Source of the DNA: an uncultured Planctomycetales bacterium
Lineage (GTDB): Bacteria; Omnitrophota; Gorgyraeia; Zapsychrales; Fredricksoniimonadaceae
Assembly: GCA_964520655.1 (NCBI GenBank)
Contig: CAZFNI010000004.1
Location: 25,628-89,627, forward strand
Length of the DNA: 64,000 nucleotides
Direction: 5' to 3'
In this document: positions 1 to 64,000 of the stretch, one piece after another
Numbering within the stretch: position 1 is the first letter of the stretch
Layout: the number at the start of each line of letters is the position of its first letter
Program-made: the position numbers and the translations under genes
The notes under the pieces: generated by a model
The model's database searches: none
Seen by the model: the letters and a program-made list of their open reading frames with translations, nothing else
What the model was told of the DNA's origin: nothing

Positions 1-708
1 ACCCTTTTTGATATGGGCCGCTCGATCGAACAGTTTGGTGTTGTCGATGAGGAGCGCAAGATCAACTTGAATACGACCAGCGTCATTGTCCTGCAGCGGT
101 TGATCTCCCAGGTGTTGGACATAAAAGAAGAGGAGACCCTGCGTCTGGCACAATCCATCCTCGACTGGCGCCAACAGGGGCATTCCCAGGCGGATGGTTT
201 TTACAGTGACGATTATTATGGGAATTTAAAGCATTCGTATTTTAAGAAAGACGCGAATTATGAGTTGATGGAGGAGTTGCTTTTGGTCAAATGGATGACG
301 CGCACCAAGTATGAGAGGCTGCTTCCCTACGTAACGGTTTACGGGGACGGGAGAGTCAATATCAATACCGCTTCCGGGGTTGTGTTATATGCCTTAGGGC
401 TGGATCAGTCGTTGGTTGATAAGGTCCTCTCCGCCCGCAGGGGTAAGGATGGGGTTGAGGCTACGGGGGATGATTTGTTCTTTGTAAAGACATTTGATGT
501 GGCCAGCGACGTGGCCAGTGTGGTCAAGCTGGAACCTCAGGAGGTTCGTGCCCTTGATGCGTTGAATTTGCAAGGCGCGCTGACGACCAATTCGTATTAT
601 TTTTATCTGGTGATGCAGTCACGCATACAAAGGTCAGGTTGGACCCGCCAGGCCCAGGCTATATATTCGTCCCGGGATAATAAAGTTTTGTATTGGCGGG
701 AAAAATAA
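1..708 (+). CDS. Type II secretion / type IV pilus minor pseudopilin GspK-like protein (5'-truncated at window edge)
   Basis: Frame is open from nt 1. It contains two helix-hairpin-helix-like motifs typical of GspK ('KINLNTTSVIVL' and 'RVNINTASGVVLYALGL'). It sits directly upstream of pilM/N/O-like genes. Confidence 0.5.
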   Translation, partial: TLFDMGRSIEQFGVVDEERKINLNTTSVIVLQRLISQVLDIKEEETLRLAQSILDWRQQGHSQADGFYSDDYYGNLKHSYFKKDANYELMEELLLVKWMTRTKYERLLPYVTVYGDGRVNINTASGVVLYALGLDQSLVDKVLSARRGKDGVEATGDDLFFVKTFDVASDVASVVKLEPQEVRALDALNLQGALTTNSYYFYLVMQSRIQRSGWTRQAQAIYSSRDNKVLYWREK

Positions 709-780
709 TCATTTTTCTCATGGTGCGGCCTTAAAAATTCGTTATAATAAAACCAATTCCAATAATTAGTTCGAGGGCTC

Positions 781-2202
781 ATGTTCGGAAATGATAAGAA
801 ATTCTTAAGTGTGCTGATCGCGGATGCGGCTGTCAAGGTCGCTCAGGTCACTTCATCCGGGGTCGTCGAGAAAATAGTCCGCCAAACAGCGGCCAGCTCA
901 TCAGTCGATGATATTGTCAAGTCTTTGAAACCATTGTTGGGAGGTTTGGACCGTAAGGCTCCTGTTATTTGTGTTATCCCAACAGCCAATGCCACGTCGA
1001 AATGCATTGAAGTTCCTTCCAATGATCCTAAAGAGATCAAATCAATATTGAATTTGCAGGCGAGCCGTCATACTCCATATTCCCGTGAAGAAGTGATCAT
1101 CGGCCATGTGAATTTGGGAAGCATGCCCAGCGGGAATACGAAGATCCTGCTGGTCATCGCCCACCGCAATGTGATCAAAGACCGGTTGAATGTCCTGGAG
1201 AAATGCGGACTCCTCACGGATAGGGTTTTGTTCTCCGCGGAAGGCATCGGCCGTCTCTATACAAAGGGATTGAATTTAAAAAGCAATGCGAGTCTAGGCG
1301 TCATTGACATAGGTCATACAACGATCAATTTTTGTGTTGTTGCCAGAGGCAGCGTGATCTTTGCGCGTTCCATTAACTTCGGCATCAAGGACTTGTTGGA
1401 GCCACAGGGGGCCAATGCCATTTCGGAAGAGATCCTGAAAACATTGGTCGCTTTCCAGGCCGAAGATACTCAGCCTATTGAATCATTTGTTGTCACCGGC
1501 GACCATGCGGCCATTAAAGAATACCTTCCGGCCTTAAGCGAACTGCTTAAGGTGGAGGTGCGTTTAAGTCCATATGTCTCGTTGTTAAAGACCAATGCCG
1601 TTAAAACCAAGCTTCAGAAAGATTACGCCGAGGAGTCATTCCTGGATGTGATCGCGCCAGCGGTGACAAGCCTGAAGTCCGAGGTCAATTTCATCCCCGA
1701 TGAAATTGTCATGAAGCGCACTGTTGAGAAACAAAGTGTTGAAGCCAGCAAGGCGGGGGTGGCGGCGGTCATCATCATGCTGCTTTTAGGCGGCATTCTG
1801 ATGAGCAAGATCTATTTCAAAGATGTTTTTCTTAACAAGAATCTAAAGCAGCGCTATTCCGGACAGCACGATGAAGTTCTGAAGCTGCAGGACAAAATGG
1901 CCAAGGTCAGGATCGTTAGAGAGTATATGCGCGAACGTTTGGTTGGCCTGGATGTGCTAAAAGAGATCTATCGCATCACCCCCAATGATATCTATTTGTC
2001 GACGATCAATATGGAAGAAGACGGCACATTGACATTGGCTGGTGTTTCACCGTCGATGTCCCAGATCTTTGCGTATGTCAAGACGCTGGATGATTCACCG
2101 TTGTTCATCGATGCGAAAACAAGGTCGACCTCAACGAAGAAAGACGGCACTAAGGATGTGGCTGTTTTTGAAGTCGCGCTTAAAATCAAGAGTGCCCATT
2201 AG
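781..2202 (+). CDS. pilM: PilM-like cytoplasmic pilus assembly protein fused to a PilN-like TM/periplasmic segment (473 aa)
   Basis: Assigned by architecture: an N-terminal ~330-aa soluble domain, a single TM helix ('AGVAAVIIMLLLGGILMS') and a ~130-aa C-terminal tail. It is followed by a PilO-like bitopic protein. No strict motif was verified. Confidence 0.5.
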   Translation: MFGNDKKFLSVLIADAAVKVAQVTSSGVVEKIVRQTAASSSVDDIVKSLKPLLGGLDRKAPVICVIPTANATSKCIEVPSNDPKEIKSILNLQASRHTPYSREEVIIGHVNLGSMPSGNTKILLVIAHRNVIKDRLNVLEKCGLLTDRVLFSAEGIGRLYTKGLNLKSNASLGVIDIGHTTINFCVVARGSVIFARSINFGIKDLLEPQGANAISEEILKTLVAFQAEDTQPIESFVVTGDHAAIKEYLPALSELLKVEVRLSPYVSLLKTNAVKTKLQKDYAEESFLDVIAPAVTSLKSEVNFIPDEIVMKRTVEKQSVEASKAGVAAVIIMLLLGGILMSKIYFKDVFLNKNLKQRYSGQHDEVLKLQDKMAKVRIVREYMRERLVGLDVLKEIYRITPNDIYLSTINMEEDGTLTLAGVSPSMSQIFAYVKTLDDSPLFIDAKTRSTSTKKDGTKDVAVFEVALKIKSAH

Positions 2203-2211
2203 GAGCAGGAC

Positions 2212-2763
2212 GTGATCACAAAATTCATCGCTAGTTTATCCAATACGGGCAAAAAATTATTCGCCATCGCGTTTGTGATCGTGGCCATTGCCTTGTTTGA
2301 CCGTTTGTTGATCTCCCCGACAATGTCGCGCATGTCCGCCATTGACCGTGATATTGAAAAAGAGACCAACAATATCAAGCAGGACCTGCGCTTCCTCGCC
2401 CATAAGTCCAAGATCAACACCGAGAGCCGGGCCTATGAACCGTATTTGAGCACCCAATCGCTCTCGGAAGAGGAGATCATCTCCGCCTTCTTAAAGAATA
2501 TTGAGGTCTTAGCCAAGAAGGGTAATGTGACCATTGCCAAAGTCACGCCGTCCTCAGGCAGTAAAGATAAAGATTTTGTGAGATACACCGCCGACATGGA
2601 ATGTTCCGGCGTGCTTGCCGATGTGGTGACATTCATCCATTTAGTCGATACTTCCGAAGAGTTGATGAAGGTTGCCAAATTCAGTTTCTCCTCGAAAAAA
2701 GCTGATTCTGATGAGATCAAAGCCTTATTGACGATCCAAAAAGCCGTTATCCCAAAAACGTGA
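2212..2763 (+). CDS. PilO-like bitopic inner-membrane pilus assembly protein (183 aa)
   Basis: GTG start after an 'aggag' RBS. It has one N-terminal TM helix ('LFAIAFVIVAIALF') followed by a periplasmic domain. It lies in an operon with the pilM/N-like gene. Confidence 0.4.
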   Translation: MITKFIASLSNTGKKLFAIAFVIVAIALFDRLLISPTMSRMSAIDRDIEKETNNIKQDLRFLAHKSKINTESRAYEPYLSTQSLSEEEIISAFLKNIEVLAKKGNVTIAKVTPSSGSKDKDFVRYTADMECSGVLADVVTFIHLVDTSEELMKVAKFSFSSKKADSDEIKALLTIQKAVIPKT

Positions 2764-3491
2764 TCAAACATATTGTCATAACATTATGTTTGTGTTTCTC
2801 CCTGCCTTTTACCGCCTCGGCCGCGACGGTGCGTGAAATGTATGAGCAGGCGGTCGACCATTATAACCAGCAGCGTTTTGATGAAGCTGTCGCTCTCTAT
2901 CAGGATATTTTGAAGGAAGCTCCCAATTTTGCGCCAGCCTATGTCGGTATCGGTCTTTCCCTAAAGGCCAAGGGGGCTGATACGGAAGAAGTGATCCATT
3001 ACTATAATGAAGCCGTGGCCCATGATCCGACCAATCTTCAGGCGCTCGAGCAATTGGGCCGTTTGTATTATGGCCTGGCCCAGTACGATAAAGCCGAGAA
3101 GATATTCCTCAAATGTTTAAAGATCAATCCAGTCCAGCCGGATATCCAGCAGGCTTTGGCCTGGGTTTATTTAATTGGCCGTTCCAAGCCGGAATTAGCG
3201 CTCAAATATTTTAAGGCGGCTGGTCAGATCAATAAACCGGACGTGATGTACGGGATGGGCATGGCCTATTTTGCCAGCAACCAGCGGGTTGAAGCCATGG
3301 ATATCATGATGAAACTGCGCGCTTTAGGGCAGGATGATTATGCCACCCGACTGGAGGGGGCCATCCGGGAGAATAGGCGTGTAGTGCTTGATTCCAACCA
3401 GGCAGAGCAAGATGAACAGAGCATGTTAACCTCTTCTAAGCGTTCCGGTGTTAAAGTCCGCCTGCGCGGCAAGCTCTCCGATCTCAATTAG
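2760..3491 (+). CDS. Secreted TPR-repeat protein (PilF/PilW-like candidate), 243 aa
   Basis: Signal peptide 'MIKHIVITLCLCFSLPFTASAAT'. There are repeated 34-aa TPR-like units such as 'AVALYQDILKEAPNFAPAYVGIGLSL' and 'ALEQLGRLYYGLAQYDKAEKIF'. The 4-nt overlap with the upstream gene suggests translational coupling. Confidence 0.6.
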   Translation: MIKHIVITLCLCFSLPFTASAATVREMYEQAVDHYNQQRFDEAVALYQDILKEAPNFAPAYVGIGLSLKAKGADTEEVIHYYNEAVAHDPTNLQALEQLGRLYYGLAQYDKAEKIFLKCLKINPVQPDIQQALAWVYLIGRSKPELALKYFKAAGQINKPDVMYGMGMAYFASNQRVEAMDIMMKLRALGQDDYATRLEGAIRENRRVVLDSNQAEQDEQSMLTSSKRSGVKVRLRGKLSDLN

Positions 3492-3505
3492 CCATTATAT
3501 AAATA

Positions 3506-6500
3506 ATGTGTTACTCTATAAGCATGCTAAGGAATCTCTTCAGCTACATTATTGTTTTGTGCCTTTTGCCATGTCCGCAAATACATGCCCAGGAGCTGGT
3601 TTTGCCTGTGCCGGGCACCATGGTGTCTTTAAGCCCTGCCTTTAACGCCCCTGTCCTTAAAGGCCTTAAGGTTCATGCGGAGGATCCATTCCGCTTCGAT
3701 TTCATCATTGATCCTGGCAATAACGCGGGGACTCAAGTCAAAGAAGAATCTGCCAAGCTCATCAAATATTTCCTGGCCAGTTTGACCACGCCGGAGAAGG
3801 AACTGTGGGTTAACTTAAGTCCGTATGAAAAAGAACGCATTGTGCCGTCAAGTTTTGGCCAGACAGCAATGGGCCGCGATCTCTTAGCGCAGGATTATAT
3901 TTTAAAGCAATTGACCGCCAGTTTGGTTTATCCCGAAGGGGAGATCGGCAAGAAATTCTGGAAACGGGTCTATGAGATCTCTGCCAATAAGAATGTGCCG
4001 GTCAATACCTTTAACAAAGTTTGGATCGTACCAGGCAAAGCGGTGGTGTATGAGAATGCCAAGGCAGGAACGGCGTATGTCGTTGAGTCCAGACTTAAAG
4101 TCATGACGGAGCAGGATTATTTGGCGACGAGTAAGCATGAAGCAACGGGGCCTGCCGCCGCATCACCTGTTTCGTCCTCGCGCCACCCATCCCCCGGTGG
4201 GGTAGCAGATACAAAAACGACATTTCCCGTGGCGCTGCGGTCAAAACAGGCTGACGCGGCGTCACCCGTTGCTGGCGTATCACAAGTTGTCCGCGAAACC
4301 GAAGGTTCCCTGCAGTCTAATAAAGTGTTGCAGGACATTGTCATCCCGCAGCTGACCAAGGAGGTCAATGAGGGCCAGAGCTTCACTCAGCTGCGCCAGG
4401 TCTATAATGCGCTGATCTTAGCGACGTGGTACAAACAGAAGATCAAGGACAGTATCTTGACCCGTGTGTATGCGGATAAAAACAAGATCAAGGGCACGGA
4501 ATACGCCGATGCCTTAAACGCGCAGGCCATTTATCAGCGCTACCTTCAGGCTTTTAAGAAGGGCGCGTATAATTACATCAAAGAGGAACAGGACCCGGTG
4601 ACGATGCAGATGATCCCGAGGAAGTATTTTTCCGGTGGGGTGCAGCTGGAGTTCGGTAAAGGGATTGACTCTGCCATGGTCGTGACAACAACAAAGCCTG
4701 CGAATATTCGGGGTGACTATTGGGTTGTCGAGAGCGGTTTAAAGAGAATAAAGTTCAATGACAAAGCCATGACGGTTCCTTTGATGAATCCGGATGAATT
4801 CAATGCTTTGATAACACAGATAAATCAAAAGAGACTCACGGTGAATGTCGAAGTTCCTCCCCGTGAACAAGGTGGATTTAATGACGGTGATCGATTTGTG
4901 GTTGCTTATAAATTGGAAGGCCTTGCGTTATTACCGGAAGGGTTGACAAGTAAGATCCCTCAGGGACAGAATTTTGGTGTGAGGATCAGGATGCGCACGA
5001 CGACACCGGCCGAATATAACCCGGTGTTTGAGACCAGGGGATTGTTGTCAGCTTATTACAGGATGGACACAGGGATGATAGAGTTTTTGGTAAAGGGGCA
5101 TCTTACAGAGAGAGAATTAAAAGAAGCCAGGACATCGATCAACCATGAATTTACTCACGCCTTGGTCCTTCATCCGATGACCTCCCAGCAAGTCATGACG
5201 TTAGAAGATCATAATGCTATTTTGACGGGGATGGGTTTTAGGCTTGGGTTTATTGAGAATGGTTTGATCAAGATCCAGGATCGTTTTAATTCTTTTGAGG
5301 AGGTCATCAAGTGGCAATCTGATGGCAAGCGTTTTTATATCAGAGGCAATAACGTGTTGTTGGATGCCAATAATGTCAAGCGATTGAATTATTTCAAACA
5401 GTTCGAACGCAGATTCAATGCCCAGGGGTTAACGATCGAGCCTTACAGCGACAATGCGTCCAATCATTTTATTTCGTCTCCTCAAGAGGTGATCGCATAT
5501 GCAGCCAGTGAAAGCCAGTCTGCGCTTGAGAAAATGTTGAAAGATGTAGGGTATAAGGACAGGGTCACGCAAGTGTACCAGGCTTTGATGCAGATCCTGC
5601 ATAGGAATCTGTTAAGAAGCGCAGAGCCGGTTGGGCGGCATACGGACGGATCGTTAGTGTATGAAATGTATACACCGAGCGCTTTAGACAGTGAGGACGG
5701 ATATGTCACTCAATTAGCAACGGCGCAGTACCTTGGGGTAAGTGACAAGGCCCAGATCTCCAAAGCCGCGTTGGCGGTAGGTGCGGTGGTATTTGCTGGG
5801 GTTTCAGGGGGTATTTATTGGTTAAAGTCGTATCAGGATGAGATGGATGCGATCAAAGCGCGGCCAAGGGTCACGCTGGCAAAGACCAATCCGTTTTATG
5901 ATTCTATGGCGAGAGCCTTAGTAAGAACCCTACCTGGAAGTTCTGAGGAGGCTTCCCTTGCGGGCAGCTCTGTCGATCCCAAGCGTGCTAGTGTGAACAT
6001 CGGCGTGATAGCGGGAGAGAACATCATTCCCAGGGAGTTAAAAATATTGGCGTATAAATATTTGTTTACGACCATGCTCATGCGAATGCCGTCATTGAAT
6101 GTGGATGATATGTTGAGATCTATTGAATCTCAGGATAGTAAGGGATATTTACGAACTGTCGAGAATAAGGAATCTTTTCTGAAATTCTTAAAGGGGCTTA
6201 GTGCGGTCATCACGGCACAGGGTTATATCGGGAAGCTCGAGCTCATTAGCGGCTATGATCTAGGTGCGGTTAAACAACAATGGTTAGCGCTGCATCAAGG
6301 TGAGATCGAAAAGAGTTTAACGAATGTTGAGAATACAAAACAGTTTGATGATCTTCTTGTTGAAGGAATTGCAACGGATGGGGTGATGACTCCAGAAGCT
6401 TTCTTAAAAAGGTTAAAGGACCTGGAGGAACAAGTTAAAGATAATGCCGCGAAGCGCAACATCGCTTTATCATATCCGGAAACCGTCAGATTGATGCGTG

Positions 6501-7003
6501 TGCTTGATCAAGGTGGTTCCATTGATGCTATATTTGAGGCGGGTCAAGCCGGCGTTGATTTTTTACTATCTCAATCATCATTGGGTTCTAGATATTGGGA
6601 TGCAGATAGTTTTGCGCTTTCTTTTAAAGCAGGTGCGGCAAGTGTTTCATCTGTGCGGGATACATTAACAGGAGAGGGCATCCTTCCTACGATCAGAGAA
6701 ATTGCCTTGTTCTTAAAGTTGAGGGCACAAGGGCTGCCCACGGAGGAGATTATATCGAACATCAAAGGACAATTGGCCAAAGAGGAGAAGAAAATTACAG
6801 GAGACCAGGCTCAAACGGCGAAAAAAGGTGGTATTGATTTTAATGCTGACAAAATGGACCTGGAAACCCGCAATCAGGGCGGAGCGATCACCTTTAAGGT
6901 CGATCCCGCGCAATTGAAAGAACTGCAGGACGCTGCCGGCTTTGCCGCGGTCATCATCAGTGTTTCGCCTCTAAAAGACCTTCGCTTATTCCTCGGTATT
7001 TAA
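3506..7003 (+). CDS. Giant secreted protein, paralog 1 (1165 aa): signal peptide + conserved ~370-aa N-domain + unique middle + conserved ~60-aa C-terminal module
   Basis: Signal peptide 'MLRNLFSYIIVLCLLPCPQIHA' (an alternative ATG lies at 3524). The N-domain 'QELVLPVPGTMVSLSPAF...IPRKYFSGGV' is shared with the ORFs at 26159 and 46538. The C-terminus 'GGIDFNADKMDLETRNQGGAITFKVDPAQLKELQDAAGFAAVIISVSPLKDLRLFLGI' is shared with 26159..34462. Confidence 0.8.
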   Translation: MCYSISMLRNLFSYIIVLCLLPCPQIHAQELVLPVPGTMVSLSPAFNAPVLKGLKVHAEDPFRFDFIIDPGNNAGTQVKEESAKLIKYFLASLTTPEKELWVNLSPYEKERIVPSSFGQTAMGRDLLAQDYILKQLTASLVYPEGEIGKKFWKRVYEISANKNVPVNTFNKVWIVPGKAVVYENAKAGTAYVVESRLKVMTEQDYLATSKHEATGPAAASPVSSSRHPSPGGVADTKTTFPVALRSKQADAASPVAGVSQVVRETEGSLQSNKVLQDIVIPQLTKEVNEGQSFTQLRQVYNALILATWYKQKIKDSILTRVYADKNKIKGTEYADALNAQAIYQRYLQAFKKGAYNYIKEEQDPVTMQMIPRKYFSGGVQLEFGKGIDSAMVVTTTKPANIRGDYWVVESGLKRIKFNDKAMTVPLMNPDEFNALITQINQKRLTVNVEVPPREQGGFNDGDRFVVAYKLEGLALLPEGLTSKIPQGQNFGVRIRMRTTTPAEYNPVFETRGLLSAYYRMDTGMIEFLVKGHLTERELKEARTSINHEFTHALVLHPMTSQQVMTLEDHNAILTGMGFRLGFIENGLIKIQDRFNSFEEVIKWQSDGKRFYIRGNNVLLDANNVKRLNYFKQFERRFNAQGLTIEPYSDNASNHFISSPQEVIAYAASESQSALEKMLKDVGYKDRVTQVYQALMQILHRNLLRSAEPVGRHTDGSLVYEMYTPSALDSEDGYVTQLATAQYLGVSDKAQISKAALAVGAVVFAGVSGGIYWLKSYQDEMDAIKARPRVTLAKTNPFYDSMARALVRTLPGSSEEASLAGSSVDPKRASVNIGVIAGENIIPRELKILAYKYLFTTMLMRMPSLNVDDMLRSIESQDSKGYLRTVENKESFLKFLKGLSAVITAQGYIGKLELISGYDLGAVKQQWLALHQGEIEKSLTNVENTKQFDDLLVEGIATDGVMTPEAFLKRLKDLEEQVKDNAAKRNIALSYPETVRLMRVLDQGGSIDAIFEAGQAGVDFLLSQSSLGSRYWDADSFALSFKAGAASVSSVRDTLTGEGILPTIREIALFLKLRAQGLPTEEIISNIKGQLAKEEKKITGDQAQTAKKGGIDFNADKMDLETRNQGGAITFKVDPAQLKELQDAAGFAAVIISVSPLKDLRLFLGI

Positions 7004-7226
7004 TTCAGATTCCTGGGGTGCTTTTTGCCGTGCGTGGCATGGAACCCGCAGGGAAACGGGATGCTTCTTTCTAGATGCTCACCCCCAGCCCCCACAACAG
7101 ATGCACGTTGGTTGAATGCAATGCTTGAGGTTAATCGTTGAGTATGAATTAATAGGGTGGCATCTGGTGGGGGACGTTCGCATCAGTAAAGAACATCCCG
7201 TATCCCTGCCAGGACCCGTTTCATGC

Positions 7227-9695
7227 CTAGAGCACTTGGAAGGTCTTGATCTGCGTGCGGCCGGTTAAGTCGCTGTTGGATTGGATGAGTTTGAAATGTT
7301 CCAAGCCCTGCCCATTAAAGAAGTACAATTTCATCATTAGTGAATTCGCCAACGATGTGTCCATGAGTCGGCATAAAGACTGATGATCCTGTTCATAGAG
7401 GACGATCGAATAGCCAAGCGTTGCCCCAGGGATCTTGTGTTCAATGATTTTGCCGTCTTTAAGATACACGATCGACTGGGGGCTGCCATGACCGTATTTA
7501 TCAGAATTCATCACCGCGTTCTTGAGATCCTTGCTGACAAGAAGCCCTGGCGCGAACAGCAGACCGTCATCGGTTGTTTTGACCACAGAAAAAGCTTCGC
7601 TGTATTTGGATTCTCCACCAGCTAAATCCCAGAGATAATTGATGAATTCTTTCGAATCCGGTTTAGGTGCCTGTGCCAATAATTGAGGATTTGCATTGGT
7701 TTCTTCGATTTTACGGAAGTTGCGTCGACCGACAAACACAATGCCGATGTTCTGGTCAATGATCTCATTATAAATGAGAAGATAACTGTGGGGCATGCGC
7801 CCGTGGGTCAACTCCAGGAGCGTATCGGTGTCGTTATTCTTAAGCAGGGGGGACAAAGCCTGTTTGGCTTTCTCGCGGGAGAGCGGCGCGATGGCGGTCA
7901 GGATGTCCACGGCATCAGATGTTTTGATCCCTTTGGTTGTCAGAAAATCCGCGGCTTTGTTACCGCTAAGGTTAAGCATACGCAGGATCCCGCGGGCTTC
8001 ACGTTCATCCGTACTGAGCAATGTTTTTGCTATCCAATAGCCGGTCTGGCTTTCGCCTAATGAGGCCCCATCGAACATGACCCGGCGGTGGGCGATGGCT
8101 TTGATGAAATGCCCCGGCGGCCACCAAGTGTTGATGATCGCGTCCGTCTCTGTTTTTTGGCGAAGCGCGCTTAAATTCTCGTTCCACACATCATTAAAGA
8201 TGGGGGTTAAGACCGAACGGATGCTGCTGTTGGCTTCGACCCAGCACCACACGGTCAAGCACAATGCGCAGGTGATGGTGATGATTTTGCTATAGGGGAT
8301 GCGTTTGAACCATGCGGCAAGCGTTTCTAAAGACAGAGCAAAGAAGAAGGCCAGTGGGATGAGCATGAAAAGCACAAAGCGCGTGGCTTTAAGTGTCAGG
8401 ACGGTTGTGATCAATAGAAAGACCAGGGCCGTGATGGTCTTTAAATGTTCTTTTCGGCTGCGGTTCTTGAATATGTTAAAACAGGCCAGCAAAGAACCCA
8501 GAAAGCTTAAACAAAGAAATACTGGGCCTCCGGTGTCCGCGAGAATGTCTGTCAGGCTGGATTTTTTAAGTTCGCCAACTTCCATGAATAAGTTAGGCCA
8601 AAGGTTCAATCCTTTGTGAGTGAACTTTCCCAATTCACTACTGCCTTCGGTAAAAAAGGTAAAGAATCCACTAAAGCCGTAGATAATGACACCAAGGAGG
8701 GTGGTCATGCCTAAAAATGTTAGGAGAAAGGTGCTTTGCTCGCGGATGATCGTGCGGTTATGCTGGAATAGCCTTCCAAATCCTGCGCTGGTCAATGAGG
8801 CAATGATGGTCATGAAGAATAAAAATACCCAGCCTTGCCATATAAGAGAAAAGAGTATCATATTGGCTGCCATTAAAGCGCCCCAGAGCATCAGTTTACG
8901 CGGGGCATTGGTGGAGCATGTTTTAAAGAAGATGGCAAAGTACCCGAGAGTAAACAGTAAATTATACGGATCCGTGTCATACCAGCCAAGCGCACTGCGT
9001 TTCAAAAAAACAGGAAGCATGGCAAAATAAAGGGAGGCCAGGCCAAGTGTGCCCCAGGACAGTGGGAATAAACGCCCGCAACCGATGAATGCGCCAACAA
9101 CAAAAAAGGTCAGGATGACCGGTGTATAGGCAACGGCTTCCATTAATTTGATCGAGCTGTTAAATAGCTGACTAGTTTTATAGACGATAAAGCCGACATA
9201 GGGATGAAGGCTTAATGGCTGCCAAAACCCGAAGGGGGCGGTCATATAAGTATTGAAATATTGATGACCTTTGACGATGTTGGCCATTTTGCCTGAGGTG
9301 ACAATATCTTCGGTCAGATTGTAAAAATAATACGGGTCGGATTCCAGCAAATAGATATTATTGGGCAGCTTGCTTTGGGCGAATAAAGATTCATTTGCTT
9401 TCTCTATAGCACGAGCGACATTGGCTTTTTCCGTGCGCAGTGTTTCATTGAGTTTGGCGCTGGCGATCGCCGAGGCTTCTTCCACCGACATTTGAGGGAA
9501 CTGGGCGTGGATTTGGGCTAAGAATGTTTCTTTGAGTTTATAGACAATGCCCATGGTGGCCATTTCCCGGGTGGGGCTCCACAGATGCCCCCAGGCGGGG
9601 TAAAGTCGGATATAGACAGCCAAAATACCGACAATGAACCAGATCAGCAATGCTTTTGCCCAGGGTTTTTGCAGCAGGGATAACATAAATGGCAT
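7227..9695 (-). CDS. Polytopic membrane glycosyltransferase, STT3/AglB/PglB-type oligosaccharyltransferase-like (822 aa)
   Basis: About 13 predicted TM helices in the N-terminal 480 aa. The first external loop carries 'LLESDPYYFYNLTED', which resembles the STT3 'EFDPYFNYR' motif. A soluble C-terminal domain carries 'INTWWPPGHF' where OSTs have WWDYG/WWDWG. Confidence 0.45.
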   Translation of the reverse strand: MPFMLSLLQKPWAKALLIWFIVGILAVYIRLYPAWGHLWSPTREMATMGIVYKLKETFLAQIHAQFPQMSVEEASAIASAKLNETLRTEKANVARAIEKANESLFAQSKLPNNIYLLESDPYYFYNLTEDIVTSGKMANIVKGHQYFNTYMTAPFGFWQPLSLHPYVGFIVYKTSQLFNSSIKLMEAVAYTPVILTFFVVGAFIGCGRLFPLSWGTLGLASLYFAMLPVFLKRSALGWYDTDPYNLLFTLGYFAIFFKTCSTNAPRKLMLWGALMAANMILFSLIWQGWVFLFFMTIIASLTSAGFGRLFQHNRTIIREQSTFLLTFLGMTTLLGVIIYGFSGFFTFFTEGSSELGKFTHKGLNLWPNLFMEVGELKKSSLTDILADTGGPVFLCLSFLGSLLACFNIFKNRSRKEHLKTITALVFLLITTVLTLKATRFVLFMLIPLAFFFALSLETLAAWFKRIPYSKIITITCALCLTVWCWVEANSSIRSVLTPIFNDVWNENLSALRQKTETDAIINTWWPPGHFIKAIAHRRVMFDGASLGESQTGYWIAKTLLSTDEREARGILRMLNLSGNKAADFLTTKGIKTSDAVDILTAIAPLSREKAKQALSPLLKNNDTDTLLELTHGRMPHSYLLIYNEIIDQNIGIVFVGRRNFRKIEETNANPQLLAQAPKPDSKEFINYLWDLAGGESKYSEAFSVVKTTDDGLLFAPGLLVSKDLKNAVMNSDKYGHGSPQSIVYLKDGKIIEHKIPGATLGYSIVLYEQDHQSLCRLMDTSLANSLMMKLYFFNGQGLEHFKLIQSNSDLTGRTQIKTFQVL

Positions 9696-9711
9696 TATCC
9701 TTTAAAAATAA

Positions 9712-10395
9712 TCATTGTCTACGGATATTTGCGAGTGTTCTTAGGTATTGTTCATGTATGCGGTCTGAAGCGATGCACAGGCTGGATCGCTGTTTGTGTT
9801 GATGCTTGCCCATGATCATCCCCAGGAGTTTCCCTTGGCGGTTAAAGATCGGTCCGCCGCTGTCACCCTGAAAAAGGTTCAAATTCGTTTCAAGGAATTC
9901 GATCGTGCCCCGGCTTTGGCTGGCAACAAGACCGGTGATGCTCCCCGATAGGATGCTGTGCTCATTATAGTCCGATGAACCGATCGCGATGATCGATTCT
10001 CCCAGTTTGGCTTGAGCGGAATCCGCGAATAAGACAGGTTGTAAGCCGGAGGCATTGATCTTGATGATGCTAAAATCGTGGTCGGTCGAGACAAAGAGGA
10101 CCTGGGCATAAAATATACGGCCATCTGCGGTTGTAATGGTGATCCGCGGCGCGTTCTTGATGATATGGGTATTGGTGATGATCAGACCTTTGGCATCGAT
10201 GATGATCCCGGTGCCTTTGCGAGTATAGCTGACTTGCTGGGGACCTTTGGGGGTTTTAACGATCTTGGTATAGATCGTTTTGACGCTGACGATCGATCTC
10301 TCCAGCTTCTGCATTTTTGCCAACAGAGATGTTTCCGCGTGAAGCGGGGAAGCGGTCAAGAACAGGATCATAAGGCTGCAAATAGTACTTAACAT
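9712..10395 (-). CDS. Secreted trypsin-like (S1 family) serine protease (227 aa)
   Basis: Signal peptide 'MLSTICSLMILFLTASPLHA'. The catalytic serine motif 'GDSGGPIF' is present. Confidence 0.8.
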   Translation of the reverse strand: MLSTICSLMILFLTASPLHAETSLLAKMQKLERSIVSVKTIYTKIVKTPKGPQQVSYTRKGTGIIIDAKGLIITNTHIIKNAPRITITTADGRIFYAQVLFVSTDHDFSIIKINASGLQPVLFADSAQAKLGESIIAIGSSDYNEHSILSGSITGLVASQSRGTIEFLETNLNLFQGDSGGPIFNRQGKLLGMIMGKHQHKQRSSLCIASDRIHEQYLRTLANIRRQ

Positions 10396-10424
10396 TATTT
10401 TATTCTACCGTATAATAAACGTTT

Positions 10425-11075
10425 ATGTCTAACGTTATTATACGCCCATTCACGCCGGAGGACAGACAAAGCGTTCGGGATATTTGCGCGGACACGGCGG
10501 ATAAGGGAGAGCCGGTTGAGAACTTTTTCCCGGACAGGGAAAGTCTGACAGATCTGTTGTGCGGTTATTATACGGATTTTGAACCGGGGTCTGTGTTAGT
10601 GGCAGAGGATAACGGCAGGATCATCGGGTACATATTAGGATGTTTTGATAACCGCCGTTATGGTTTGGCGATGATGTTTGTCATCCTCCCTAAAGCGATG
10701 GTTAAAGCATTTTGCCGGGGTGTATTCTTTTCCCGCCAATTCTGGGGGATCGTATCGGGGATGCTGCGCAATTGGCCGCGGCTTTTATCCTGGCGCAAGC
10801 AGTCTTTCCACAGCCACGAGGGGCATTTGCATATCGGGGTGGCGAAAGCGGCCAGGCATCTGCATATCGGCAGTCAGCTTGTGGATGGATTTTTGACGTA
10901 TGCCAGGACGCAGCATGTTAAGACGTTATCAGCATCTGTTCACAGCGGCAATACGGCCGCTATGAGGTTTTTTGAAAAATGTCAGTTTGAACTGACAGAG
11001 AGGTTCCCGATGGTCATGTACGCCAACGGGGAGTATGTCCAGTATCATTCGTTACATTATGTTAAAAAAATTTAA
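10425..11075 (+). CDS. GNAT-family N-acetyltransferase (216 aa)
   Basis: Acetyl-CoA binding motif A-like 'HIGVAKAARHLHIGSQLV' (Q/RxxGxG/A pattern). The size and fold pattern fit GNAT. Confidence 0.6.
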   Translation: MSNVIIRPFTPEDRQSVRDICADTADKGEPVENFFPDRESLTDLLCGYYTDFEPGSVLVAEDNGRIIGYILGCFDNRRYGLAMMFVILPKAMVKAFCRGVFFSRQFWGIVSGMLRNWPRLLSWRKQSFHSHEGHLHIGVAKAARHLHIGSQLVDGFLTYARTQHVKTLSASVHSGNTAAMRFFEKCQFELTERFPMVMYANGEYVQYHSLHYVKKI

Positions 11076-12441
11076 ATTCACGGTTTTGCTCTTATTTATT
11101 AGCGCTGTCAATGCCATGGCCTCCGGCAGCAGTATCCCGGAATTGTCTTTGGCATCCAATGACCGTATCTTAGTTCTGGCACCTCATCCGGATGATGAGG
11201 TCTTGGGTACCGCAGGGATATTACAGCGGGCAACCGCCATGAAATTGCCGGTGAAGCTTGTCTATTTCACATATGGGGACAGCAATCAATGGTCATTTAT
11301 GCTTTACCGCAAGCATCCGGTCATCATGCCCAAAGCGGTGCAGACCATGGGACTTGTTCGCCGGGACGAAGCGATATCCGCGGCGAGCATTCTGGGGGTC
11401 AAACGCCAGGACTTGATCTTTCTGGGGTATCCGGACTTCGGGACGATGAATATCTGGTATTCTCACTGGAATGACCGTCCGCCGCTGGTCAGTATGCTGA
11501 CGCGCGTGACGAAAGTCCCGTATCAGGGCGCGCTAAGGCCAGGGGCGATGTATAAGGGGGAGGAGATCCAACGGGACCTTAGGTCTATTGTGCGGACATT
11601 TAAACCGACCAAAATATTTCTTTCAAGTCCGGCCGATCATAATGGAGATCATTTGTCCTTGTATCTGTTCACACGGGTCGCCCTGTGGGATGAAGGGATG
11701 GAGGATAAGGTTGAGCTATATCCGTATCTGATCCATTACATTGGCTGGCCCAAGCCGTTTGGTTTTCATCCCGACAATTCCTTACAGCCCCCGGATGCTT
11801 TAGCGGGTATTATTTCATGGAAACGTTTTCATCTGACCAAAGATGAGCTGAATTTAAAGAAGGCCGGATTGCAGGCACACCGGACGCAGTATAAATCTTC
11901 GCGCAATTACCTGTCATCGTTTGTAAGAACTAATGAGCTTTTCGGTGATTTCCCATTGATCCGTTTGCGCATGAATGAAGATTCGTCTGTTTTTTCTTCC
12001 AAGCGCAAGTTGGTTTCCAGTGCGGAGCTCCCCGAGGAGTTAAGCCCTAAAGAACGGATGGCATTCATTGGGGTGGAATGGAAGTTTGTCCGATGGGAAG
12101 GGGATCATTTATCCATATCGATCGCTTTATCCAAGCCGCTTGCGGCCAATGTGGAGGCTTCTATTTATATTTTTGGTTACCAGAAGGGCAAAGATAAGAC
12201 GCCGTTTGCCCACATGCCCAAGATCAGTGTGAACTTAGGAGTGTTGAGTTACAATGTATTTGATCAGGCCAAACGCATTGACCAGGGATCAGTGCAAGTC
12301 AAGCGCACAGCAAAGGAGATCATTATTAAAGTGCCGCTAAAGTTGATCGGCGACCCTGACCGTATTTTAACCAGCGCGCGCACATTCTTAGGGAATGTGC
12401 CGCTAGACAGCGCCTCATGGATGGCCGTGGAGTTGGATTGA
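11059..12441 (+). CDS. PIG-L / LmbE-family N-acetylglucosaminyl deacetylase with additional C-terminal domain (~460 aa)
   Basis: Signal peptide 'MLKKFKFTVLLLFISAVNAMA'. The hallmark PIG-L motif 'LAPHPDDEVLG' and a downstream 'HNGDH' are present. About 220 extra C-terminal residues have no recognised function. Confidence 0.75.
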   Translation: MLKKFKFTVLLLFISAVNAMASGSSIPELSLASNDRILVLAPHPDDEVLGTAGILQRATAMKLPVKLVYFTYGDSNQWSFMLYRKHPVIMPKAVQTMGLVRRDEAISAASILGVKRQDLIFLGYPDFGTMNIWYSHWNDRPPLVSMLTRVTKVPYQGALRPGAMYKGEEIQRDLRSIVRTFKPTKIFLSSPADHNGDHLSLYLFTRVALWDEGMEDKVELYPYLIHYIGWPKPFGFHPDNSLQPPDALAGIISWKRFHLTKDELNLKKAGLQAHRTQYKSSRNYLSSFVRTNELFGDFPLIRLRMNEDSSVFSSKRKLVSSAELPEELSPKERMAFIGVEWKFVRWEGDHLSISIALSKPLAANVEASIYIFGYQKGKDKTPFAHMPKISVNLGVLSYNVFDQAKRIDQGSVQVKRTAKEIIIKVPLKLIGDPDRILTSARTFLGNVPLDSASWMAVELD

Positions 12442-12442
12442 T

Positions 12443-13222
12443 ATGGATTGGATTCAGGCTGTTATTTTAGGGATAGTGGAGGGTGTTACGGAATATTTGC
12501 CGGTTTCATCGACCGGACATATGATGGTCGCTTCCCATTTTTTGCACATGCCCCAGACAGAGTTTGTCAAAACCTTTGAGATCGCCATCCAGTTAGGCGC
12601 GATCTTGGCTGTGTTCTCTTTATACTGGAGGACATTCCTGCTGGATTGGGAAGTCGGCTTAAAAGTTTTGGCCGCATTCTTGCCAACGGCCGTCATTGGT
12701 TTTGTTCTTTATAAGATGGTCAAGAGTTACTTGCTGGGGAATATTTGGATCGTTGCCCTGTCGCTGCTTGTCGGTGGGATCATCCTGATCGTGTTTGAAA
12801 CGAAGCACAAGGGGCGCGACGGTTCTGTGGATGATCTAAAGAAGATCTCATACAAGCAGGCGGTCACGATCGGTATTTGTCAGGCTTTGGCGGTGGTTCC
12901 GGGAGTGTCACGTTCAGCGGCGACGATCATTGGGGGGCTTATGATCGGGATCAGCCGAAAGACTATCGTAGAATTTTCATTTTTACTGGCTGTACCGACC
13001 ATCAGCGCTGCGGTTGTGCTGGATATTGTTAAGAGCTCCGCGGACATTCAAACCTCCCAATGGGGGCTATTGGCGATTGGCGGCGCGGTGGCCTTTGTCG
13101 TGGCCTGGGCCAGCGTGAAATTTCTTTTACGTTTTATCAAACACAATGATTTTATTGTGTTCGGGGTTTACCGCATCATCGCGGCGATAGTTTTATTAAT
13201 TTTATTGAAACATTCTTTTTAA
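12443..13222 (+). CDS. uppP: Undecaprenyl-diphosphate phosphatase UppP/BacA (259 aa)
   Basis: N-terminal 'ILGIVEGVTEYLPVSSTGHMM' and 'PGVSRSAATIIGGL' are the two conserved UppP motifs. It is polytopic. Confidence 0.9.
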   Translation: MDWIQAVILGIVEGVTEYLPVSSTGHMMVASHFLHMPQTEFVKTFEIAIQLGAILAVFSLYWRTFLLDWEVGLKVLAAFLPTAVIGFVLYKMVKSYLLGNIWIVALSLLVGGIILIVFETKHKGRDGSVDDLKKISYKQAVTIGICQALAVVPGVSRSAATIIGGLMIGISRKTIVEFSFLLAVPTISAAVVLDIVKSSADIQTSQWGLLAIGGAVAFVVAWASVKFLLRFIKHNDFIVFGVYRIIAAIVLLILLKHSF

Positions 13223-13241
13223 TTCAGGTATCATTGATTTT

Positions 13242-15209
13242 ATGAGTTTTATCGCGAAATTAAAGAATACCGTGATCGGCAAGGCCTTAAACCCCCATGA
13301 AGGCGGGGTTTTTCATCAAATGTCCTTGATCGCTTTCTTCGCCTGGGTAGGTTTGGGCGCGGACGGTCTGTCTTCATCCTGTTATGGGCCGGAAGAAGCC
13401 TTTATCGCGTTGGGTCAGCACCATCACCTGGCGGTATTTGTGGCCCTGGCGACCGCGATCACGGTTTTTGTCATCAGTGCCAGTTACGCGCAGATCATTG
13501 AGGTGTTCCCCTCCGGGGGAGGCGGGTATTTGGTCGCAAGCAAATTATTGTCGCCTAACTGGGGGATGATCTGCGGGTGTGCCCTGTTGATCGATTATTT
13601 ACTAACGATCACCATTTCTATTGCCAGCGGGACTGATGCATTATTTAGTTTTCTGCCTTTGGCGTGGCAGCCCTGGAAAATACATTTTTCTGTCTTCGCT
13701 CTGATAAGTCTGATGGTCTTGAATCTGCGCGGGGTAAAGGAATCAGTTCTCCCGCTAGTCCCCATCTTTTTGACATTTATTCTAACGCACTTCTTTATCA
13801 TTGTTTACGCGATCTGTACCCATCTGTGGGATTTTCCTCAAATGGGCACGTATATCAAGCAGGATGTGCAATCGTCATTTGCCGAGCTTGGTTTCTGGGG
13901 TTTAATGTTCTTGATGCTAAGAGCCTATAGTCTGGGTGCAGGAACGTACACAGGGATCGAAGCGATCAGCAATGGGATGCCGATCCTTCGTGAACCCCGC
14001 GTCAAGACCGGTAAACGCGCGATGCTCTACATGTCTTTATCCCTGGCCTTTACCGTCATGGGGCTGATGCTGGCATATTTGATCTATCATGTCACGCCTC
14101 AGGAGGGCAAAACATTGAACGCCGTGATGTTTTGGACGATCTCCCAGAATTGGGGCAGTGGCGGATATGTGTTTGTTCTGGTGAGTTTGATCTCAGAAGC
14201 ATTGCTTCTATATATCGCTGCCCAGACAGGGTTCCTGGGAGGCCCCAGAGTTCTGGCAAGCATGGCTGCTGATCGATGGTTCCCCACCAAATTTGGCGCT
14301 TTAAGCGATCGTTTGGTCTATCAAAAGGGGATACTCATGATGGGTATCGCCGCACTGGTCGTTATGCTCATGACCAAGGCTTCGGTTAAATTCCTGGTTG
14401 TTCTATACAGTATCAATGTATTTATCACGTTTTGTTTGTCGCAGGCCGGCATGGTCAGGCACTGGTGGATGTCTCGCGGCCGCAATAAAGAATGGGTTAA
14501 GAAAATATCGATCAATGGTCTGGGTTTTGTCAGCACGACATTCATTCTTGCGTCCGTGACCGTCATCAAGTTCGATGAGGGCGGTTGGATCACACTACTG
14601 ATGACTGGATCACTGGTCGCTTTCGCCATTGCCATCAAGCGTCATTACATCAATACGGCCAAACAATTAAAGCGCCTGAATCCTCTGGTGCAGGGGATCA
14701 TCGCCAGTAACGCCGATAAGCCGAAGGTAGAGGGACCTACGCAATTAGACCCCAAAGCCAAGACGGCGGTTTTGGTGGTCAACGGGTTTAATGGGCTTGG
14801 CCTGCACACATTGTTCAATGTGGTGCGTTTGTTCGGCGATCAATTCCGTAATTATGTCTTTATCCAGATCGGGGTCATCGACGCGGGGAATTTTAAGGGA
14901 CACGAGGAGGTTGAAGCGTTAAGGGCCAAGATCAAGTCGGACAATGAACGCTATGTGCATTACATGCGTTCCGAAGGCTATTATGCTGAAAGTTATACTT
15001 CGACGGGTATTGATGTGATCTCGGAAGTGGAGAAATTAAGCCAGGAGGTTGCTCAGAAATTCCCCGGCGTTGTGTTCTTTGGCGGACAGGTTGTTTTTGA
15101 GAAAGAAACGTTCTTTAATAAATGGCTGCATAACTATACGGTCTTTGCTTTACAGCGGCGTTTGTACAGTCACGGCATACCCTTTGTCGTGATGCCGATC
15201 CGGGTTTGA
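13242..15209 (+). CDS. APC-superfamily amino acid/polyamine permease with ~200-aa C-terminal cytoplasmic extension (655 aa)
   Basis: About 12 TM helices. 'GGGGYLVASKLLSPNWGMICG' matches the glycine-rich TM1 region of APC transporters. Confidence 0.65.
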   Translation: MSFIAKLKNTVIGKALNPHEGGVFHQMSLIAFFAWVGLGADGLSSSCYGPEEAFIALGQHHHLAVFVALATAITVFVISASYAQIIEVFPSGGGGYLVASKLLSPNWGMICGCALLIDYLLTITISIASGTDALFSFLPLAWQPWKIHFSVFALISLMVLNLRGVKESVLPLVPIFLTFILTHFFIIVYAICTHLWDFPQMGTYIKQDVQSSFAELGFWGLMFLMLRAYSLGAGTYTGIEAISNGMPILREPRVKTGKRAMLYMSLSLAFTVMGLMLAYLIYHVTPQEGKTLNAVMFWTISQNWGSGGYVFVLVSLISEALLLYIAAQTGFLGGPRVLASMAADRWFPTKFGALSDRLVYQKGILMMGIAALVVMLMTKASVKFLVVLYSINVFITFCLSQAGMVRHWWMSRGRNKEWVKKISINGLGFVSTTFILASVTVIKFDEGGWITLLMTGSLVAFAIAIKRHYINTAKQLKRLNPLVQGIIASNADKPKVEGPTQLDPKAKTAVLVVNGFNGLGLHTLFNVVRLFGDQFRNYVFIQIGVIDAGNFKGHEEVEALRAKIKSDNERYVHYMRSEGYYAESYTSTGIDVISEVEKLSQEVAQKFPGVVFFGGQVVFEKETFFNKWLHNYTVFALQRRLYSHGIPFVVMPIRV

Positions 15210-15210
15210 C

Positions 15211-15462
15211 ATGGGCGGGAAACTTAAGCTTGATCTGCATGACATTTTCAACAAAGGCCGCGAGATCGATGAGGCTCTGCAGGGGACGATCGATGACGCG
15301 GTAGCCAGGAATATCGATCTCGTGGAGATCATCCCGGGTAAAGGCAGCGGGCAGCTAAAGAAAAAAGTCCTGCGGTTCCTGGAGCAAAAACATATCAAAT
15401 CCCTGTATCGTCGGGTTGAAAAAGACGACAAGAATTTTGGCCGCATTTTTGTCCACTTCTGA
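15211..15462 (+). CDS. Smr (small MutS-related) domain protein (83 aa)
   Basis: 'LKLDLHDIFNKGREIDEAL...VEIIPGKGSG' matches the Smr 'LDLHG...IHGKG' pattern. Confidence 0.6.
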   Translation: MGGKLKLDLHDIFNKGREIDEALQGTIDDAVARNIDLVEIIPGKGSGQLKKKVLRFLEQKHIKSLYRRVEKDDKNFGRIFVHF

Positions 15463-15464
15463 TC

Positions 15465-15920
15465 ATGGATAAGATCAAAAATTTTTTCAAAGGGCTTTTC
15501 GCGCAGATCGTGAGCATGGATGATTCTCCACAGAGGATCGCGCTGGGATTTGGTCTGGGTGTTTTTCTTGGGATATTGCCGTTTACCGGGACCCTGGCAG
15601 CGATAGCGGCTGCTGTTTTTCTAAGGCTTAATAAAGCCGCGGCGGTTCTAGGGAGTTTGCTGACTAACACCTGGCTTAGCTTGGTAACATTCGCGGCCGC
15701 GGGGAAGATCGGATGCCAGCTGTTGGGATATGACTGGGAGAGCATTTACGCGCAGGCCCATGATGTGTTCTTTCATTTTACCTGGAAATCGTTCTTGAGT
15801 ACTGCCAGTGCTAAGATACTGCTGCCGTTGTTCTTAGGATATTTGATCGTTGGGGCATTCTGCGGGCTCGTGGCTTACGGGGTGATCTTGGTCATTTTAA
15901 AGAATAAACGGCCGGCTTGA
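15465..15920 (+). CDS. Small polytopic membrane protein (151 aa)
   Basis: ORF with three or four hydrophobic helices. Function unknown. Confidence 0.4.
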   Translation: MDKIKNFFKGLFAQIVSMDDSPQRIALGFGLGVFLGILPFTGTLAAIAAAVFLRLNKAAAVLGSLLTNTWLSLVTFAAAGKIGCQLLGYDWESIYAQAHDVFFHFTWKSFLSTASAKILLPLFLGYLIVGAFCGLVAYGVILVILKNKRPA

Positions 15921-15938
15921 ATTTTTCTTGTCTTTTTT

Positions 15939-16346
15939 TTGGTGTGGGACTATACTACCGGGGTCATGTTAGATAATCGCCGCCATATACGTATTAGAGA
16001 AATCACCGATGTGCGCTGGACAGTGTTAGGTTCAGAGCTTTTAGGTGAAGGGAAGATCTTGAACATCAGCTTTTCTGGTATGCTGCTGCAGACGGATGGT
16101 CATTATGATCCCCATGTCCGCGGAAAATTCTATGTGGATGCGCTTGGAGCAGAACCTTTGGTCTTTGGACCTAAAAAAGGCCATGTGGTCTGGACAAAAC
16201 GTATCGAGAATACTCAAGGGTTTCAGTGCGGGATAGAGTTTGAGAAAGATATGCCGTTTGATAGACGTTTGGATCAATGGATCGATAAAAAATCCGATGA
16301 GATGGCGCAGGCAACAAACGCGAATATTTTAAGTCATTTTGTTTAA
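15939..16346 (+). CDS. PilZ-domain (c-di-GMP binding) protein (135 aa)
   Basis: 'RRHIRIREI' (RxxxR) and 'NISFSGMLL' (D/NxSxxG) form the two-part PilZ c-di-GMP binding signature. Confidence 0.65.
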   Translation: MVWDYTTGVMLDNRRHIRIREITDVRWTVLGSELLGEGKILNISFSGMLLQTDGHYDPHVRGKFYVDALGAEPLVFGPKKGHVVWTKRIENTQGFQCGIEFEKDMPFDRRLDQWIDKKSDEMAQATNANILSHFV

Positions 16347-17164
16347 TGGAAAAAGAGGAGGATCACGTGGCAGAAACAGTGTTGAACAGCGAAGAACAGC
16401 AGAATAATCAGGTCAATGACAGCCAGCATCAGAAAAAGACCCTTAAAAGGATCATCGGGGTCATTTTGATCGTCATCATGCTGGCGTTGACCGCTTATGT
16501 GTTGAATTTACAGAACCAGAATTACAATACCATGAATCAAAGCTCGTCGCTGGCGGATATCTCCAATACCCATCAGGCAGCCAATTACCGTTCCTATGTT
16601 AAGCAGTACAGGGACACAAAAGAAGAATTAGATCAGACCAAGGCCAAGCTGGTGCAGGTTCAGAATGATCTGGACCGCGTGACCGGAGAGTTGGCGGAGG
16701 CTAAGACATTATTAGGTCAGACACAGGACTTGTTGACTCAAGCCCAGCAGGAAAATACAAAGCTAAAAGCTGATATTCAGGAACTGGAAGCGTTAAGGGC
16801 CCAGGAGAATGTCAAGAACATCGGAGAGTTGGAAACAAAGATCTCCTCACTAAAACAGAAAAATGTGGAAGTGACTGATCAGCTTAATACTGTCAAGACC
16901 CAAATACGTGCGTTTGAAGCGGATTTTAACAATATGGATGAAGGCCGCTCATTGCTCGTGTTGTTCCAGAATAAGATCAAGCTGGTGAAAAGCCGCATGC
17001 GCTACTTAAAGCAGGAGGCGTATTTTGCCAAGGTTGCCGCTCAGAAAGAAAAAGACCGTATTGAATCCTTAAATGGCAACAATGGATTCTTGGTCAAGGA
17101 TGGCACGCCGCTAAAGAACAATGCTTCCAAGGGCTTTGCCATAGACGTAAAGATTGTTCCGTAA
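16346..17164 (+). CDS. Membrane-anchored coiled-coil protein (272 aa)
   Basis: One TM helix ('IIGVILIVIMLALTAYVL') followed by a long heptad-rich region rich in Q, E, L and K. Confidence 0.4.
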   Translation: MEKEEDHVAETVLNSEEQQNNQVNDSQHQKKTLKRIIGVILIVIMLALTAYVLNLQNQNYNTMNQSSSLADISNTHQAANYRSYVKQYRDTKEELDQTKAKLVQVQNDLDRVTGELAEAKTLLGQTQDLLTQAQQENTKLKADIQELEALRAQENVKNIGELETKISSLKQKNVEVTDQLNTVKTQIRAFEADFNNMDEGRSLLVLFQNKIKLVKSRMRYLKQEAYFAKVAAQKEKDRIESLNGNNGFLVKDGTPLKNNASKGFAIDVKIVP

Positions 17165-17186
17165 TCGATTGTTTCTGTAATCTTGT

Positions 17187-17220
17187 GGGCGTATGATATT
17201 TCTTTCATACGCCCTTTTTT
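17187..17220 (+). terminator. Rho-independent terminator
   Basis: Perfect 10-bp stem 'gggcgtatga'/'tcatacgccc' with an 8-nt loop, followed by T6, 23 nt after the stop codon at 17164. Confidence 0.8.
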
Positions 17221-17232
17221 ATAGGAGGATAT

Positions 17233-17685
17233 ATGTCGCTTGAAGAAAAGATCAACCAGGATTATGTTGCCGCGATGAAAGCCAGGGACCAGGAACGTTC
17301 TTCCTGTTTGAGTTTTCTGCGCGCGCAGGTCAAGAATATCAAGATCGATAAGCGTGTTGAGCAGGTGTCTGATGAAGAGGTTATCGCGGTCATCAAAAAG
17401 CAGGTCAAGCAGCGCCTGGATTCGATCAAGCAGTTCACCGACGGCGGTCGTCCGGAATTAGCGGCAAAGGAAGAGTCGGAAATGGCCATATTGAAAAGCT
17501 ATCTGCCGGCGGAAATGTCCGCGGACGCCTTAAAGGGTGTGATCGAAGCGGTGATCAAGGAGACAGGTGCTTCTTCGATCAAGGATATGGGGAAGGTCAT
17601 GAAAGATGTGCTGGCTAAAGTCGCTGGACAAGCGGATAATCAGACGGTTGGATCGCTTGTGAAGGAGCGACTGACAAAGGTTTAA
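17233..17685 (+). CDS. yqeY: GatB/YqeY-domain protein (150 aa)
   Basis: N-terminal 'MSLEEKINQDYVAAMKARDQER...LRAQVKNIKIDKR' matches the conserved YqeY pattern. RBS 'ataggagg' precedes it. Confidence 0.8.
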   Translation: MSLEEKINQDYVAAMKARDQERSSCLSFLRAQVKNIKIDKRVEQVSDEEVIAVIKKQVKQRLDSIKQFTDGGRPELAAKEESEMAILKSYLPAEMSADALKGVIEAVIKETGASSIKDMGKVMKDVLAKVAGQADNQTVGSLVKERLTKV

Positions 17686-17696
17686 GGGAGTTCTTC

Positions 17697-18515
17697 GTGG
17701 GGCGGGTGAAAAGTTTTTTTATTGGTTTTGCTGTCGTTTTATGCATCGTGCTCTTTGGTTTTATCTTGTGGATGCGTGACCGCTATGTTGTCCCCATTCT
17801 GACGTATCATAATGTATCGACGCATTTGGGGCAGTATTCTCTCAATAATGTGACGCCGCAGGCATTTGCCTGGCAGATGAAGTTTTTGGCCAAGCATCAC
17901 TATGATGTCATCAGCTTCGACGATTATGTTCAGGGCATAAAAAAGGGCACAGCATTCCGTAAGAATACGGTCGTGATCCAGTTTGATGACGGGTATGAAG
18001 ACAATTATACCCAGGCTTTTCCTATTCTTCGCGAACATCATTTTCCTGCCAGTATTTTCTTGATCTCAGACAGTATTGGTTTAAAAGACTTTATGACGTG
18101 GGATCAGGTAAAGGAGATGGAGAAGCACGGCATTGAATTCGGTGCGCATACGCGCCGCCACGCGTATTTACCGGAGATCAGTCATGAGGCAGCCGTTGAT
18201 GAGATCGCTGGTTCCAAGAAGGTCATTGAGGCGCATTTGTGGCATCCCATCAAATATTTTGTTTATCCTTCCGGCGGGTTTACCGATGATATCAAATCGA
18301 TCGTGATCGCAGCAGGATATCAGGCTGCCGGGACGACAAATCGGGGAAGGGATATGTTTAATCGCGATCTTTTTGAATTAAACAGGATCCGCGTGAAAAG
18401 CAAAGATAATGCGTTGACATTTTGGGCCAAATTGTCCGGTTATTATAATGTGTTCCGCCAGTCACGCTGCGGGGAACATTGCGGAAAGGAAACGTATGTC
18501 GTATCGCCTCAATGA
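17697..18515 (+). CDS. Polysaccharide deacetylase (NodB homology domain, CE4) with N-terminal TM anchor (272 aa)
   Basis: TM 'FFIGFAVVLCIVLFGFILW'. The NodB motifs 'VIQFDDGYEDNY' (TFDDG-like) and 'HTRRH' (His motif) are present. Confidence 0.8.
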   Translation: MGRVKSFFIGFAVVLCIVLFGFILWMRDRYVVPILTYHNVSTHLGQYSLNNVTPQAFAWQMKFLAKHHYDVISFDDYVQGIKKGTAFRKNTVVIQFDDGYEDNYTQAFPILREHHFPASIFLISDSIGLKDFMTWDQVKEMEKHGIEFGAHTRRHAYLPEISHEAAVDEIAGSKKVIEAHLWHPIKYFVYPSGGFTDDIKSIVIAAGYQAAGTTNRGRDMFNRDLFELNRIRVKSKDNALTFWAKLSGYYNVFRQSRCGEHCGKETYVVSPQ

Positions 18516-21500
18516 GAATGGGTCGTTTGAGATCACGAATTTTAGCCAGGAAAAGGTGTTTGCTAATTTCTTTCCTGGGGTCGCTGGCCTATACGGGATC
18601 CCGATGTGGGCGTTTTATATCAATCGAGGGCAGGGGATCAGTTCTTTTGGCATCGAGTCCAAGGATAAATCCATCCTGGAATTCCAGCCAGCCAACCGCG
18701 CTTACCGTTTGACGTCGATACAGGGTTTCCGGACCTTTTTAAAAGTTGGCTCTAGTAGCGCTAAGAAATTTTACGAACCGTTCGCCAACCCTGTGGCCAG
18801 TCCTTATAAGATCACCAGCCGCATGATCATCCAAAGCCATGATCTGACCATCGAAGAGGTCAACAGCACGCTTGGGATAAAAACAACCGTTAATTATTTT
18901 ACTTTGCCGGAAGCGCCATACGCGGCGTTGGTGCGGCGCGTTACTTTCGAGAATATCGGCAAGAAAGACGTCGAGGTAGAGTGTATTGATGGTTTGCCGG
19001 CGCTTAATCCTTATGGTTTAAAAGATTGGCTGGGCAAACACATTTCCCGTACGGTGGAAGCTTGGGTGGCGGTGCACAATATCGCCAAGAAAGCCCCGTT
19101 CTTTCAGTTGAAGGTGGAGGTGGCGGACACACCGCAGGTCACGCACATCCATGAAGGGAATTTTTATTTTGCGTTTGATGCCAAGACAAAAAAGTTGCTG
19201 GATCCGATCGTGGAGTCCGCGCTGGTGTTCGGCCAGGCTAGCGATTATCTGGTCCCGGAGAACTTTTTAAAGAATGCCAAATTCATTGTGCCAGTCAAAC
19301 AGCAGACGACTAACCGTACCCCCAGCGCTTTTGTTGTTCAGAATTTCTCATTGAAGAAGGGTAAGTCGCATCAGATCACGGCGCTGGCCGGCTATGCGCA
19401 TGATCTTGCGGAATTAAACAGCGTGGTTAAAGAATCGCTTAAAGGTGATTTTATTGACACTAAAGCTTTGCGCAATAAAGCCATCATTGACGATATCAAA
19501 CAGTATTGTTTTACCAAAAGCGCGTCCAATACCTTTGACCAGTATTGTGGCCAGAATTTCTTGGACAATGTCTTGCGCGGAGGATTGCCGGTATCATTGA
19601 AAACAGCGCAGGGACCGGTGTCGTTCAATGTTTATAGTCGAAAGCACGGAGACTTAGAACGAGACTACAATTTCTTCACCCTGGCACCGACATATTTATC
19701 TCAGGGCAATGGTAATTTCCGTGACGTCAACCAGAATCGCCGCAACGATATTTGGTTCAATCAGGATGTCGGCAGCAGCCTTCTCGTTAATTTCTATAAT
19801 TTGATCCAGGCGGACGGGTATAATCCGCTGGTCATTAAGGGCTTGAGCTTTAGTGTTGAGAAAGAATCGCAGATCGATGAGATCATAAAAGAGTTTGAAC
19901 CCCAAGGCGATGTGGCGAAACTCAAAGCATTATTGAAAAAAGGGTTCATGCCCGGCGAGCTTTTAAAAATGATCAGCCGAGAAGTGCCGATCAAGGGCAA
20001 AAGCGCGGATTTTCTCTCGAAGGTCTTAAGCGTCAGCCAGAAGCAAGAACAGGCGGAATTCGGGGAAGGGTATTGGGCGGACCATTGGACCTATAATCTG
20101 GATCTGATCGAAAGTTATTTGAGCGTTTATCCTGAGAATCTACGGGAGATATTGCTCGATCAGAAAGTATTCTATTTTTATCTTAACGACGCCTATGTAT
20201 TGCCGAGGGAGAAGCGCTATGTGTTGACCTCACGGGGCGTACGGCAATATCATTCGCTGGCAGAACACGACAAGAACATTCAGTCGGCAGCCAAGGGTCA
20301 TCGGCTGCGTGTCAAGGCAGGACAGGGTGATGTCTATCACACCACATTGCTCGTTAAATTATTGGCATTGCTCGCTAATAAAGCCGCGACATTGGATCCC
20401 AGTGGTATCGGTGTTGAGATGGAGGCCAATAAGCCAAATTGGTACGACGCATTAAACGGTTTGCCGGGTCTGCTCGGGTCGTCGATCAGCGAGACAATGG
20501 AAGTGAATCGTTTAGCGGCCTTTGTCAAACGTCAGCTGGAAGAATTAAGTGTTGGTGGTCAAATGCCGGTAGTGATGTTCAAAGAACTCGCGGACTTTAT
20601 TGAAGGATTGACACATGTCCTGCATCATGAAAAAGACAGCCTCGAATATTGGCAGAAATCCAATAACCTCAAAGAGCATTACCGTCAGCATGTGCGGGCA
20701 GGTATCGATGGCAAAGAGCGGTCGCTGACGATCACGCAGATCAATGAATTCTTAACCGGCGTTGTGGAAAAAACGGCTCAGTCGCTGGATAAGGCCAAGG
20801 ATGCCAAAGGATTGTTCGCGACATACTTTTATCATGAAGTCACGCAGTACCAAGAGTTGGATAAAGGGCATCACGGCGACAGCCACGTGAGGGCGCAGGC
20901 GTTCAAGCGTCATGACCTGCCATATTTCTTGGAAGGATTTGTCCACGCCATGCGCGTGATGGATACGCAAAAAGCCGCAACGCTTTATAAGGCGATCAAG
21001 CAGAGTCCACTGTATGATAAGGCTCTAGGGATGTATAAGGTCAATGCGCCCTTAACACAGGAAACGGAAGAGATCGGCCGCACGCGTATCTTTCCGTCAG
21101 GGTGGCTCGAGAATGAGTCCGTGTGGCTGCACATGGAGTATAAATATTTATTGGAGCTGCTGCGTTTGGGGTTGCATGAAGAATTTTTTGCGGATGCAAA
21201 GAAATGTTTTATCCCATTCTTGGACCCTTCGCGTTATGGGCGCAGCGTCCTGGAGAATTCATCCTTCATAGCATCCAGTGCCCATGAAGATAAAAATCTG
21301 CATGGTCAGGGGTTTGTGGCCCGGTTGTCCGGTTCTACGGCGGAATTCATCCATATCTGGCTTGTCTTAAGTGCGGGGACAAAACCGTTCGTACTTAACC
21401 AGAACGGCCAGTTAGAGCTGCATTTGAAACCAGTTCTGCCGTCGTGGTTATTTAGTTCAAAGGCAGAGGCAGGTTTCCCCAAAGGGTCATATGCTTTTAA

Positions 21501-21702
21501 GTTCTTAAATAGAACTTTGGTTGTTTATCAAAATCCAAAGGGTGCGGATACGTTCGGCCCTAAGGGCGTGAGAATTACTGAATTGAAATTAACATACACG
21601 GATAAAAAAGTCGTCTCCATATCCGGAGGTATTATTCCGGAGGCTGCGGCCAAAGATGTCCGGTCGCTTAAAGTCGCACGCATTGATGCTGTTTTAGGAT
21701 AA
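18496..21702 (+). CDS. Large uncharacterised protein (~1068 aa); possible carbohydrate-active enzyme
   Basis: Long ORF with no signal peptide and no motif I can assign to a family. It is co-oriented with the deacetylase genes. The start at 18496 was chosen over 18448 to minimise overlap. Confidence 0.5.
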   Translation: MSYRLNENGSFEITNFSQEKVFANFFPGVAGLYGIPMWAFYINRGQGISSFGIESKDKSILEFQPANRAYRLTSIQGFRTFLKVGSSSAKKFYEPFANPVASPYKITSRMIIQSHDLTIEEVNSTLGIKTTVNYFTLPEAPYAALVRRVTFENIGKKDVEVECIDGLPALNPYGLKDWLGKHISRTVEAWVAVHNIAKKAPFFQLKVEVADTPQVTHIHEGNFYFAFDAKTKKLLDPIVESALVFGQASDYLVPENFLKNAKFIVPVKQQTTNRTPSAFVVQNFSLKKGKSHQITALAGYAHDLAELNSVVKESLKGDFIDTKALRNKAIIDDIKQYCFTKSASNTFDQYCGQNFLDNVLRGGLPVSLKTAQGPVSFNVYSRKHGDLERDYNFFTLAPTYLSQGNGNFRDVNQNRRNDIWFNQDVGSSLLVNFYNLIQADGYNPLVIKGLSFSVEKESQIDEIIKEFEPQGDVAKLKALLKKGFMPGELLKMISREVPIKGKSADFLSKVLSVSQKQEQAEFGEGYWADHWTYNLDLIESYLSVYPENLREILLDQKVFYFYLNDAYVLPREKRYVLTSRGVRQYHSLAEHDKNIQSAAKGHRLRVKAGQGDVYHTTLLVKLLALLANKAATLDPSGIGVEMEANKPNWYDALNGLPGLLGSSISETMEVNRLAAFVKRQLEELSVGGQMPVVMFKELADFIEGLTHVLHHEKDSLEYWQKSNNLKEHYRQHVRAGIDGKERSLTITQINEFLTGVVEKTAQSLDKAKDAKGLFATYFYHEVTQYQELDKGHHGDSHVRAQAFKRHDLPYFLEGFVHAMRVMDTQKAATLYKAIKQSPLYDKALGMYKVNAPLTQETEEIGRTRIFPSGWLENESVWLHMEYKYLLELLRLGLHEEFFADAKKCFIPFLDPSRYGRSVLENSSFIASSAHEDKNLHGQGFVARLSGSTAEFIHIWLVLSAGTKPFVLNQNGQLELHLKPVLPSWLFSSKAEAGFPKGSYAFKFLNRTLVVYQNPKGADTFGPKGVRITELKLTYTDKKVVSISGGIIPEAAAKDVRSLKVARIDAVLG

Positions 21703-21705
21703 GAC

Positions 21706-22836
21706 ATGGGTAAGCGGTTAAAAGTCGGGTTGATCAAAGGCGGGCAGTTAGGGTTGATGCTTCTTGAGGCCAGGGCTGATTTTGATGTCGATGTAGCTAT
21801 CCTCGATGATGATCCCAAATGTCCCTGCCGCGGTCTCTGTGATGAATTTGTAGATGGCGATTCAATGAATTTCGACCATGTCTATGCGTTCGGTAAACGT
21901 GTGGACTTGTTATCGTTTGAGTATGAGCACATCAATATTGAAGCGTTGCGCAAGCTTAAGGCAGAAGGTTTAAAGGTTTATCCAGATCCGGATATCCTTA
22001 GCATCGTTCAGGATAAAGGGACTCAGAAAGAATTCTATAAGATCCATCAAATTCCGACCACTCCTTTTGTTTTGGTTCGTAATAAGAAAGAACTTGCGGG
22101 TTTGTCTTTTCCCAAGCCGTACGTACTTAAGACGCGTAAAGCAGGGTATGACGGCAAGGGGGTTTTAAAGATCAACTGTGTTGAGGATCTTGATCAGGCT
22201 TTTGATGAGCCGTGTGTCGTGGAAGAGTACGTGGATTTTGCCAAAGAGATCTCTGTTGTGGTGGCGCGTAACCCTCAGGGGGAGATCGCGGCTTACCCGA
22301 CGGTAGAAATGGTCTTTCACCCTACAAAGAATTTAGTTGAGTTCTTAGCCAGCCCTGCTAATATTTCCAAAGAAATAGATGAGGTGGCGCAGCGCATCGC
22401 GTTGGACCTGGCAGTCCAGGTTGGTTTGGTCGGTGTGCTGGCGGTAGAGATGTTCGTTGACAGATCTGGAAAAGTGCTGGTCAATGAAATAGCCCCACGT
22501 GTACATAACAGCGGGCATCACACCATTGAAGCCAATGTCACCTCTCAATTTGCCCAGCATTGGCGGGCGATCTTGGGACTTCCTTTGGGATCGACGGCGA
22601 TCAAGTCTCCAGCGGTGATGGTCAATGTGCTGGGGAATGCGGGATACGAAGGCAAGGCGAGATATGAGGGGATCGAGCAGGCTGGATCTTTAGGCGGTGT
22701 ATATGTCCATTTATACGGCAAGGATATCACCAGGCCGTTCCGCAAAATGGGACACGCGACTGTTTTGGATACGGATACAAATAAAGCATTAGCAAAGGCA
22801 CAGTTGGTTAAAACGATCATTAACGTAAAGGCGTGA
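21706..22836 (+). CDS. purK: N5-carboxyaminoimidazole ribonucleotide synthase PurK (ATP-grasp) (376 aa)
   Basis: ATP-grasp architecture. '[13 protein letters not shown]' N-terminal Rossmann-like loop. It is immediately followed by purE. Confidence 0.8.
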
Positions 22837-22837
22837 T

Positions 22838-23362
22838 ATGCGAAAACCTCAAGTAGCCATTATCATGGGTAGTCAGTCGGACCTTAAAGTCATGGGTAAG
22901 GCCGCCGATGTTCTAGAAGGTTTTGGGATATCTTGTGAAGTGACGGTTGTTTCCGCCCACAGGACGCCGGCACGTATGTTCGACTATGCCCAAAAAGCTC
23001 AAGAGCGCGGCATAAGTGTGATCATTGCGGGTGCTGGCGGTGCTGCGCATTTACCGGGGATGGTCGCGTCACTGACGACTTTGCCGGTCATTGGCGTTCC
23101 TGTGCTGTTAAATAATTCGTTGAATGGTTTGGATTCATTGCTGTCGATCGCCCAGATGCCTGATGGTATCCCGGTCGCGACCGTTGCGATCAATGGGGCG
23201 CAGAATGCTGGTATCTTGGCGGCCGAGATCATTGCGTTGAATGATTCAAAGGTTTCCAAGGCTTTGACGGCACATAAAAAAGCATTGCGCCTTAAAGTGG
23301 AGACAAGCGTCAAAGAGTTAAGCCAAAAAGGTCATAAGGCCGTTCGCGCTTTGGCCCGTTAA
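22838..23362 (+). CDS. purE: N5-CAIR mutase PurE (174 aa)
   Basis: '[14 protein letters not shown]' and '[29 protein letters not shown]' are the canonical PurE motifs. Confidence 0.9.
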
Positions 23363-23365
23363 TAT

Positions 23366-26107
23366 ATGTTCACTGATTTTCACGGGATCTCATCCCACGC
23401 TCACATCCGACAGGATGTTAAGTTCCTCATGGGACTGCTTGCTGAAGTTATTCGGGAGCAGGAAGGGGAAGAGCTGTTGCTTAAGATCGAGCAGATCCGT
23501 ACGCTTGCCAAAGAGATACGCCATTCCCACAATCCTTTATTAGTCGAATCTCAGAAGAAATTGATCGCGTCACTATCGTTGACAGAGAGCTATCATGTTG
23601 CGCGGTCATTTACCATTTATTTCCAGCTGGTCAATATCGCTGAGGAAGTGCAGCGAATCCGGCGACTGCGCGACTATGATAAAAGGGATGATGTTTTGCA
23701 GGATATGTCCCTGCGTCAGCTGTTCAAAGATCTTATGGACGACGGGTTTACTCCTAAAGAGATCACGGATTTCTTATCTCAAAGCGATATTCAGCCGGTA
23801 TTGACCGCTCACCCGACGGAAGCGAAAAGGCGTACGGTGCTTGATCATTTGTTTTACATTTCCGGGAATTTGATCCAGTTAAACCGTTCGGATCTAACCT
23901 ATTCCGAGAAGGATTACATGACCAAGCGGATCAAAGAGACGCTGGAGATCCTCTGGCAGACATCTGAGGTTCGAAGCCGCAAGGTTGAGGTTTTAGATGA
24001 AGTGGACCAGACATTGTATTATTTTGACCGCACCATCATCATGCTGATCGCGAACATGCATGATAAGATCTATCGTGAATTCCATCGTTTGGGGGTTGAG
24101 ATCGATGAGGACTTAAAGCCGTTCCTGCATTTTGGGTCCTGGGTCGGGGCCGACCGCGACGGGAATCCCAATGTCACGGCCGCCATCACCAAGACCGTGG
24201 CCCAGAAACAGCGGCAGATGATCATCGAATTTTATTTGAAACAGGTACAGGCATTTGTTAAGCGTTTCAGTCAATCGGACCAATATATTGATGTCAGCAA
24301 AAAATTGCTGGATTCTCTTGAGCATGATCGGCGTCTGATGCCGGATCTGGCGGCGGAGCTTGACCGTTTTGAAACGTTGGAATATTACCGCAAGAAATTT
24401 TCTTTCATGTACCGCCGCTTGACCTATACACTGATTGATACAAAAGCCGGCTATGCCAGCGCACAGGAATTCATCGATGATCTTATGATCATCCGGGACA
24501 GTTTATGTCGGCATAAGGGGCTTCAGGCGGCCAACGGCGACCTCAAGCGTCTGCTGATCCAGGCTAAGACGTTTGGGTTCCATCTGGCCAGGCTTGATTT
24601 TAGGGATCATTCGGGCAAGCTGCGCAAGACCATCACGGAATTATTTAAAGGCGAGCCGACGCAGGATGAGCTATTATTGGCGCTCAATGAAAAGGTGGTC
24701 CGTAAATGGCCTGCAGTGCACACCCCTGAATCCAAAGATATTTTAGAACAAATGGCGATGTTCAGATTTCTAAAGCAGAAATTCGATCCCAACATCGTCG
24801 ATGCGTATATCATCAGCATGACCCAAAGCGCCTGGGATATGCTGGCCCTGTTCTATTTGGCCAAACGCGAGGGGATCATTGAGGTTGCGCACAAACGCGT
24901 TAAAGCGGCGCAAATGGGCATGGTGCCGTTGTTTGAGACCATCCACGCGTTGGAAAAAGCTCACGAGGTCATGGAAGAATTGTTCCGGATCCCGTTGTAC
25001 CGTTCCTATTTGAAAGCGCGCGGCGATGTTCAGGAGATCATGCTGGGGTATTCGGACAGCAGCAAGGACGGCGGTTATTTAGCAGCCAATTGGAACTTAT
25101 ACATGGCCCAGAAGAATTTATACAAGGTGGCGGAGAAATACGGTATCAGCCTTAAGTTCTTCCACGGCAAAGGCGGCACGATTGACCGTGGCGGTGGTGA
25201 GTCTCACCGGGCTATTCTCGGCCAGCCGTATTCTGCCTCACAGGGGCGCATTAAGCTCACCGAGCAGGGAGAGGTTGTATCTCAGAAATACGCTAATTCC
25301 ATGGTCGCTAAACGCAATCTCGAACAGTTGATCTCGGCAGTAATGATCGCCAACTTTGTGACCTTAAAGGAAGTGAAACACAATGCCAAGATCAAAGTGT
25401 GGGAAGAACGATTGAAGCTGTTATCGGAGAGATCATTTATCTTTTATCGGTCGCTGGTATTTGGTACCAATGGTTTCCTGGATTTTTATCACGAGGCAAC
25501 ACCCATTAATGTGCTTAAGATCACCAAGATCGGTTCGCGTCCGACCAGCCGCGGGAATCAGCGGTCTTTTGACCAGTTGCGTGCGATCCCCTGGGTTTTT
25601 TCCTGGGTGCAGTCGCGCTACATCATTTCCGCGTGGTATGGGGTGGGGACAGCGCTTCGCCAGTATATTGACGAGCATCCGGGCAAGGGGCTGGCAGAAT
25701 TGCAGGAAATGTACCGCCAGTGGCCGTTGTTTAATTCCATGCTGCATAATGTTCAGGCCTCGTTGGCCAAGACGGACCTATATATCGCTCAACTCTATTC
25801 GGATAATGTGATCGATGATGCCTTGCGTCAACGCATTCACACCATGATCGCTGAGGAATACGAAAGGGCGTTGGGGGTGGTGCTGGAGATCACGCAGCAA
25901 AAAGAACTTCTGGATTATCATAAAGTCTTGCAGGAATCGATACGGCTGCGCAATCCCTATGTGGATCCACTGAATTATATCCAGGTCCGTTTCCTTAAAG
26001 AACAGAAAGACTTGCCTGCTACAGCCGATGCCAAGCGCGCGGCCATTGATGAGATCCTGTTACTAACGGTCAATGGTATCGCATCCGGCATGAAGAGTAC
26101 GGGGTAG
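23366..26107 (+). CDS. ppc: Phosphoenolpyruvate carboxylase (913 aa)
   Basis: 'VLTAHPTE', 'FHGKGGTIDRGGG' and 'LGYSDSSKDGG' are present. The C-terminus ends '...MKSTG' as in PEPCs. Confidence 0.9.
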   Translation: MFTDFHGISSHAHIRQDVKFLMGLLAEVIREQEGEELLLKIEQIRTLAKEIRHSHNPLLVESQKKLIASLSLTESYHVARSFTIYFQLVNIAEEVQRIRRLRDYDKRDDVLQDMSLRQLFKDLMDDGFTPKEITDFLSQSDIQPVLTAHPTEAKRRTVLDHLFYISGNLIQLNRSDLTYSEKDYMTKRIKETLEILWQTSEVRSRKVEVLDEVDQTLYYFDRTIIMLIANMHDKIYREFHRLGVEIDEDLKPFLHFGSWVGADRDGNPNVTAAITKTVAQKQRQMIIEFYLKQVQAFVKRFSQSDQYIDVSKKLLDSLEHDRRLMPDLAAELDRFETLEYYRKKFSFMYRRLTYTLIDTKAGYASAQEFIDDLMIIRDSLCRHKGLQAANGDLKRLLIQAKTFGFHLARLDFRDHSGKLRKTITELFKGEPTQDELLLALNEKVVRKWPAVHTPESKDILEQMAMFRFLKQKFDPNIVDAYIISMTQSAWDMLALFYLAKREGIIEVAHKRVKAAQMGMVPLFETIHALEKAHEVMEELFRIPLYRSYLKARGDVQEIMLGYSDSSKDGGYLAANWNLYMAQKNLYKVAEKYGISLKFFHGKGGTIDRGGGESHRAILGQPYSASQGRIKLTEQGEVVSQKYANSMVAKRNLEQLISAVMIANFVTLKEVKHNAKIKVWEERLKLLSERSFIFYRSLVFGTNGFLDFYHEATPINVLKITKIGSRPTSRGNQRSFDQLRAIPWVFSWVQSRYIISAWYGVGTALRQYIDEHPGKGLAELQEMYRQWPLFNSMLHNVQASLAKTDLYIAQLYSDNVIDDALRQRIHTMIAEEYERALGVVLEITQQKELLDYHKVLQESIRLRNPYVDPLNYIQVRFLKEQKDLPATADAKRAAIDEILLLTVNGIASGMKSTG

Positions 26108-26158
26108 GTCGCCCAACTTCTTTTTGCTTATAGAGTATTTATATTCTATACTTTATTT

Positions 26159-29100
26159 GTGAAACCCCTTCAACATAGACTTATATCCTTCTTGGCGGCT
26201 ATTGCTTTTGCCGCAACGCTTATTGTCCCCATCCCAAGCCGGGCGGAATTGTTACTACCGGCTCCCGGAACGCTTGTTACTTTAAGTCCTGCCGCTGATC
26301 TTCCCATCTTAAAAGGTATCAAGGTCCATGCTGATAACCCCTTGAAGTTTGAGTTTATTCTGGATAATGGAAGAGAAACAGGTGAGGTGGCGTTAAAGGA
26401 ACAATCCAGCAAACTCATCAAATATTTCCTGGCGAGCTTAACCACGCCTGAGCAGGAGATGTGGGTCAACTTAAGCCCGTATGAAAAAGACCGCATCGTG
26501 CCGGATAGTTTTGGTCAGACCGAAATGGGCCGCGACCTATTGGCTCAGGATTATTTACTCAAGCAGATCACCGCGAGTTTAGTCTATCCGGAAGGGGATA
26601 TTGGCAAACAGTTCTGGAAGAGAGTGTATGAGTTATCGGGGAATAAGAATGTTCCGGTCAACACGTTTAATAAAGTGTGGATCGTCCCGGACAAAGCGGT
26701 GGTGTATGAGAATGCGAAGAATGGTACAGCGTATGTCGTTGAATCATCATTAAAGGTATTAACAGAACAGGATTATCTAGCCCAGGATAAGAATGCGGCG
26801 GGTGGCGCCCAAGCTGTTCGTTTCGCCCGCAGCTTAAGGGGGACAATGGCTTTATCTTCTGCTACCCCACGGGGGGATGGGTTAAGCGAGGACGAAACGA
26901 ATAGTTGGGCGACAGGACCCGCTCATGCTATCCGGGATCTTGTCATCCCTCAACTGACCAAAGAGGTCAATGAAGGTAAGAATTTTGCGCAGCTGCGTCA
27001 GGTTTACAATTCTCTCATTCTTGCCACATGGTACAAGAAGAAGATCAAGGACAGCATCCTCTCCCAGGTTTATGCCGATAAGAACAAGGTAGACGGTATC
27101 ACCATCGATGACCCCAAAGAGAAAGAACGGATATACGCACAGTATTTGGAAGCCTTCAAGAAGGGGGCGTATAACTATATTAAAGAGGAGCGTGATCCCT
27201 TAAGCGGGCAGGTGCTGCCCAGGAAGTATTTTTCCGGCGGGGTAAAATTTGGCGATTTGGCGATGACGACAAGCGCCAAGCCTCCTCAGCAAAATGTTCA
27301 TCAAATTGCGTCTGTTGTAGAAGTAAGGATCGATCAGTTAGGGGCTGGTTTGGATAACGCAATGACTGCGGCTTCTTTGCAGGGGGAGAGGAAAGATCCT
27401 CTTGTTTTAAAAGGCAAGATTGTTGAAAGAGATACATTTAATCATATTTCTTCCATGGTTCGCAGCAGCAGAGAGGCGACCCCTCGTGTATGGGAGATTT
27501 CTGATTTTGAGAAAGTTTTGTCTCATCCACTTCAACTTAAGCAGTTTGTTGATTTGCCTCTAAGCGTTGCGGCTGAAGTGATGATCGTGTATACGGATGA
27601 CGGACGATGGCTTTTTTGTGCAGCTGGGGTAGAGCCTGGTGTTTCCCTTGACCCTTTTAAGGAATTAATTGACCAAAAAAAGATCGTGTTCCATATGCAT
27701 TCGCATCCATATATTCACGAAAATAGAACGTTTGGGGGCAATACATCGGAATATCCATCATTGGTTGATTTAGAATTCTTTGAATATTACGGCGGCATCA
27801 GTGGACATCTATCGAGAGAGGGGTTGACCATTACCAGAATGCCGCCAACGAGATTGTCAGGTGATAAAAGAGGTGGTACCGATTTCCATTATGAATTTAA
27901 ACGTTGGGTGTGGAAGGAATATCCGTGGCTTGATTCTCCATTGGGATTAGGAAAAGAATCTAAAAAGGCCTACAAGGATTACCTTAGATCCATGGATGTG
28001 GATATTAATATTGTGCCTTGGGATGAGGGGGCTTTAAGATCTGCTTTGTCTGGAGCAATCAACCAGGCCATGATGACCAAAGCACGAATCCTTCAAGACC
28101 CCTTACAACCCGCCAGGGATCGCCGTATTCCGTTAGATAAAGAAGCGTTAAAACCGTTGTTAAAAGGGAAAACGATCCTGATCACTGGTGGGGGGGGCTC
28201 TATTGGTTCCGCTTTAGCTTTTGAGATCTTGAAAGAGTTCGGGGATGATATAGAAAAAATTGTTTTGTTTGGTCAAGGCTCAGAAAATCTTGCTAAGGTA
28301 GTGGCGCAAATAAAGGGGATGGAAAGATCCGCGCAGAAAGTTATTGTTGTTACGGGTGATGTGAGCCGTTTAGATCAAATTGAGCCTGTTTTCAAAGAAT
28401 ATAGTCCACAGATCGTTTATCATTTAGCTGCTGAGACATCCCCGGTTATTACTCAAGCAGATCCATCCCGTGCCATCGCAGTGAACGTTTTTGGAACACA
28501 CAATATGGTCGCTTTGGCGGATCGGTATAGCACGGAACATTTTATTTACACATCTTCCAGCAAAGCCACAAATGTTTTACCAGATAGTGTCTTAGGACAA
28601 ACCAAGAGGCTGGCAGAATATCAAGTCCAGTTAAAAGCCAGGAATAGCCGCACCCAATTTGGGATCGTCCGTTTCGTGCATACATTAGATACTAGGGCAA
28701 GCTTGGTCATGAAGATATTCCAAGACAAGATCGACCGCCATGAGCCATTGCCGGTTATGCGGGAGGCGGCTACGTATTTTCAGAATACGCATGAAGCGGT
28801 TAATCTTGCGTTGAATGTCCTTTTACTGTCCCGTAAAGGCGAGATATTTGCCCTGTCGGATGTTGGTCGACCGGTAAAGATTGAGGACATTGCCCGATAT
28901 TTATTATCGCAAAATGGCAAAGGCGATGAGCAGATCAAATTCATTCCCTTAAGAGAAGGGGAAGTTGTTCCTGTTTTTCAACATGAAGATGCAGGAAGGG
29001 CTGTCATAGCGGCGCAAGAGTACAAGGGTGTTCTGGTGGAGAATAAAGCGATCGCAGAAGGTGTGCCGCTTGCGATTGATGGTGCGGTGTTGTCCGAAGG

Positions 29101-32100
29101 GTTGGAAAGGTTGCATAGTAATTTAGGGAACACTGCGGTGGATTTAAAGGCGGAGCTTGTTGAATTGATGAAAGATGTTTATGGATCCATTGATCCTGCT
29201 CAGAAGGCATCAGAAGATGAAAGGCAGGCCTATGTAACAATGTTTAAGGATAAACTATTTGGAAGCAAGAACGGGTTTAACATTACGCTCAAGGGTGGAC
29301 AACGGCTTCCTGTTGTCCTTACTCAATCACAACAACATTTTGTCAGCCATGATCCATATGCGCTGGATATTGTATTGTCTCCTGAGTTTGAAGATAAGGG
29401 CGTATTAGAACAATCATTTCCTGGTTTGGCCTTTTTATATGATTTTACACCGAAAGATGATTTCGCTCCGCCGCAGGGATCCATCGGTCAGGTGGGGGTT
29501 AATATGATCTTCCCTCGAGTGACAATGAAGGAACTATTGGCTCTTGCTAAGGATCCGGACGCTTTTTATGAGTTCAGGATGAATCTTCCCAGCCGGATAT
29601 CCTATGGGGCGATCTATAAGGGGGAACTGGATCTTGATGAGCATCAAGCGAGAATGAAAGAATTTTTTCAGGAGAATTATGAAAAGGTCAGGGAATTATT
29701 TGACAAAATGTATCATCAATCCCCGATCTTGGTGATCACCTATAATCAAGCCAGTGGCGCTCTAAGAAGTTCTTCGAAAAATGGGCGCATGTTTCCAGAA
29801 TGGATTGAGGCCGTGCATCGCCATATATTGGAAGCAGCCTCGTCAATGGGGATTAAGGATATCTATGCCATTCCCTCTGATTTGGCGGCGTTTTTGTATC
29901 CTGGGTTGAAGAATGAAGATGCGCTGCGTTTAATGTATGACCGTCCGTATCAGAGTAAGCCGTATTGGAGGCAGGAGTATGTAAAAGATGATCAGCTGTT
30001 TGGTCAGATCAAAATGGAATATAGGTTAAGCGGTTCATACTTTTGGAAATATCATGCCAATTCCGGTGAAGATCATGCTCAAATATCTGACCCGACGTTG
30101 TTGCTAAACACTAATCAAAAGATATTCAAAAACGGTGTCCGTTTAGTTGAATATCCAAGTAGCGATGATGTGACCTACTATGCCGCGCGCCGCATGGCGG
30201 ATGTTCTGATCACCAATAATGCATTAAAGCGCCAGACGCGGATGATAACACCTACCGGTGGAACATATGAACCGGTGTATGCAGCGTTTGTCCGGATCGT
30301 TAAGGAAGAGGGGATTGATTGTTCGAATTTGATCACATATAACATGGATGAATATTATGTGGGACAAGATGGTGCCAAAGGCCGTTGGGATCAGCATCCG
30401 CAAAGTTACCGTCAGTTCATGGAAAAACATTTATACGCTCCGCTGCGGGAGATCGGATCAGGATGGAATAATGACAATGGGCATGTCTTAAACGGCAATG
30501 CCGTGGACATCGATGCAGAGGTGAGGGCTTATGAGCAGGCGGTGCGTGAGGGAGGGATCGATATCGCTTTTGGCGGCATCGGACGTGATGGGCACATTGC
30601 CTTTAATGAACCGATCATTACTGTTAGTGCGTTTGGTTCCATTGAAGTTGAGAAAGCCAGGGACTTTAATGAGTTTTTATTAGACATCCCTCCGGAGAAA
30701 CAATTAGATCTGTTGGAGGAGGTTTTAACAAAACATTGGGCCGCTCGGCGCTCATCTGTTTTTGCAGAGTATTTAAGAATGAATCTAGTTGTCCCTTATT
30801 TCCCCGCAACGTTGCCGGATGATCTAGCTGCATTTATGGAAAAATTGTTGCGTCAGCCGGTCGTGATCTATTTTAAACATTTAGATGATGATTTTAAAAA
30901 GGTTTTGGAAAAACGTGCCGCTAACTTAGCATCCATGATGGGGGGAGGCTCTGTTACTGTTAAGGAATTAAAAGATCCGGCGGATATGCCGACCCGGGTT
31001 GTTCACCTGGCATTGCCGACATTGTTTGATAACAGCCGTTTTCTTAAAGAGGACATCAAGAACATGCGTGATATCCCGTTGTCCGCATTAACAGTCGGCC
31101 CAGGAACGTTGCGTCATGCTAAAGAAATCGTTGTTGCAGCAACCGGAGCGAAAAAAGCAGAGGCTGTCACCGATGCAGCGTTAAATAAACCAACTCCTGA
31201 TGTTTCGGCGTCCCTGCTTCAAGGGCATCAGAACCTCACGTTTGTTTTTGATACATCTGTAGCAGAGAGCTCAAGGCCGTTGCAACAGGCGTACGCAAAA
31301 GAGGCGAAGATCCTTGATGATCAGCGGTCTCTTCCTCCTTCAGCAGATGCTGCTATGAGGGCGGAGGGTATTTCAGCCAGAGAGAGAGCTGACAAGGCTT
31401 TATATCAAGCCTTGGAGGGAGCTTTGTTCGAATCAGCGAATATGGAACTTCAAGTCAAGGGGTTTGGCAGGGTGCCGCTGAGATTTTCTAAGGCAAGGTT
31501 CCACATGCCAGGGCCATTATTTGCCGATGAGTATCCGTTGGATGTGGTGGTTAGTCCAAAAGAACCGTACACTCAAGAAAAAGTACGTAAGGAAATACTC
31601 CCTCCAATGGATTTTCTTTTTGATGGAAAAGACCCAGGGGCATTTTATCCTCCCAAAGGTTCTTTTGGTCAGATAGGCATTAGTTTGGTGTCTCTGGATC
31701 ATTCGACCGCCTTATTGATCAACTACAATCAGGCAAGCAACGGGTTAAGATCATCTGGCAAGGACGGCCGTCCATTCATTGGTTGGGTTGAAGCGGCCCA
31801 TGAACGTATCATTGAAGCTGCGCGCTCTGTTGGGATACAGCAGATCTATGCGTTGCCAAGCAAGGCGGCCGGTAAGCTCTATTATGGACTTGAGAGCGCT
31901 GATGCTGTTAATCTGGCCTATGAAAAACCTTATCAGAATAAAGAACACTGGAAGGAAGTTGTTGTTGATGAGGAGTTAGCCAGAAAGATCAAGGTTGGAT
32001 TTAATGATCATGAACAGCCGTTCTTATGGAAATATGATCTCGGAACATTAAAAGAAACCCCAGAACTTATAAATGAAGAAGGAGTATCAGCGGATTGGCT

Positions 32101-34462
32101 TCGTGGGATGTTTGAACTTGACTCAGAGGGAAGAATGTCTTTTGCGTCAGGCTTTAACGGTTTGCCGTTATTGTTTGACTTATATTATGTCCGACATGGG
32201 CAGACAAAAGGCAATCTTGAGGGGATCTTACAGGGGCAGCAGGAAACAGCCAACAGTCAGTTGACGGACGAAGGTATTTCACAGGCCAAACAAGCAGCGG
32301 TAAAACTGTTTGATCAATTGGGGCTGGCAAAGTCAAAACCTTCCCGCTCATTGGTCATTGTGACTAGCCAACTTAACCGGACCAAAGAAACGGCGGATTT
32401 CTTTGTCCAGATGCTTAAGGATCATGGTGTTCCATTTGAGATCGTCGATGATCAGTTACAGCGATTGATCAATGAATTAAATGTTGGCGCGATGGGCAAT
32501 AAGAAAGAGTTGATGCCGCAGGAGCAGGATCTATTGAAGCGATACATGGCAGCCAATGCGAAGGAAAAATTCCCTCGAGGGGAAAGTTTTGTAGATCTGA
32601 TCCTTCGCGCAAGGCAATGGCTGTTGAAAATGAATGAACAGTATCAAGGTCGCACGGTCGTTGTGTTTGGTCACGGTAATCAAAGCGGCGCACTGCGGGC
32701 TTTATTGGGCGACCGGACAATCCTTAATGGAGAGGGAAGCGTCGACTGGATCAATAATAAACTTCCTAATGCATTGCCGGTGCAGTTAAGTTCCGGATTT
32801 AAGGCTGATGCGGCAATGCGTGCGGAAGATATTTTTGATTTCGAGAAAGATGAATTGAAAGTGGTTGTGTTAGAACGGAAATTACAGGAAGTGATGTTGA
32901 AGGTCAACAATGGAGGAAGGGCGATCATTGTCGGTGGGACAAGATATTTTAATAGCGGACAACGTAAAGATGTCGATGTTTTGTTAAAAGGGATGGATAT
33001 GTTCAGTCAAGGCGGCAGCTTTGTGGCCGCCTTAAAAGAAATGCTGCTTGCCTATGAGGGTGTGCGTATTGATGATGTGATCGATCTAAGAAAGCGCAGG
33101 GTGATTATAAAATTCACTCTTCTTGGGGAGAATCATCAGAGTCGTTCATTATCTATTGATCTGATCGGATTCTTCGATGGAGATGATGCTGCGTTGGTCA
33201 GAAGGCTTAAAGAAGTCGCGGTGAATGGTTTTCGCATGCATATCTCTAACGCGGAGTATGAGGATAAGTTTAATGAGCTGGCAGTAAAAGATTATTTTGA
33301 GGTTGAGTATTACTTAGGCGACCGCACGGTTTATGAGCAAATGCTTGGCAAGTTCAAAGATCCCGTAACAATAGGAGAATTTTATAAACCGGATGGTCTG
33401 ATGGCCAACAGGATGATGGAGCTAAGGTCTAAAGTGCAGGGTCTGACTGATCAACAGATCGCTGAGGCAGTCGATGCGAAATTGGCTGTCTCCGCTGACA
33501 TGGCCCAGCGTGTAGGAGAACCACTGGCGCCTTTCAAGGGATTTAATTTATCGTCACAGCAAATGAGCCGCTTGGCGGATTTTTTAGGTGTTCCTCAGGA
33601 TGTTCTAGAAAACGAGAATTTAGTGCCTCAGCATCCGGAAAGGCCGTCATTAACCTCGCGACAGACTTTTAAATATACCTATTTAGGGAAGGAGTTTTAT
33701 GTAAAGTCTGGTCCGGATTACGAAACATTATTGGAAGAAGCAAAAACAGCCAACGTTGTCCATAATAGCGGTTTGTCAACTCAGGCAGCGGTCGTTGGGA
33801 ATAATATGCTGTTGCTCCCAGAAGAACTGCGCGATAAATATGCGGATCCAGCGATCGCTAGAACTAAGGGATTTATGCTTGTAACAAAAGGAGCCCAGGG
33901 AGAAAGCTGGTTCTCGATATTAAAAAAAGGGAATAAGATCACTTATCAGATGGTCGTGGATTTGGCAAGAGCCATGGGAAGGCTTCATGCCCAAGGATTA
34001 GCGCATAATGATCTATACAGTCAAACAGAAGGTTTTAAAACGGAACATATCTTCCAAACAAGTCAAGGTGTTGAGTTTATTGATTTTGGATTGACTTCGA
34101 GGCTTTGGCCTCAAATCTTTCATGAATCAGAAAAAAAAGCTGTTTGGCAGGCATTAAGCCGTATGGTTGATGCACAAACAGGCGGCGAGACATTAAAAAA
34201 AGTCTTTGATGACGCCTATCTTCAAGGATTTCAAGATAGTGAGCGTAGGCCTGTTTCTGGAGATGCGGCCATGGCAAAAGGCGGGATTGATCTTAATGCA
34301 GGGAAATTGGACCTTCAAACCCGCCATGAGGGGAAGGGATTGGAGTTTAAGACTGATCCGGCCTTGCTGAAAAGGCTTCAAAATGCCTCTGGATTTACCC
34401 CTGTGATCATCAATATCCGCCCCTTAGGGGATTTGAACGTCTTTCTAGGTGTCAGCGGTTAA
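26159..34462 (+). CDS. Giant secreted multi-domain protein, paralog 2 (2767 aa): conserved N-domain, CapD-like dehydratase, NagB-like, His-phosphatase, kinase-like, conserved C-module
   Basis: GTG start. Signal peptide 'MKPLQHRLISFLAAIAFAATLIVPIPSRA'. The N-domain is shared with 3506 and 46538. 'KGKTILITGGGGSIGSALAFEIL'+'TKRLAEY' indicate a CapD/WbpM-type NAD Rossmann domain. 'ITPTGGTYEP...NMDEYYVG...GGIGRDGHIAFNEP' indicates NagB. 'LYYVRHGQTKGN' with a downstream 'VVFGHGN' indicates a histidine phosphatase. 'LAHNDL...IDFGL' indicates a protein-kinase-like domain. The C-module reads 'GGIDLNAGKLDLQTRHEG...DLNVFLGVSG'. Confidence 0.8.
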   Translation: MKPLQHRLISFLAAIAFAATLIVPIPSRAELLLPAPGTLVTLSPAADLPILKGIKVHADNPLKFEFILDNGRETGEVALKEQSSKLIKYFLASLTTPEQEMWVNLSPYEKDRIVPDSFGQTEMGRDLLAQDYLLKQITASLVYPEGDIGKQFWKRVYELSGNKNVPVNTFNKVWIVPDKAVVYENAKNGTAYVVESSLKVLTEQDYLAQDKNAAGGAQAVRFARSLRGTMALSSATPRGDGLSEDETNSWATGPAHAIRDLVIPQLTKEVNEGKNFAQLRQVYNSLILATWYKKKIKDSILSQVYADKNKVDGITIDDPKEKERIYAQYLEAFKKGAYNYIKEERDPLSGQVLPRKYFSGGVKFGDLAMTTSAKPPQQNVHQIASVVEVRIDQLGAGLDNAMTAASLQGERKDPLVLKGKIVERDTFNHISSMVRSSREATPRVWEISDFEKVLSHPLQLKQFVDLPLSVAAEVMIVYTDDGRWLFCAAGVEPGVSLDPFKELIDQKKIVFHMHSHPYIHENRTFGGNTSEYPSLVDLEFFEYYGGISGHLSREGLTITRMPPTRLSGDKRGGTDFHYEFKRWVWKEYPWLDSPLGLGKESKKAYKDYLRSMDVDINIVPWDEGALRSALSGAINQAMMTKARILQDPLQPARDRRIPLDKEALKPLLKGKTILITGGGGSIGSALAFEILKEFGDDIEKIVLFGQGSENLAKVVAQIKGMERSAQKVIVVTGDVSRLDQIEPVFKEYSPQIVYHLAAETSPVITQADPSRAIAVNVFGTHNMVALADRYSTEHFIYTSSSKATNVLPDSVLGQTKRLAEYQVQLKARNSRTQFGIVRFVHTLDTRASLVMKIFQDKIDRHEPLPVMREAATYFQNTHEAVNLALNVLLLSRKGEIFALSDVGRPVKIEDIARYLLSQNGKGDEQIKFIPLREGEVVPVFQHEDAGRAVIAAQEYKGVLVENKAIAEGVPLAIDGAVLSEGLERLHSNLGNTAVDLKAELVELMKDVYGSIDPAQKASEDERQAYVTMFKDKLFGSKNGFNITLKGGQRLPVVLTQSQQHFVSHDPYALDIVLSPEFEDKGVLEQSFPGLAFLYDFTPKDDFAPPQGSIGQVGVNMIFPRVTMKELLALAKDPDAFYEFRMNLPSRISYGAIYKGELDLDEHQARMKEFFQENYEKVRELFDKMYHQSPILVITYNQASGALRSSSKNGRMFPEWIEAVHRHILEAASSMGIKDIYAIPSDLAAFLYPGLKNEDALRLMYDRPYQSKPYWRQEYVKDDQLFGQIKMEYRLSGSYFWKYHANSGEDHAQISDPTLLLNTNQKIFKNGVRLVEYPSSDDVTYYAARRMADVLITNNALKRQTRMITPTGGTYEPVYAAFVRIVKEEGIDCSNLITYNMDEYYVGQDGAKGRWDQHPQSYRQFMEKHLYAPLREIGSGWNNDNGHVLNGNAVDIDAEVRAYEQAVREGGIDIAFGGIGRDGHIAFNEPIITVSAFGSIEVEKARDFNEFLLDIPPEKQLDLLEEVLTKHWAARRSSVFAEYLRMNLVVPYFPATLPDDLAAFMEKLLRQPVVIYFKHLDDDFKKVLEKRAANLASMMGGGSVTVKELKDPADMPTRVVHLALPTLFDNSRFLKEDIKNMRDIPLSALTVGPGTLRHAKEIVVAATGAKKAEAVTDAALNKPTPDVSASLLQGHQNLTFVFDTSVAESSRPLQQAYAKEAKILDDQRSLPPSADAAMRAEGISARERADKALYQALEGALFESANMELQVKGFGRVPLRFSKARFHMPGPLFADEYPLDVVVSPKEPYTQEKVRKEILPPMDFLFDGKDPGAFYPPKGSFGQIGISLVSLDHSTALLINYNQASNGLRSSGKDGRPFIGWVEAAHERIIEAARSVGIQQIYALPSKAAGKLYYGLESADAVNLAYEKPYQNKEHWKEVVVDEELARKIKVGFNDHEQPFLWKYDLGTLKETPELINEEGVSADWLRGMFELDSEGRMSFASGFNGLPLLFDLYYVRHGQTKGNLEGILQGQQETANSQLTDEGISQAKQAAVKLFDQLGLAKSKPSRSLVIVTSQLNRTKETADFFVQMLKDHGVPFEIVDDQLQRLINELNVGAMGNKKELMPQEQDLLKRYMAANAKEKFPRGESFVDLILRARQWLLKMNEQYQGRTVVVFGHGNQSGALRALLGDRTILNGEGSVDWINNKLPNALPVQLSSGFKADAAMRAEDIFDFEKDELKVVVLERKLQEVMLKVNNGGRAIIVGGTRYFNSGQRKDVDVLLKGMDMFSQGGSFVAALKEMLLAYEGVRIDDVIDLRKRRVIIKFTLLGENHQSRSLSIDLIGFFDGDDAALVRRLKEVAVNGFRMHISNAEYEDKFNELAVKDYFEVEYYLGDRTVYEQMLGKFKDPVTIGEFYKPDGLMANRMMELRSKVQGLTDQQIAEAVDAKLAVSADMAQRVGEPLAPFKGFNLSSQQMSRLADFLGVPQDVLENENLVPQHPERPSLTSRQTFKYTYLGKEFYVKSGPDYETLLEEAKTANVVHNSGLSTQAAVVGNNMLLLPEELRDKYADPAIARTKGFMLVTKGAQGESWFSILKKGNKITYQMVVDLARAMGRLHAQGLAHNDLYSQTEGFKTEHIFQTSQGVEFIDFGLTSRLWPQIFHESEKKAVWQALSRMVDAQTGGETLKKVFDDAYLQGFQDSERRPVSGDAAMAKGGIDLNAGKLDLQTRHEGKGLEFKTDPALLKRLQNASGFTPVIINIRPLGDLNVFLGVSG

Positions 34463-34514
34463 GTATTTTTTTCTGCCCCAAATTTCTTCCTTTGTGTTAC
34501 AATAACGCCTTCCT

Positions 34515-35534
34515 ATGAATAAATACCATACTATTATAAATAAATTCAAAGGCAAGCGTCTGCTTGTCATCGGCGACTTGGTGCTGGATCAGTATATTAA
34601 GGGTTCGGTCAGCCGGATTTCGCCGGAAGCCCCTGTCCCTATTGTGGTTCAGGAAGATTCGTTCTTTACGCCTGGCGGGGCGGCCAATGTGGCCAATAAC
34701 TTAAGCAGTTTGGGTGCGGATGTGACCTTGGTGGGCAAGGTGGGAGATGATATTGAAGGAGCGGTCTTAAAGAAGGAATTGACTCGCCGCCATATCCACA
34801 CCAATGGTGTTTTTATTGATCCAGACATGGAAACCATTTTCAAGACCCGCATCATTGCCCAGCAGCAGCAAGTGGTGCGCGTGGACCGGGAAACACTGGG
34901 TCTTTCCAACGACAAGATGTTTGCCGGGCATATTTTGCCGTTCTTGCAGAAACATTTTACCAGTTACGACGCCGTGATCGTTTCGGATTACGGTTAAGTG
35001 ATCGTGGATATTAAGCTGATGGCTTCCATCCATGACATGGCGCTTAAACATAAGATTCCCGTCGTAGTTGATCCTAAATTCGAAGATCTGCGGGCTTACG
35101 GTGTGGTTAGCAGCATCACCCCTAACAAGAAAGAAGCAGAAGCGGCATTGAAGGCGATCACTGACAGCGCCCGAAAAGCCTTTGGTATCATTTCGGTCAA
35201 GCTCGATAGAAAAGAAGATATTGAAAAGAATGGTCAGGGCTTACTTGCTTATTTAGGGATTGATTCGCTGCTAATTACTTTGGGCGAGCAGGGGATGTAT
35301 TTATTTGAGCATAATCGCAAGCCGTTCCCTATTGCCACCCGCGCTCAGGAAGTTTTTGATGTCAGCGGTGCTGGGGATACGGTTATTTCGGTTTTTGCCT
35401 TGTGTTTGGCGGCCAAAGCCAATCGGCGCGCGGCGGCGGATATCGCCAATTACGCTGCCGGGGTTGTTGTTGGTAAGATGGGGGCTGTCGCGATCGAATT
35501 GGATGAGTTAAAGCGGGCGGTTAAAAAGGCATGA
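34515..35534 (+). pseudogene. hldA: D-glycero-beta-D-manno-heptose-7-phosphate kinase (RfaE domain I / HldA-like, ribokinase family) interrupted by an in-frame TAA at 34995-34997
   Basis: The two adjacent ORFs (34515..34997 and 34998..35534) are in the same frame and align end-to-end with one kinase: '...VSDYG*VIVD...' versus E. coli HldE domain I '...VLSDYAKGAL...' (recalled from memory, not checked). The second half carries the ribokinase-family motif 'DVSGAGDT'. A GTG codon immediately follows the stop. Confidence 0.55.
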
Positions 35535-36268
35535 GAACGATCGGCGTGATCCCCGCGCGCATGGCCTCGACGCGTTTTCCGGGGAAAGTACTGGCGAATT
35601 TAGGTGGCAAACCCATGATCCAGTGGGTTTGGGAAAAGGCTAAAAAATCCCAGTCGCTTGATGATGTGCTGATCGCTTGCGACCACGCGGATGTCCTTAA
35701 TGCGGCGAAAGCTTTTGGTGCCAAAGCGATCATGACCGACCCCGCGCATCCGTCGGGATCGGATAGGATCGCAGAGGCGGTTAGTAATGTTGCTTGCGAT
35801 ATCATCGTCAATATCCAGGGGGATGAGCCTTTTATCGATCCCAAGACGATCGATGCGTTGGCGGGATTGTTGAAGGGAGACCCAAGCACGCCGATGGGAA
35901 CGGTGATCAAAGTGATCGCCTCGCAAGAAGAATTCGAGAATCCCAATGTGGTCAAATGCGTGACCGATGAGAAAGGTTTCGCGTTATATTTTTCCCGCTC
36001 ACCGATCCCTTATCAGCGGGATGCGCACGCAAAGAAGGTCACGCGGTACAAGCATTTGGGGATATACGCGTACCGGAAAGATTTTTTATTACAGTATAAG
36101 GATTGGCCTAAAGGTTGTTTAGAAGGCATTGAACAATTGGAGCAGTTGCGTGTATTAGAACGCGGGTATCGGATCAAGACGGTGGTGACGGAATACGAGT
36201 CGATCGCCATCGATACACCCCAAGACTTGGAGAGAGCTTTATCATGGCTACAAAAACAGTCCAATTAA
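35531..36268 (+). CDS. kdsB: 3-deoxy-manno-octulosonate cytidylyltransferase (CMP-Kdo synthetase) (245 aa)
   Basis: 'IGVIPARMASTRFPGKVLA' N-terminal motif. 4-nt overlap with the upstream gene. Confidence 0.9.
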   Translation: MRTIGVIPARMASTRFPGKVLANLGGKPMIQWVWEKAKKSQSLDDVLIACDHADVLNAAKAFGAKAIMTDPAHPSGSDRIAEAVSNVACDIIVNIQGDEPFIDPKTIDALAGLLKGDPSTPMGTVIKVIASQEEFENPNVVKCVTDEKGFALYFSRSPIPYQRDAHAKKVTRYKHLGIYAYRKDFLLQYKDWPKGCLEGIEQLEQLRVLERGYRIKTVVTEYESIAIDTPQDLERALSWLQKQSN

Positions 36269-37074
36269 ATAAGCATGTGCATTTTGGCGGCAAACATCCT
36301 TTCGTGCTGATCGCCGGGCCTTGTGTGATCGAATCGCCGCAAAGTGCTTTTAAGATCGCTCAGACCTTAAAGGCGATCACCAAGAAATTGGGCGTGGCGT
36401 TCGTGTTTAAGGCAAGCTATGACAAAGCCAACCGCACCTCGATCCATTCGTACCGCGGGCCTGGGATCGTTGAGGGCTTGAAAGTGTTGTCGCACATTAA
36501 GAATACGTTAAATGTTCCTGTTCTTAGTGATGTGCACAGCGTCGAAGAAGCAACCTTGGCTGGGGAAGTGTTGGATGTCATCCAGATCCCGGCATTCTTG
36601 TGCCGTCAGACCGATCTGATCGTCGCGGCCGCTAAAACAGGCAGGATCGTTAACGTGAAAAAAGGACAGTTCCTGGCGCCGATGGATGTTAAAGGCATTA
36701 TTAAGAAGATGGAAGAGGCGGGCAGCAGGAAATTGCTGCTGACCGAGCGCGGTTCTAGTTTCGGTTACAATACACTGATCACAGATTTTAAGGGCATGTG
36801 CGCGATGCGGGAATTGGGTTATCCAGTTGTCTTTGATGCGACACACAGCGTCCAGAAGCCCGGCGGATTGGGACACGCGACCGCAGGGGAAAGTCAGTAT
36901 ATACCAGCATTGGCCAGGGCGGCGGTTGCGGTCGGCATCGACGGATTATTCATTGAAACTCATCCGAACCCGGCCAAGGCCTTGTCGGACGGGCCCAATA
37001 TGCTGCCCTTAAATAAGATTGAAGGATTGCTGAAGGATTTAATCGCTATTAACAGGATCGTACAACGGGGATAG
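36244..37074 (+). CDS. kdsA: 2-dehydro-3-deoxyphosphooctonate aldolase (Kdo8P synthase) (276 aa)
   Basis: 'FVLIAGPCVIES' together with DAHP/Kdo8P synthase family length. It lies in a kds operon. Confidence 0.9.
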   Translation: MATKTVQLNKHVHFGGKHPFVLIAGPCVIESPQSAFKIAQTLKAITKKLGVAFVFKASYDKANRTSIHSYRGPGIVEGLKVLSHIKNTLNVPVLSDVHSVEEATLAGEVLDVIQIPAFLCRQTDLIVAAAKTGRIVNVKKGQFLAPMDVKGIIKKMEEAGSRKLLLTERGSSFGYNTLITDFKGMCAMRELGYPVVFDATHSVQKPGGLGHATAGESQYIPALARAAVAVGIDGLFIETHPNPAKALSDGPNMLPLNKIEGLLKDLIAINRIVQRG

Positions 37075-37130
37075 GGCAAGTTTGTGAAGGGCGAACTTCC
37101 CCCGCGAACGTTGCTGGGTGAAAAGAAAAT

Positions 37131-38087
37131 ATGCTAAAACGCGCTAAAGAAGTCATCACGATCGAAGCCAATGCCCTTAAAGGTCTGCTAAAGACTTTGG
37201 ACGGAAATTTCACGGCGGCGGTTGACCTGATCGCCAAATGCCCGGGCCGTGTTGTGGTCTGCGGGATGGGTAAGACCGGCATCATCGGCCGAAAGATCGC
37301 GGCAACGCTGTCATCAACAGGTACGCCAAGCGTTTTTCTTCACAGCGCCGAGGGTGTTCATGGGGATCTGGGGCAGGTCACAGCTAAAGATATCATGGTC
37401 GTGATCTCCCAAAGCGGCGAAACGGAAGAAACGGTGCGTTTGCTGCCGGCAATTAAAAAGATCGGGGCTAAGACGATCGCCATGACAGGCAATATGAGAT
37501 CGACGCTGGCGAAAAACAGCGACGTGGTCTTAAATACATCGGTGGTCAAGGAAGGTTGCCCGTTAGGATTAGCGCCGATGGCTTCCACGACTGCGACGCT
37601 GGCACTAGGGGATGCCTTAGCCGCCTGCTTGATCGACCGAAGGGGTTTTAAAAAAGAAGATTTCGCATTTTTTCATCCGGGAGGGAGTTTAGGGCGCCGG
37701 TTATTGTTGAAAGTCGAAGATATCATGAGGACCGGGCCGGGTTTGGCATTGGTCAAGCCTTCAGCGAAGGTCAAAGATGTGTTGTTATCGATCACTAAGG
37801 CCAGGAGCGGTTGCGCTTGCGTGGTCGATGAGAAGCAGCGCCTGCTTGGGATATTCACTGACGGCGACCTGCGCCGTCATTTGAATGAAGGGGCATTGAT
37901 CTTAGACCAGCGCGTGGACGCGGTGATGACCAAGAAGCCGACATCGATCACCAAAGACAAATTGGCGGCTGCGGCGTTTGATATTTTAAAGACAAAACGG
38001 ATTGATGAGCTGCCTGTTGTCGATAAAACCAATAAAGTGGCGGGATTGGTTGATGTGCAGGATCTGCTCAAAGCGGGGCTGGTATGA
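37131..38087 (+). CDS. kdsD: Arabinose-5-phosphate isomerase (SIS + tandem CBS) (318 aa)
   Basis: SIS motif 'VVVCGMGKTGIIGRKIAATL' and 'ISQSGETEE'. A C-terminal CBS pair follows. Position is upstream of kdsC. Confidence 0.85.
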   Translation: MLKRAKEVITIEANALKGLLKTLDGNFTAAVDLIAKCPGRVVVCGMGKTGIIGRKIAATLSSTGTPSVFLHSAEGVHGDLGQVTAKDIMVVISQSGETEETVRLLPAIKKIGAKTIAMTGNMRSTLAKNSDVVLNTSVVKEGCPLGLAPMASTTATLALGDALAACLIDRRGFKKEDFAFFHPGGSLGRRLLLKVEDIMRTGPGLALVKPSAKVKDVLLSITKARSGCACVVDEKQRLLGIFTDGDLRRHLNEGALILDQRVDAVMTKKPTSITKDKLAAAAFDILKTKRIDELPVVDKTNKVAGLVDVQDLLKAGLV

Positions 38088-38596
38088 TCGAAGAGCGTTT
38101 AAAAAAGATCAAAGTTGTGGTCATGGATGTCGACGGTGTGTTGACTGACGGCAAGATCATTGTGGACAGCAACGGGGTCGAGTCAAAGAATTTTGATGTG
38201 CAGGATGGGTTGGGGATCGTTTATTTGAAAAAGTGCGGTATTAAAACGGCGATAATCTCCGCGCGTTTAAGCGAAGTGGTCAAGTTCCGCGCCAATGACC
38301 TAAGCATCGACCAGGTCTTTGTGGGGGTTTATCCTAAGATCGGCGCGTACGAGGAAATGCGCAAGAATTTTGGTGTATCTGATGAGGAGATCTGTTTTAT
38401 CGGCGACGACGTGGTGGACCTCTCTGTCCTTAAGCGGGTTGGTTTAGCGGTCGCGGTCGATAATGCGGTTTTTGAGGTCAAACGCGCGGCACATTATGTG
38501 ACCAAACGCAGCGGCGGCAACGGCGCGGTGAGGGAAGTGATCGAATTGATCTTAAAAGCCAAAGGCCTCTGGACAAAGGAGCTGTATGAACATTAA
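38084..38596 (+). CDS. kdsC: Kdo-8-phosphate phosphatase (HAD) (170 aa)
   Basis: HAD motif I 'VVMDVDGVLTDGKI' and motif IV 'GDDVVDL'. Confidence 0.85.
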   Translation: MIEERLKKIKVVVMDVDGVLTDGKIIVDSNGVESKNFDVQDGLGIVYLKKCGIKTAIISARLSEVVKFRANDLSIDQVFVGVYPKIGAYEEMRKNFGVSDEEICFIGDDVVDLSVLKRVGLAVAVDNAVFEVKRAAHYVTKRSGGNGAVREVIELILKAKGLWTKELYEH

Positions 38597-39434
38597 AACG
38601 TTGCTTTTAATGACGGCAGTGGTGTTATTGGCAGGTATCGTACGCGCGGATGATCTGGCTCCCAATCAGCAGCTGGAAGGTTTTAACCTTAACGGCTATA
38701 CCAACAGCGGCAAGAAGTCCTGGGAGATCAACGGGGACAAGGCGGATATTTCCGAGCAGTCGATCAATGTGACTAATGTGAATGCCAATTTATATGATCC
38801 AAAACAGAACGCGAATTTACGATCGAAGACCGGCGTTATCGACAAGTCCAGCGGAGATGTGCATTTGGAGAAGGATGTGGTGGTGACAGCTGACCGCGGG
38901 ACCACCATGACGACCGAGAGTTTAGATTGGAGCCGCAACCAGGACCTGGTCAAGACGGATGATGAAGTAACGATCTCTGACGAGAAGGGGACGGTGACCG
39001 GCAAAGGTTTGGTGGGCCACCCGAATTTAAAGAAGGCACAGCTTAATGAAGATGTTAAGGCCACGATCAATACCGGTACATCAAAATCACCGGCTGGATC
39101 CTTGGTCCAGATCACCAGCGATGGGCCGATGGAAGTTGATCAGGTCAAAATGACGGCGGTTTTCACCAGGAATGTCGTGGCTCGGGAGCTGCAGACCGGC
39201 CGCCAGATCCAGGCGGATAAGATGACCATTTGGTTCGATGAAAAGAAAAAGAAATTAAAGAAGATCGTCTGCTCGGGCAATGTAGTGGCCACTCAGGGGA
39301 ATAATTCCACTTTTGCGGATGAGATGGTCTATACCGGAGATGATCAAAAGTTGACCATGACCGGACGGCCCAAGCTGATCTTTGACACCGGTGATGAAGG
39401 CAGCAGTGGTTTGTTCGAGAAAATGGGGAATTGA
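38586..39434 (+). CDS. LptC/LptA-like (OstA-N) periplasmic LPS transport protein (282 aa)
   Basis: N-terminal signal/anchor 'MNIKTLLLMTAVVLLAGIVRA' and beta-rich sequence. The call rests mainly on the conserved kdsD-kdsC-lptC/A-lptB synteny. Confidence 0.5.
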   Translation: MNIKTLLLMTAVVLLAGIVRADDLAPNQQLEGFNLNGYTNSGKKSWEINGDKADISEQSINVTNVNANLYDPKQNANLRSKTGVIDKSSGDVHLEKDVVVTADRGTTMTTESLDWSRNQDLVKTDDEVTISDEKGTVTGKGLVGHPNLKKAQLNEDVKATINTGTSKSPAGSLVQITSDGPMEVDQVKMTAVFTRNVVARELQTGRQIQADKMTIWFDEKKKKLKKIVCSGNVVATQGNNSTFADEMVYTGDDQKLTMTGRPKLIFDTGDEGSSGLFEKMGN

Positions 39435-39437
39435 CGC

Positions 39438-40160
39438 GTGCGATTATTAGAAGCGAAAAATTTGGTTAAAGTATATGGCGGTCGTAAGGTGGTCGATGGT
39501 CTGTCGATCACTGTCGGCCGTTCCGAGATAGTTGGATTGCTTGGGCCCAATGGTGCAGGCAAGACCACATCATTCTACATGGTCGTCGGCATTGTGGCTC
39601 CCGACCAGGGGCAGGTCATCTTTGACCAGGAAGACATTACCCGCCGGCCTATCCATGTGCGCAGCCGTCTGGGAATGGGGTATTTGGCCCAGGAAAGTTC
39701 GATCTTTAGGAAATTGACGGTCGAGGAAAATATTTTAGCGGTCTTAGAAACGTTGCCCATTGGTCCTTTGGAACGCAAGCGACGTTTGGAGTCTCTCTTG
39801 GAGGAATTGAACATTTCCCATCTGGCTAAATCAAAGGCCTTCACGCTCTCGGGGGGAGAACGCCGCCGGCTTGAGATCACCAGGGCGCTTGTGACCAACC
39901 CGTCGTTCTTGTTGTTGGATGAACCTTTCTCTGGGATCGATCCGATCGTCGTAGCAGAGGCACAGGAGATCATTAAAGATCTAAAGAAGAGGGGTCTGGG
40001 GATCCTGTTGACCGATCATAATGTGCGCGAGACTTTGTCCATCACCGACCGCGCCTACCTAGTTGCTGACGGGCGCATTTTGATCTCCGGAACAGCCCAG
40101 GATCTTATCAATGACCAAAAAGCCCGCAAGATCTATTTGGGCGAGAAATTCAGCATGTAA
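39438..40160 (+). CDS. lptB: LPS export ABC transporter ATP-binding protein LptB (240 aa)
   Basis: Walker A 'GPNGAGKTT', signature 'LSGGERRRLEI', Walker B 'LLLDEPFSGIDP' and the LptB-typical C-terminus 'ARKIYLGEKF'. Confidence 0.85.
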   Translation: MRLLEAKNLVKVYGGRKVVDGLSITVGRSEIVGLLGPNGAGKTTSFYMVVGIVAPDQGQVIFDQEDITRRPIHVRSRLGMGYLAQESSIFRKLTVEENILAVLETLPIGPLERKRRLESLLEELNISHLAKSKAFTLSGGERRRLEITRALVTNPSFLLLDEPFSGIDPIVVAEAQEIIKDLKKRGLGILLTDHNVRETLSITDRAYLVADGRILISGTAQDLINDQKARKIYLGEKFSM

Positions 40161-40189
40161 CCAATAACCATCAGAATGGAGTTAAAGTA

Positions 40190-41128
40190 ATGAAAGTCGA
40201 AGTGAAAAAAGTTGATGCCTTACGCCGTGAATTATCCATTGAAGTCCCTCGCGACCGTGTGACCGCGGCGATGGACGAAATTTATAAAGAGATCGGGAAA
40301 TATGCCAAGGTCAAGGGGTTCCGCCCGGGCAAAGTGCCGCGCGATCTGCTGGTAAGCTCTCACGGGAAAATGGCCCAAGAAGAGACGATCAAGAAGCTGA
40401 TCCCGCAAGCTTATCATGAAGGGGTCACCAAAGAACAATTAAACCCCATCGATCTGCCGGAGATCACAAACGTAGCGCTTAAAGACGGTATTTTATCCTT
40501 CAAGGCGACCCTGGATATCCGACCGGAAGTCAAGACGGGCGATTACAAAGGGATCAAGGTTACGCCTTTAAGCACCAAGGTCACGGATGACGATGTGAAC
40601 AAGACGCTCGAATTCTTTAAGAAGGGCCGCGGGGATGGTAAGGAAGTGACCATTGATGATGCTTTTGCTCACGGCATGGGTTTTCCTTCGCTCGATGAGT
40701 TCAAAAAAGCGCTGACGCGCCAGCTGGAGTTCGACAAGGACCGCCAGAACCGCATTGAACTGGAGAATCAAATTGTTGACCACCTCTTAAAACATGCTAA
40801 ATTAATTGTTCCTCAATCCATGGTCAAACGCCAGTATGAGTATCGCCTCAACGAGACCCTTCGCCGTTTAAAATCACAGGGAATGGCTGATGACGAGATA
40901 AAGAAAAAAGAGGAAGAGATCTCAAAGGCCTTAGGCGAGGCTGTCGAGAGAGACGTAAAAGTGTTTCTGATCTTGGAAGAGATCGCGAATCTTGAGAAGA
41001 TCGAAGTGACCTCCAAGGAAGAGAATCTGCCGGTCAAGGTCATGGAGCTGTTATTGAAAGAAGCAAAGTGGGAAGAGCCCAAAGAAGTCAAGGATGTCAG
41101 CGAAGCTAAAAAAGACAAGAAATCATAG
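40190..41128 (+). CDS. tig: Trigger factor, short form lacking the PPIase domain (312 aa)
   Basis: Ribosome-binding signature 'GFRPGKVPRDLL' in the N-domain. It is directly upstream of clpP. The length of 312 aa versus about 430 means the central FKBP domain is missing. Confidence 0.7.
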   Translation: MKVEVKKVDALRRELSIEVPRDRVTAAMDEIYKEIGKYAKVKGFRPGKVPRDLLVSSHGKMAQEETIKKLIPQAYHEGVTKEQLNPIDLPEITNVALKDGILSFKATLDIRPEVKTGDYKGIKVTPLSTKVTDDDVNKTLEFFKKGRGDGKEVTIDDAFAHGMGFPSLDEFKKALTRQLEFDKDRQNRIELENQIVDHLLKHAKLIVPQSMVKRQYEYRLNETLRRLKSQGMADDEIKKKEEEISKALGEAVERDVKVFLILEEIANLEKIEVTSKEENLPVKVMELLLKEAKWEEPKEVKDVSEAKKDKKS

Positions 41129-41150
41129 CGTAACGTAAAGGGAGAATATT

Positions 41151-41756
41151 ATGGAGAGAGCATCGATCTTGGTTCCCATGGTCATTGAGAAATCGTCCCA
41201 CGGCGAGAGGGCATATGACATATATTCCCGTCTTCTCAAAGAACGCATTATTTTTTTAGGCACAGCCATCGACGACAATGTGGCCAATTTGATCATTGCT
41301 CAGCTGCTTTTCTTGCAGAGCGAGGATGCTTCCAAGGACATTAGCATTTACATCAATTCTCCCGGCGGTTCAGTGACGGCGGGGCTGGCGATCTATGACA
41401 CCATCCAATTCATTAAGCCGCCGGTGGCGACCTTTTGCATCGGCCAGGCAGCCAGCATGGGCGCGGTGCTCTTGACGGCAGGCGCTAAAGGCAAGCGTTA
41501 CGCATTACCTAATGCCCGTATCATGATCCATCAGCCTTGGGGCGGCGCACAGGGGACAGCCAGCGACATCTCCATCCAGGCTGAGGAGATCCTGCGCATG
41601 AAAAGTGAATTAAATAAGATCTTAGCCAAGCATTCCGGTCAGACGGTGGACAAGATCCAGAAAGATACGGACCGCGATTATTTCATGTCGGCGGCGGAAG
41701 CCAAGGAGTACGGCTTGGTCGACGGTGTGATCACCAATATGAATGATCTTAAATAA
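41151..41756 (+). CDS. clpP: ATP-dependent Clp protease proteolytic subunit (201 aa)
   Basis: '[25 protein letters not shown]', catalytic '[11 protein letters not shown]' (Ser), and 'MIHQP' (His) are present. Confidence 0.9.
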
Positions 41757-41782
41757 CGCATCTTTATAAAGAAGGGACATGT

Positions 41783-42925
41783 ATGAAACGCAATTTGCTG
41801 TTAACCCCGGGACCAACACACGTGCCTGCAAAGTTGTGCGCGGCGTTGGCAAAACCGATCATCCATCACCGTACGCCTAAGTTCCAGGAATACCTCAAAG
41901 TGGTCGTTGCTGGACTGCAGGAGATCATTCAGACGAAGAATGATGTCTATTTACTGGCATCTTCGGGGTCTGGCGGGATGGAAGCGGCGGTTGTGAATAT
42001 CCTATCTCCCGGTGACAAGGCTATTGCGGTAGACGGCGGAAAATTCGGTGAACGCTGGGTTGAGCTCTGCCAGACATACAAGGCTAATACCATTGTCCAT
42101 AAGGTGGCTTGGGGCAAAGCACCGACAGCGGCAGAGATCAAAGCGCTTCTGGCAGCCAATCCTGACACCAAAGCGGTCTTTATAACCTTAGCGGAAACAT
42201 CGACGGGTGTGACGCCGGACGTGAAGGCGATCGGTGAAGTTGTCAAGGATTCCAAGGCCGTGTTGGTCGTGGATGCGGTCTCCGGTTTAGCCGTTCAGGA
42301 AATTAAAGCGGATGAATGGCATGTCGATATGGTCATTTCCGGTTCGCACAAAGGGTTGATGCTGCCGCCGGGTGTTGGCTTTATCACGGCCTCACCTAAA
42401 GCGATCGCGTACATCAATGCCTGCACGACGCCGCGCTATTATTTTGATCTGCGCGAAGCCAAGAAAGCGTTGGAAAAGACAGATACGCCTTTTACGCCCG
42501 CGATCGGTATCATCATCGCCATGGTCGACAGTCTGGCGCTCATCAAGGAGCGGGGGCTAGAGAATATGTTCAAGCACTTCGCGCGTTTAGCGACTGGCGT
42601 GCGCGCTGGCTGCAAGGCGATCGGGCTGGAATTATATCCCGATCCTTCCTGTGCGACCAATGTCCTCTCGGCAGTTAAATTACCGGCAGGTATTGACGGC
42701 GAGAAGTTAGCCAAGATCATGCGCGACACGCATGGGATCACGGTTGCCGGCGGGCAGGACCAGCTTAAAGGCAAGATCATCCGCATCGCCCATATGGGAG
42801 CCTTGGATGAATATGATATTTTGACCGGCTTGGCCTGTTTGGAAAAAGTGCTTCATGAAATGGGCCATCAATTTGAGTTGGGCGCCAGTTTGACCGCGGC
42901 CCAAAAAGTGTTCAATCAAAAATAA
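41783..42925 (+). CDS. Class V (AGXT-type) PLP aminotransferase, probable phosphoserine/serine-pyruvate aminotransferase (380 aa)
   Basis: PLP-lysine motif 'ISGSHKGLMLPPG'. It is immediately upstream of serA. Confidence 0.65.
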   Translation: MKRNLLLTPGPTHVPAKLCAALAKPIIHHRTPKFQEYLKVVVAGLQEIIQTKNDVYLLASSGSGGMEAAVVNILSPGDKAIAVDGGKFGERWVELCQTYKANTIVHKVAWGKAPTAAEIKALLAANPDTKAVFITLAETSTGVTPDVKAIGEVVKDSKAVLVVDAVSGLAVQEIKADEWHVDMVISGSHKGLMLPPGVGFITASPKAIAYINACTTPRYYFDLREAKKALEKTDTPFTPAIGIIIAMVDSLALIKERGLENMFKHFARLATGVRAGCKAIGLELYPDPSCATNVLSAVKLPAGIDGEKLAKIMRDTHGITVAGGQDQLKGKIIRIAHMGALDEYDILTGLACLEKVLHEMGHQFELGASLTAAQKVFNQK

Positions 42926-42941
42926 CGGATGTGAGGGAAGT

Positions 42942-44528
42942 ATGTACAAGGTATTGATCAGCGATAAGTTAGAGAAGGAAGGTTTGGATATCTTTGCCGC
43001 CGAGAAAGAGATATCGGTCGATTGTAAGTTCGGTATTCCGGCCGCAGAACTAAAGAGCATTATCGGACAGTATGACGCCCTGATCGTCCGTTCCGGGACT
43101 CAGGTGACCGCTGAGATCATTGAAGCGGCTGCCAAACTTAAAGTGATCGGCCGTGCCGGCGTCGGGTTAGACAACGTGGATCTGCCGGCCGCCACTAAAA
43201 AAGGCATTGTGGCCATGAATACTCCGGCAGGGAACACGACCTCGACCGCGGAGCACACCATGAGTTTGATCTTAAGCTTGTCGCGCAACATTGCCCAAGC
43301 TGTGGCCTCCGTCAAGGCTGGTAAGTGGGAGCGTTCCAAATTCACCGGTGTTGAATTGTACGGCAAGACGCTTGGCATCATCGGGCTTGGCCGCATCGGT
43401 TCAACGGTCGCGAAAATGGCCCAAGGGTTTGGGATGAAAACGATCGGTTATGACCCATTCTTATCGGCGGACATCGCGGCGAAGAACGGCATCACGCTGG
43501 TCGATCTGGACACTATTTATAAAACCGCGGATTATATCACGGTGCATATTCCTAAGACCGAAGAGACGACCAATATGATCAGTGATAAGCAGATCGCGCT
43601 GATGAAGAAAAGCGTTCGGCTGATCAATTGCGCCCGCGGCGGCATCATTGACGAGAAAGCGTTGACGGCAGCGCTTAAGGATAAACGCATTGCCGGTGCG
43701 GCACTGGACGTCTATGATGTTGAGCCACCTGATTTTGCTCAAGAGATCTTCAAGCTGGAGAATTGCGTGACCACGCCGCATTTAGGCGCGTCAACCTCGG
43801 AAGCTCAGGTCAATGTGGCCATCGAGATCGCGCACGCTGTCAAAGATGCCTTGTTGGGTAGAGGGATCCGCAACGCGGCAAATTTTCCGTCGCTGTCAGA
43901 AGAGGCCTACAAAGGTGTCGAGCCGTATTTGAATTTAGGCGAACGCATGGGAAAATTCGCCGGGCAATTGGTTCAAGGCCGCGTCAGCAAGGTCGAGGTC
44001 ACCTATAGCGGAACCGTGACCAAGCAGAACATCAAAGCCGTGACCATGGCGATCGCTAAAGGTATTTTAACGCCTGTTCTTGGCGAAGGGGTCAATACCA
44101 TCAATGCGCTTAACATGATGAAAGACCGCGGCATCAACATCGCTGAGGTTTCATCCAATGTCGAGAGTGAATATGTCAATTCGATCGCTTTGGATATCAC
44201 GACCGATAAGGAGAATTTCGCGCTGCTGGGGACTTTGACCAGTAATAAGCAGCCGCGCGTCGTCAAGATCAATAATGTCTATGTTGAGGCGGTACCAGCT
44301 GGACATATGCTGTTTATCAACAACAATGACAAACCGGGCATTGTCGGCGCTGTCGGGACCATTCTGGCAAACGCCAATATCAATATTGCCGGCATCACCC
44401 TGGGAAGGGAAAATCAACAGGGGGTTGCTGTCAGTGTGGTCAATGTCGACAGCGAGATCCCTGAGAAGGTCATTGAGCAGCTGCGCCAGACGAAGAATAT
44501 ATTGCTTGTTAAAACCATCAAGGTTTAA
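42942..44528 (+). CDS. serA: D-3-phosphoglycerate dehydrogenase with C-terminal ACT domain (528 aa)
   Basis: NAD-binding 'GIIGLGRIGSTVA', 'GRAGVGLDNVDL' and 'NCARGGIIDE'. The length fits long-form SerA. Confidence 0.85.
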   Translation: MYKVLISDKLEKEGLDIFAAEKEISVDCKFGIPAAELKSIIGQYDALIVRSGTQVTAEIIEAAAKLKVIGRAGVGLDNVDLPAATKKGIVAMNTPAGNTTSTAEHTMSLILSLSRNIAQAVASVKAGKWERSKFTGVELYGKTLGIIGLGRIGSTVAKMAQGFGMKTIGYDPFLSADIAAKNGITLVDLDTIYKTADYITVHIPKTEETTNMISDKQIALMKKSVRLINCARGGIIDEKALTAALKDKRIAGAALDVYDVEPPDFAQEIFKLENCVTTPHLGASTSEAQVNVAIEIAHAVKDALLGRGIRNAANFPSLSEEAYKGVEPYLNLGERMGKFAGQLVQGRVSKVEVTYSGTVTKQNIKAVTMAIAKGILTPVLGEGVNTINALNMMKDRGINIAEVSSNVESEYVNSIALDITTDKENFALLGTLTSNKQPRVVKINNVYVEAVPAGHMLFINNNDKPGIVGAVGTILANANINIAGITLGRENQQGVAVSVVNVDSEIPEKVIEQLRQTKNILLVKTIKV

Positions 44529-44536
44529 CGGATCGC

Positions 44537-45187
44537 ATGGGCATTTTGCTCGCTAATGTGGTGATCGCCTCGCTCAAGGACGGCATGGGGCCCAACATGA
44601 TCATGGTCTCGGCTGTCGTCATCTTGCTCCATTTGTTGAGTTGGGAGCGGGGTATCAGGGTCATATTCTTTTGCTGGTTATTCGTTGTGCTTGTGATGCT
44701 GTTGAGTTTCTTGGGGCATTTAGACGCGTTTGTGGTGTATGATGCCCTGCGTTTTTATCCTCTGGCCTATGATGTGTTGGCGGGTGCTTTGCTTGTCGGG
44801 GGGATTGTGTTGGTCTTGGATTGGATGGCATTAAGGGCGGGCAGGCCTGTTTACTTTCGATTCGAACAGAATGCCCTCAGCCGTCTTGATCTTTTCAAGG
44901 TTGTTGTGTTGCTCGCAATGATCGTTCTGGTGTCGATCGTCTTGGTTGTTAAAGATCTGACCTGGGCCATGGACCCATATGTGGTCGCGTTATCAAACAA
45001 CATTTTTGGCGGACTGATGGTGAAGTCCAGCTTTATCTGCGTGAGTGTTTATTCGGTCTTGAAATTCTGGATGGTCCTGGCGGTCACGATCATTTTTCCC
45101 GGGACTTTTCTTAGCCGCAGCGTGAAACTTAAAGTGGCAGCCGCGTTTTTACTGGCGGCGGGGTCAACATTCTTCTATGTGAAGTAA
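44537..45187 (+). CDS. Polytopic membrane protein of unknown function (216 aa)
   Basis: ORF with about six hydrophobic helices and no recognisable motif. Confidence 0.4.
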   Translation: MGILLANVVIASLKDGMGPNMIMVSAVVILLHLLSWERGIRVIFFCWLFVVLVMLLSFLGHLDAFVVYDALRFYPLAYDVLAGALLVGGIVLVLDWMALRAGRPVYFRFEQNALSRLDLFKVVVLLAMIVLVSIVLVVKDLTWAMDPYVVALSNNIFGGLMVKSSFICVSVYSVLKFWMVLAVTIIFPGTFLSRSVKLKVAAAFLLAAGSTFFYVK

Positions 45188-45201
45188 ATATGATCTTTTA
45201 A

Positions 45202-46482
<1,281 letters not shown>

Positions 46483-46537
46483 CTTGATTTTACCCCCATG
46501 GATAAGGCATACTTTACCTAAGGGTTAGTATGCGTAT

Positions 46538-49500
46538 ATGTTAGGAAAAAAACATCCCATCTTTCATTTAATGCTGGCGGCGGTTCTGGCCATGGGTTTT
46601 GATCCCTCTCTGGTCTTGGCCGAAGAGCTTGTTGTTCCGGCAATGCCCAAGGCTGGGACGATGGTCTTTTTAAGTCCGGCGTTTCAACCGGCAACTGTCA
46701 TGGGCATGACCATTTCTCCGAAGGATCCGTTTCAATTTGATTTTTTGATACAGCGGGGAGATGGGGTTTATGATGAAACATCGAAACAGCAGGAATACCG
46801 CAAACTTATCAAATATTTTCTGGCCGCGTTAACGGTCCCCGACCATGATCAGTGGGTCAATCTTTCTCCCTATGAACAAAACCGCATTATCGAAGAACCA
46901 TTCGGCCGGACAGAAATGGGTCGGGACCTTTTGGCTCAAGATTATTTGCTCAAGCAGATCACTTCATCCTTGATGTACCCCGGAGCAGGCCTGGGTCAGG
47001 CATTTTGGGACAGGGTCTATGCGCAGGCAGGCAGTGCTTTGGGCAAGAGGGATATACCGGTCAATGCTTTCCATAAAGTATGGATCGTTCCCGACGATGT
47101 TGTTATCTACGAAAATCGTCAGGGCGCGGTCATTTTAAAGAGTCATTTGAAGATTATGCTTGAAGAAGATTACTTATCTTCTCTGAAGCATAAAGCGGGT
47201 GACGCCCAAGCTCATTTTATTGCCCGCAGCCCCAGGGGGACAATGGCTTCATCTCCTGCTACCCCACGGGGGGATGGGTGGGGCGAGGACAAGAAAATGA
47301 GTTTGGCGGCAGGACCCGCTCTTGCTAGCCAGGTTATGCGTGACATTATTCTCCCTGAACTTGAGAAAGAAGTGAATGAGGGCAAGAACTTCGCGCCGCT
47401 GCGCCAGATCGTCAGCGCGATGCTGATGGCCACCTGGTATAAAAAAGCGTTAAAAGGATCGCTGCTGGGTCAAGTTTACGCGGATAAAGGCAAAGTCGGC
47501 GGTGTATCCAGCGACCCAAAGAATATTGAAAAGATCTACGCACAATACCTGGATGCGTTTAAGAAGGGGGTCTTTAATCTGATCAAAGAGGATCAAGACC
47601 AGCTGACCCATCAGGTGATCCCCAGGAAATATTTTGCCGGCGGTTTCAGCCGTGACGAGGCGATGGTCACCTATGTGGGAAGCGCTTCTGGTGATGAAGT
47701 GGACCTAGGGGATGGTAGAGAGCGTTTAATGGCGATTGCTGCGAGAAAACATGTGCGGCTTAGCGAAGTGTTGAGAGCCAGTCCGCGCATATTGCCAGAG
47801 CTGATCGTTGAGACGCTGCTGTATGGATTATTTTGGAAGGTCATCGATCGCGCGCGGGTGAATATGGATGAATCGAGAGGCGGAGCCATGATCATTGTTG
47901 GTAAGCCAAAAGAGCCGGTTGTTGCGCCTTCTTCTTCGATCACGACATTGTCAGGTGACACGCGATCAAGATTCTCTCAGCTGGTTAATCTTAATATTGA
48001 AGAAGCGTTCCATACAACTGGGACAGGCAGTCTCCATGAGCTTTTAGGGGTCAAGTCAGAAGCGGCGATCGGTTATCCCGCACTCGAGGAGCTTGTCATT
48101 TTACCGAATAAGATAGTCGGGGGGTATAAGATCTCGGCACAACCTCAAGCCAATATTTTTCTAACGATCAATGATGCGAAGTATGTATTTGCTTATAATG
48201 AACTTTCCACCGAGGATAAAAGGCAGTATGTGCTGTTCGCTGATGATCGGGAGATCGGCCGTTTCGATTTTTCTGTCCCGCTTGTCATCCGAAAAGACCT
48301 TATCCCGGCAGAACTTGTGCCGCTGTTGATCCAGGGGGATAGTCCTGTCCTTAAGGAACATCCTCAAAATAAGAAAGAGCTCTACGCGATATTGGATTTT
48401 GAAGGACTGATGAGGCTTATTTTAGAGAATGAAAAGTCTCTGATAAAGCTAAAAGAGCATATGCGTCTGCAGGATGTGTCCTTTACAGATACCCGTGGCG
48501 TTGTGGTGAATTTAACGATCGCGGTGCGCAGGGGCAAAGACGGAGGCGCTGATCTGTATTTGTTCCCGCGCAATGGAGAGAAATTGCCGCCTATTTGGCA
48601 GCTGGCTGTGCCGGCCTTCGATGCGGCGATGTCTGTTGATGGTGATGAGGTCACCCAGGCGATTCATGGACGTTTCGGCGAAATGATCTTAGAGTCTTTA
48701 CGCTTGCCGGGCAAGGTGAATATCGGGGATCGTTCATACGAGGCTGTTGCTGGAGGGAAAGGGGTGCAGCTTAAGGGGCTCAACGATTCCCGGGAGATCC
48801 GTCCCATTCTCTCTTCGGATGCTCTGTTGAGATATGGTTTTGTAAAAAGAGCGGTCAATGCGCTGCAGGCCAAAGGTCTGGTGATCAAAGATGATGACAA
48901 CAATATCGCGTTGGATCCGGATATTCAATTGCGAGATTTCAATGATGTTTTTAATGTGTCATTTACCCAGGAAGCCAGGCGGCTTAATTTGGATGCGGAT
49001 GAGATCAGGGGGATGCTCCTTGGGACCATTGGTTATGTGCTCAAGGTCCAGGAACGTAATGTCCAGGGGTATTCCGGCGTATGTGTGGTCTTAAGCAAAG
49101 ACGGTGTTTCGCTGCGCATCCTGACATTTGCCGGCAGTGAACCTGCGGTCTCTTTTTCCAGGACGAGACCTCCGCAGGAGATCATCGTTTCCCAGATGGC
49201 AGCAGGGCTGAAAGCCATTAAGGCCAGGGAAGGGCGGTACATCGGGGTTGTGAATTCAAAAGGCTCTGTGAGGTATTTTGATGAAAAAGAAGCGGAAGGT
49301 TTTGCGGATATTTATGCCGCCAGGATGATCATCCTCGAGAGAAACTTTAACTGGAAAGTTACGCGTGAACAGATCATGAAAATGATCTTTAAGGGTGAGA
49401 TCATCCCGTTCCAATTCACCGTTGCCAAAGACGGTTCTGTGGCATTTTCCAATGTGGGTAAACAGTCGATATTCTCTAAGAATGTGACAAGTATGGCGAA

Positions 49501-49792
49501 GGAGGGGGAGCTGCTGGCTGCTTTACTTAACCAGGATGCTGCGCAGGCCTCTAATGCGGATGATCTAGGGGGTATTGACCTGGATCCCGCCCACTTTAAT
49601 ATGCGTATCAAGCGTGATGCCGAAGGGGTTGTTTTACCTGCGGCGCTGCAGGACTTGAAATATTTTGAGAATATCCAGGGGCTGGTCCCTAATATTCTTG
49701 AGATCAAACCCGCCGAGGATGTTCCTATCCTTCGTGAGATCCAGCAAGAGATCAAGGTTGGCGTACAAACGCCTCATATCCCCGCGAACTGA
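46538..49792 (+). CDS. Giant secreted protein, paralog 3 (1084 aa): signal peptide + conserved N-domain + unique middle + divergent C-terminal module
   Basis: Signal peptide 'MLGKKHPIFHLMLAAVLAMGFDPSLVLA'. The N-domain 'EELVVPAMPKAGTMVFLSPAF...IPRKYFAGGF' is collinear with the other two paralogs. The C-terminus 'LGGIDLDPAHFNMRIKRDAEGVVLPAALQDLKYFENIQGLVPNILEIKP' is a divergent copy of the C-module. Confidence 0.8.
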   Translation: MLGKKHPIFHLMLAAVLAMGFDPSLVLAEELVVPAMPKAGTMVFLSPAFQPATVMGMTISPKDPFQFDFLIQRGDGVYDETSKQQEYRKLIKYFLAALTVPDHDQWVNLSPYEQNRIIEEPFGRTEMGRDLLAQDYLLKQITSSLMYPGAGLGQAFWDRVYAQAGSALGKRDIPVNAFHKVWIVPDDVVIYENRQGAVILKSHLKIMLEEDYLSSLKHKAGDAQAHFIARSPRGTMASSPATPRGDGWGEDKKMSLAAGPALASQVMRDIILPELEKEVNEGKNFAPLRQIVSAMLMATWYKKALKGSLLGQVYADKGKVGGVSSDPKNIEKIYAQYLDAFKKGVFNLIKEDQDQLTHQVIPRKYFAGGFSRDEAMVTYVGSASGDEVDLGDGRERLMAIAARKHVRLSEVLRASPRILPELIVETLLYGLFWKVIDRARVNMDESRGGAMIIVGKPKEPVVAPSSSITTLSGDTRSRFSQLVNLNIEEAFHTTGTGSLHELLGVKSEAAIGYPALEELVILPNKIVGGYKISAQPQANIFLTINDAKYVFAYNELSTEDKRQYVLFADDREIGRFDFSVPLVIRKDLIPAELVPLLIQGDSPVLKEHPQNKKELYAILDFEGLMRLILENEKSLIKLKEHMRLQDVSFTDTRGVVVNLTIAVRRGKDGGADLYLFPRNGEKLPPIWQLAVPAFDAAMSVDGDEVTQAIHGRFGEMILESLRLPGKVNIGDRSYEAVAGGKGVQLKGLNDSREIRPILSSDALLRYGFVKRAVNALQAKGLVIKDDDNNIALDPDIQLRDFNDVFNVSFTQEARRLNLDADEIRGMLLGTIGYVLKVQERNVQGYSGVCVVLSKDGVSLRILTFAGSEPAVSFSRTRPPQEIIVSQMAAGLKAIKAREGRYIGVVNSKGSVRYFDEKEAEGFADIYAARMIILERNFNWKVTREQIMKMIFKGEIIPFQFTVAKDGSVAFSNVGKQSIFSKNVTSMAKEGELLAALLNQDAAQASNADDLGGIDLDPAHFNMRIKRDAEGVVLPAALQDLKYFENIQGLVPNILEIKPAEDVPILREIQQEIKVGVQTPHIPAN

Positions 49793-49879
49793 CCCCCAAT
49801 TTCCTTGACTTCCCTATTTGCTTATGATATTTTGATTTTCTAAATTTCGTTGGTTAACCCCATGGATAGGGAGGTTGTA

Positions 49880-50491
49880 ATGTTTTTTCGTAAGCTATGC
49901 AGTTTCTTGGTCATCGTAACGTTAGCTGCTGGTTTGACTGGCTGTACCGTCATCTTCCAAAAAGGCCGCCGCACGGACATTGAAAAGATCTCGAAGTTAA
50001 AGAGTGATCTTTCTGAACTGGAACGGGCCAAGGAAGAATTAGAGAACCGTTTGAAGAATGAGATCAATGATAAGCAGGTCAAGGTGGATATGCAGGACAA
50101 GGGCCTGGTCATCACGTTCGTATCGGAAGTCTTGTTCGACTCCGGCCGTGCGATCCTGCGCAAGGATTCCGCTCCCAAGCTCGATAAAGTCGCGTCGGTG
50201 CTTAACACAACGGTTGCGGATCTCAATATCGGCATCGAAGGACATACTGATAATGAACCTATCAAGAAATCAGGTTGGAAATCCAATTGGGAATTGTCCA
50301 CGGCCCGTGCTTTAAGCGTTCTGCATTTCTTAAGCGAGAAGAGCGTGACGGAAGCGCGCATGGCAGCGACCGGCTACGGCGAGTATAAACCTGTAGCGGA
50401 TAACGCGACCCGCGACGGCCGTCAGAAGAACCGCCGCGTTGAGATCGTCATTTTACCAAAGACAGAGAAACAAAGGGCTCAAGAAGAATAA
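49880..50491 (+). CDS. OmpA-family (OmpA/MotB C-terminal domain) lipoprotein (~203 aa)
   Basis: RBS 'gggagg' then ATG at 49880. Lipobox 'LAAGLTGC'. 'TDNEP...NWELSTARALSVL...NRRVEIVI' is the peptidoglycan-binding OmpA_C signature. Confidence 0.75.
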   Translation: MFFRKLCSFLVIVTLAAGLTGCTVIFQKGRRTDIEKISKLKSDLSELERAKEELENRLKNEINDKQVKVDMQDKGLVITFVSEVLFDSGRAILRKDSAPKLDKVASVLNTTVADLNIGIEGHTDNEPIKKSGWKSNWELSTARALSVLHFLSEKSVTEARMAATGYGEYKPVADNATRDGRQKNRRVEIVILPKTEKQRAQEE

Positions 50492-50514
50492 ACTGATTCC
50501 TTACGGAGGCAGGC

Positions 50515-50958
50515 ATGAAGAATTCGTTGCTCATCGTTATCGCTTCAGTCGTAACAGTGGGAGCATTGCTCTTCGCGTTTTTCGCCTTTGAGAAACAGAA
50601 CAAATTGGGCAAAAGTTTGGAAGAAGAGAAGTATGGTCGTCTGGTGGCCGAGGAAAGTTCCCAGAAAAGCGCTGCTAAACTCGCTGCTTTGGAAGTCCAG
50701 TTAAGGTCAGCAGAAGATAAGATGTCGAAGGTCAAGGATGTGCTGGATCAGGAAAAGGGTGTGAATTCCGATCTGAAAAGTCAGTATGAGAAATTGGAAC
50801 AGGCAAAAACAGAACTGGAGAATAAGGTAAAGGAATTGGCCCAGCAGAAAGATGATGCTGATAAAAAGGCCCAGGAGCTAGCGGCCAAGATCGATGCTGC
50901 GGCGCTCACAGAGGCGGCAGCAATGCCTGCGGCGCCGGAGGCTGCGGCTGCTCCATAG
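50515..50958 (+). CDS. Membrane-anchored coiled-coil protein (147 aa)
   Basis: TM 'LLIVIASVVTVGALLFAFFAF' followed by an E/K/A/L-rich heptad region and an A/P-rich tail. Confidence 0.4.
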   Translation: MKNSLLIVIASVVTVGALLFAFFAFEKQNKLGKSLEEEKYGRLVAEESSQKSAAKLAALEVQLRSAEDKMSKVKDVLDQEKGVNSDLKSQYEKLEQAKTELENKVKELAQQKDDADKKAQELAAKIDAAALTEAAAMPAAPEAAAAP

Positions 50959-50986
50959 GAGCTTTAAGGATATCGTAATACTTATC

Positions 50987-51009
50987 AGGGGGAGAACATC
51001 CCCCTTTTT
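50987..51009 (+). terminator. Rho-independent terminator
   Basis: 7-bp stem 'aggggga'/'tccccct' with a 5-nt loop and a T5 run, 29 nt after the stop at 50958. Confidence 0.7.
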
Positions 51010-51029
51010 ATTTGGTTTAAATAAAAAAT

Positions 51030-51740
51030 ATGGAAGAACGAATTCCTCAGCATGTCGCGATCATCATGGACGGTAACGGCCGTTGGGCCAAAGCGCGTCA
51101 TTTGCCGAGGACCCAGGGGCATGCGGAAGGGGTTAAGCGGGTCGAAGAACTGATCATCCAGGCTCACAATATGGGGATCAAGATCTTGACATTATACGCT
51201 TTTTCAACGGAAAATTGGACACGACCTGCCGACGAGGTGAGCATGCTCATGCGGCTGTTTATCATGGTATTGTCCTCGCGTGTCAAAGATCTGGCTGATC
51301 AAGGCATTCGGCTGAATTTTATCGGACGCCGGCAGGGTATTCCTGCGGAGGTTTTAAAGGCGATCGACACGGCCATGGATAATACCAAACATAATCATGA
51401 GCTGGTGGTCAATATCGCGTTTAATTACGGCAGCCGCGCAGAGATCGTGGATGCGGTCAAATGCGTTGGGCAGGATCTGCTGGATAAAAAGATCGCGCTT
51501 GAGGATATTAACGAAGAGGCTATCGCGAAGTATTTATATACGGCCGGGCAGCCGGAAGTTGATCTCTTGATCCGGACCTCCGGAGAACAGCGCATCAGCA
51601 ATTTTTTATTGTGGCAGATATCGTACGCGGAGTTTTATTTTACGCAAAAGTTTTGGCCGGAATTCAACGCGGCGGAATTTGAGACGGCCATCAAGGCGTT
51701 TTCTTCGAGGCATCGCCGTTATGGAGGCGTGTATGCCTAA
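51030..51740 (+). CDS. uppS: Undecaprenyl diphosphate synthase (236 aa)
   Basis: 'HVAIIMDGNGRWA' and 'FSTENWTRP' motifs. Confidence 0.9.
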   Translation: MEERIPQHVAIIMDGNGRWAKARHLPRTQGHAEGVKRVEELIIQAHNMGIKILTLYAFSTENWTRPADEVSMLMRLFIMVLSSRVKDLADQGIRLNFIGRRQGIPAEVLKAIDTAMDNTKHNHELVVNIAFNYGSRAEIVDAVKCVGQDLLDKKIALEDINEEAIAKYLYTAGQPEVDLLIRTSGEQRISNFLLWQISYAEFYFTQKFWPEFNAAEFETAIKAFSSRHRRYGGVYA

Positions 51741-52557
51741 AAATCGCATATTGTCCGCCATTTTCATGACCGCTGTTACCGTGTTCGCGGTCATCAATGA
51801 ATGGATGTTCATTGCGGTAGTCTGTTTTCTGACGGTGGGCGGCCTATACGAATTTTTTTACATGGTGAAGAAAAAAGATGTCCCGATCTATAGTTATGTC
51901 GGGATCTTTATTGGTCTGCTTATTCCTTTGTCGATCTTTACGCGTTTTGAGTTGACCAAGAATTGGGAATTGCTGTTTATCGTCGTTGGTTTTTTACTGA
52001 TCCTTTTTATGCAGTTTTCCCGTAAGGACAATAAGCATGCGATACTGGGATTATCCACGACATTGTTCGGTGTTCTGTATGTAGCCTGGTTCTTTAGTTT
52101 TTTAGTCAAGATCCGCTTGCTTTTGCCGGGTGTTGAAGGGGTAAAGCTTCTAGCATTTATCCTGCTGGTCACTAAATCCGGGGATATTGGGGCTTATTTG
52201 GTTGGAAGCAAGTTCGGCCGGACGCCGCTTTTGCCCGTCGTCAGTCCAAATAAGTCAGTCGAGGGAGGGGCCGGGGCATTGATATTTAGCATGGGGATAG
52301 CGGTTTTGTGTCAATCTTTTCTGCCCCAGTCGATCAATTTCCCAGCCTGGCAGATCGTGTTCATGGGAGCCTTCTTTGGCGCCTTGGGGCAGCTGGGAGA
52401 CCTTTCTGAATCTCTGATCAAGCGAGATTGCGGGGTCAAGGATTCCGGGAAATTGATGCCAGGCCTAGGCGGTATCCTGGACATGATCGACAGTTTGCTG
52501 TTTGCCGCGCCGGCATTTTATTTGTATATCAGTTCATCATTGAAAAGTTTACCGTAA
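51733..52557 (+). CDS. cdsA: Phosphatidate cytidylyltransferase (~275 aa)
   Basis: Polytopic. The C-terminal motif 'SLIKRDCGVKDSGKLMPGLGGILD' (KRxxxxKDxGxxxPGHGGxxD) is present. The start was placed at the ATG that overlaps the uppS stop by 8 nt. Confidence 0.8.
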   Translation: MPKNRILSAIFMTAVTVFAVINEWMFIAVVCFLTVGGLYEFFYMVKKKDVPIYSYVGIFIGLLIPLSIFTRFELTKNWELLFIVVGFLLILFMQFSRKDNKHAILGLSTTLFGVLYVAWFFSFLVKIRLLLPGVEGVKLLAFILLVTKSGDIGAYLVGSKFGRTPLLPVVSPNKSVEGGAGALIFSMGIAVLCQSFLPQSINFPAWQIVFMGAFFGALGQLGDLSESLIKRDCGVKDSGKLMPGLGGILDMIDSLLFAAPAFYLYISSSLKSLP

Positions 52558-52564
52558 ATTAAGC

Positions 52565-53671
52565 ATGCGCAAGAAGAATATCGCGATTTTGGGGTCTACC
52601 GGTTCGATCGGGATCAATACGCTTAATGTGGTTGACCGTTTCAGGGACCGTTTTAATGTGGTTGCCTTAAGCGCTTTTTCGAATAAAGCCCTTTTGGAGC
52701 AGCAGCAAGCGAAGTATAAACCCAAACATGTCGCGTTAGGGGCGGACAATGCCGGGGCCTTGGTCGAGTTCGCGTCTTTAAAAGAGGTCGACATTGTCGT
52801 TCTGGCATTGCGCGGGGCAGGGGCATTGGCGCCGTTTTTAGCGGCGGCGAAGGCGGGCAAGGTTATTGCGCCTGCCAATAAAGAAGCATTGGTGATCGCC
52901 GGTGACCTGCTCATGGAAACAGCGCGCCGCCATAAAGCCGTGATCATCCCGGTCGACAGCGAGCAAAGCGCTATATTCCAGTGCATTGACGGGCAGAGAG
53001 CGCCTGTCCATAAAGTCCATTTGACCGCCTCCGGCGGTCCGCTGCGGACGGTGGCCGCAAAGGATTTCAAGGATGTGACCGTCGACGATATTCTGAGGCA
53101 TCCGCGATGGAAGATGGGCGCTAAGATCACGGTTGATTCAGCGACGCTCTTTAACAAGGGATTTGAGTTCATCGAGGCTCAGCGCCTGTTCCATTTGAAT
53201 CATGACCAGATCGAAGTGGTCGTCCATCCGCAGGCCATCATCCACTCGATGGTGGAGTTTGAGGATGGTTCGGTCCTGGCACAGCTGGGGGTCACGGACA
53301 TGCGTTTGCCGATTCAGTACGCGCTGACTTACCCTGATCGCTGGCCGACGGGGATCAAGAGGCTTGATTTTGCCGAATTAAAGACCCTGGATTTCCATCG
53401 GCCGGATTTCAAGAAGTTCCCGGCATTGCAGTTATGTATGGATGTGGCGAAGGTTTCAGGGACAGCTGCCAGTGTTTTAAATGCGGCGGATGAAGAGGCG
53501 GTTGAGGCGTTCCTTAAGGGCGAGATCGCCTTTAATTCGATCTATAAAGTGGTTGAAAAAGTAGTGTCGCAGCATAAAATAATACGTCAGCCGGACTTAA
53601 AAGAGATCATTGCCGCGGATGTGTGGGCGCGGGAAGAATCCCGGCATTATTTAACAAAGGTGAAGATATGA
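52565..53671 (+). CDS. dxr: 1-deoxy-D-xylulose 5-phosphate reductoisomerase (368 aa)
   Basis: 'IAILGSTGSIGINTLNVV' NADPH motif. It sits in the uppS-cdsA-dxr-rseP synteny. Confidence 0.9.
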   Translation: MRKKNIAILGSTGSIGINTLNVVDRFRDRFNVVALSAFSNKALLEQQQAKYKPKHVALGADNAGALVEFASLKEVDIVVLALRGAGALAPFLAAAKAGKVIAPANKEALVIAGDLLMETARRHKAVIIPVDSEQSAIFQCIDGQRAPVHKVHLTASGGPLRTVAAKDFKDVTVDDILRHPRWKMGAKITVDSATLFNKGFEFIEAQRLFHLNHDQIEVVVHPQAIIHSMVEFEDGSVLAQLGVTDMRLPIQYALTYPDRWPTGIKRLDFAELKTLDFHRPDFKKFPALQLCMDVAKVSGTAASVLNAADEEAVEAFLKGEIAFNSIYKVVEKVVSQHKIIRQPDLKEIIAADVWAREESRHYLTKVKI

Positions 53672-54786
53672 CCCTGCTTGTTTTTATTATCATTTTAGGA
53701 CTGCTGGTACTTGTGCATGAGTGGGGTCATTTCATTACCGCGAAAAAATGCGGTGTTAAGGTCGAACAGTTTGCTTTGGGTTTTGGTCCCAAGCTCTATA
53801 GTTTTGTCCATGAAGGAACAGAGTTTTTGTGGTGCGCTATTCCCCTGGGTGGGTTTGTGAAGATGGCTGGCGACGAGAGGGATAAATGCAAAGGCACCAA
53901 GGATGAATATTTTTCACAAAGCGTCGGTAGCCGCGCGTTGATCGTCCTTATGGGGCCTGTTGTCAATGCGGTTCTGGCCTATCTGTGTTTTTGGGTCGTG
54001 TTCATGATCGGTTTCGTGGATGTGGATGCTTCGGCCAAGAAAGTGCCTCCATTTGTCGGGCAGGTGATCGAAGGGTCCGCGGCGGCGAAGGCTGGTTTAA
54101 GGACGGGCGATAAGATCGTCTCGATTGACGGCAAGCCCATTGCGCATTGGCCGGACCTGCAGGATTATGTGATGGATTCAACGACGCCGGTGCTGAATTT
54201 TCTGGTCGAGCGGGAACATGCACCTGTCGCGATCGCCATCAGCCCCAAAGTTGAAAAGCAAAAGGATATTTTTGGGAAAGAGCACAGTACGCGCAGGATC
54301 GGTGTCGGCCCTGTCCAGATCAAGGATAACAGCGACGTGGTCATTATCCGGCTTGGTCCGATAGGGGCATTTAAAAGGGCGGGCGAGGAATTTTTGGATA
54401 TATCCGGCAAGACGTATAAGGCGTTATATGAGATGTGCATCGGGCTGCGCAGTCCCAAAGAAGCCATGGGGATCGTGGGGATGTTCTTTGTGATCAAGTT
54501 CGCGCTTACGGTGAGTTTTGCGTTTTTACTGCATATCGTCGGGGTGATATCGTTGAGCTTGGCGATCTTTAATTTACTGCCATTGATCCCGTTAGACGGA
54601 GGGCATTTATTATTGCTGGGCATTGAAAAGATCCGCGGTAAAGCATTGTCGGTCACGGCAGATGTGATGATCACGCGGGTTGGATTCGGTTTGATCTTGA
54701 TGTTAGCGGCGTTCGTGTTTTACGTTGATTTTGATCGCATCGGTGTGATCGAGAAAATAACTCATTTTTTTAAACCGGCCGGTTAA
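53668..54786 (+). CDS. rseP: RIP site-2 zinc metalloprotease RseP (~372 aa)
   Basis: 'HEWGHF' HExxH motif in TM1, a PDZ domain ('GDKIVSIDGKPI') and 'LLPLIPLDGGH' (LDG motif). Confidence 0.85.
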   Translation: MTLLVFIIILGLLVLVHEWGHFITAKKCGVKVEQFALGFGPKLYSFVHEGTEFLWCAIPLGGFVKMAGDERDKCKGTKDEYFSQSVGSRALIVLMGPVVNAVLAYLCFWVVFMIGFVDVDASAKKVPPFVGQVIEGSAAAKAGLRTGDKIVSIDGKPIAHWPDLQDYVMDSTTPVLNFLVEREHAPVAIAISPKVEKQKDIFGKEHSTRRIGVGPVQIKDNSDVVIIRLGPIGAFKRAGEEFLDISGKTYKALYEMCIGLRSPKEAMGIVGMFFVIKFALTVSFAFLLHIVGVISLSLAIFNLLPLIPLDGGHLLLLGIEKIRGKALSVTADVMITRVGFGLILMLAAFVFYVDFDRIGVIEKITHFFKPAG

Positions 54787-54798
54787 AAGGAAAAGATT

Positions 54799-56082
54799 AT
54801 GCCTCCACAACAAATGGGCGGAAAAGAGATGAAGGAGCTAGTCCAGGCGTATTTGATCAATAAGACGAATTTCTTAAAGGTCAAGGACAGTATGGATGAT
54901 GACGGACTACGCAGGTTTGTCGACGGTGCGATCACGACGCTGTGTGCGGAAAAGCAATTGTCAGTGACCTTTGATGACCGCATGAAGATCATCCGCGAGC
55001 TTGTCAGCGGGGTTGTGAGCTTGGGGCCTTTGCGTCCTTTGATCGAGGATCCGACGATCACCGAGATCATGGTCAACGGTCATCGGACAGTCTATATCCA
55101 GCGTAACGGGAAGATCGAGAAAACGAATGTGATGTTTGATGACAATCAATCGCTGATGCATACGATCCAAAAGATCTTAGCCGCGTCACATTCCAGCCGC
55201 CGCGTGGATGAAAGTTCTCCCTATGTGGATTTCTCTATGACGGACGGTTCGCGCGTGAATGTTATCCTTCCGCCTTGTTCACCGGTGGGACCGGTCATGA
55301 CGATCCGTAAGTTTTCCAGGGACCTGACCTCGATCGATGATCTGATCGAGCGCAAGACGTTGAATAAGCAGATGGCGGCTTTTTTGATCGCGGCCATCAA
55401 GGCCAAGCTCAATATTATTTTCTGCGGATCTACGGGGAGCGGTAAAACGACGTTGCTCAACGTTCTCTCCAGTCATATCCCGTCTCATGAACGCATCATC
55501 ACCATTGAGGATACGGCGGAATTGCGTTTGATGCAGGAACATGTCGTGTCGCTGCAATCCAAGGTGGCGAATATCGAAGGTAAAGGGGTTGTGTCGATCC
55601 GCGATCTATTTGTTAATTCTCTGCGCATGCGTCCTGACCGTTTGATCATTGGGGAAGTTCGCGGGGAGGAGATCCTGGATCTGGTGCAATCTATTTCCTC
55701 CGGTCACTCCGGTTCTTTGGGGATCGTCCACGGAGATTCGCCGCAAGAGTGCTTTAACCGTATGGTGACGATGATGCTCATGTCCGGTATCCGTTTATCC
55801 GGAGAACAGATCCGCAATCAGCTAGCAACGGCGATCGATCTGATCGTCTACGCTGAGTTGTATATGGATGGGGTTCGCCGCGTCACGAATATCACCGACC
55901 TGCGATTTGATAAAGAGACCAACTCGATCGCTTTAGAGGATATTTTTACATTCAAGCAAGAACGCATTGATGAAAATAATAAGGTAGTCGGTGACTGGGT
56001 GATGATCAAAAAGAAACCATCCTGTTATCATAAATTCGTTAAACGCAATATCCCGCTGCCGGGGTTTTTTGAAGGGGCTTAA
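54799..56082 (+). CDS. CpaF/TadA-type secretion-system ATPase (VirB11 superfamily) (427 aa)
   Basis: Walker A 'GSTGSGKTT'. 'ITIEDTAELRL' and 'LRMRPDRLIIGEVRGEE' are the conserved Asp and His boxes of CpaF/TadA. Confidence 0.7.
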   Translation: MPPQQMGGKEMKELVQAYLINKTNFLKVKDSMDDDGLRRFVDGAITTLCAEKQLSVTFDDRMKIIRELVSGVVSLGPLRPLIEDPTITEIMVNGHRTVYIQRNGKIEKTNVMFDDNQSLMHTIQKILAASHSSRRVDESSPYVDFSMTDGSRVNVILPPCSPVGPVMTIRKFSRDLTSIDDLIERKTLNKQMAAFLIAAIKAKLNIIFCGSTGSGKTTLLNVLSSHIPSHERIITIEDTAELRLMQEHVVSLQSKVANIEGKGVVSIRDLFVNSLRMRPDRLIIGEVRGEEILDLVQSISSGHSGSLGIVHGDSPQECFNRMVTMMLMSGIRLSGEQIRNQLATAIDLIVYAELYMDGVRRVTNITDLRFDKETNSIALEDIFTFKQERIDENNKVVGDWVMIKKKPSCYHKFVKRNIPLPGFFEGA

Positions 56083-56085
56083 GTC

Positions 56086-57324
56086 ATGTATTGGTCAAAA
56101 TGTTTTATCCCGACGCTTAAAGAGAATCCCGCTGGGACTGAGGCTGTCAGCCATGCCTTGAGCCTGCGCGCTGGTCTTGTGCATATGCTGACCTCAGGGG
56201 TCTATTCGTATTTGCCATTAGGCTACAGGGTGCTTTCGAAAGTCCAGACGATCATCCGCGAGGAAATGAACGCGATCGGCTGCCATGAGCTGTTGATGCC
56301 GGCATTGCATCCCATTGATATTTGGAAAAAAACAGGTCGCGATGAGACGCTTAAGGAAGTCATGATCTCCTTCGATGATAAAAAGGGGAGGCGTATGTGC
56401 CTGGGGCCGACCCACGAAGAGATCATCACGACCATTGCCAAAGATTATATCCAAAGCTACCGCCAGCTGCCGGTGACGCTTTATCAGATCCAGTCTAAAT
56501 TCCGTGATGAGATCCGCACCCGCTACGGCATTGTCCGGGCGTGCGAGTTCATCATGAAAGACGCGTATAGTTTTGATACGACGTGGGAGGGGCTAAAGAA
56601 GAATTATGATCTGCAGCTGGAGGCCTATAAAAAGATCTTCAAGCGCTGCGGGCTGGAGGTGTTAGTCGTATCCGCTGACAGCGGGGCGATGGGCGGCAGC
56701 GTGTCCCATGAATTCCTTGTCCCTGCGTCGATCGGTGAAGATGCGGTATGGGTCAATGCCAAGAGCGGTCAGATCATTAAGGATGAGGAGGGCAAGGCGC
56801 CGTCGGGAGATGGTTGGGAGAAAAAGGTGGCCATTGAATTAGGTCATATTTTTCAGCTTGGCACGAAATATTCCGATGCGTTAGGAGCGGTCTTTTTAGA
56901 TGAGCATGGAAAGCAGCAGCCCATGATCATGGGCTGTTACGGGATCGGTGTCAGTCGTTTACTGGCCGCGGTCATTGAAGCCAATAATGATCCACAGGGG
57001 ATCATCTGGCCGTCGGGTATCGCGCCATTTGATGTGCAGATCGTCCCTGTTCAGGCAAGCGATCCGGTCGCCATGGAATTAGCGAACAGGTATTTGAAAG
57101 AATTGACGGATGCGGGGTTGGATGTGCTGGTGGATGACCGCGACGAAAGTGCCGGCCGCAAGTTCAATGATGCGGATTTGATCGGCATCCCCTGGAGGGT
57201 GACGATCGGCAAACGTATGCTCGCTCAGGGCCAGGTGGAGATCAAGAATCGACGCACAGGCGAGGTCATTGCCGTGCCCAAAGATCAATTAAGGGAAGCG
57301 TTGCTGGAAGCATGTCAACACTGA
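56086..57324 (+). CDS. proS: Prolyl-tRNA synthetase, short form without insertion/editing domain (412 aa)
   Basis: N-terminal 'FIPTLKENPAGTEAVSHALSLRAGL' is the ProRS signature. The class II motif 2/3 arrangement fits. The length suggests there is no INS domain. Confidence 0.75.
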   Translation: MYWSKCFIPTLKENPAGTEAVSHALSLRAGLVHMLTSGVYSYLPLGYRVLSKVQTIIREEMNAIGCHELLMPALHPIDIWKKTGRDETLKEVMISFDDKKGRRMCLGPTHEEIITTIAKDYIQSYRQLPVTLYQIQSKFRDEIRTRYGIVRACEFIMKDAYSFDTTWEGLKKNYDLQLEAYKKIFKRCGLEVLVVSADSGAMGGSVSHEFLVPASIGEDAVWVNAKSGQIIKDEEGKAPSGDGWEKKVAIELGHIFQLGTKYSDALGAVFLDEHGKQQPMIMGCYGIGVSRLLAAVIEANNDPQGIIWPSGIAPFDVQIVPVQASDPVAMELANRYLKELTDAGLDVLVDDRDESAGRKFNDADLIGIPWRVTIGKRMLAQGQVEIKNRRTGEVIAVPKDQLREALLEACQH

Positions 57325-57782
57325 CGACAGAAGAGATCATTGCTAAGATTGAACGTTTAAGCGCCCCTTTGCTGGAGGCGGCCGGAGTGGACTTGGTCGA
57401 ATTAGGCGTGGGGCGTCATAAGGCGGATGTGAACATTGTGTTCATGGCCGATAAACCGCAGGGCGGTATTACCATCCAGGAATGCGCTGCGCTTAACCGG
57501 GCTATCGTTGAGGCGATCGACGCGGATGGTTTTCTGGGAGAGGATTATTCGTTGGAATTCTCTTCCCCGGGACTGGACAGGCCACTTAGAGATCGAAAGG
57601 ATTTCTTAAGGAATCTTGGATGGGAAGTGCGCGTAGAACTGCGGGAGTCCGTTGAAGGGAAAAAAGGATGGGCAGGAAAGCTCGTCAGGGTTAATACAGG
57701 GGATGTGGTCTTATTAACAAAACAAAAAAAAGAAATCGTTGTGCCATTATCTGTGATCGTAAGAGCAGTGTTGGACATCTAA
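57312..57782 (+). CDS. rimP: Ribosome maturation factor RimP (156 aa)
   Basis: Position is immediately upstream of nusA-infB. 'LEFSSPGLDRPL' is the conserved RimP motif. Confidence 0.75.
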   Translation: MSTLTTEEIIAKIERLSAPLLEAAGVDLVELGVGRHKADVNIVFMADKPQGGITIQECAALNRAIVEAIDADGFLGEDYSLEFSSPGLDRPLRDRKDFLRNLGWEVRVELRESVEGKKGWAGKLVRVNTGDVVLLTKQKKEIVVPLSVIVRAVLDI

Positions 57783-57797
57783 GAAGGGAAAAATAGT

Positions 57798-58841
57798 ATG
57801 GATTCAGAATTATTGACGATCTTGGAACAATTAGAGCGCGACAAGGGTATCGATAAAGAGACCCTGATCAGCGCTGTTGAGGCGGCGGTTGCTTCCGCGG
57901 CCAAAAAATTGTGGACGGTGGATAAGGAGCAGGATGTGACGGTCGTATTGGACCGCAAGACCGGGAAATTATCCGCGTTCGCCGGAAAGCAGGAGATCCA
58001 TTCCAGCGAATTCGGCCGTATCGCCGCCCAGACCGCCAAACAGGTGGTCATTCAGAAGATCCGTGAAGCGGAGAAAGACGTGGTCTTCAATGAGTACAAT
58101 GTCCGCCAGGGCCAGATCATCAGCGGCGCGGTGTACCGTTTTGAGCGCGGCAATATCGTCGTTGATCTGGGAAAGACAGAAGCGCTGATCCCGCGCGGAG
58201 AGCAGTCGAATAAGGAAGAGTTCCGTCAGGGCGAGCGTATCCGCGCGTATTTGCTGGAGGTGCGTAAGGATATTCGCGGCCCGCAGATCATTCTTTCTCG
58301 TTCCAATCCCAACTTCGTCAAACGTTTGTTTGAATTGGAAGTGCCGGAGATCTATGAAGGGATCATTGAGATCAAAGCGATCGCGCGTGATCCGGGTGAG
58401 CGCACCAAGATCGCGGTGTATTCCAAAGATGACAAGATCGATTGCGTGGGCGCGTGCGTTGGGATGCGCGGATCCCGTGTGAAGAATATTGTTTTGGAAT
58501 TACACGGCGAAAAGATTGACATAGTCCGCTATTCAGAGGATATTAAAGAGTATATCCAGGCGGCATTATCGCCCGCGGAGATATCCCAGATGCAGCTGAT
58601 CTCGGATGAAAAACGGGTGAATATCATTGTGGATGAGGACCAGCTGTCGTTGGCCATCGGCAAATACGGCCAGAATGTCCGTTTAGCCGGTAAACTGGTC
58701 GGTTGGGACCTGGACATTTATTCCGCGAAACAGTGGGAAGAAAAACAAAAAAATGCTGAAGCGCAGGAAAGTGGTTTGACCTCCGCCAAGCCAGAAGCTA
58801 TCCCTGCGGATGAAGATGATGCCCAGGAAGAAGATGCATAA
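57798..58841 (+). CDS. nusA: Transcription termination/antitermination factor NusA (347 aa)
   Basis: S1 and KH domains. The 'GACVGMRGSRV' KH motif is present. rimP-nusA-infB synteny. Confidence 0.9.
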   Translation: MDSELLTILEQLERDKGIDKETLISAVEAAVASAAKKLWTVDKEQDVTVVLDRKTGKLSAFAGKQEIHSSEFGRIAAQTAKQVVIQKIREAEKDVVFNEYNVRQGQIISGAVYRFERGNIVVDLGKTEALIPRGEQSNKEEFRQGERIRAYLLEVRKDIRGPQIILSRSNPNFVKRLFELEVPEIYEGIIEIKAIARDPGERTKIAVYSKDDKIDCVGACVGMRGSRVKNIVLELHGEKIDIVRYSEDIKEYIQAALSPAEISQMQLISDEKRVNIIVDEDQLSLAIGKYGQNVRLAGKLVGWDLDIYSAKQWEEKQKNAEAQESGLTSAKPEAIPADEDDAQEEDA

Positions 58842-58863
58842 ACAATTCTTAGGAAGGTAATGT

Positions 58864-61374
58864 ATGCGCATTGCAGATCTAGCTAAAGAACTAAAGATCA
58901 CCGAGGCTCGCATTTTAAACAAGATCAAAGATCTTAAATTGCGGACCAAGGATGGTCTGGAAATAACCGCGGGTGTGGAGATGATCGTCCGTGATGCCCT
59001 GGCTGATGAGGGCATTGGGGCGCGTATTGTCGAGCCAGAACCTGTGAAGAAGACCGTTAAGAAAACAGCTGCCAAATCCACATCGACGGCCAAGACCAAG
59101 ACCGCCGCGAAGGCGAAAGATGGTGCTGCTAAGAAAGAGGGCGAGCCCAAGGATAAAGAAGGGGCTAAGGCTGCTGTCAAGAAAACAGCTAAATCTTCCA
59201 AGTCTAAAAAATCTCCGATCGTGGAGAAGATCATTGTGGCCAAATCCGGCCCGCTGCCAAAGGTTGAGCCTCCAAAGCCTGTGGCCGCTCCGGTAAAGGT
59301 GGAGGCGCCCAAGCCTGTTCCGCCTAAAGTTGAACCTCCCAGGGTTGAAGCTGTTGTCAAGCCTGTGGTTGTGGAGCCGGTTAAGGCAGAGCCGCCAAAG
59401 GTCGATGTTTCCAATGTTGTCACTCCGCCGGGGACCCCTGTTTTTGATCCGATCAAGAAAAAACCCCGTGTGGACGAACCATTTGTAACGGTTAAACCAT
59501 TGGTCAAGAAGCGGCGTAAATTTGAAGGGGAAGCGTCGGGAGCTGGTCCAAGGGATCACAAGCCATCGACAAGCATTGACGCGGCCGGCCAAACAGCGGC
59601 GGCGCAAGGGCCACTCGTGGATGTGGAGTTAACGATCCCTATTTCCGTTAAAGATTTTGCCGCGCGCACCAATCAGAAATTGAACGTGGTCTTAAAACGT
59701 TTGCTGGATATGGGCGTTTTTGCCAATATTAATCAGAACTTAGGCGAAGACCTGGTCTTAAAGCTGGCTTCTGCTTTTGGGATCAATGTCCTTAAGACGA
59801 AGACCCAGGAAGAAGCTGTCGTTGATCTGCATGCTCAGGAAAAAGATGATCCGGCCTCATTAAGGCCTCGTGCTCCGGTTGTCACCTTTATGGGGCATGT
59901 TGATCATGGGAAAACATCGTTGTTGGATGCTATCCGTTCAGCGCGTGTTGCTCAAGGGGAACACGGGGGTATCACCCAGCATATCGGGGCTTATTCTGTT
60001 GAAGTCCCCAGCGGCGGGCATATCACATTCTTAGATACTCCCGGCCATGAGGCTTTTACTGCCATGCGTTCCCGCGGGGCTCACATCACGGACATGGTTG
60101 TGCTTGTTGTTGCGGCGGATGAAGGGATCATGCCTCAGACCGAGGAGGCGATCGATCACGCCCGCGCGGCCAATGTGCCGATCATCGTGGCGTTAAACAA
60201 GATCGATAAAAAGACAGCCAACCCAGACCGGGTGAAAAAACAATTGGCGGAGCGTGATCTGTCCGCGGAAGATTGGGGTGGTAAGGTCGGTGTCGTGGGG
60301 GTATCGGCCCTGACGGGCGAAGGCATCAATGACCTCTTAAGCCGTATTCTGCTGGAAGCTGAGATCCTGGAATTAAAAGCGAATCCGTCAAAGAAAGCCT
60401 CTGGTATTGTCATTGAAGCGCATGTCAGCAAGGGTCGCGGGGCGATCGCCTCCATGATCGTTCAAAGTGGGACATTGCGTGAAGGCGATGCCATTGTCGT
60501 CGGTCCTTATGCCGGACGCGTGAAGGCGATGCTTGATGACAGGGAACGTCCGATCAAGGAAGCGGGACCATCCAAACCTGTTGAGATATTAGGCTTGTCT
60601 GAAGTCCCTGCGGCAGGCGAGATGTTCTATGTTGTCGCGGATGAAAAGACCGCGCGCGAGATCGCCGCTGATCGTCAGGAAAAGATCAAGAATGAAAAAT
60701 TGTCCGGTACAGCGAAAGTCTCTCTCGAAGAATTATACGCTCAGATCCAGGAAGGTCACATCAAGGAAATGCGCGTTGTCATCAAGGGCGATGTGCAGGG
60801 TTCCCTGGAAGCGCTGAAAGAATCTTTATCCAAGATACCGACCAATGAGGTCAAGCTGCGTTTTATGCATGTTGGCGTCGGCGATGTTAATTCTTCGGAT
60901 GTGATCCTGGCCATGGCCTCTCAGGCGGTCATCATTGCTTTTAATGTCGGGATCGATACAAAAGCCCGTCAGGAAATGGAAAAGACTCCTGTTGATGTGC
61001 GTCAATACCGCATCATCTATGACGCGGTCGAGGATGTGCACAAAGCCTTGGAAGGGCTGCTGGCGCCGAAACTCAAACGCCATTTCGTGGCCAAGGTGGA
61101 GATCCGCAATGTGTTCAAATTAAGCAAGAGCGGCATTGTCGCCGGGTGTTACGTCCAGAAGGGTAAGATCCGCCACAAGTCCCAGGTGGATGTGTTGCGC
61201 AACGGCGCGGTTGTCTTTACGGGTCATTTAAGCAGTCTGAAGCGTTTTAAAGACGACGTGAAGGAAGTCGGGGAAGGTTTTGAATGCGGTATCACCGTCG
61301 CGAATTTTAATGAGATCCAGGTCGGGGATATCATCGAAGCCTTTGATATTGAATCCATTGCTCGAAAGTTATAA
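58864..61374 (+). CDS. infB: Translation initiation factor IF-2 (836 aa)
   Basis: Low-complexity K/P/A/V-rich N-terminus. The G-domain carries 'GHVDHGKTSLLD', 'DTPGHEAF' and 'NKID'. Confidence 0.9.
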   Translation: MRIADLAKELKITEARILNKIKDLKLRTKDGLEITAGVEMIVRDALADEGIGARIVEPEPVKKTVKKTAAKSTSTAKTKTAAKAKDGAAKKEGEPKDKEGAKAAVKKTAKSSKSKKSPIVEKIIVAKSGPLPKVEPPKPVAAPVKVEAPKPVPPKVEPPRVEAVVKPVVVEPVKAEPPKVDVSNVVTPPGTPVFDPIKKKPRVDEPFVTVKPLVKKRRKFEGEASGAGPRDHKPSTSIDAAGQTAAAQGPLVDVELTIPISVKDFAARTNQKLNVVLKRLLDMGVFANINQNLGEDLVLKLASAFGINVLKTKTQEEAVVDLHAQEKDDPASLRPRAPVVTFMGHVDHGKTSLLDAIRSARVAQGEHGGITQHIGAYSVEVPSGGHITFLDTPGHEAFTAMRSRGAHITDMVVLVVAADEGIMPQTEEAIDHARAANVPIIVALNKIDKKTANPDRVKKQLAERDLSAEDWGGKVGVVGVSALTGEGINDLLSRILLEAEILELKANPSKKASGIVIEAHVSKGRGAIASMIVQSGTLREGDAIVVGPYAGRVKAMLDDRERPIKEAGPSKPVEILGLSEVPAAGEMFYVVADEKTAREIAADRQEKIKNEKLSGTAKVSLEELYAQIQEGHIKEMRVVIKGDVQGSLEALKESLSKIPTNEVKLRFMHVGVGDVNSSDVILAMASQAVIIAFNVGIDTKARQEMEKTPVDVRQYRIIYDAVEDVHKALEGLLAPKLKRHFVAKVEIRNVFKLSKSGIVAGCYVQKGKIRHKSQVDVLRNGAVVFTGHLSSLKRFKDDVKEVGEGFECGITVANFNEIQVGDIIEAFDIESIARKL

Positions 61375-61382
61375 GCATCGTT

Positions 61383-62369
61383 ATGTCTAAACGTGTTTTC
61401 TCAGCCATGCGTCCGACAGGCAAGCTGCACCTAGGCCACCTGTTGGGCGCATTGCATAATTGGGTCGTTCTGCAGCGCGACTATGAGTGCGTTTACAGCA
61501 TCGCCGACTGGCATGCCTTGATGGGGGAGTATGAGAACCCTAAAGAGATCAGGCGCAACATTGTGGATATGGCCATTGACTGGATCGCCTGCGGCATCGA
61601 CCCAAAGAAAAGCATCATCTATGTCCAAAGCGATGTTAAGGAGCATCTGGAGCTGCAGATGATCCTTTCGTGTTTAACTCCTTTGGGATGGCTGGAGAGA
61701 AATCCGACCTATAAAGAACAACTGCGTGAGATCACCACTCGAGATCTGCAGACCTACGCGTTCTTGGGATATCCAGTCCTTCAAGCCGCAGACATCTTGT
61801 TGTACAAAGCTGATGCCGTGCCGATCGGCGAGGATCAGCTTCCCCATTTGGAATTGTGCCGGGAGATCGCCCGCCGTTTCAATTTTCTTTATAAGAAAGA
61901 AGTGTTCGCCGACTGTAAAGCGATCATGACTCAAACGCCGAGATTGCTGGGGACGGACAATCGCAAGATGAGCAAAAGTTACGGCAATACGATCAATTTG
62001 TCTCATGAGCCCTCTGAAGTCAATGGTGTCGTTGCCAAGATGATCACGGATCCCAAACGTTTGCGCAAAACAGATCCTGGTCACCCGGATGAGTGCAATG
62101 TGTTTAGCTATTATTCCACGCTGGCTGATGAAGCGGTGAAGGCAGAATGCCGCCAGTGGTGCACGACGGCACAGAAGGGTTGCACAGACTGCAAGAAAGA
62201 GCTCGCCGGTATTATCAATGATAAAGTCCTGGCTCCGATCTTAGAAAAACGCCGGGCATTGCTGGCTAAAACAGATACGGTCGAAGATATCCTAAACGAC
62301 GGGGCGAAAAAAGCCCGGGCCATTGCCCAAGAGACAATGGCGCAAGTCCGCGAGGCTGTTCTTTCATGA
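61383..62369 (+). CDS. trpS: Tryptophanyl-tRNA synthetase (328 aa)
   Basis: HIGH motif 'TGKLHLGHL' and 'KMSKS' are present. Confidence 0.9.
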   Translation: MSKRVFSAMRPTGKLHLGHLLGALHNWVVLQRDYECVYSIADWHALMGEYENPKEIRRNIVDMAIDWIACGIDPKKSIIYVQSDVKEHLELQMILSCLTPLGWLERNPTYKEQLREITTRDLQTYAFLGYPVLQAADILLYKADAVPIGEDQLPHLELCREIARRFNFLYKKEVFADCKAIMTQTPRLLGTDNRKMSKSYGNTINLSHEPSEVNGVVAKMITDPKRLRKTDPGHPDECNVFSYYSTLADEAVKAECRQWCTTAQKGCTDCKKELAGIINDKVLAPILEKRRALLAKTDTVEDILNDGAKKARAIAQETMAQVREAVLS

Positions 62370-63109
62370 ACTATAAACTGCAATTAGAGAAATTTGAAGG
62401 CCCTCTGGACCTGTTGCTGTTCTTGATCAAGAAGAATGACATTGACATTTGCGACATACCGATCAGTGAGATCACTGACCAGTACATGGAATATATTGAG
62501 ATGATGAAGATGCTCGATCTGGATGTCGTCGGTGATTTTTTGGTCATGGCCGCGACATTGCTTCAGATCAAATCACGCATGCTGCTTCCGCCGGACCCAC
62601 TGGCGGTCGAGGAACCGGTTGACCCTCGCGCTCAATTAGTTCAGCGTCTGCAGGAGTATGAACAGTTCAAGCTGATCGCGGACCAGTTAAAGTCCAAAGA
62701 ATCTTTCCGTCAGGACCTTTTTAACCGAGCGGTCGATGAAGAGAAGTTGGAACAGATCAAACAGGATTCACAGGAGGTGTTCTTTGAGGCCTCATTGTTC
62801 GATCTGATCAATGCGTTGACATCGGCGTTAAAGAATACGGGTGAGAAGAAGACATATGACATCAAGTCCGAAGAATACACGATCGAAGGGAAGATCCATA
62901 CATTGCTGCATATTCTAGTTGAAAAGCCAGAGCTTAGCTTGACAGAGCTTTTTTCCAAGGCCAGCCATAAGGGTGAGATGGTGGTCATTTTTGTCGCGAT
63001 CCTGGAATTGATCCGATTGAAAGAAGTCGTTGTGCTCCAGCGTCGGCAATTCGATGATATCATCATCAGGCGCAATATCCTAAACGAACAGCCGGAACAA
63101 TCAATTTAG
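62366..63109 (+). CDS. scpA: Segregation and condensation protein A (247 aa)
   Basis: 'LEKFEGPLDLLLFLIKKNDIDICDIPISEIT' is the typical ScpA N-terminus. Confidence 0.8.
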   Translation: MNYKLQLEKFEGPLDLLLFLIKKNDIDICDIPISEITDQYMEYIEMMKMLDLDVVGDFLVMAATLLQIKSRMLLPPDPLAVEEPVDPRAQLVQRLQEYEQFKLIADQLKSKESFRQDLFNRAVDEEKLEQIKQDSQEVFFEASLFDLINALTSALKNTGEKKTYDIKSEEYTIEGKIHTLLHILVEKPELSLTELFSKASHKGEMVVIFVAILELIRLKEVVVLQRRQFDDIIIRRNILNEQPEQSI

Positions 63110-63112
63110 ATT

Positions 63113-64000
63113 ATGGAAGAGATCAACAGGCTTGTCCTAACGCAAGAGACCCAGGAAGACAGTGTTGTCAGCCTGTCCTTGAGGCCGACCGATTTTAAGG
63201 GTTTTATCGGTCAGCAGGACTTAGTCGCGGGGCTGCGTGTTGCTGTAGAGGCGGCCCAGAAACGCGGCGAACCGCTGGAGCATATGCTGTTTTCCGGCCC
63301 TCCGGGTTTAGGCAAGACATCTCTGGCGCATATCATTGCCCAGGAAATGAACGCGCGCATCACGGTGACCTCTGGACCCGCGATTGACCGCGCCGGTGAT
63401 TTTATTGGCATCTTGACGTCGCTTGAACGCGGCGACATTTTATTCATCGACGAGATCCACCGTTTGAATAAAAACATCGAAGAGTTCCTGTATCCTGCCA
63501 TGGAGAATTACAAGATCGATTTTGTGGTGGATAAAGGGCCTTATGCCAAGACCATTAATTTCAGCCTGAAACCATTCACGTTGATCGGCGCGACGACCCG
63601 CAGCGGGCTGTTGGCCTCTCCCATGAGGGATAGATTCGGTATCTTTTATCATTTGGATTTTTATAAGGTGGAAGACCTGTCAAAGATCGTGATGGCCTCT
63701 GCCCAGAAATTGGGAGTGGCTTTAAGTGCTGATGCTGCTTTTGCGATCGCGCAAAGAGCTCGTGGGACACCGCGCATTGCCAACCGCTTATTGCGGCGCG
63801 TGCGGGATTATGCCCAGGTCAAGTCTTCAGGAGGGGCGGTTGATGTCGGGATCGTTGATCTGACCATGACCGCGTTAGGGATAGATCCTCACGGTTTAGA
63901 TGACTTAGACCGCCGATTACTGACCGTCATTAAAACCCATTATTCTGGTGGGCCGGTCGGTATCGAGGCGCTGGCCGCGACATTAAATGAGGAAGCGGAC
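63113..64000 (+). CDS. ruvB: Holliday junction ATP-dependent DNA helicase RuvB (3'-truncated at window edge)
   Basis: Not in the ORF track because it runs off the window. Manual translation from the ATG at 63113 gives '...LFSGPPGLGKTSLAHIIAQEM...ILFIDEIHRL...TTRSGLLASPMRDRFG...GTPRIANRLLRR'. Confidence 0.9.
   Translation, partial: MEEINRLVLTQETQEDSVVSLSLRPTDFKGFIGQQDLVAGLRVAVEAAQKRGEPLEHMLFSGPPGLGKTSLAHIIAQEMNARITVTSGPAIDRAGDFIGILTSLERGDILFIDEIHRLNKNIEEFLYPAMENYKIDFVVDKGPYAKTINFSLKPFTLIGATTRSGLLASPMRDRFGIFYHLDFYKVEDLSKIVMASAQKLGVALSADAAFAIAQRARGTPRIANRLLRRVRDYAQVKSSGGAVDVGIVDLTMTALGIDPHGLDDLDRRLLTVIKTHYSGGPVGIEALAATLNEEAD

Follow-up and report, generated by a model that had tools for sequence, protein, structure and literature searches.

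What kind of protein keeps both of its ends and exchanges everything between them? The question is raised by three large open reading frames in the window (the whole stretch of DNA analysed, 64 kb), of which they fill 23.5%. A sequence-only reading had located them and proposed a constant head and tail with a swappable middle. The exact coordinates of the three ORFs were reproduced. The proteins, G1 (3506-7003), G2 (26159-34462), and G3 (46538-49792), are paralogs of an Omnitrophota-specific family composed of a Sec signal, a head, a cargo region, and a tail.

Architecture of the three proteins

The family was defined by a signal peptide, an N-terminal head (WVNLSPYE .. MGRDLLAQDY.LKQ .. PRKYFSGG), a terminal tail (GGID..), and D-x-A-M/Q delimiters. 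All four features were found in each of the three proteins, as follows (arrows mark the signal peptide junctions).

3506..7003, + strand: G1, family member of 1165 aa with signal peptide, head, 2-3 cargo modules, and tail
3506..3589, + strand: G1 Sec-type signal peptide, aa 1-28, ..IHA↓QE
3590..4639, + strand: G1 head, aa 29-378, ending in PRKYFSGG
4667..4678, + strand: G1 delimiter DSAM, aa 388
4760-4771, + strand: G1 further delimiter DKAM, aa 419
4772..5743, + strand: G1 cargo module 1, aa 423-746, no family match; HEFTH zincin-type motif inside at nt 5144-5158
5744-5755, + strand: G1 further delimiter DKAQ, aa 747
5756..6802, + strand: G1 cargo module 2, aa 751-1099, opening with a signal-anchor-like hydrophobic stretch at nt 5768-5824 (aa 755-773)
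6803-6814, + strand: G1 further delimiter DQAQ, aa 1100
6827..7000, + strand: G1 C-terminal tail, type A, aa 1108-1165, GGIDF..FLGI
26159..34462, + strand: G2, family member of 2767 aa, GTG start
26159..26245, + strand: G2 signal peptide, aa 1-29, ..SRA↓EL
26246..27241, + strand: G2 head, aa 30-361
27254..27265, + strand: G2 delimiter DLAM, aa 366
27353 (DNAM), 29192 (DPAQ), 30071 (DHAQ), 31346 (DAAM), 32807 (DAAM), 33497 (DMAQ), 34262 (DAAM), + strand: start positions of G2 further delimiters
27365..29191, + strand: G2 cargo module 1, aa 403-1011, an N-terminal part without assignment followed by a PglF/CapD-like SDR sugar 4,6-dehydratase domain (aa 658-937)
29204..30070, + strand: G2 cargo module 2, aa 1016-1304, a domain without known family, duplicated in module 4
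30083..31345, + strand: G2 cargo module 3, aa 1309-1729, resembling glucosamine-6-phosphate deaminase (NagB) and containing an insertion
31358..32806, + strand: G2 cargo module 4, aa 1734-2216, in which the module 2 domain recurs together with a histidine phosphatase (aa 2008-2185, RHG present)
32819..33496, + strand: G2 cargo module 5, aa 2221-2446, a region without known family that has a homologous module in the family member L015
33509..34261, + strand: G2 cargo module 6, aa 2451-2701, weakly Kdo/WaaP-type kinase-like (E 0.0027, below the cut-off; HNDL and IDFG motifs present)
34280..34459, + strand: G2 tail, type A, aa 2708-2767
46538..49792, + strand: G3, family member of 1084 aa
46538..46621, + strand: G3 signal peptide, aa 1-28, ..VLA↓EE
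46622..47644, + strand: G3 head, aa 29-369
47654..47665, + strand: G3 delimiter DEAM, aa 373
47666..49534, + strand: G3 cargo, two modules, aa 377-694 and aa 699-999
48620-48631, + strand: G3 further delimiter DAAM, aa 695
49535-49546, + strand: G3 further delimiter DAAQ, aa 1000
49568..49756, + strand: G3 tail, type B variant, aa 1011-1073, then an 11-aa extension

Extent of the family

The head profile matched 8,362 clusters (50% identity clustering), and the head was N-terminal and single-copy in all of them. Every named source of these matches was Omnitrophota, with the phylum taken from the record titles of the homologues, and Omnitrophota genomes often carry several family copies each. 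The sequence-only reading had asked whether head and tail always co-occur and in which phyla. The tail was found once, at the extreme C-terminus, in 127 of 145 full-length representatives (88%). It was also terminal in 61 of 69 family ORFs from the loci, and the other eight were frameshifted or truncated copies. The proposed Sec-type signal peptides were confirmed by the n-region, h-region, and A-x-A-type sites seen in G1-G3. A signal of this type was present in 125 of 127 family members, with a conserved junction, AQA↓Q(D/E)F.LP.PG. The proteins range from 0.4 to 3.7 kaa, and the best 150 representatives in the list from 435 to 2915 aa. One intact member, P0066, consists of head and tail with no cargo, which hints that head and tail have a function of their own. 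Such members are rare, as no further full-coverage match was present among the best 120.

Head and tail

The head is about 340-350 aa long in G1-G3 and lies right behind the signal peptide. The alignment bore out the shared N-terminal region described before: identity to G1 is 62% for G2 and 46% for G3, the mean column identity is 69%, and the head ends at an invariant PRKYF(S/A)GG. It is very strongly conserved across species and is predicted to be an alpha/beta domain with long helices. Neither head nor tail gave a Pfam, NCBIfam, or PDB match, by sequence or by fold, so that the comparison with characterised families suggested earlier returned none. No His or Cys is invariant in the head, structural comparison gave no peptidase match, and the Pfam/NCBIfam searches gave no peptidoglycan-, lipid-, or S-layer-binding signature for it.

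The tails of G1 and G2 are 51% identical, while that of G3 is weak pairwise (17%). An HMM built from 62 family tails matched G3 at 8e-16, G1 at 2e-24, and G2 at 9e-24, and it matched only these three in the six-frame translated window. The weaker copy noticed earlier in G3 is a tail of a second flavour (..IKRDxxGxxLP..) also present in other genomes. The family consensus is GGIDL..IKF.DPA.L.QLQNAPGF.PVIINIQP..L..FLG, and a D-P-A-M/Q copy sits within the conserved tail itself. In the AF2 model (pLDDT 69, pTM 0.22), the tail is largely coil and has two short helices. The tail alone is not predicted to fold, which one would expect of a signal or docking peptide. The tail alignment contained no internal duplication, and no hydrophobic segment or TM helix was found at the C-terminus of G1-G3. 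The divergence of heads and tails is correlated (rho 0.57, 0 of 300 permutations). P0276 carries a type-B tail on a type-A-like head.

The D-x-A-M delimiter

D-x-A-M, with Q for M in some copies of the window, is a family-specific tetrapeptide, and it is new here. It sits in the linkers at head-cargo, cargo-cargo, and cargo-tail borders. G1-G3 hold 16 copies of D-x-A-M/Q where about 1.9 are expected, a rate 10-fold that of the other ORFs of the window (p=7e-7). In 117 cargo regions, D-x-A-M was observed 314 times against 12.1 expected (26-fold). It was the most enriched gapped tripeptide pattern, with at least one copy in 113 of the 117 proteins, and it was not enriched in non-family ORFs. The first copy falls within the low-confidence model segment directly after the head. 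The ends of cargo homology blocks lie at a median distance of 18 aa from the motif, compared with 77 aa for random positions. In G2, no delimiter lies within any recognised domain, and both copies of the duplicated domain begin just behind a D-x-A-M/Q motif. The copies are often clustered in short linkers. Domains often begin about 20 aa or more past the motif, and a module can contain two domains. The copies differ in their codons (GAY/GCN), and borders at corresponding positions can have Q where others have M; it is therefore the peptide that is under selection, and neither a start codon nor a DNA site. Segments like a signal peptide, a lipobox, or a Tat signal directly follow the motif Met in 14 of 304 cases, compared with 34 of 2,363 other Mets, an enrichment of 3.3 times (p=6e-4).

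Cargo

The middles of the three proteins had been called unrelated, and BLASTP agreed, since no significant similarity was found between the cargo of G1, G2, and G3 (all E>0.06). The same holds in the family. Among pairs with heads at least 75% identical, any cargo similarity was found in 42 of 3,288 (1.3%), and cargo common to such pairs was less conserved than the head. These counts uphold the layout of constant ends and swappable middle. The cargo modules of the window have almost no homologues among about 230 other family members, and the cargo of G3 gave no match to any library or to the cargo of other members. Domains recognised across 49 members include methyltransferases, protein kinases, PRTases, GGDEF, NUDIX, dehydrogenases, SNF2, GNAT, and HEAT. 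A member carries from one to many cargo modules. Judged by such assignments, the family cargo is extremely diverse and consists mostly of enzymes that work in the cytoplasm elsewhere. Hydrophobic stretches occur in the cargo of about one fifth of the members, including the one in G1 module 2. No protease domain is shared by all members. The delimiter, the mostly cytoplasm-type enzyme cargo, and the Omnitrophota-only distribution go beyond what had been noticed before.

Genomic context and assembly integrity

G1 is preceded by genes for GspK-like, PilM-PilN, and TPR proteins, G2 by purK/purE/ppc, and G3 by purA. The upstream spacers of G1, G2, and G3 measure 14, 51, and 55 nt with GC of 0.14, 0.27, and 0.40. 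The genes are dispersed and do not form an island, as had been described, and no neighbour was conserved across loci: in 81 loci of 20 kb, no neighbour family occurred in more than eight. The commonest were HD-GYP, KdpD, TPR, ABC-F, GT2, UvrD, STT3, and a trypsin-like peptidase. Neither a secretion, processing, transporter, or other partner gene beside the family genes nor a conserved gene downstream was found in the 81 loci. PorK/L/M/N, SprA, and PorU/V were absent from the recurrent neighbours in the window and the 20-kb loci.

The sequence-only reading had also raised a collapsed repeat. A collapsed or chimeric repeat, or chance similarity, now has a negligible probability. The heads of the paralogs are 54-62% identical at the nucleotide level with a longest identical run of 24 nt, and third-position identity at conserved head residues is about 0.5. 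Copies that differ at about 40% of nucleotides are too divergent for a collapsed repeat. Besides, the reading frames run without interruption for as much as 8.3 kb, and the same head-cargo-tail joins recur in thousands of independent assemblies. G1-G3 are old paralogs and not an assembly artefact.

Relation to known systems

Omnitrophota depend on a host or live as predators, according to the searchable text of West-Roberts et al. 2023 (preprint 10.1101/2023.11.21.568195), a 2026 preprint (10.64898/2026.06.07.730766), and Seymour et al. 2023 (PMC10066038). The same text describes long, multi-enzyme proteins bearing signal peptides, for which cleavage is suspected and the cleavage points are not known. 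The present family resembles these giants, as far as that text describes them, in phylum, signal peptide, occasional TM segments, and the tiling of many unrelated cytoplasm-type Pfam domains (methyltransferase, HATPase_c, GNAT, HAD, NUDIX, GGDEF, and kinases in the giants). G2 shows the tiled domains that mark multi-enzyme class 1 in the accessible part of the 2026 preprint (10.64898/2026.06.07.730766), namely SDR dehydratase, NagB, histidine phosphatase, and kinase-like. However, G1, G2, and G3 (1165, 2767, and 1084 aa) fall below its catalogue threshold of at least 10,000 aa. The giants in the text consulted reach at least 10,000-30,000 aa, whereas the present family spans 0.4-3.7 kaa. That searchable text describes no common head, common C-terminal tail, or delimiter motif for the giants.

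Several characterised classes show a general likeness. MARTX toxins (Vibrio RtxA) have conserved N- and C-terminal regions around a variable effector string, released at short inter-domain sites. However, they use T1SS export without a Sec signal, in conflict with the Sec-type signals of G1-G3 and nearly all other members, and they possess glycine-rich repeat regions and an inositol-phosphate-activated cysteine protease cleaving after Leu. Neither RtxA-type repeats nor a C80 cysteine protease was matched by Pfam/NCBIfam in G1-G3 or the family. In CdiA/Rhs polymorphic toxins, a conserved part for trafficking is joined to exchangeable cargo, with a short motif (VENN, PxxxxDPxGL) exactly where the two meet. 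They vary only at the C-terminal tip and carry an immunity gene, whereas the present family varies in the middle, keeps both ends, holds several mostly metabolic- or regulatory-looking modules per protein, has D-x-A-M in place of their motifs, and lacks a conserved downstream gene. TpsA proteins (T5bSS) bear a Sec signal and a conserved N-terminal domain of about 250-350 aa on variable large exoproteins. Their TPS domain is a beta-helix (PF05860, NPNL/NPNGI motifs) recognised by an adjacent TpsB, while the present head is predicted as alpha/beta with long helices; PF05860 was absent, and no Omp85-type TpsB was adjacent.

T9SS cargo and dockerin enzymes share the N-terminal Sec signal and a conserved C-terminal tag of 60-100 aa on many unrelated enzymes, but neither they nor cellulosomal dockerin systems have a conserved head. 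The T9SS CTD is a folded beta-sandwich of about 80-100 aa and the dockerin a duplicated Ca-binding EF-hand-like pair; the tail matches neither. No Por_Secre_tail/TIGR04183-type match was obtained on whole proteins or isolated tails at E<=1, and isolated tails gave no PDB profile match at E<=10. The mostly coil tail of about 60 aa also differs from the CTD fold, a weak test with a low-confidence model. PF00404 did not match the tails, which lack the dockerin duplication. The beta-barrel of classical autotransporters (T5aSS; PF03797, 250-300 aa) was absent, with no Pfam match and a conserved C-terminal element of only about 60 aa. The lack of a C-terminal TM helix or hydrophobic segment in G1-G3 argues against sortase, exosortase, or rhombosortase substrates. 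Because no match was obtained in Pfam, NCBIfam, PDB, or the searchable literature, the earlier description of the family as undescribed stands.

Possible roles

Our best explanation, a tentative one, is that the proteins are modular carriers or polyproteins exported by Sec, in which D-x-A-M marks a site of processing or recognition, and that they possibly act on a host or prey. The precursor would be threaded through Sec. Head and tail would be handles that all members have in common for one later step, in which they are recognised by each other or by a machinery of the envelope or of secretion. Recognition of the D-x-A-M/Q sites would be of the peptide, most likely by a protease, which may be an enzyme encoded elsewhere or else the head. 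From such recognition we infer a polyprotein that releases individual modules. The modules would have their site of action beyond the cytoplasm of the producer, plausibly on or within the host or prey cells of these ultra-small, host-dependent bacteria. The earlier proposal of an export or anchoring system with interchangeable passengers survives in part: Sec targeting is readable and the layout is general, but no machinery gene was found. Beyond Sec targeting, what is said here on proteolysis, export, and localisation we infer from sequence. Several observations speak against the carrier. It has neither a universal protease domain nor a peptidase-like head, and no secretion or processing gene is kept beside its genes. 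A D-P-A-M/Q copy inside the conserved tail is odd for a pure cleavage site, and the cargo-less P0066 hints at another function. The hydrophobic stretches in cargo could be stop-transfer anchors, leaving downstream modules and tail in the cytoplasm. Enzymes needing ATP, NAD, or SAM have no obvious extracellular substrates unless delivered into another cell, and no device for such delivery was identified.

A surface or periplasmic scaffold, in which head and tail anchor or self-assemble and D-x-A-M is a docking or hinge motif rather than a cleavage site, is somewhat unlikely. For example, a tail or linker motif could dock in the head of another molecule and build a coat or mesh displaying enzymes. 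The tail predicted as unfolded alone, like docking peptides, its embedded motif copy, P0066, and the strong conservation of the head between species are consistent with such a scaffold, and an extracellular coat of giant Omnitrophota proteins is proposed in the searchable text of PMC10066038. The correlated head-tail divergence also fits, but it is also expected from plain co-inheritance, and P0276 breaks the pairing of types. The rarity of cargo-less members, the head free of binding signatures, and the lack of an obvious use for nucleotide- or cofactor-dependent enzymes displayed outside the cell count against it. A polyprotein cut in the cytoplasm, after the A of D-x-A-M before or during export, is quite improbable. 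Only the head and modules with their own signal peptides would exit; the enzymes would remain inside, and fusion would serve co-expression, as in viral polyproteins. The typical cytoplasmic enzymes of the cargo agree with it. Since export-signal-like segments directly follow the motif Met more often than other Mets, cleavage would recreate native-like N-termini. However, it leaves the universally conserved exported head and the conserved tail without reason. Q at equivalent borders, domain starts well past the motif, and two-domain modules fit it poorly, and no cytoplasmic protease candidate was found. A diverged member of the T9SS CTD cargo, autotransporter, TpsA, MARTX, dockerin, or sortase/exosortase classes is very improbable: the analogy of a Sec signal and conserved terminal elements around variable passengers is general only, no Pfam/NCBIfam model of these classes matched even at E<=1, there was no PDB sequence or fold match, the short coil-like tail has no TM helix, and no partner transporter gene lies nearby.

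Significance

The uncultured, ultra-small Omnitrophota occur widely and are believed to live on other microbes or to hunt them, and the puzzle posed by their huge multi-enzyme proteins is well recognised. The family offers three searchable handles, the head, the tail, and a four-residue delimiter, which define thousands of proteins and split each into modules. With these handles, the processing of giant fusions and the fate of the pieces become directly testable. A bolder version of the carrier or polyprotein, which we regard as unlikely in full, is a strategy in which a common exported head precedes strings of unrelated enzymes and exported proteins, dozens in number, which are freed by cuts after the A of D-x-A-M/Q. 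In it, the head would represent a novel type of self-processing peptidase or of translocation domain, and the tail would be a novel signal for export or docking. The same code might explain the processing of the phylum's giant ORFs of 10-150 kaa and the arrival of effectors in host or prey. If head or tail is indeed a new export or docking signal, the family would stand for a principle of secretion or assembly that none of the numbered secretion systems covers, and it would provide a catalogue of candidate effectors for the whole phylum.

The three genes and their surroundings

G1, G2 and G3, which code for a shared head domain and a shared tail module around unrelated cargo, and the neighbours relevant to them lie in the window as follows.

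13-3491, + strand: GspK-like gene, PilM-PilN fusion ORF (473 aa), 183-aa ORF and TPR protein gene, ending a few nucleotides 5' of G1
3506-7003, + strand: G1, 1165 aa
7227-9695, - strand: STT3/PglB-type oligosaccharyltransferase, 822 aa, just downstream of G1
9712-10395, - strand: small trypsin-like peptidase, downstream of G1
18448-21702, + strand: 1084-aa ORF between a polysaccharide deacetylase gene and purK
26159-34462, + strand: G2, 2767 aa, GTG start codon
46538-49792, + strand: G3, 1084 aa

The three family genes have the boundaries proposed by the sequence-only reading and occupy 23.5% of the window. An exact-sequence look-up returned no record for G3. Each protein carries the expected signal peptide, with a basic n-region, a hydrophobic core and an A-x-A-type site directly followed by (Q/E)EL(V/L).P. 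The common N-terminal region was also recovered: its identity to G1 is 62% in G2 and 46% in G3 (mean column identity 69% in the alignment), and it ends in all three at an invariant PRKYF(S/A)GG. Past this point no BLASTP match was obtained among the three proteins (best E 0.067), and the middles are unrelated, as had been read. The G1 and G2 tails share 51% identity over the last ~60 residues. That of G3 is the weaker copy it was taken for (17% pairwise) and represents a second flavour (..IKRD..G..LP..), found in other genomes too. An HMM of 62 homologous tails detected G1 (2e-24), G2 (9e-24) and G3 (8e-16) in the six-frame window and nothing else there.

The paralog heads share 54-62% nucleotide identity, with a third-position identity of ~0.5 at conserved residues and a longest identical run of 24 nt; the three genes are old paralogs. 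An assembly artefact was ruled out by tests on the sequence: the collapsed repeat that the sequence-only reading had considered is excluded because of this low identity and these short identical runs.

The neighbours are as described, namely GspK-like, PilM-PilN, unknown and TPR genes before G1, purK, purE and ppc before G2, and purA before G3. The short AT-rich spacers hold for G1 and G2 (GC 0.14 and 0.27) and less so for G3 (0.40). The gap between the TPR gene and G1 is 14 nt, and co-transcription of G1 with this T2SS/T4P-like assembly operon is suggested. Such an operon is found upstream of neither G2 nor G3, nor as a rule in other loci, and it was rejected as a general partner. Across 81 sources (80 loci and the window) no conserved partner gene of the transporter or protease type was found, the top neighbour family being present in eight. 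Homologues of the STT3/PglB-type enzyme and of the trypsin-like peptidase each occur near family genes in 4 of these 81. A link of N-glycosylation or processing to the family genes is possible, though not general. The ORF at 18448-21702 lacks D-x-A-M, a Pfam match and, by eye, a signal peptide.

The head and tail family

The sequence-only reading had recognised neither the head nor the tail as a described sorting domain. Neither gave a Pfam or NCBIfam match in the whole proteins, nor as isolated pieces at E<=1, and the head and tail profiles had no sequence match in the PDB at E<=10. The AlphaFold2 model of the head, from a 54-sequence alignment, is a mixed alpha/beta fold with three long C-terminal helices and a variable internal loop of low confidence (mean pLDDT 73.6, pTM 0.66, 137 residues >=90). 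Many polar residues (N, S, E, R, D, K, Y) are invariant in the head, but none of the invariant residues is His or Cys, and the fold does not resemble that of a peptidase. The loop, at G1 aa ~218-260 (nt ~4157-4285), is of low complexity and variable length, with pLDDT <50. A segment in it, RGTMA.S.ATPRGDG..ED, is conserved in G2 and G3 and absent from G1. The tail model is mostly coil and of low confidence (pLDDT 69, pTM 0.22); the tail is probably unable to fold alone.

With the G1 head as query, a word-indexed search gave at least 1,429 relatives, every one unnamed or 'hypothetical', although such searches apparently reached matches only up to ~1.7-1.9 times the query length and are biased to short or fragmentary proteins. 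The named sources in that search were Candidatus Omnitrophica/Omnitrophota, with a partial 'Minisyncoccia' fragment as the one exception. An exhaustive comparison of the head profile with 1.84 billion cluster representatives gave 8,362 clusters at E<=1e-3, of which 6,758 reach E<=1e-30. The best 150 cluster matches are proteins of 435-2915 aa, and every one of them has the head once, as one stretch at the very N-terminus. With one genome taken per GTDB species, a scan yielded at least 594 head loci. The best 80 are all from Omnitrophota MAGs, some deposited as 'uncultured Planctomycetales'. A genome has several such loci; eight of the best 80 come from the assembly JABDGZ, and a single 20-kb locus can hold up to three family copies. 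A phage or mobile origin was rejected, as the head occurs in only 3 of 2.9 million viral contigs.

The pairing of head and tail seen in the window is general. Among 145 full-length representatives, 127 have the tail within 40 residues of the C-terminus, and never in more than one copy. Conversely, the head is present in 61 of 69 tail-bearing ORFs in the loci; in the remaining eight it is missing because a frameshift or a stop has separated off the downstream half of the gene, or because the locus edge runs through the gene. Examples of broken homologues are L006, with an in-frame stop at nt 4692-4694, and L025 and L075, with frameshifts at ~12868-12898 and ~11215-11275; all are interrupted between head and tail. 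Split homologues could be sequencing errors, pseudogenes or cases of recoding. Head and tail divergence is correlated (rho 0.57), which co-inheritance would explain; a specific pairing of head subtype with tail subtype has a counter-example.

Of 127 complete N-termini, 125 begin with a Sec-type signal peptide ahead of the head. The junction of the two is unusually conserved, with ..FGP.P.AQA before the site and Q(D/E)F.LP.PG.MV.LSP after it. The signal peptide itself shows unusual conservation across species (..LIFAFLVNTFGPLPLAQAQDF..; e.g. P0227-P0252), which may point to recognition beyond generic Sec targeting.

One intact member, P0066 (L084:2704-4020; 438 aa), has no cargo and consists of signal peptide, head, an 18-aa linker and tail. 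It is present on 5 contigs and is followed in tandem by a cargo-bearing member of 1110 aa (L084:4093-7425). No second cargo-less member was found among the best 120 matches of a search biased to short proteins. Cargo-less carriers as a common form were thus rejected.

A delimiter motif at the module borders

Reading of the translations revealed D-x-A-M or D-x-A-Q at every change of sequence kind in G1-G3, a feature absent from the sequence-only reading. The three proteins hold 16 copies against ~1.9 expected from composition, a 10-fold higher density than the 0.32 copies per 1000 aa of the other window ORFs (Fisher p=7e-7). In 117 cargo regions from independent members, D.AM was the top enriched of all gapped three-residue patterns, with 314 copies against 12.1 expected (26-fold) in 113 of the 117 proteins. 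Non-family ORFs in the same loci have 35 against 26.7 expected, and about half of these 35 are in family-gene fragments. D-x-A-M is family-specific. The refined motif is [D>N]-x-A-M-[N/T]-[A/S/T]; its flanks are not conserved, though rich in G/S/A/P/K. D.AQ is enriched only 1.7-fold family-wide; M is the rule and Q a local variant.

The motif lies within 25 residues after PRKYFSGG in 63% of members, often with a second copy 30-50 residues on, and within 15 residues before the GGID of the tail in 44%. Elsewhere the median spacing is 240 aa, roughly the size of a domain. In the head model, the first copy lies in a low-confidence segment straight after the last strand. None of the eight copies in G2 is inside a recognised domain, and both copies of its duplicated module start a few residues past a motif. 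Between members, cargo homology blocks (84 HSPs) end close to a motif, at a median distance of 16-18 aa; random placement gives 77 aa.

D and A are encoded by freely varying codons. In the window genome, M gives way to Q (CAG/CAA) at six places, five of which are positionally equivalent borders (e.g. just before the G1 and G3 tails); the sixth is inside the G1 tail. Therefore, the constraint acts at the level of the peptide. On these grounds, the motif was rejected as a DNA recombination site and as an internal start codon; in addition, homologues are split by frameshifts or in-frame stops rather than at the motif. Segments resembling signal peptides, lipoboxes or Tat signals follow 14 of 304 motif Mets and 34 of 2,363 other Mets (3.3x, p=6e-4). 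Hence many modules look like captured whole proteins whose original N-terminus was the motif Met. Lipoprotein-type (..LVGC, ..VIGC), Sec-type and Tat-like (RRQFLSKLG) internal signals stand straight after the motif Met in the cargo of P0369, P0354, P0312 and P0253 and at L002 aa ~437-467; modules of this sort appear to be entire exported proteins that were captured.

The cargo

G2 has the following cargo domains.

aa 658-937: PglF/CapD-like SDR sugar 4,6-dehydratase domain
aa 1016-1304 and 1734-2000 (window 29204-30070 and 31358-32158): duplicated unknown domain of ~270 aa, 32% identity, E 7e-37, no Pfam match
aa 1327-1702: NagB-like deaminase with insertion
aa 2008-2185: histidine phosphatase, RHG present

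The last G2 module has a weak Kdo/WaaP-kinase-like match below the cut-off (E 0.0027). The first shows a JAMM-like HMHSHP...PSLVD pattern (window 27692-27769); the JAMM reading was dropped for want of Pfam support. The G1 and G3 cargo gave no library match. G1 contains a HEFTH zincin-type motif (window 5144-5158) and, after DKAQ, a hydrophobic 19-mer, ALAVGAVVFAGVSGGIYWL (aa 755-773; window 5768-5824). The 19-mer resembles a signal anchor that came with a captured protein. As a stop-transfer segment, it could keep the latter half of G1 and its tail in the cytoplasm.

In the cargo of 49 other members, 48 different Pfam families were found, almost each in 1-3 proteins. They include methyltransferases, protein kinases, phosphoribosyltransferases, HATPase_c, Glu/Ala dehydrogenases, PPDK_N, SNF2 helicase, GGDEF, NUDIX, GNAT, GDSL lipase, AAA_5, HEAT and uridine kinase. 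Short members carry a zeta-toxin-like domain and others. The cargo is overwhelmingly made of enzymes that are cytoplasmic elsewhere and use nucleotide cofactors. The eleven cargo segments of the window have homologues in just a handful of ~230 other members. Even with heads at least 75% identical, only 42 of 3,288 protein pairs have any cargo similarity, and where cargo is common to a pair it is 25-68% identical against 64-79% for the head. Cargo turnover is extreme. In the cargo, HExxH is found 32 times against 2.7 expected, a 12-fold enrichment. An embedded universal protease was rejected, because the motif occurs in only 28 of 117 members (24%).

Discussion

Judged by sequence, the family is real. 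It is a superfamily specific to one phylum, marked by a new head domain, a C-terminal module that is likewise new and a sharp motif between modules, and it is undescribed as far as the resources used show. Its members show Sec-type targeting, a head and a tail that stay constant, modular cargo that is quickly replaced, and a peptide-level delimiter at the borders. The family belongs to a kind already known: exported proteins of modular build, in which conserved trafficking parts go with interchangeable cargo. It is alike in logic to MARTX toxins (conserved ends, effector string, inter-domain cleavage), polymorphic toxins (demarcation motifs VENN and PxxxxDPxGL), two-partner secretion (TPS domains), and the T9SS CTD and dockerin (C-terminal address tags). 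Each defining feature of these systems that was tested is absent in the family, and membership of a known secretion class was rejected on these tests.

The best reading, to which we give somewhat less than an even chance, is that the proteins are exported precursors. The head and tail would be common handles for a shared post-Sec step, recognised by envelope or secretion machinery or by one another. D-x-A-M/Q would be processing sites, and a single gene would thereby deliver several modules independent of each other; either the head itself or an unlinked enzyme could be the protease. For an ultra-small, host-dependent or predatory producer, the export of cytoplasm-type enzymes would be understandable if they act as effectors in or on another cell. 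This reading is weakened by the lack of a universal protease and of a conserved partner gene, and by the intact cargo-less member. A D-P-A-M/Q copy inside the tail itself also counts against this reading, as do the hydrophobic segments in about one fifth of cargos, which could invert topology.

The predicted unfolded tail and the existence of P0066 would suit a scaffold or coat, in which tail or linker motifs dock to heads in a self-assembling display. Against this, the cargo-less form is rare, and the head-tail correlation is explained equally well by co-inheritance. A cytoplasmic polyprotein would agree with the internal signal peptides, but it leaves the conserved exported head and tail without a role.

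In two preprints (10.1101/2023.11.21.568195, 10.64898/2026.06.07.730766) and one paper (PMC10066038), giant or long 'multi-enzyme' Omnitrophota proteins with signal peptides or TM helices are described, their cleavage is speculated on, and the cleavage points are stated to be unknown. A host-dependent or predatory Omnitrophota lifestyle is also reported in two of them (PMC10066038, 10.1101/2023.11.21.568195). The head, the tail and D-x-A-M are unmentioned in the searchable text of the three works and in further full-text searches, and literature searches gave nothing specific on the family or a polyprotein idea in Omnitrophota; both cover works other than subscription-only papers. G2 fits the description of the multi-enzyme proteins, yet it is far below their size thresholds. 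The main ground for interest is that the motif makes the processing of Omnitrophota multi-enzyme proteins directly testable.

Follow-up and report, generated by a model that had tools for sequence, protein, structure and literature searches.

A 123-nt hairpin-forming repeat element lies in either orientation within protein-coding genes of Omnitrophota

Host genes and extent of the element

Three genes in the 64-kb window (the whole stretch of DNA analysed here) share an Omnitrophota-specific N-domain, and each of them carries one copy of a discrete 123-nt (41-codon) hairpin-forming repeat element, sense to the gene in G2 and G3 and antisense in G1. Coordinates are listed in Table 1. The sequence-only reading of this DNA had seen the G1 copy as ordinary coding sequence of about 135 bp, or 45 codons, that had been flipped in one paralog and might act as a switch; a reversed, in-frame segment in a loop is indeed present, but the idea of a switch acting on ordinary coding sequence finds no support.

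Table 1. Host genes, element copies and conserved parts of the element in the 64-kb window
Feature	Coordinates	Strand	Description
Host gene G1	3506-7003	+	1165 aa; Omnitrophota-specific N-domain of ~400 aa
Host gene G2	26159-34462	+	2767 aa; same N-domain fused to Polysacc_synt_2, Glucosamine_iso and His_Phos_1
Host gene G3	46538-49792	+	1084 aa; same N-domain as G1 and G2
Element copy 1	4146-4268	-	123 nt, 41 codons, antisense to G1; host translation TGPAAASPVSSSRHPSPGGVADTKTTFPVALRSKQADAASPV
Element copy 2	26799-26921	+	123 nt, sense in G2; translation AGGAQAVRFARSLRGTMALSSATPRGDGLSEDETNSWATGPA; R1 154.1 bits
Element copy 3	47196-47318	+	123 nt, sense in G3; translation AGDAQAHFIARSPRGTMASSPATPRGDGWGEDKKMSLAAGPA; R1 149.2 bits
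Inverted-repeat left arm, AGCAACGGG	4141-4149	.	Outer end of the element's basal helix
Inverted-repeat right arm, CCCGTTGCT	4265-4273	.	Exact reverse complement of the left arm; opposite side of the basal helix
Invariant 24-nt apical core, CTGCTACCCCAC(S)GGGGGATGGGT	4185-4208	-	Also at 26859-26882 (+) and 47256-47279 (+)

The reversal of the G1 segment is precise and in frame, with copy 1 corresponding to the reverse complement of copies 2 and 3. In local alignment the reverse complement of G1 reaches a score of 75 with G2 and 87 with G3, compared with only 21 and 17 for the G1 forward strand, which are owed to flanking codons, and tblastn with the G2 N-domain gives an independent reverse-strand match at 4281-4147 (48.9% identity, E 7.6e-6). 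The 24-mer CTGCTACCCCACSGGGGGATGGGT occurs exactly three times in the window versus 0.00 expected from 100 shuffles, and the 24-nt core is identical, third codon positions included, in seven copies from five assemblies. All seven full copies compared (G1, G2, G3, L001, L002, L003 and L004) have a homologous unit of exactly 123 nt with no indels, shorter than first proposed; three of the copies counted are in the window and two in MAG JANNCL01. Copy 1 scores 128.9 bits with the covariance model R1, and the fold of its strand has an energy of -74.9 kcal/mol (z = -4.8). The 9-bp inverted repeat that had been thought to bound the G1 segment is exact, but is not specific to G1; its arms belong to a basal helix, reaching 4141-4273 in copy 1, and the same basal stem closes the hairpin in every copy, in either orientation.

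The element occupies a stretch of the N-domain that had been described as surface-loop-like. This agrees with the AlphaFold model of G1, in which pLDDT is below 50 at residues 218-260, between confident helices at 202-213 and 266-289, and the G1 insert is accordingly predicted to be a disordered loop of the N-domain. In every N-domain host the start of the element, after K-[H/N]-x, falls at the same position to within one codon. The bases TCATGC lie to the right of some sense copies, and host codons GCATGAA to the left of antisense copies. An in-situ inversion taking in these flanking host bases was considered, but the pattern, although suggestive, is inconsistent across copies and the idea was set aside.

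Reading frames

Only two of the six frames are open across the element family, s2 on one strand and a2 on the other, and the two share a codon phase. As its length is also a multiple of three, the element fits a gene in either orientation and is translated as a 41-residue insert. Every copy is open in the frame that its host uses, and five of seven are open in the unused partner frame as well. In G1, both the gene itself and a minus-strand ORF (4117-4386) read through the segment, as reported from the sequence. The segment can be read in both orientations in G1 and G2, where flipping the element leaves the ORF open, but not in G3, where the flip yields a stop codon.

Fold, covariation and sequence constraint

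The structure of the element is under selection. Each copy forms a long imperfect hairpin with a three-way junction that bears the invariant core, and the conserved ends, GCGGGTGRC ... GRCAGGMCCCGC, have an asymmetric bulge; terminal inverted repeats GCGGGT...ACCCGC are kept in all copies. The stems covary, with RNAalifold giving 43 pairs, 15 of them with compensatory changes. When nine sequences were tested together, 93.4% of cells were paired versus 81.5% in shuffles (about 45% in slid controls), and double changes were found at 21 of the 43 pairs versus 9.4 +/- 1.9 in shuffles, a count matched by none of 500 shuffles. Silent sites are far better conserved in the element than in the host genes: the G2 and G3 elements are 76-94% identical with third-position identity of 0.73-1.0, and flanking N-domain codons have a third-position identity of only 0.2-0.5.

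Wobble pairs on the element-sense strand comprise 26 G.T versus 4 A.C, counts that are not independent because some are shared by descent, and the bias is also present in the copies inserted antisense. This G.T excess on one strand suggests that a single-stranded element-sense form, either ssDNA or RNA, is the selected form.

Strong covariation, the invariant core, the strand-specific wobbles and conservation above host silent sites are all compatible with a structured nucleic acid that benefits the host, the hairpin acting within the gene in RNA processing or pausing, as a binding site, or through an antisense small RNA. We find such a role improbable, in that the element lies in both orientations relative to the host mRNA and the wobble bias tracks the element strand rather than the mRNA strand, and most family members lack the element or have an unrelated insert at the site. 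Rfam gave no match at the gathering threshold over the window, and an E-value threshold applied to two copies returned only noise (at most 15.5 bits).

Several known classes were considered and rejected. Most copies start GCGGGT and end ACCCGC, the RYYYAAC and GTTRRRY core sites of integron attC are absent from most, and the copies are intragenic with no integrase in the window; the GTAG motif and size of REP/RAYT elements do not fit either. A diversity-generating (DGR) target was discarded, there being no reverse transcriptase in the window and the differences between copies being compensatory stem changes. Translated CRISPR arrays share TPRGDG with the sense peptide; the sole similarity is a C4/G4 hairpin, which was judged coincidental.

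Copies in other genomes and in an unrelated gene

In other Omnitrophota assemblies, too, homologous proteins have the element at this loop, both sense and antisense. The copies in G2, G3, L001 and L004 are sense and those in G1, L002 and L003 antisense, and two variant relatives found with R1, L008 (76 bits) and L007 (68 bits), are also antisense to their hosts. L003 is in a class II aldolase-SCP2 gene unrelated to the N-domain family, where the element is antisense in an inter-domain linker. These loci show a discrete element that takes both orientations, is present in several genomes and is shared by two unrelated families of host protein, and the notion of a local inversion of ordinary coding sequence gives way to one of copies of a self-contained palindromic element.

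A profile of the sense peptide retrieved only seven clusters among 1.84 billion representative proteins, all with the same loop of the same family, and scans of genomes and metagenomes gave only four further true loci plus one duplicate locus; the metagenome scan for the core found one locus only, the duplicate of L004. A locus in a betaproteobacterial MAG (L005) with an exact core match and a 28-bit R1 score was set aside as a possible chance match, being intergenic with a fold that is not significant (z -0.3 and -0.9).

The aldolase linker is itself variable. Five syntenic orthologous aldolase loci have five different hairpin inserts in the same linker, and there are recurrent insert peptide families common to the N-domain and aldolase-SCP2 proteins. 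A short-linker homolog has no structure at the linker (z = 0).

Element similarity and host similarity

The similarity of element copies is decoupled from that of the genes that carry them. No correlation was seen between identity in the element and identity in the host (rho 0.30, p 0.19), as illustrated by P0244 and P0245, which are 88% identical in the element and 60% in the host, and by P0245 and P0247, with 67% and 77%, respectively. The aldolase copy is 80-85% identical to the four N-domain sense copies. The element is missing from the N-domain proteins most closely related to G1 and G2, and G1 and G2 are no closer to one another than to proteins without it. Divergence is greatest in the two N-domain antisense copies, those of G1 and L002 (66-76% identity), in which the P2 hairpin is degraded. 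G3 and L002 were considered as orthologs with opposite element orientations, but have only the N-domain in common, and no inference was drawn.

A rival account is a fossil in-situ inversion, in which the element would have entered the N-domain loop once, before the paralogs split, with a later flip in the lineage of G1 and separate ones in L002 and L008. The two arms of its own terminal inverted repeat would have recombined, or would have allowed a template switch during replication. Such a history would accommodate the common junction codon of sense and antisense N-domain hosts, the perfect 9-bp terminal repeat of G1, the survival of the ORF on flipping in G1 and G2, and the greater divergence of the N-domain antisense copies, as expected of old events. 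It is at odds with the lack of correlation between element and host, and with the element-free proteins that lie no farther from G1 and G2 than the two lie from one another; a perfect repeat of 7-9 bp is also short for homologous recombination. The element in the unrelated aldolase gene, at 80-85% identity, further implies at least one transfer between genes. We regard a fossil inversion as unlikely, if a serious candidate.

Palindromes can confuse assemblers, and a local misassembly of the G1 region had been raised in the sequence-only reading. The G1 copy is only 66-76% identical to the others and so is not a G2/G3 chimera, its 9-bp perfect repeat is well under assembler k-mer sizes, the identical G1 protein is present on two contigs, and antisense copies that preserve the ORF are found in four other assemblies, leaving misassembly a negligible prospect.

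Orientation and the question of a switch

Orientation was the same in all four close comparisons, namely G1 on two contigs, G3 and a 99.4% identical protein, P0244 and P0261, and G2 and P0243. A collection of 15 billion proteins contains no flipped form of the G1 protein. Among window ORFs of 150 aa or more there is no recombinase (invertase or tyrosine recombinase included), transposase or reverse transcriptase, and no transposase was found in the retrieved element flanks. No direct repeat or target-site duplication is visible at any of nine junction pairs.

A shufflon or phase-variation switch, as had been suggested for G1, would take the form of an active intragenic inverton, a site-specific recombinase encoded elsewhere flipping the element between its terminal inverted repeats such that the loop alternates between two peptides. 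The segment is bounded by inverted repeats, both orientations are open in G1 and G2 and occur among homologs, and protein-recoding intragenic invertons have been described (bioRxiv 10.1101/2023.03.11.532203). Even so we hold this to be very improbable, with no invertase in the window, the stop codon produced by flipping G3, the absence of the flipped G1 protein from the collection, and an orientation that is constant in four comparisons, although this last evidence is weak because assemblies show only the majority orientation. An orientation tied to the direction of replication, as in IS608, was also rejected: GC skew is positive across the whole window, placing G1 and G2/G3 on the same replichore despite their opposite element orientations.

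Interpretation

We favor, with a probability of roughly 0.6, a small Omnitrophota family of 123-nt structured palindromic elements that resemble Rickettsia palindromic elements (RPEs) and are tolerated in disordered loops, the orientation in G1 not being a programmed switch. The element is probably mobile, now or formerly, or has been copied between sites, in the manner of RPEs or MITEs. The orientation in G1 would then result from insertion or replacement without regard to orientation, at a loop that tolerates the element or is targeted by it, and the insert would be translated as a disordered stretch of 41 residues in a loop or inter-domain linker.

Some observations sit less easily with an RPE-like family. 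Copy number appears very low in the scans, no target-site duplication is visible, and no transposase was seen in the window or the retrieved flanks. In the N-domain hosts the element begins at a nearly constant codon, which random insertion does not explain. Either the site or its hairpin is targeted, or gene conversion has spread the element among paralogs, or a single ancient insertion has since flipped in situ and been lost many times. The divergence of the G1 and L002 copies is also expected of old flipped or decaying copies.

A bolder proposal, which we consider quite unlikely, is that these are mobile or invertible DNAs of an undescribed class that is guided by structure, a putative enzyme recognizing the folded strand by its asymmetric termini and 24-nt apical motif, homing to or replacing linker hairpins and flipping them in situ. 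Were this true, Omnitrophota would be continually rewriting the disordered loops of surface-associated multi-enzyme proteins, one version displaying an RGD motif.

The structural signal of the element is unusually clear, combining a three-way junction, 21 covarying pairs, strand-biased wobbles and an invariant core, and the five different inserts in one linker of syntenic orthologs provide a natural comparison series. Targeting to and survival in coding DNA, a single-stranded intermediate, and the origin of new disordered protein loops are thereby made testable. There is also a warning for annotation, in that a low-complexity insert in an Omnitrophota protein can be the DNA of a repeat element, read either way.

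Comparison with known systems

Integron attC sites, the ends of IS200/IS605 elements and REP/RAYT sequences are imperfect hairpins in which structure is conserved over sequence, with asymmetric bulges and strand specificity. By analogy, the Omnitrophota element appears to share the imperfect hairpin, asymmetric bulge and strand specificity of these folded single-strand substrates, but differs in being intragenic and translated, with no integrase or HUH transposase nearby.

Bacterial MITEs such as Correia, ERIC and Nezha are sometimes intragenic with in-frame fusions (PMC10969869, PMC2229807). Like them, the Omnitrophota element is small, non-autonomous and folded, with terminal inverted repeats; it differs in having no target-site duplication that we could see and no cognate insertion sequence with matching ends in the window, and in covarying along the whole stem rather than in the terminal repeats alone. 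With the intragenic invertons (bioRxiv 10.1101/2023.03.11.532203) it shares a segment bounded by inverted repeats inside a coding sequence, potentially coding in either orientation, but it is a multi-locus repeat element rather than a locus-specific one, and no invertase was found in the window.

The closest likeness is to the RPEs, which are described (Ogata et al. 2000, via PMC10969869) as short palindromic repeats lying in frame within unrelated genes and translated as a fold-compatible peptide. RPEs are palindromic repeats of ~100-150 bp, and the Omnitrophota element has 123 nt and 43 pairs; both are inserted in frame in unrelated genes, here those of the N-domain and aldolase-SCP2 families, and no transposase is recognised for either. 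The likeness drawn here is one of functional class; Rfam gave no match. The host phylum is Omnitrophota and not Rickettsiales, the copies seen here are far fewer, and the Omnitrophota element occurs repeatedly, and in both orientations, at a single codon position across a family of paralogs. The three-way junction, the invariant 24-nt core and the strand-biased wobbles are features of the Omnitrophota element that we do not claim to be absent from RPEs. In the literature searched by title and abstract, no paper suggests palindromic or repeat elements of this kind in Omnitrophota (Omnitrophica). In-frame palindromic elements are best known from Rickettsia, and the Omnitrophota elements would add an independent case from a candidate phylum that is free-living or epibiotic.

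Orientation of the G1 segment

The window genes G1, G2 and G3 share an N-terminal domain (the N-domain), within which each carries one copy of a hairpin-forming repeat, hereafter the element, antisense to the host gene in G1 and sense in G2 and G3. The sequence-only reading had described a G1 segment of about 135 bp (4141-4275) as inverted relative to its paralogs, and this is confirmed: the reverse complement aligns with scores of 75 to G2 and 87 to G3, as against only 21 and 17 for the forward strand, through flanking codons alone; the 24-mer CTGCTACCCCACSGGGGGATGGGT occurs at exactly three sites in the window, with none expected by chance, and is on the opposite strand in G1; and an independent tblastn search gave a reverse-strand match at 4281-4147 (E 7.6e-6). 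The 9-bp inverted repeat and the minus-strand ORF that it reported are also present, and the repeat is the outer end of the element's basal helix, found in every copy whatever its orientation.

The accompanying suggestion of a shufflon or phase-variation switch is not borne out, with no invertase among the window ORFs scanned, one orientation throughout the close relatives compared, and a stop codon introduced if the G3 copy is flipped. No recombinase, transposase or reverse transcriptase was found among the scanned window ORFs of at least 150 aa. The exact G1 protein is on record from two contigs, its hypothetical flipped form is absent from the protein collection searched, and the same orientation is kept in a 99.4%-identical G3 relative, in the cluster partner of protein homolog P0244, and in P0243, which of the element-bearing proteins is nearest to G2, with assemblies giving the majority orientation only. 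Judged from the sequence, misassembly of the G1 copy is unlikely, because it is just 66-76% identical to the others and the perfect repeat is only 9 bp.

Coordinates of features, in the window unless a locus of another assembly (L) is named
Feature	Position	Strand
G1 (N-domain)	3506-7003 (3506-4800)	+
G2 (N-domain)	26159-34462 (26159-27400)	+
G3 (N-domain)	46538-49792 (46538-47740)	+
Element in G1	4146-4268	-
Element in G2	26799-26921	+
Element in G3	47196-47318	+
24-mer in G1	4185-4208	-
24-mer in G2	26859-26882	+
24-mer in G3	47256-47279	+
9-bp inverted repeat	4141-4149 / 4265-4273	
ORF within G1	4117-4386	-
Additional G1 codons	4298-4336	
Hairpin beyond G1 (arms)	7044-7212 (7048-7072 / 7185-7209)	
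Split PfkB-family kinase (TAA)	34515-35534 (34995-34997)	
Conserved tail	6830-7000, 34290-34459; L009 529-705	
Palindromic inserts, aldolase loci	L009 10556-10687; L010 10562-10663; L011 10544-10642	
Second insert	L002 5132-5284	
Intergenic core	L005 5977-6086	
Truncated N-domain and Transposase_mut genes	L012 1692-4309	

Structure and constraint

All three window segments fold to a single long imperfect hairpin, and the seven full copies that are readable define a homologous unit of exactly 123 nt (41 codons) with zero indels. Stem sequences vary among copies with complementarity kept; RNAalifold gives 43 pairs and a three-way junction, with compensatory changes in 15 pairs. In nine sequences, 93.4% of cells are paired (81.5% in shuffles) and double changes occur at 21 pairs (9.4 +/- 1.9 in shuffles), levels matched by 0 of 500 shuffles; slid-partner control structures are only ~45% paired. 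The apical 24 nt are invariant, eight third-codon positions among them, and in the G2/G3 codon alignment element identity is 76-94% and third-position identity 0.73-1.0, compared with just 0.2-0.5 at third positions of the flanking codons. The covarying stems, the invariant core and the third-position identity above that of the flanks thus place the nucleic acid, not the peptide, under constraint. Two of the six reading frames are open, one on each strand in the same phase; the host-used frame is open in every copy and its unused partner in five of seven.

The element-sense strand has 26 G.T wobble pairs and 4 A.C pairs (the counts are not independent), and this bias persists in copies antisense to the host gene. 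Since the bias follows the element strand, selection appears to act on the single-stranded form of one element strand rather than on host mRNA, as would fit a ssDNA or element-derived RNA intermediate. GC skew is positive throughout the window, and element orientation is therefore not simply set by replication direction.

Read in sense, the core specifies the peptide ATPRGDG and so places an RGD motif in a disordered loop. The sense-peptide profile also weakly matches CRISPR arrays in translation (P0248-P0258, with the repeat peptide GLCSSTPRGDGN), probably through a C4/G4 hairpin common to both.

Distribution and host linkers

N-domain proteins form a large family, almost wholly limited to Candidatus Omnitrophota. 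An exact core scan of species-representative genomes gave four true loci: the N-domain homologs L001 and L004 with the element sense, the N-domain homolog L002 with it antisense in the frame of G1, and L003, in the same MAG as L001, with it antisense in the inter-domain linker of an unrelated 370-aa class II aldolase-SCP2 fusion. A covariance model of the seven full copies (R1) picks up two variant relatives, L008 (N-domain host) and L007 (aldolase host), with common termini GCGGGTGGC...GACAGGMCCCGC and different apical modules, both antisense to the host. Among 1.84 billion representative proteins, the sense-peptide profile matches just seven clusters, each of them N-domain with the same insert loop, and the element family is thus low in copy number. 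An exact core (CTACCCCACAGGGGGATGGG) also lies within an intergenic inverted repeat of a betaproteobacterial MAG (L005; R1 28 bits, E ~2e-4), with no significant fold in that stretch; the match reflects either coincidence or very remote kinship.

In N-domain proteins the stretch bounded by EQDYL..KH and SQIVREIVIPELT is ~12 to >60 residues long, with several recurring insert peptides, and the aldolase-SCP2 linker is 42 to 102 residues long in the aligned window, 22 conserved flank residues included; several insert families are common to both hosts. Syntenic orthologous aldolase loci (L003, L007, L009, L010 and L011) carry five different inserts in this aldolase-SCP2 linker, all folding as hairpins (shuffle z -2.4 to -10.3). 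Where the linker is short, in one N-domain homolog, the site is unstructured (z = 0), so a hairpin there is dispensable for the gene. AlphaFold places G1 insert residues 218-260 at pLDDT below 50, with confident helices on either side.

At least four more palindromic insert families recur in frame in both linkers (homologs P0001-P0240), with peptides such as VILSEAKDL..SSATPQND, SFPNAFVGNP..FGDD, PTRGH..SPS.LPS..KAPQGN and RVAEGGAS..TRGQDP, and some appear nested or tandem (e.g. P0148, P0153). L002 has a second, unrelated insert (LPTKGHDFSRVPMPMAKQKSIEGESSPG) in another loop of the N-domain gene, and a related peptide occupies the first loop in P0055. Just past the element, G1 has 13 additional codons (TEGSLQSNKVLQD), missing from G2 and G3 and holding a 6-bp inverted repeat (CCTGCA/TGCAGG), which may be the leftover of another small insert or rearrangement.

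Possible mobility and insertion site

Similarity among elements is not tracked by similarity among their hosts (rank correlation rho 0.30, p 0.19): P0244 and P0245 are 88% identical in the element and 60% in the host, and P0245 and P0247 67% and 77%. The aldolase-hosted copy is 80-85% identical to the four sense copies of N-domain hosts, and some proteins that lack the element match G1 and G2 as closely as G1 and G2 match each other. Rickettsia palindromic elements reportedly enter genes in both orientations and persist only at sites that tolerate them (PMC10969869), and the properties of the present element match such behavior. A mobile-element reading has four weaknesses: the junction falls at one and the same codon across N-domain hosts, target-site duplications are absent from the element junctions, a transposase was not found in the window, and copy number is low. 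The shared site could reflect site or hairpin targeting, conversion of one paralog by another, or a single old insertion that later flipped in place.

Other features of the genes and window

The N-domain (~400 aa) has zero Pfam matches and a confident AlphaFold model, yet zero PDB fold matches at E < 0.001; it is fused to very diverse C-terminal enzymes, and its large family appears specific to Omnitrophota. The last ~55-60 aa of G1 and G2 are a conserved tail (GGID.NA.K.DL.TR..G....FK.DPA.LK.LQ.A.GF..VII...PL.DL..FLG), and tblastn places homologous tails near the G2 and G3 ends and C-terminally in an L009 protein of 1014 aa. At L012, a Transposase_mut (IS256-type) gene comes directly after an N-domain gene truncated to 350 aa, and this adjacency suggests a paralog broken by an insertion sequence. 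An imperfect hairpin of ~170 nt (-78.5 kcal/mol, 25-nt arms) occupies the gap between the convergent G1 and STT3-like genes and could be a further palindromic element or else a terminator acting in both directions. One in-frame TAA (..VSDYG*VIVD..) divides the gene for a PfkB-family kinase between two neighboring ORFs, which could reflect a pseudogene, sequencing error or recoding.

Comparison with known elements

Judged by titles and abstracts, the paper library searched yielded nothing on palindromic or repeat elements of Omnitrophota (Omnitrophica). Likened by features and not by family sequence, the Omnitrophota element comes nearest to Rickettsia palindromic elements or in-frame MITEs. 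It differs from these in recurring at a single codon position among paralogs, in its three-way junction and invariant core, and in its strand-biased wobble pairs.

Follow-up and report, generated by a model that had tools for sequence, protein, structure and literature searches.

The window, a stretch of 64,000 nucleotides from an uncultured Planctomycetales bacterium of the phylum Omnitrophota, encodes three paralogous members of one protein family, named G1, G2 and G3 (Table 1). G2 is a single uninterrupted open reading frame on the forward strand (26159..34462), which begins with GTG, ends with a stop codon at 34460-34462 and encodes 2767 residues. P0001 in the public protein collection is identical to G2. 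The frame contains no internal DNA repeats, and its GC fraction stays between 0.42 and 0.49 without an abrupt break, slightly below that of the flanks. In a BLASTP comparison, G1 and G2 match at 57% in the N-domain and at 36% in the C-terminal region.

A preliminary description had presented G2 as a 2767-aa chain of cytoplasmic-type enzyme domains with a signal peptide, flanked by ppc and a Kdo/LPS block. The frame is intact, the features are present, and the gene annotation of the window bears out the neighbours: ppc lies upstream, and a PfkB kinase gene interrupted by a stop codon, kdsB, kdsA, kdsD, kdsC, an lptC/A fusion and lptB lie downstream. The operon link that the description drew from this arrangement does not hold, because ppc, kdsA or kdsB stands beside a family gene in none of 80 related loci of other genomes. 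G2 is unlikely to be a member of an LPS operon; its role is most likely to take enzymes outside the cell. The genes adjoining G2 include no partner for secretion (TpsB/Omp85, T1SS or autotransporter barrel). T2SS-like genes in the window adjoin G1 only, and elsewhere they adjoin family genes in 1-2 of the 80 loci. The window also encodes an STT3-type oligosaccharyltransferase and a PIG-L deacetylase.

Table 1. Positions in the window of the G2 modules and junctions and of the two G2 paralogs
Feature	Position	Strand	Description	Basis
G1 paralog	3506..7003	+	1165 aa; signal peptide, N-domain, junctions, HExxH module, one TM-like segment, C-module	
Sec-type signal peptide (putative)	26159..26245	+	aa 1-29 (MKPLQHRLISFLAAIAFAATLIVPIPSRA/EL)	sequence features
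Conserved N-domain	26246..27253	+	aa 30-365, end PRKYFSGG	
Paired junction	27254..27364	+	DLAM (aa 366-369) and DNAM (aa 399-402), 29-aa spacer	
Cargo module 1	27365..28060	+	aa 403-634, JAMM-like E...HxHP...PSxxD	motif only
Junction	28061..28072	+	NQAM, aa 635-638, Asn variant	
Cargo module 2	28073..29191	+	aa 639-1011, PglF/CapD-type extended SDR	Pfam PF02719; alignment to PglF 5bju
Junction	29192..29203	+	DPAQ, aa 1012-1015	
Cargo module 3 (repA)	29204..30070	+	aa 1016-1304, uncharacterised domain	BLASTP vs repB
Junction	30071..30082	+	DHAQ, aa 1305-1308	
Cargo module 4	30083..31345	+	aa 1309-1729, NagB-like glucosamine-6-phosphate deaminase	
Junction	31346..31357	+	DAAM, aa 1730-1733	
Cargo module 5a (repB)	31358..32158	+	aa 1734-2000, uncharacterised domain	repA paralog
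Cargo module 5b	32159..32806	+	aa 2001-2216, histidine phosphatase (branch 1)	PF00300; PhoE 1h2e alignment
Junction	32807..32818	+	DAAM, aa 2217-2220	
Cargo module 6	32819..33496	+	aa 2221-2446, nucleotidyltransferase-like GG...DxD motif	recurrent family module
Junction	33497..33508	+	DMAQ, aa 2447-2450	motif; homology-block boundary comparison
Cargo module 7	33509..34261	+	aa 2451-2701, kinase-like (FYVK, LLEE, HND, DFG)	
Junction	34262..34273	+	DAAM, aa 2702-2705, 7 residues ahead of GGID	
Conserved C-terminal module	34274..34459	+	aa 2706-2767 (GGIDLN...FKTDPALL..LQNASGFTPVIINIRP..DL..FLG)	
G3 paralog	46538..49792	+	1084 aa; plan as in G2 and G1, C-module divergent	

Catalytic residues of the cargo modules

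Domains were assigned by Pfam and NCBIfam HMM scans, by PDB searches and by alignments to 5bju, 1cd5 and 1h2e. Of the four enzyme domains named in the preliminary description, the SDR, NagB and histidine-phosphatase domains are solidly placed where it had put them. Polysacc_synt_2 (PF02719) matches aa 673-935 (nt 28175-28963) with an E-value of 1e-46 over 267 of 293 profile positions, and PglF/WlaL is the best PDB match of this module (2.5e-31). Its GxxGxxG motif for NAD(P) is intact, TGGGGSIGS aligning with SGAGGTIGS of PglF. The triad T395-D396-K397 of PglF, which we take to be the catalytic residues for dehydration, corresponds to S-S-K in G2, so that Ser stands where PglF has its catalytic Asp. 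The PDB entries of point variants, 5bjv-5bjy, differ from the wild type at the triad positions, consistent with a catalytic role. The position of YxxxK is occupied by LxxxK in G2 and by MxxxK in PglF. The CapD/PglF-type assignment is right as to domain and NAD motif and fails at the catalytic Asp.

The NagB match covers aa 1328-1487 and 1596-1700 (NCBIfam, 2e-44), interrupted by an insertion of about 120 residues after the NEP motif. D72, D141, H143 and E148 are the catalytic residues of NagB in E. coli numbering, and alignment to E. coli 1cd5 shows that all four equivalents are kept in G2 (NMDEY, GGIGRDGHIAFNEP), as the NagB assignment of the preliminary description would have it. Because TIGR00502 scores 152 bits, below its equivalog cut-off of 236.9 with the match split by the insertion, the G2 module represents a divergent subfamily. 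The insertion-bearing module also occurs in P0002-P0005, P0007, P0018 and P0023, and the NagB motifs are kept in P0002-P0005 and P0007 as well. The histidine-phosphatase assignment also holds: His_Phos_1 (PF00300) matches aa 2008-2181 with an E-value of 1e-22, and alignment to PhoE 1h2e shows that G2 keeps all five catalytic residues (R, H, R, E, H; VRHGQT, NRTKETA, NELNVG, FGHG). The kinase-like assignment is tentative. K, E, HND and DFG are present, but the catalytic-loop Asn lies away from its expected place, matches to Pfam Kdo (E 0.003-0.06) and NCBIfam Bud32 (8e-4) all lie under the curated cut-offs, and PDB kinases are reached at an E-value of about 0.05.

The preliminary description overlooked the nine D/N-x-A-M/Q junctions, the repA and repB domains, the JAMM-like and nucleotidyltransferase-like modules, and the family-wide plan. 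In module 1, an alignment of three sequences, G2, P0020 and P0025, shows no variation at the JAMM-like E, H, H, P and D. Because no HMM or PDB profile matches this module, its JAMM-like assignment rests on the motif. repA and repB are paralogous (BLASTP E-value 7e-37); the HMM scan of family databases gives no match for repA, and segments related to repB occur in P0012 and P0041. Module 6 has homologs in P0002, P0014, P0015 and P0052 and no significant match in PDB or Pfam; at the level of its motif it may be nucleotidyltransferase-like.

Family plan, junctions and export

G2 almost certainly belongs to a family with a shared plan, in which a Sec-type signal peptide and an N-domain of about 335 residues precede variable cargo modules and a C-terminal module of about 60 residues. 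All five family features are found in G2: the signal peptide, the N-domain with PRKYFSGG, the junctions, the GGID C-module and the depletion of cysteine. The family comprises 7,961 clusters at 50% identity within the phylum, so the fusion is not the rarity for which it had been taken ("highly unusual"). In the 150 best matches, the N-domain starts within the first ~90 residues, mostly at 25-45, and more than 1875 word-index matches share the N-domain only, at 43-79% identity, with very different Pfam cargo. At least 594 family loci are present in GTDB species representatives. The 80 loci retained, several to a genome, all come from MAGs whose label is Omnitrophota/Omnitrophica or "uncultured Planctomycetales". 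Complete members in these genome loci range from ~390 to 3,080 residues, with contig-end ORFs of up to ~3,700, and internal TM segments are absent from most members. The C-terminal module is present in 117 of 120 homologs. The N-domain, which is mixed alpha/beta in an AF2 model, has no match in Pfam or NCBIfam and no fold match in PDB, and the C-module has no family match; neither this head nor this tail has a PHROG match. Because neither is recognised by fold or family, their proposed role as carrier is purely positional. The best reading is that these are Omnitrophota-specific, exported, modular cargo-carrier proteins. G2, a large member, is one of thousands of related proteins in an unannotated family.

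The cargo of the family includes HATPase, methyltransferases, GNAT, SNF2 plus methylase, MutS, GGDEF, PLD, MafB19-like deaminase, ART-PolyVal and HEAT/TPR modules, and in addition response regulators, ROK, DHQ synthase, transketolase, glycosyl hydrolase and WD40. HExxH motifs number 36 against 4.7 expected (7.7-fold) and occur in about a quarter of the members, including G1. Much of the cargo (response regulators, HEAT/TPR, ROK, DHQ synthase, transketolase) is housekeeping- or regulatory-like and not toxin-like.

Modules are delimited by D-x-A-M, rarely with Gln in the last position, in flexible linkers and are swapped between paralogs as units. G2 contains nine such D/N-x-A-M/Q junctions. In the homologs, Met follows D.A 432 times against 25.8 expected (~17-fold), whereas Gln is just 1.8-fold enriched. 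Among genome loci of a second, independent set, ORFs with the N-domain hold 144 motifs against 10.5 expected, compared with 6 against 3.9 in neighbouring large ORFs. The junction flanks are rich in G, S, P and T and linker-like, pLDDT is below 50 across the paired junction DLAM/DNAM of G2, and no junction lies inside a Pfam domain. Homology blocks between G2 and its paralogs begin and end about 15 residues or less from junctions in both partners; blocks shared with P0003, P0007 and P0002 begin at DHAQ, and DAAM at aa 2217-2220 is both an end and a start point. Junction pairs 10-40 residues apart are common across the family, and in most homologs a junction precedes GGID by 5-30 residues. Because synonymous codon positions at the junctions vary and no Shine-Dalgarno sequence lies upstream, the constraint on them acts on the peptide. 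Hydrophobic signal-like segments are 4-fold enriched just past the junctions, yet they follow only ~3% of them. A few members carry a Tat-, lipoprotein- or TM-like segment immediately past a junction, which fits better with cleavage before export.

The N-terminus of G2 looks like a Sec signal peptide: a basic n-region is followed by a hydrophobic stretch at aa 8-26 (KD 2.29), the sole one in the protein, and then by SRA/EL. A hydrophobic segment precedes the N-domain in 93 of 101 homologs, and the AxA-like site has Ala at position -1 in 91 of 99 and Ala or Val at -3 in 87 of 99. Cysteine accounts for 0.07% of G2 (2 Cys in 2767 residues), 0.11% of 120 homologs, 15 of which are free of it, and 0.80% of the other genes of the window; the corresponding values in other genomes are 0.18% in family ORFs and 0.80% in comparison genes. 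The depletion is even across all G2 modules, whereas standalone Omnitrophota NagB proteins contain 1-5 Cys per ~260 residues. This family is thus about 7-fold poorer in cysteine than the neighbouring genes, which argues for export of the whole chain. What the loss of cysteine shows is a constraint from an extracytoplasmic location or from transit in unfolded form, and not delivery. G2 and its family are very probably exported. G2 was searched for features that could anchor it, namely a TM segment, a lipobox or a sortase-type signal, and has none.

Comparison with known systems

Polyvalent proteins deliver many activities as one polypeptide that is then processed (Iyer, Burroughs, Anand, de Souza, Aravind 2017; PMC5512222). 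They combine 2-15 unrelated domains per chain (PMC5512222), as G2 does with its eight cargo modules, and ART-PolyVal, SNF2 helicase plus methyltransferase and zincin-like HExxH motifs recur in the G2 family. However, polyvalent proteins are encoded by mobile elements, travel with DNA through a phage tail or conjugation apparatus, and lack the Sec signal, the common head and tail domains and the D-x-A-M junction. The G2 family genes, by contrast, lie in several copies scattered over the chromosome of a bacterium that is free-living or episymbiotic. An origin of G2 in a phage or conjugative element was rejected in view of its housekeeping neighbours, the lack of a PHROG match to head or tail, and the Sec signal.

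In MARTX proteins, the multifunctional autoprocessing RTX toxins of Vibrio and relatives, conserved ends flank a shuffled array of cytosolic-type effectors that is cleaved in its linkers. MARTX and G2 family proteins are alike in their conserved N- and C-terminal regions, variable internal modules, very large size and low cysteine content. MARTX toxins have their T1SS signal at the C-terminus; they also contain glycine-rich repeats of the RTX type, and their cysteine protease domain, activated by InsP6, cuts after Leu. G2 is not a MARTX toxin: it has no RTX or Peptidase_C80 match in Pfam and bears an N-terminal Sec-type signal instead. The best reading is that G2 may be analogous to polyvalent proteins and MARTX toxins.

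TpsA/CdiA proteins (PMC3482391) resemble G2 in their Sec signal, conserved N-terminal domain of ~250-330 residues, long Cys-poor passenger and polymorphic multi-copy family. However, they have a beta-helix TPS domain (PF05860) and an adjacent TpsB, and their variation is confined to a C-terminal toxin with its immunity gene, whereas the variable part of G2 is internal and multi-module and its C-terminus is conserved. G2 was rejected as a TpsA protein, with no PF05860 match, a mixed alpha/beta AF2 model of the N-domain, ppc and the PfkB kinase gene as neighbours and no adjacent TpsB. The giant multi-enzyme proteins of the same phylum (Nielsen and Lui 2026, bioRxiv 10.64898/2026.06.07.730766; West-Roberts et al. 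2023, 10.1101/2023.11.21.568195) likewise combine a signal peptide or membrane targeting with tiled cytoplasmic-type Pfam domains. These include methyltransferase, HATPase, GNAT, HAD, NUDIX and sugar enzymes (10.64898/2026.06.07.730766; 10.1101/2023.11.21.568195), and cleavage of the giants into smaller products has been suspected (10.1101/2023.11.21.568195). [quoted passage not shown] Viral polyproteins share with G2 the folded modules, the short conserved motifs in flexible linkers and the conservation of a long unbranched residue (Gln or Met). Unlike them, G2 has no viral context and no PHROG match to its N-domain, and its cleavage is putative, with a cognate protease at candidate level.

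Proposed mechanism and its alternatives

Omnitrophota have been proposed to live as predators or parasites that secrete giant proteins (PMC10066038; bioRxiv 10.1101/2023.11.21.568195). The best explanation of the whole, to which we give slightly less than an even chance, is that G2 is an exported multi-effector carrier, similar to polyvalent and MARTX proteins, that is processed at its junctions. The chain would be threaded unfolded through SecYEG and would remain outside the producer cytoplasm. The D-x-A-M motifs, tentatively regarded as cleavage sites, would then be processed proteolytically to free the modules, possibly by carried peptidase modules (HExxH, as in G1, or JAMM-like in G2) or by a dedicated envelope protease. 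The freed enzymes would act where NAD, ATP and sugar phosphates are supplied, that is, in the cytoplasm of a cell that serves as host or prey; such delivery into another cell is putative and somewhat doubtful. G2 would thereby deliver GlcN6P deaminase and histidine phosphatase modules, an NAD-binding domain of PglF type without the dehydratase Asp, a kinase-like domain and four modules that are uncharacterised. Judged by its sequence, the cargo looks functional and conflict-like, given the NagB and phosphatase residues and the ART-PolyVal, PLD, MafB19-like deaminase and SNF2 plus methyltransferase modules. The preliminary description had already considered a delivered effector, which is close to the favoured view; the signal peptide and the cysteine depletion support its export, while its delivery is something that we infer. 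That the family forms the substrate set of an undescribed Omnitrophota route, with Sec export, passage across the outer membrane and into a host or prey cell by means of the N-domain and C-module, and cleavage at D-x-A-M, is rather unlikely. If true, dozens of different enzymes would be released per genome, polyvalent proteins and MARTX toxins would have a counterpart that is chromosomal and depends on Sec, and D-x-A-M may supply the missing cleavage grammar for the giant proteins of the phylum.

An assembly line at the cell's own envelope, in which G2 would remodel LPS and glycans in the producer periplasm or on its surface together with the adjacent Kdo/LPS genes, is improbable. All identifiable modules of G2 are related to sugars or phospho-transfer, its export is supported, the gene adjoins hldA-kdsB-kdsA-kdsD-kdsC-lptCA-lptB, and the STT3-type and PIG-L enzymes are encoded in the window. 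However, this neighbourhood is unconserved (0 of 80 loci), the PglF-like module lacks its catalytic Asp, and GlcN6P, NAD(P) and ATP are not known to be available in the periplasm. The sugar-metabolism assembly line of the preliminary description also conflicts with the composition of the cargo, because sugar-related domains account for four of the eight modules of G2 and cargo is exchanged freely across the family and is unrelated to glycans in paralogs. An unprocessed surface coat or extracellular scaffold has a similarly small probability. The proteins would stay at the cell surface or in the medium around it, where their modules would bind ligands or act as catalysts on material from lysed or attached cells, with D-x-A-M as a docking or structural linker motif. 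Export, cysteine depletion, an SDR module that keeps its nucleotide-binding motif though its catalytic residue is lost, and the glycosyl hydrolase, HEAT, TPR and WD40 modules of some members agree with such a coat, and it has been suggested that the giant proteins of Omnitrophota make up a coat and process polymers on the surface of prey (PMC10066038; 10.1101/2023.11.21.568195). On the other hand, the catalytic residues of enzymes with intracellular substrates (NagB, histidine phosphatase) are conserved, the SNF2 helicase, MutS, GGDEF, HATPase, deaminase and ART cargo requires nucleotides or nucleic acids, and G2 has no TM segment, lipobox or sortase-type signal to hold it at the surface.

Cleavage at D-x-A-M could instead take place in the producer cytoplasm, as in a fused operon encoding a polyprotein, with modules that bear a Tat, lipoprotein or Sec signal exported separately and signal-less enzymes such as the NagB, SDR and phosphatase modules active in that cytoplasm. 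The junction Met is invariant, as though it were the first residue of each module, and signal-like segments are enriched past the junctions. Complete-looking Tat and lipoprotein signals are found in P0107, P0105 and P0102; P0102 contains just four Cys, one of which is that of the lipobox, and the G2 modules would make a plausible amino-sugar pathway set. This alternative also has a low probability. Modules without a signal contain no more Cys than the others (G2 has 2 in all, whereas neighbouring genes reach 0.80% and a standalone NagB has 1-5), the near-universal Sec signal, N-domain and C-module (117 of 120) would have no role, and only ~3% of the junctions precede a hydrophobic segment. Because no Shine-Dalgarno-like sequence precedes the junction ATGs, independent initiation is unlikely. 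A chimera of a secreted-protein gene with a cytoplasmic multi-enzyme gene, or a decaying functionless fusion, is extremely improbable. The contig comes from a metagenome-type assembly with one copy in the collection, and the GC of the frame is slightly under that of its flanks. Against an artefact, and against the misassembly that the preliminary description had allowed for, the start, the end and the nine internal boundaries of G2 fit the plan of thousands of independent assemblies. Repeats and a compositional break are absent, the frame is open over 8.3 kb, the catalytic residues of the NagB and histidine-phosphatase modules are kept, and cysteine is uniformly depleted over the modules.

The G2 family, its head and its tail

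G2 is encoded by a single uninterrupted ORF with a GTG start and belongs to a family of Omnitrophota proteins composed of a signal peptide, an N-domain (head), cargo modules and a C-module (tail). Querying a public protein collection with G2 gave more than 1875 matching proteins. The top 120 of these (hereafter homologs, with P numbers) are 1531–3663 aa long, and in nearly all of them the overlap with G2 is about 13%, covering the N-terminal ~360 residues at 43–79% identity. When the N-domain by itself was scanned exhaustively with HMMER against 1.84 billion representatives, 7,961 clusters at 50% identity were found, 6,141 of them at E ≤ 1e-30, and the N-domain started within ~90 residues of the N-terminus, mostly at residues 25–45, in 150 of the 150 best matches. 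These comparisons establish that G2 is a member of the family and follows its plan. The preliminary description took the fusion of sugar-metabolism enzymes in one secreted giant to be highly unusual; with 7,961 family clusters, it is not unusual in its phylum.

The GTDB set, with one genome per species, contains at least 594 family loci. The 80 loci kept all lie in MAGs that bear the label Omnitrophota/Omnitrophica or 'uncultured Planctomycetales' (TPA bins), and a single MAG contributes as many as nine of them. The window carries three members, G2 and its paralogs G1 and G3. In the genome loci, complete members measure ~390 to 3,080 aa and ORFs leaving the contig end reach ~3,700 aa, so that G2 falls in the upper tail. 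Another large ORF of the window, placed outside the family, has no Pfam match and an N-terminus unlike a signal peptide.

Features of the window, with the modules of G2 in order (nucleotide positions in the window; aa, residues of G2)
Feature	Position	Strand	Remarks
GspK-like gene	13-708	(+)	T2SS/T4P-like set
PilM+PilN fusion	781-2202	(+)	T2SS/T4P-like set
Small TM protein	2212-2763	(+)	T2SS/T4P-like set
TPR protein	2760-3491	(+)	T2SS/T4P-like set
G1	3506-7003	(+)	family member, 1165 aa
STT3/PglB-type oligosaccharyltransferase	7227-9695	(-)	adjoins G1
1084-aa ORF	18448-21702	(+)	outside the family
G2	26159-34462	(+)	family member, 2767 aa
G2 module, JAMM-like E...HxHP...PSxxD motif	first cargo after head		motif only
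G2 module, PglF-like SDR	after JAMM-like module		Polysacc_synt_2, aa 673-935
G2 module, repA	after SDR, before NagB
G2 module, NagB	after repA		aa 1328-1487 and 1596-1700
G2 module, repB + histidine phosphatase	after NagB, repB first		His_Phos_1, aa 2008-2181
G2 module, nucleotidyltransferase (NTase)-like GG...DxD motif	after histidine phosphatase		recurrent in family
G2 module, kinase-like	after NTase-like module, before C-module
G2 C-module	last module
PfkB-family (hldA-like) kinase	34515-35534	(+)	in-frame TAA at 34995-34997
LptC-like + LptA/LptD_N-like fusion	38586-39434	(+)	one 282-aa ORF
G3	46538-49792	(+)	family member, 1084 aa

The C-module comprises ~60 residues, GGIDL..(N).G..IKFHLDPAML.QLQNAPGFVPVIINIQP..DL..FLG, and 117 of the 120 homologs carry it. 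It matched no known family in Pfam or NCBIfam, and the family itself is represented in neither. A profile search asking whether the C-module caps giant proteins returned 66 short fragments only, one of which, on a long contig, belongs to a collapsed family member. This member is found in two contigs (L081, 5502–6255; L082, 2942–3695) as a 156-aa ORF that encodes the signal peptide plus the initial third of the N-domain, followed by a separate 84-aa ORF with the C-module alone, the entire cargo region being deleted. A full-length model of G1 from a 46-sequence alignment, in which docking of the N-domain and C-module was sought, had a mean pLDDT of 47.9. A low-confidence loop in the N-domain (window 26780–26920, G2 aa ~210–255) contains 'TPRGDG'; it is near-identical in G2, P0006 and P0009, similar in G3, and replaced by unrelated loops in other genomes.

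Junctions and exchange of cargo modules

The modules are separated by a D-x-A-M motif, here called the junction. D.A[MQ] occurs 600 times in the 120 homologs against 74 expected by shuffling. Met follows 'D.A' 432 times where 25.8 are expected, a 16.8-fold excess; the excess of Gln at this position is 1.8-fold, and nearly all remaining residues are depleted. In independent genome loci, D.AM was observed 144 times in N-domain ORFs (10.5 expected) and 6 times in the remaining ORFs of 700 aa or more (3.9 expected). The flanks of 407 interior sites are linker-like, G/S/P/T-rich upstream and [TN][SAT] downstream of the motif. Pairs of junctions 10–40 residues apart are frequent, and most proteins have a junction 5–30 residues ahead of GGID.

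In the junction codons of G1–G3 the synonymous positions differ, and upstream of their junctions these three genes have no Shine-Dalgarno-like sequence. The constraint on D-x-A-M therefore acts on the peptide and not on DNA or translation initiation. On these observations, together with the Gln variants, we reject translation that initiates internally at junction ATGs (an 'operon without stops') as well as a DNA-level recombination signal; against the latter, the gene is also free of DNA repeats. A β-strand before every motif, suspected from the element after the N-domain and from the C-module, was also discarded because the 407-site logo has linker-like flanks only. The junctions may be proteolytic sites, a reading that we consider plausible without expecting it. 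Candidate proteases would be the HExxH module of G1, the JAMM-like module of G2, the N-domain, and S41/Ctp-like and trypsin-like peptidases encoded in the genome, one of them at 9712–10395 of the window.

G2 has junctions at aa 366, 399, 635 (NQAM), 1012, 1305, 1730, 2217, 2447 and 2702, and none of its Pfam domains is interrupted by one. In BLAST comparisons of G2 with the other 119 members, homology blocks begin and end at junctions in both partners. A NagB block edge lies within ~16 residues of a junction of P0003 (upstream end only), P0004, P0005 and P0007, and most histidine-phosphatase blocks show the same proximity downstream, as does every NTase-like block at one of its two ends. The shared modules stand in differing order from protein to protein. 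Block edges at junctions combined with differing order show that cargo modules are exchanged as units delimited by D-x-A-M.

Three of the four enzyme domains previously proposed for G2 are recovered at their places by Pfam and NCBIfam, namely the CapD/PglF-type SDR (Pfam, E 1e-46), NagB (TIGR00502, NCBIfam, E 2e-44) and the histidine phosphatase (Pfam, E 1e-22). The fourth, kinase-like assignment is weak. Its region matches Pfam Kdo at E 0.06 with the whole protein and 0.003 with the excised segment and NCBIfam Bud32 at E 8e-4, all below the curated cut-offs, and its match to PDB kinases (E ~0.05) is limited to the catalytic-loop stretch. repA matched no known family, and repB is its paralog (E 7e-37). 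The JAMM-like motif residues are invariant across the three family members with that module, which has no profile support; profile searches against PDB gave no significant match for either the JAMM-like or the NTase-like module.

Catalytic residues are retained in two of the modules and lost in one. The NagB module retains the equivalents of D72, D141, H143 and E148 of E. coli NagB, with a ~120-residue insertion after the NEP motif, and the histidine phosphatase retains all R, H, R, E and H site residues in an alignment to PhoE. The NagB modules of P0002–P0005 and P0007 likewise retain these motifs, with single substitutions in P0002 and P0005. The NagB and histidine-phosphatase modules are therefore under selection as enzymes. 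An alignment of the SDR to PglF (5bju) shows an intact NAD motif, and the 'YxxxK' position reads LxxxK (MxxxK in PglF). However, the T395-D396-K397 triad of PglF reads S-S-K, so that the Asp on which dehydration relies is absent.

Cysteine depletion, probable export and possible delivery

In family N-termini, a basic n-region precedes a hydrophobic stretch, which is followed by an AxA-type site immediately ahead of the N-domain. The hydrophobic segment is present in 93 of 101 homologs, with Ala at position -1 in 91 of 99 and Ala or Val at position -3 in 87 of 99; in G2 it is the sole hydrophobic stretch among 2767 residues. Cysteine is depleted specifically in the family. G2 has 2 cysteines (0.07%) and the 120 homologs average 0.11%, 15 of them having none, against a mean of 0.80% in the other 43 genes of the window; in other genomes the values are 0.18% for N-domain ORFs and 0.80% for neighbouring large ORFs. 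No depletion of tryptophan was seen in the family. A search with the NagB module returned ordinary standalone NagB proteins and not polyproteins, and standalone Omnitrophota NagB has 1–5 Cys per ~260 residues. Autotransporter passengers, RTX proteins and type III substrates are examples of proteins that pass through membranes unfolded or reside in an oxidising environment, and a scarcity of cysteine is typical of such proteins. Taken with the conserved signal peptide, this scarcity argues for export of the complete chain, cytoplasmic-type modules included, and for a long evolution of the modules under that constraint. Sec export of G2 is quite probable. We conclude that G2 is best regarded as an exported modular cargo carrier.

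Modules that start right after D-x-A-M with a Tat, lipoprotein or TM-like segment are 4-fold over background and account for ~3% of junctions. Such signals would fit cleavage before export; this order of events, however, clashes with the cysteine depletion of modules that carry no signal. Tat-like sequences that look complete (MTRRNFL..., MKVTRRTLL..., TRRAVL...) start directly at the junction Met in P0107 (aa ~744–790 and ~1259–1300) and P0105 (aa ~1280–1315), and a lipoprotein-like one in P0102 (aa ~910–940, MKSSK...LSGC), where the lipobox Cys is one of 4 Cys. All three proteins also have an N-terminal Sec signal. G1 has a TM-like segment at about aa 755–775, directly after a DKAQ junction.

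The Pfam content of the 120 homologs, taken from precomputed Pfam, is widely divergent. Family cargo includes HATPase_c, many methyltransferases, GNAT, His_Phos, HEAT, TPR, WD40, response-regulator receivers, SNF2 helicases, MutS, GGDEF, PLD, HAD, NUDIX, PfkB, ROK, metallophosphoesterase and deaminase domains, among others. ART-PolyVal (P0017), a PLD pair (P0028), a MafB19-like deaminase (P0087) and an SNF2 helicase with a methyltransferase (P0074) are of types typical of inter-organism conflict. Zincin-type HExxH motifs number 36 against 4.7 expected (7.7-fold), in 29 of 120 proteins. One such motif, INHEFTHAL, occurs at about aa 545 of G1 in a module common to P0119.

GlcN6P, NAD and ATP, substrates or cofactors of the G2 cargo enzymes, are intracellular. 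It is conceivable, if rather doubtful, that the G2 modules act in the cytoplasm of another cell, as in the delivered effector of the preliminary description. Against delivery, no secretion partner adjoins G2, no function can be recognised for the head or the tail, and much of the cargo resembles housekeeping proteins. MARTX toxins are delivered as one chain whose activities are then separated. The same logic holds for polyvalent proteins of phages and plasmids, which like the family carry many activities on one chain, to be separated by an embedded metallopeptidase after delivery (PMC5512222).

Omnitrophota are widespread, uncultured and ultra-small, and have been proposed to be host-dependent predators or parasites (PMC10066038). 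Giant Omnitrophota proteins of at least 10 kaa that are secreted or targeted to the membrane and tiled with similar cytoplasmic-type domains have been reported (PMC10066038; bioRxiv 10.64898/2026.06.07.730766), and West-Roberts et al. suspected cleavage of giants without information on the cleavage points (bioRxiv 10.1101/2023.11.21.568195). The searchable literature, these three papers included, describes neither the N-domain nor the motif nor the C-module. As far as databases and papers show, four things are new: the family as defined here, the domains at its head and tail, its D-x-A-M junction and its depletion of cysteine. Should the junction prove to be a cleavage site, it would provide information of the kind that was lacking on cleavage points. 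Head, junctions, tail and cysteine depletion form a sequence grammar that yields testable statements on cut sites, on what is exported and on which modules travel together, in a very large family (~8,000 clusters at 50% identity) with many copies per genome. Its interest is substantial because questions of processing and export become directly testable.

Genomic neighbourhood and alternative readings

The neighbours of G2 are as previously described, with ppc upstream and a PfkB kinase, kdsB, kdsA, kdsD, kdsC, an LptC/LptA fusion and lptB downstream. Adjacency to Kdo/LPS genes was the main basis for reading G2 as a glycan assembly line acting on the cell's own envelope. However, ppc, kdsA or kdsB stands beside a family gene in none of the 80 related loci, and the reading loses its main footing with this lack of conservation. 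Such genes should not be annotated as members of the neighbouring operon. The other alternative, a chimeric misassembly joining a cytoplasmic multi-enzyme gene to a secreted-protein gene, is very unlikely, since both ends and all nine internal boundaries of G2 obey the family plan and the gene contains neither a DNA repeat nor a compositional break.

The T2SS/T4P-like set (13–3491) ends directly ahead of G1. Among the 80 loci, L028 has the set beside a family gene and L015 has part of it, and a link between the family and these genes was dismissed because it is seen only at G1 and at 1–2 of the 80 loci. Close homologs of the STT3/PglB-type protein are encoded near family genes in L028, L015 and L063. 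The PfkB-family ORF pair matches the N- and C-terminal halves of PF00294; pseudogenisation, an error in the sequence or a true gene split could each explain the interruption.
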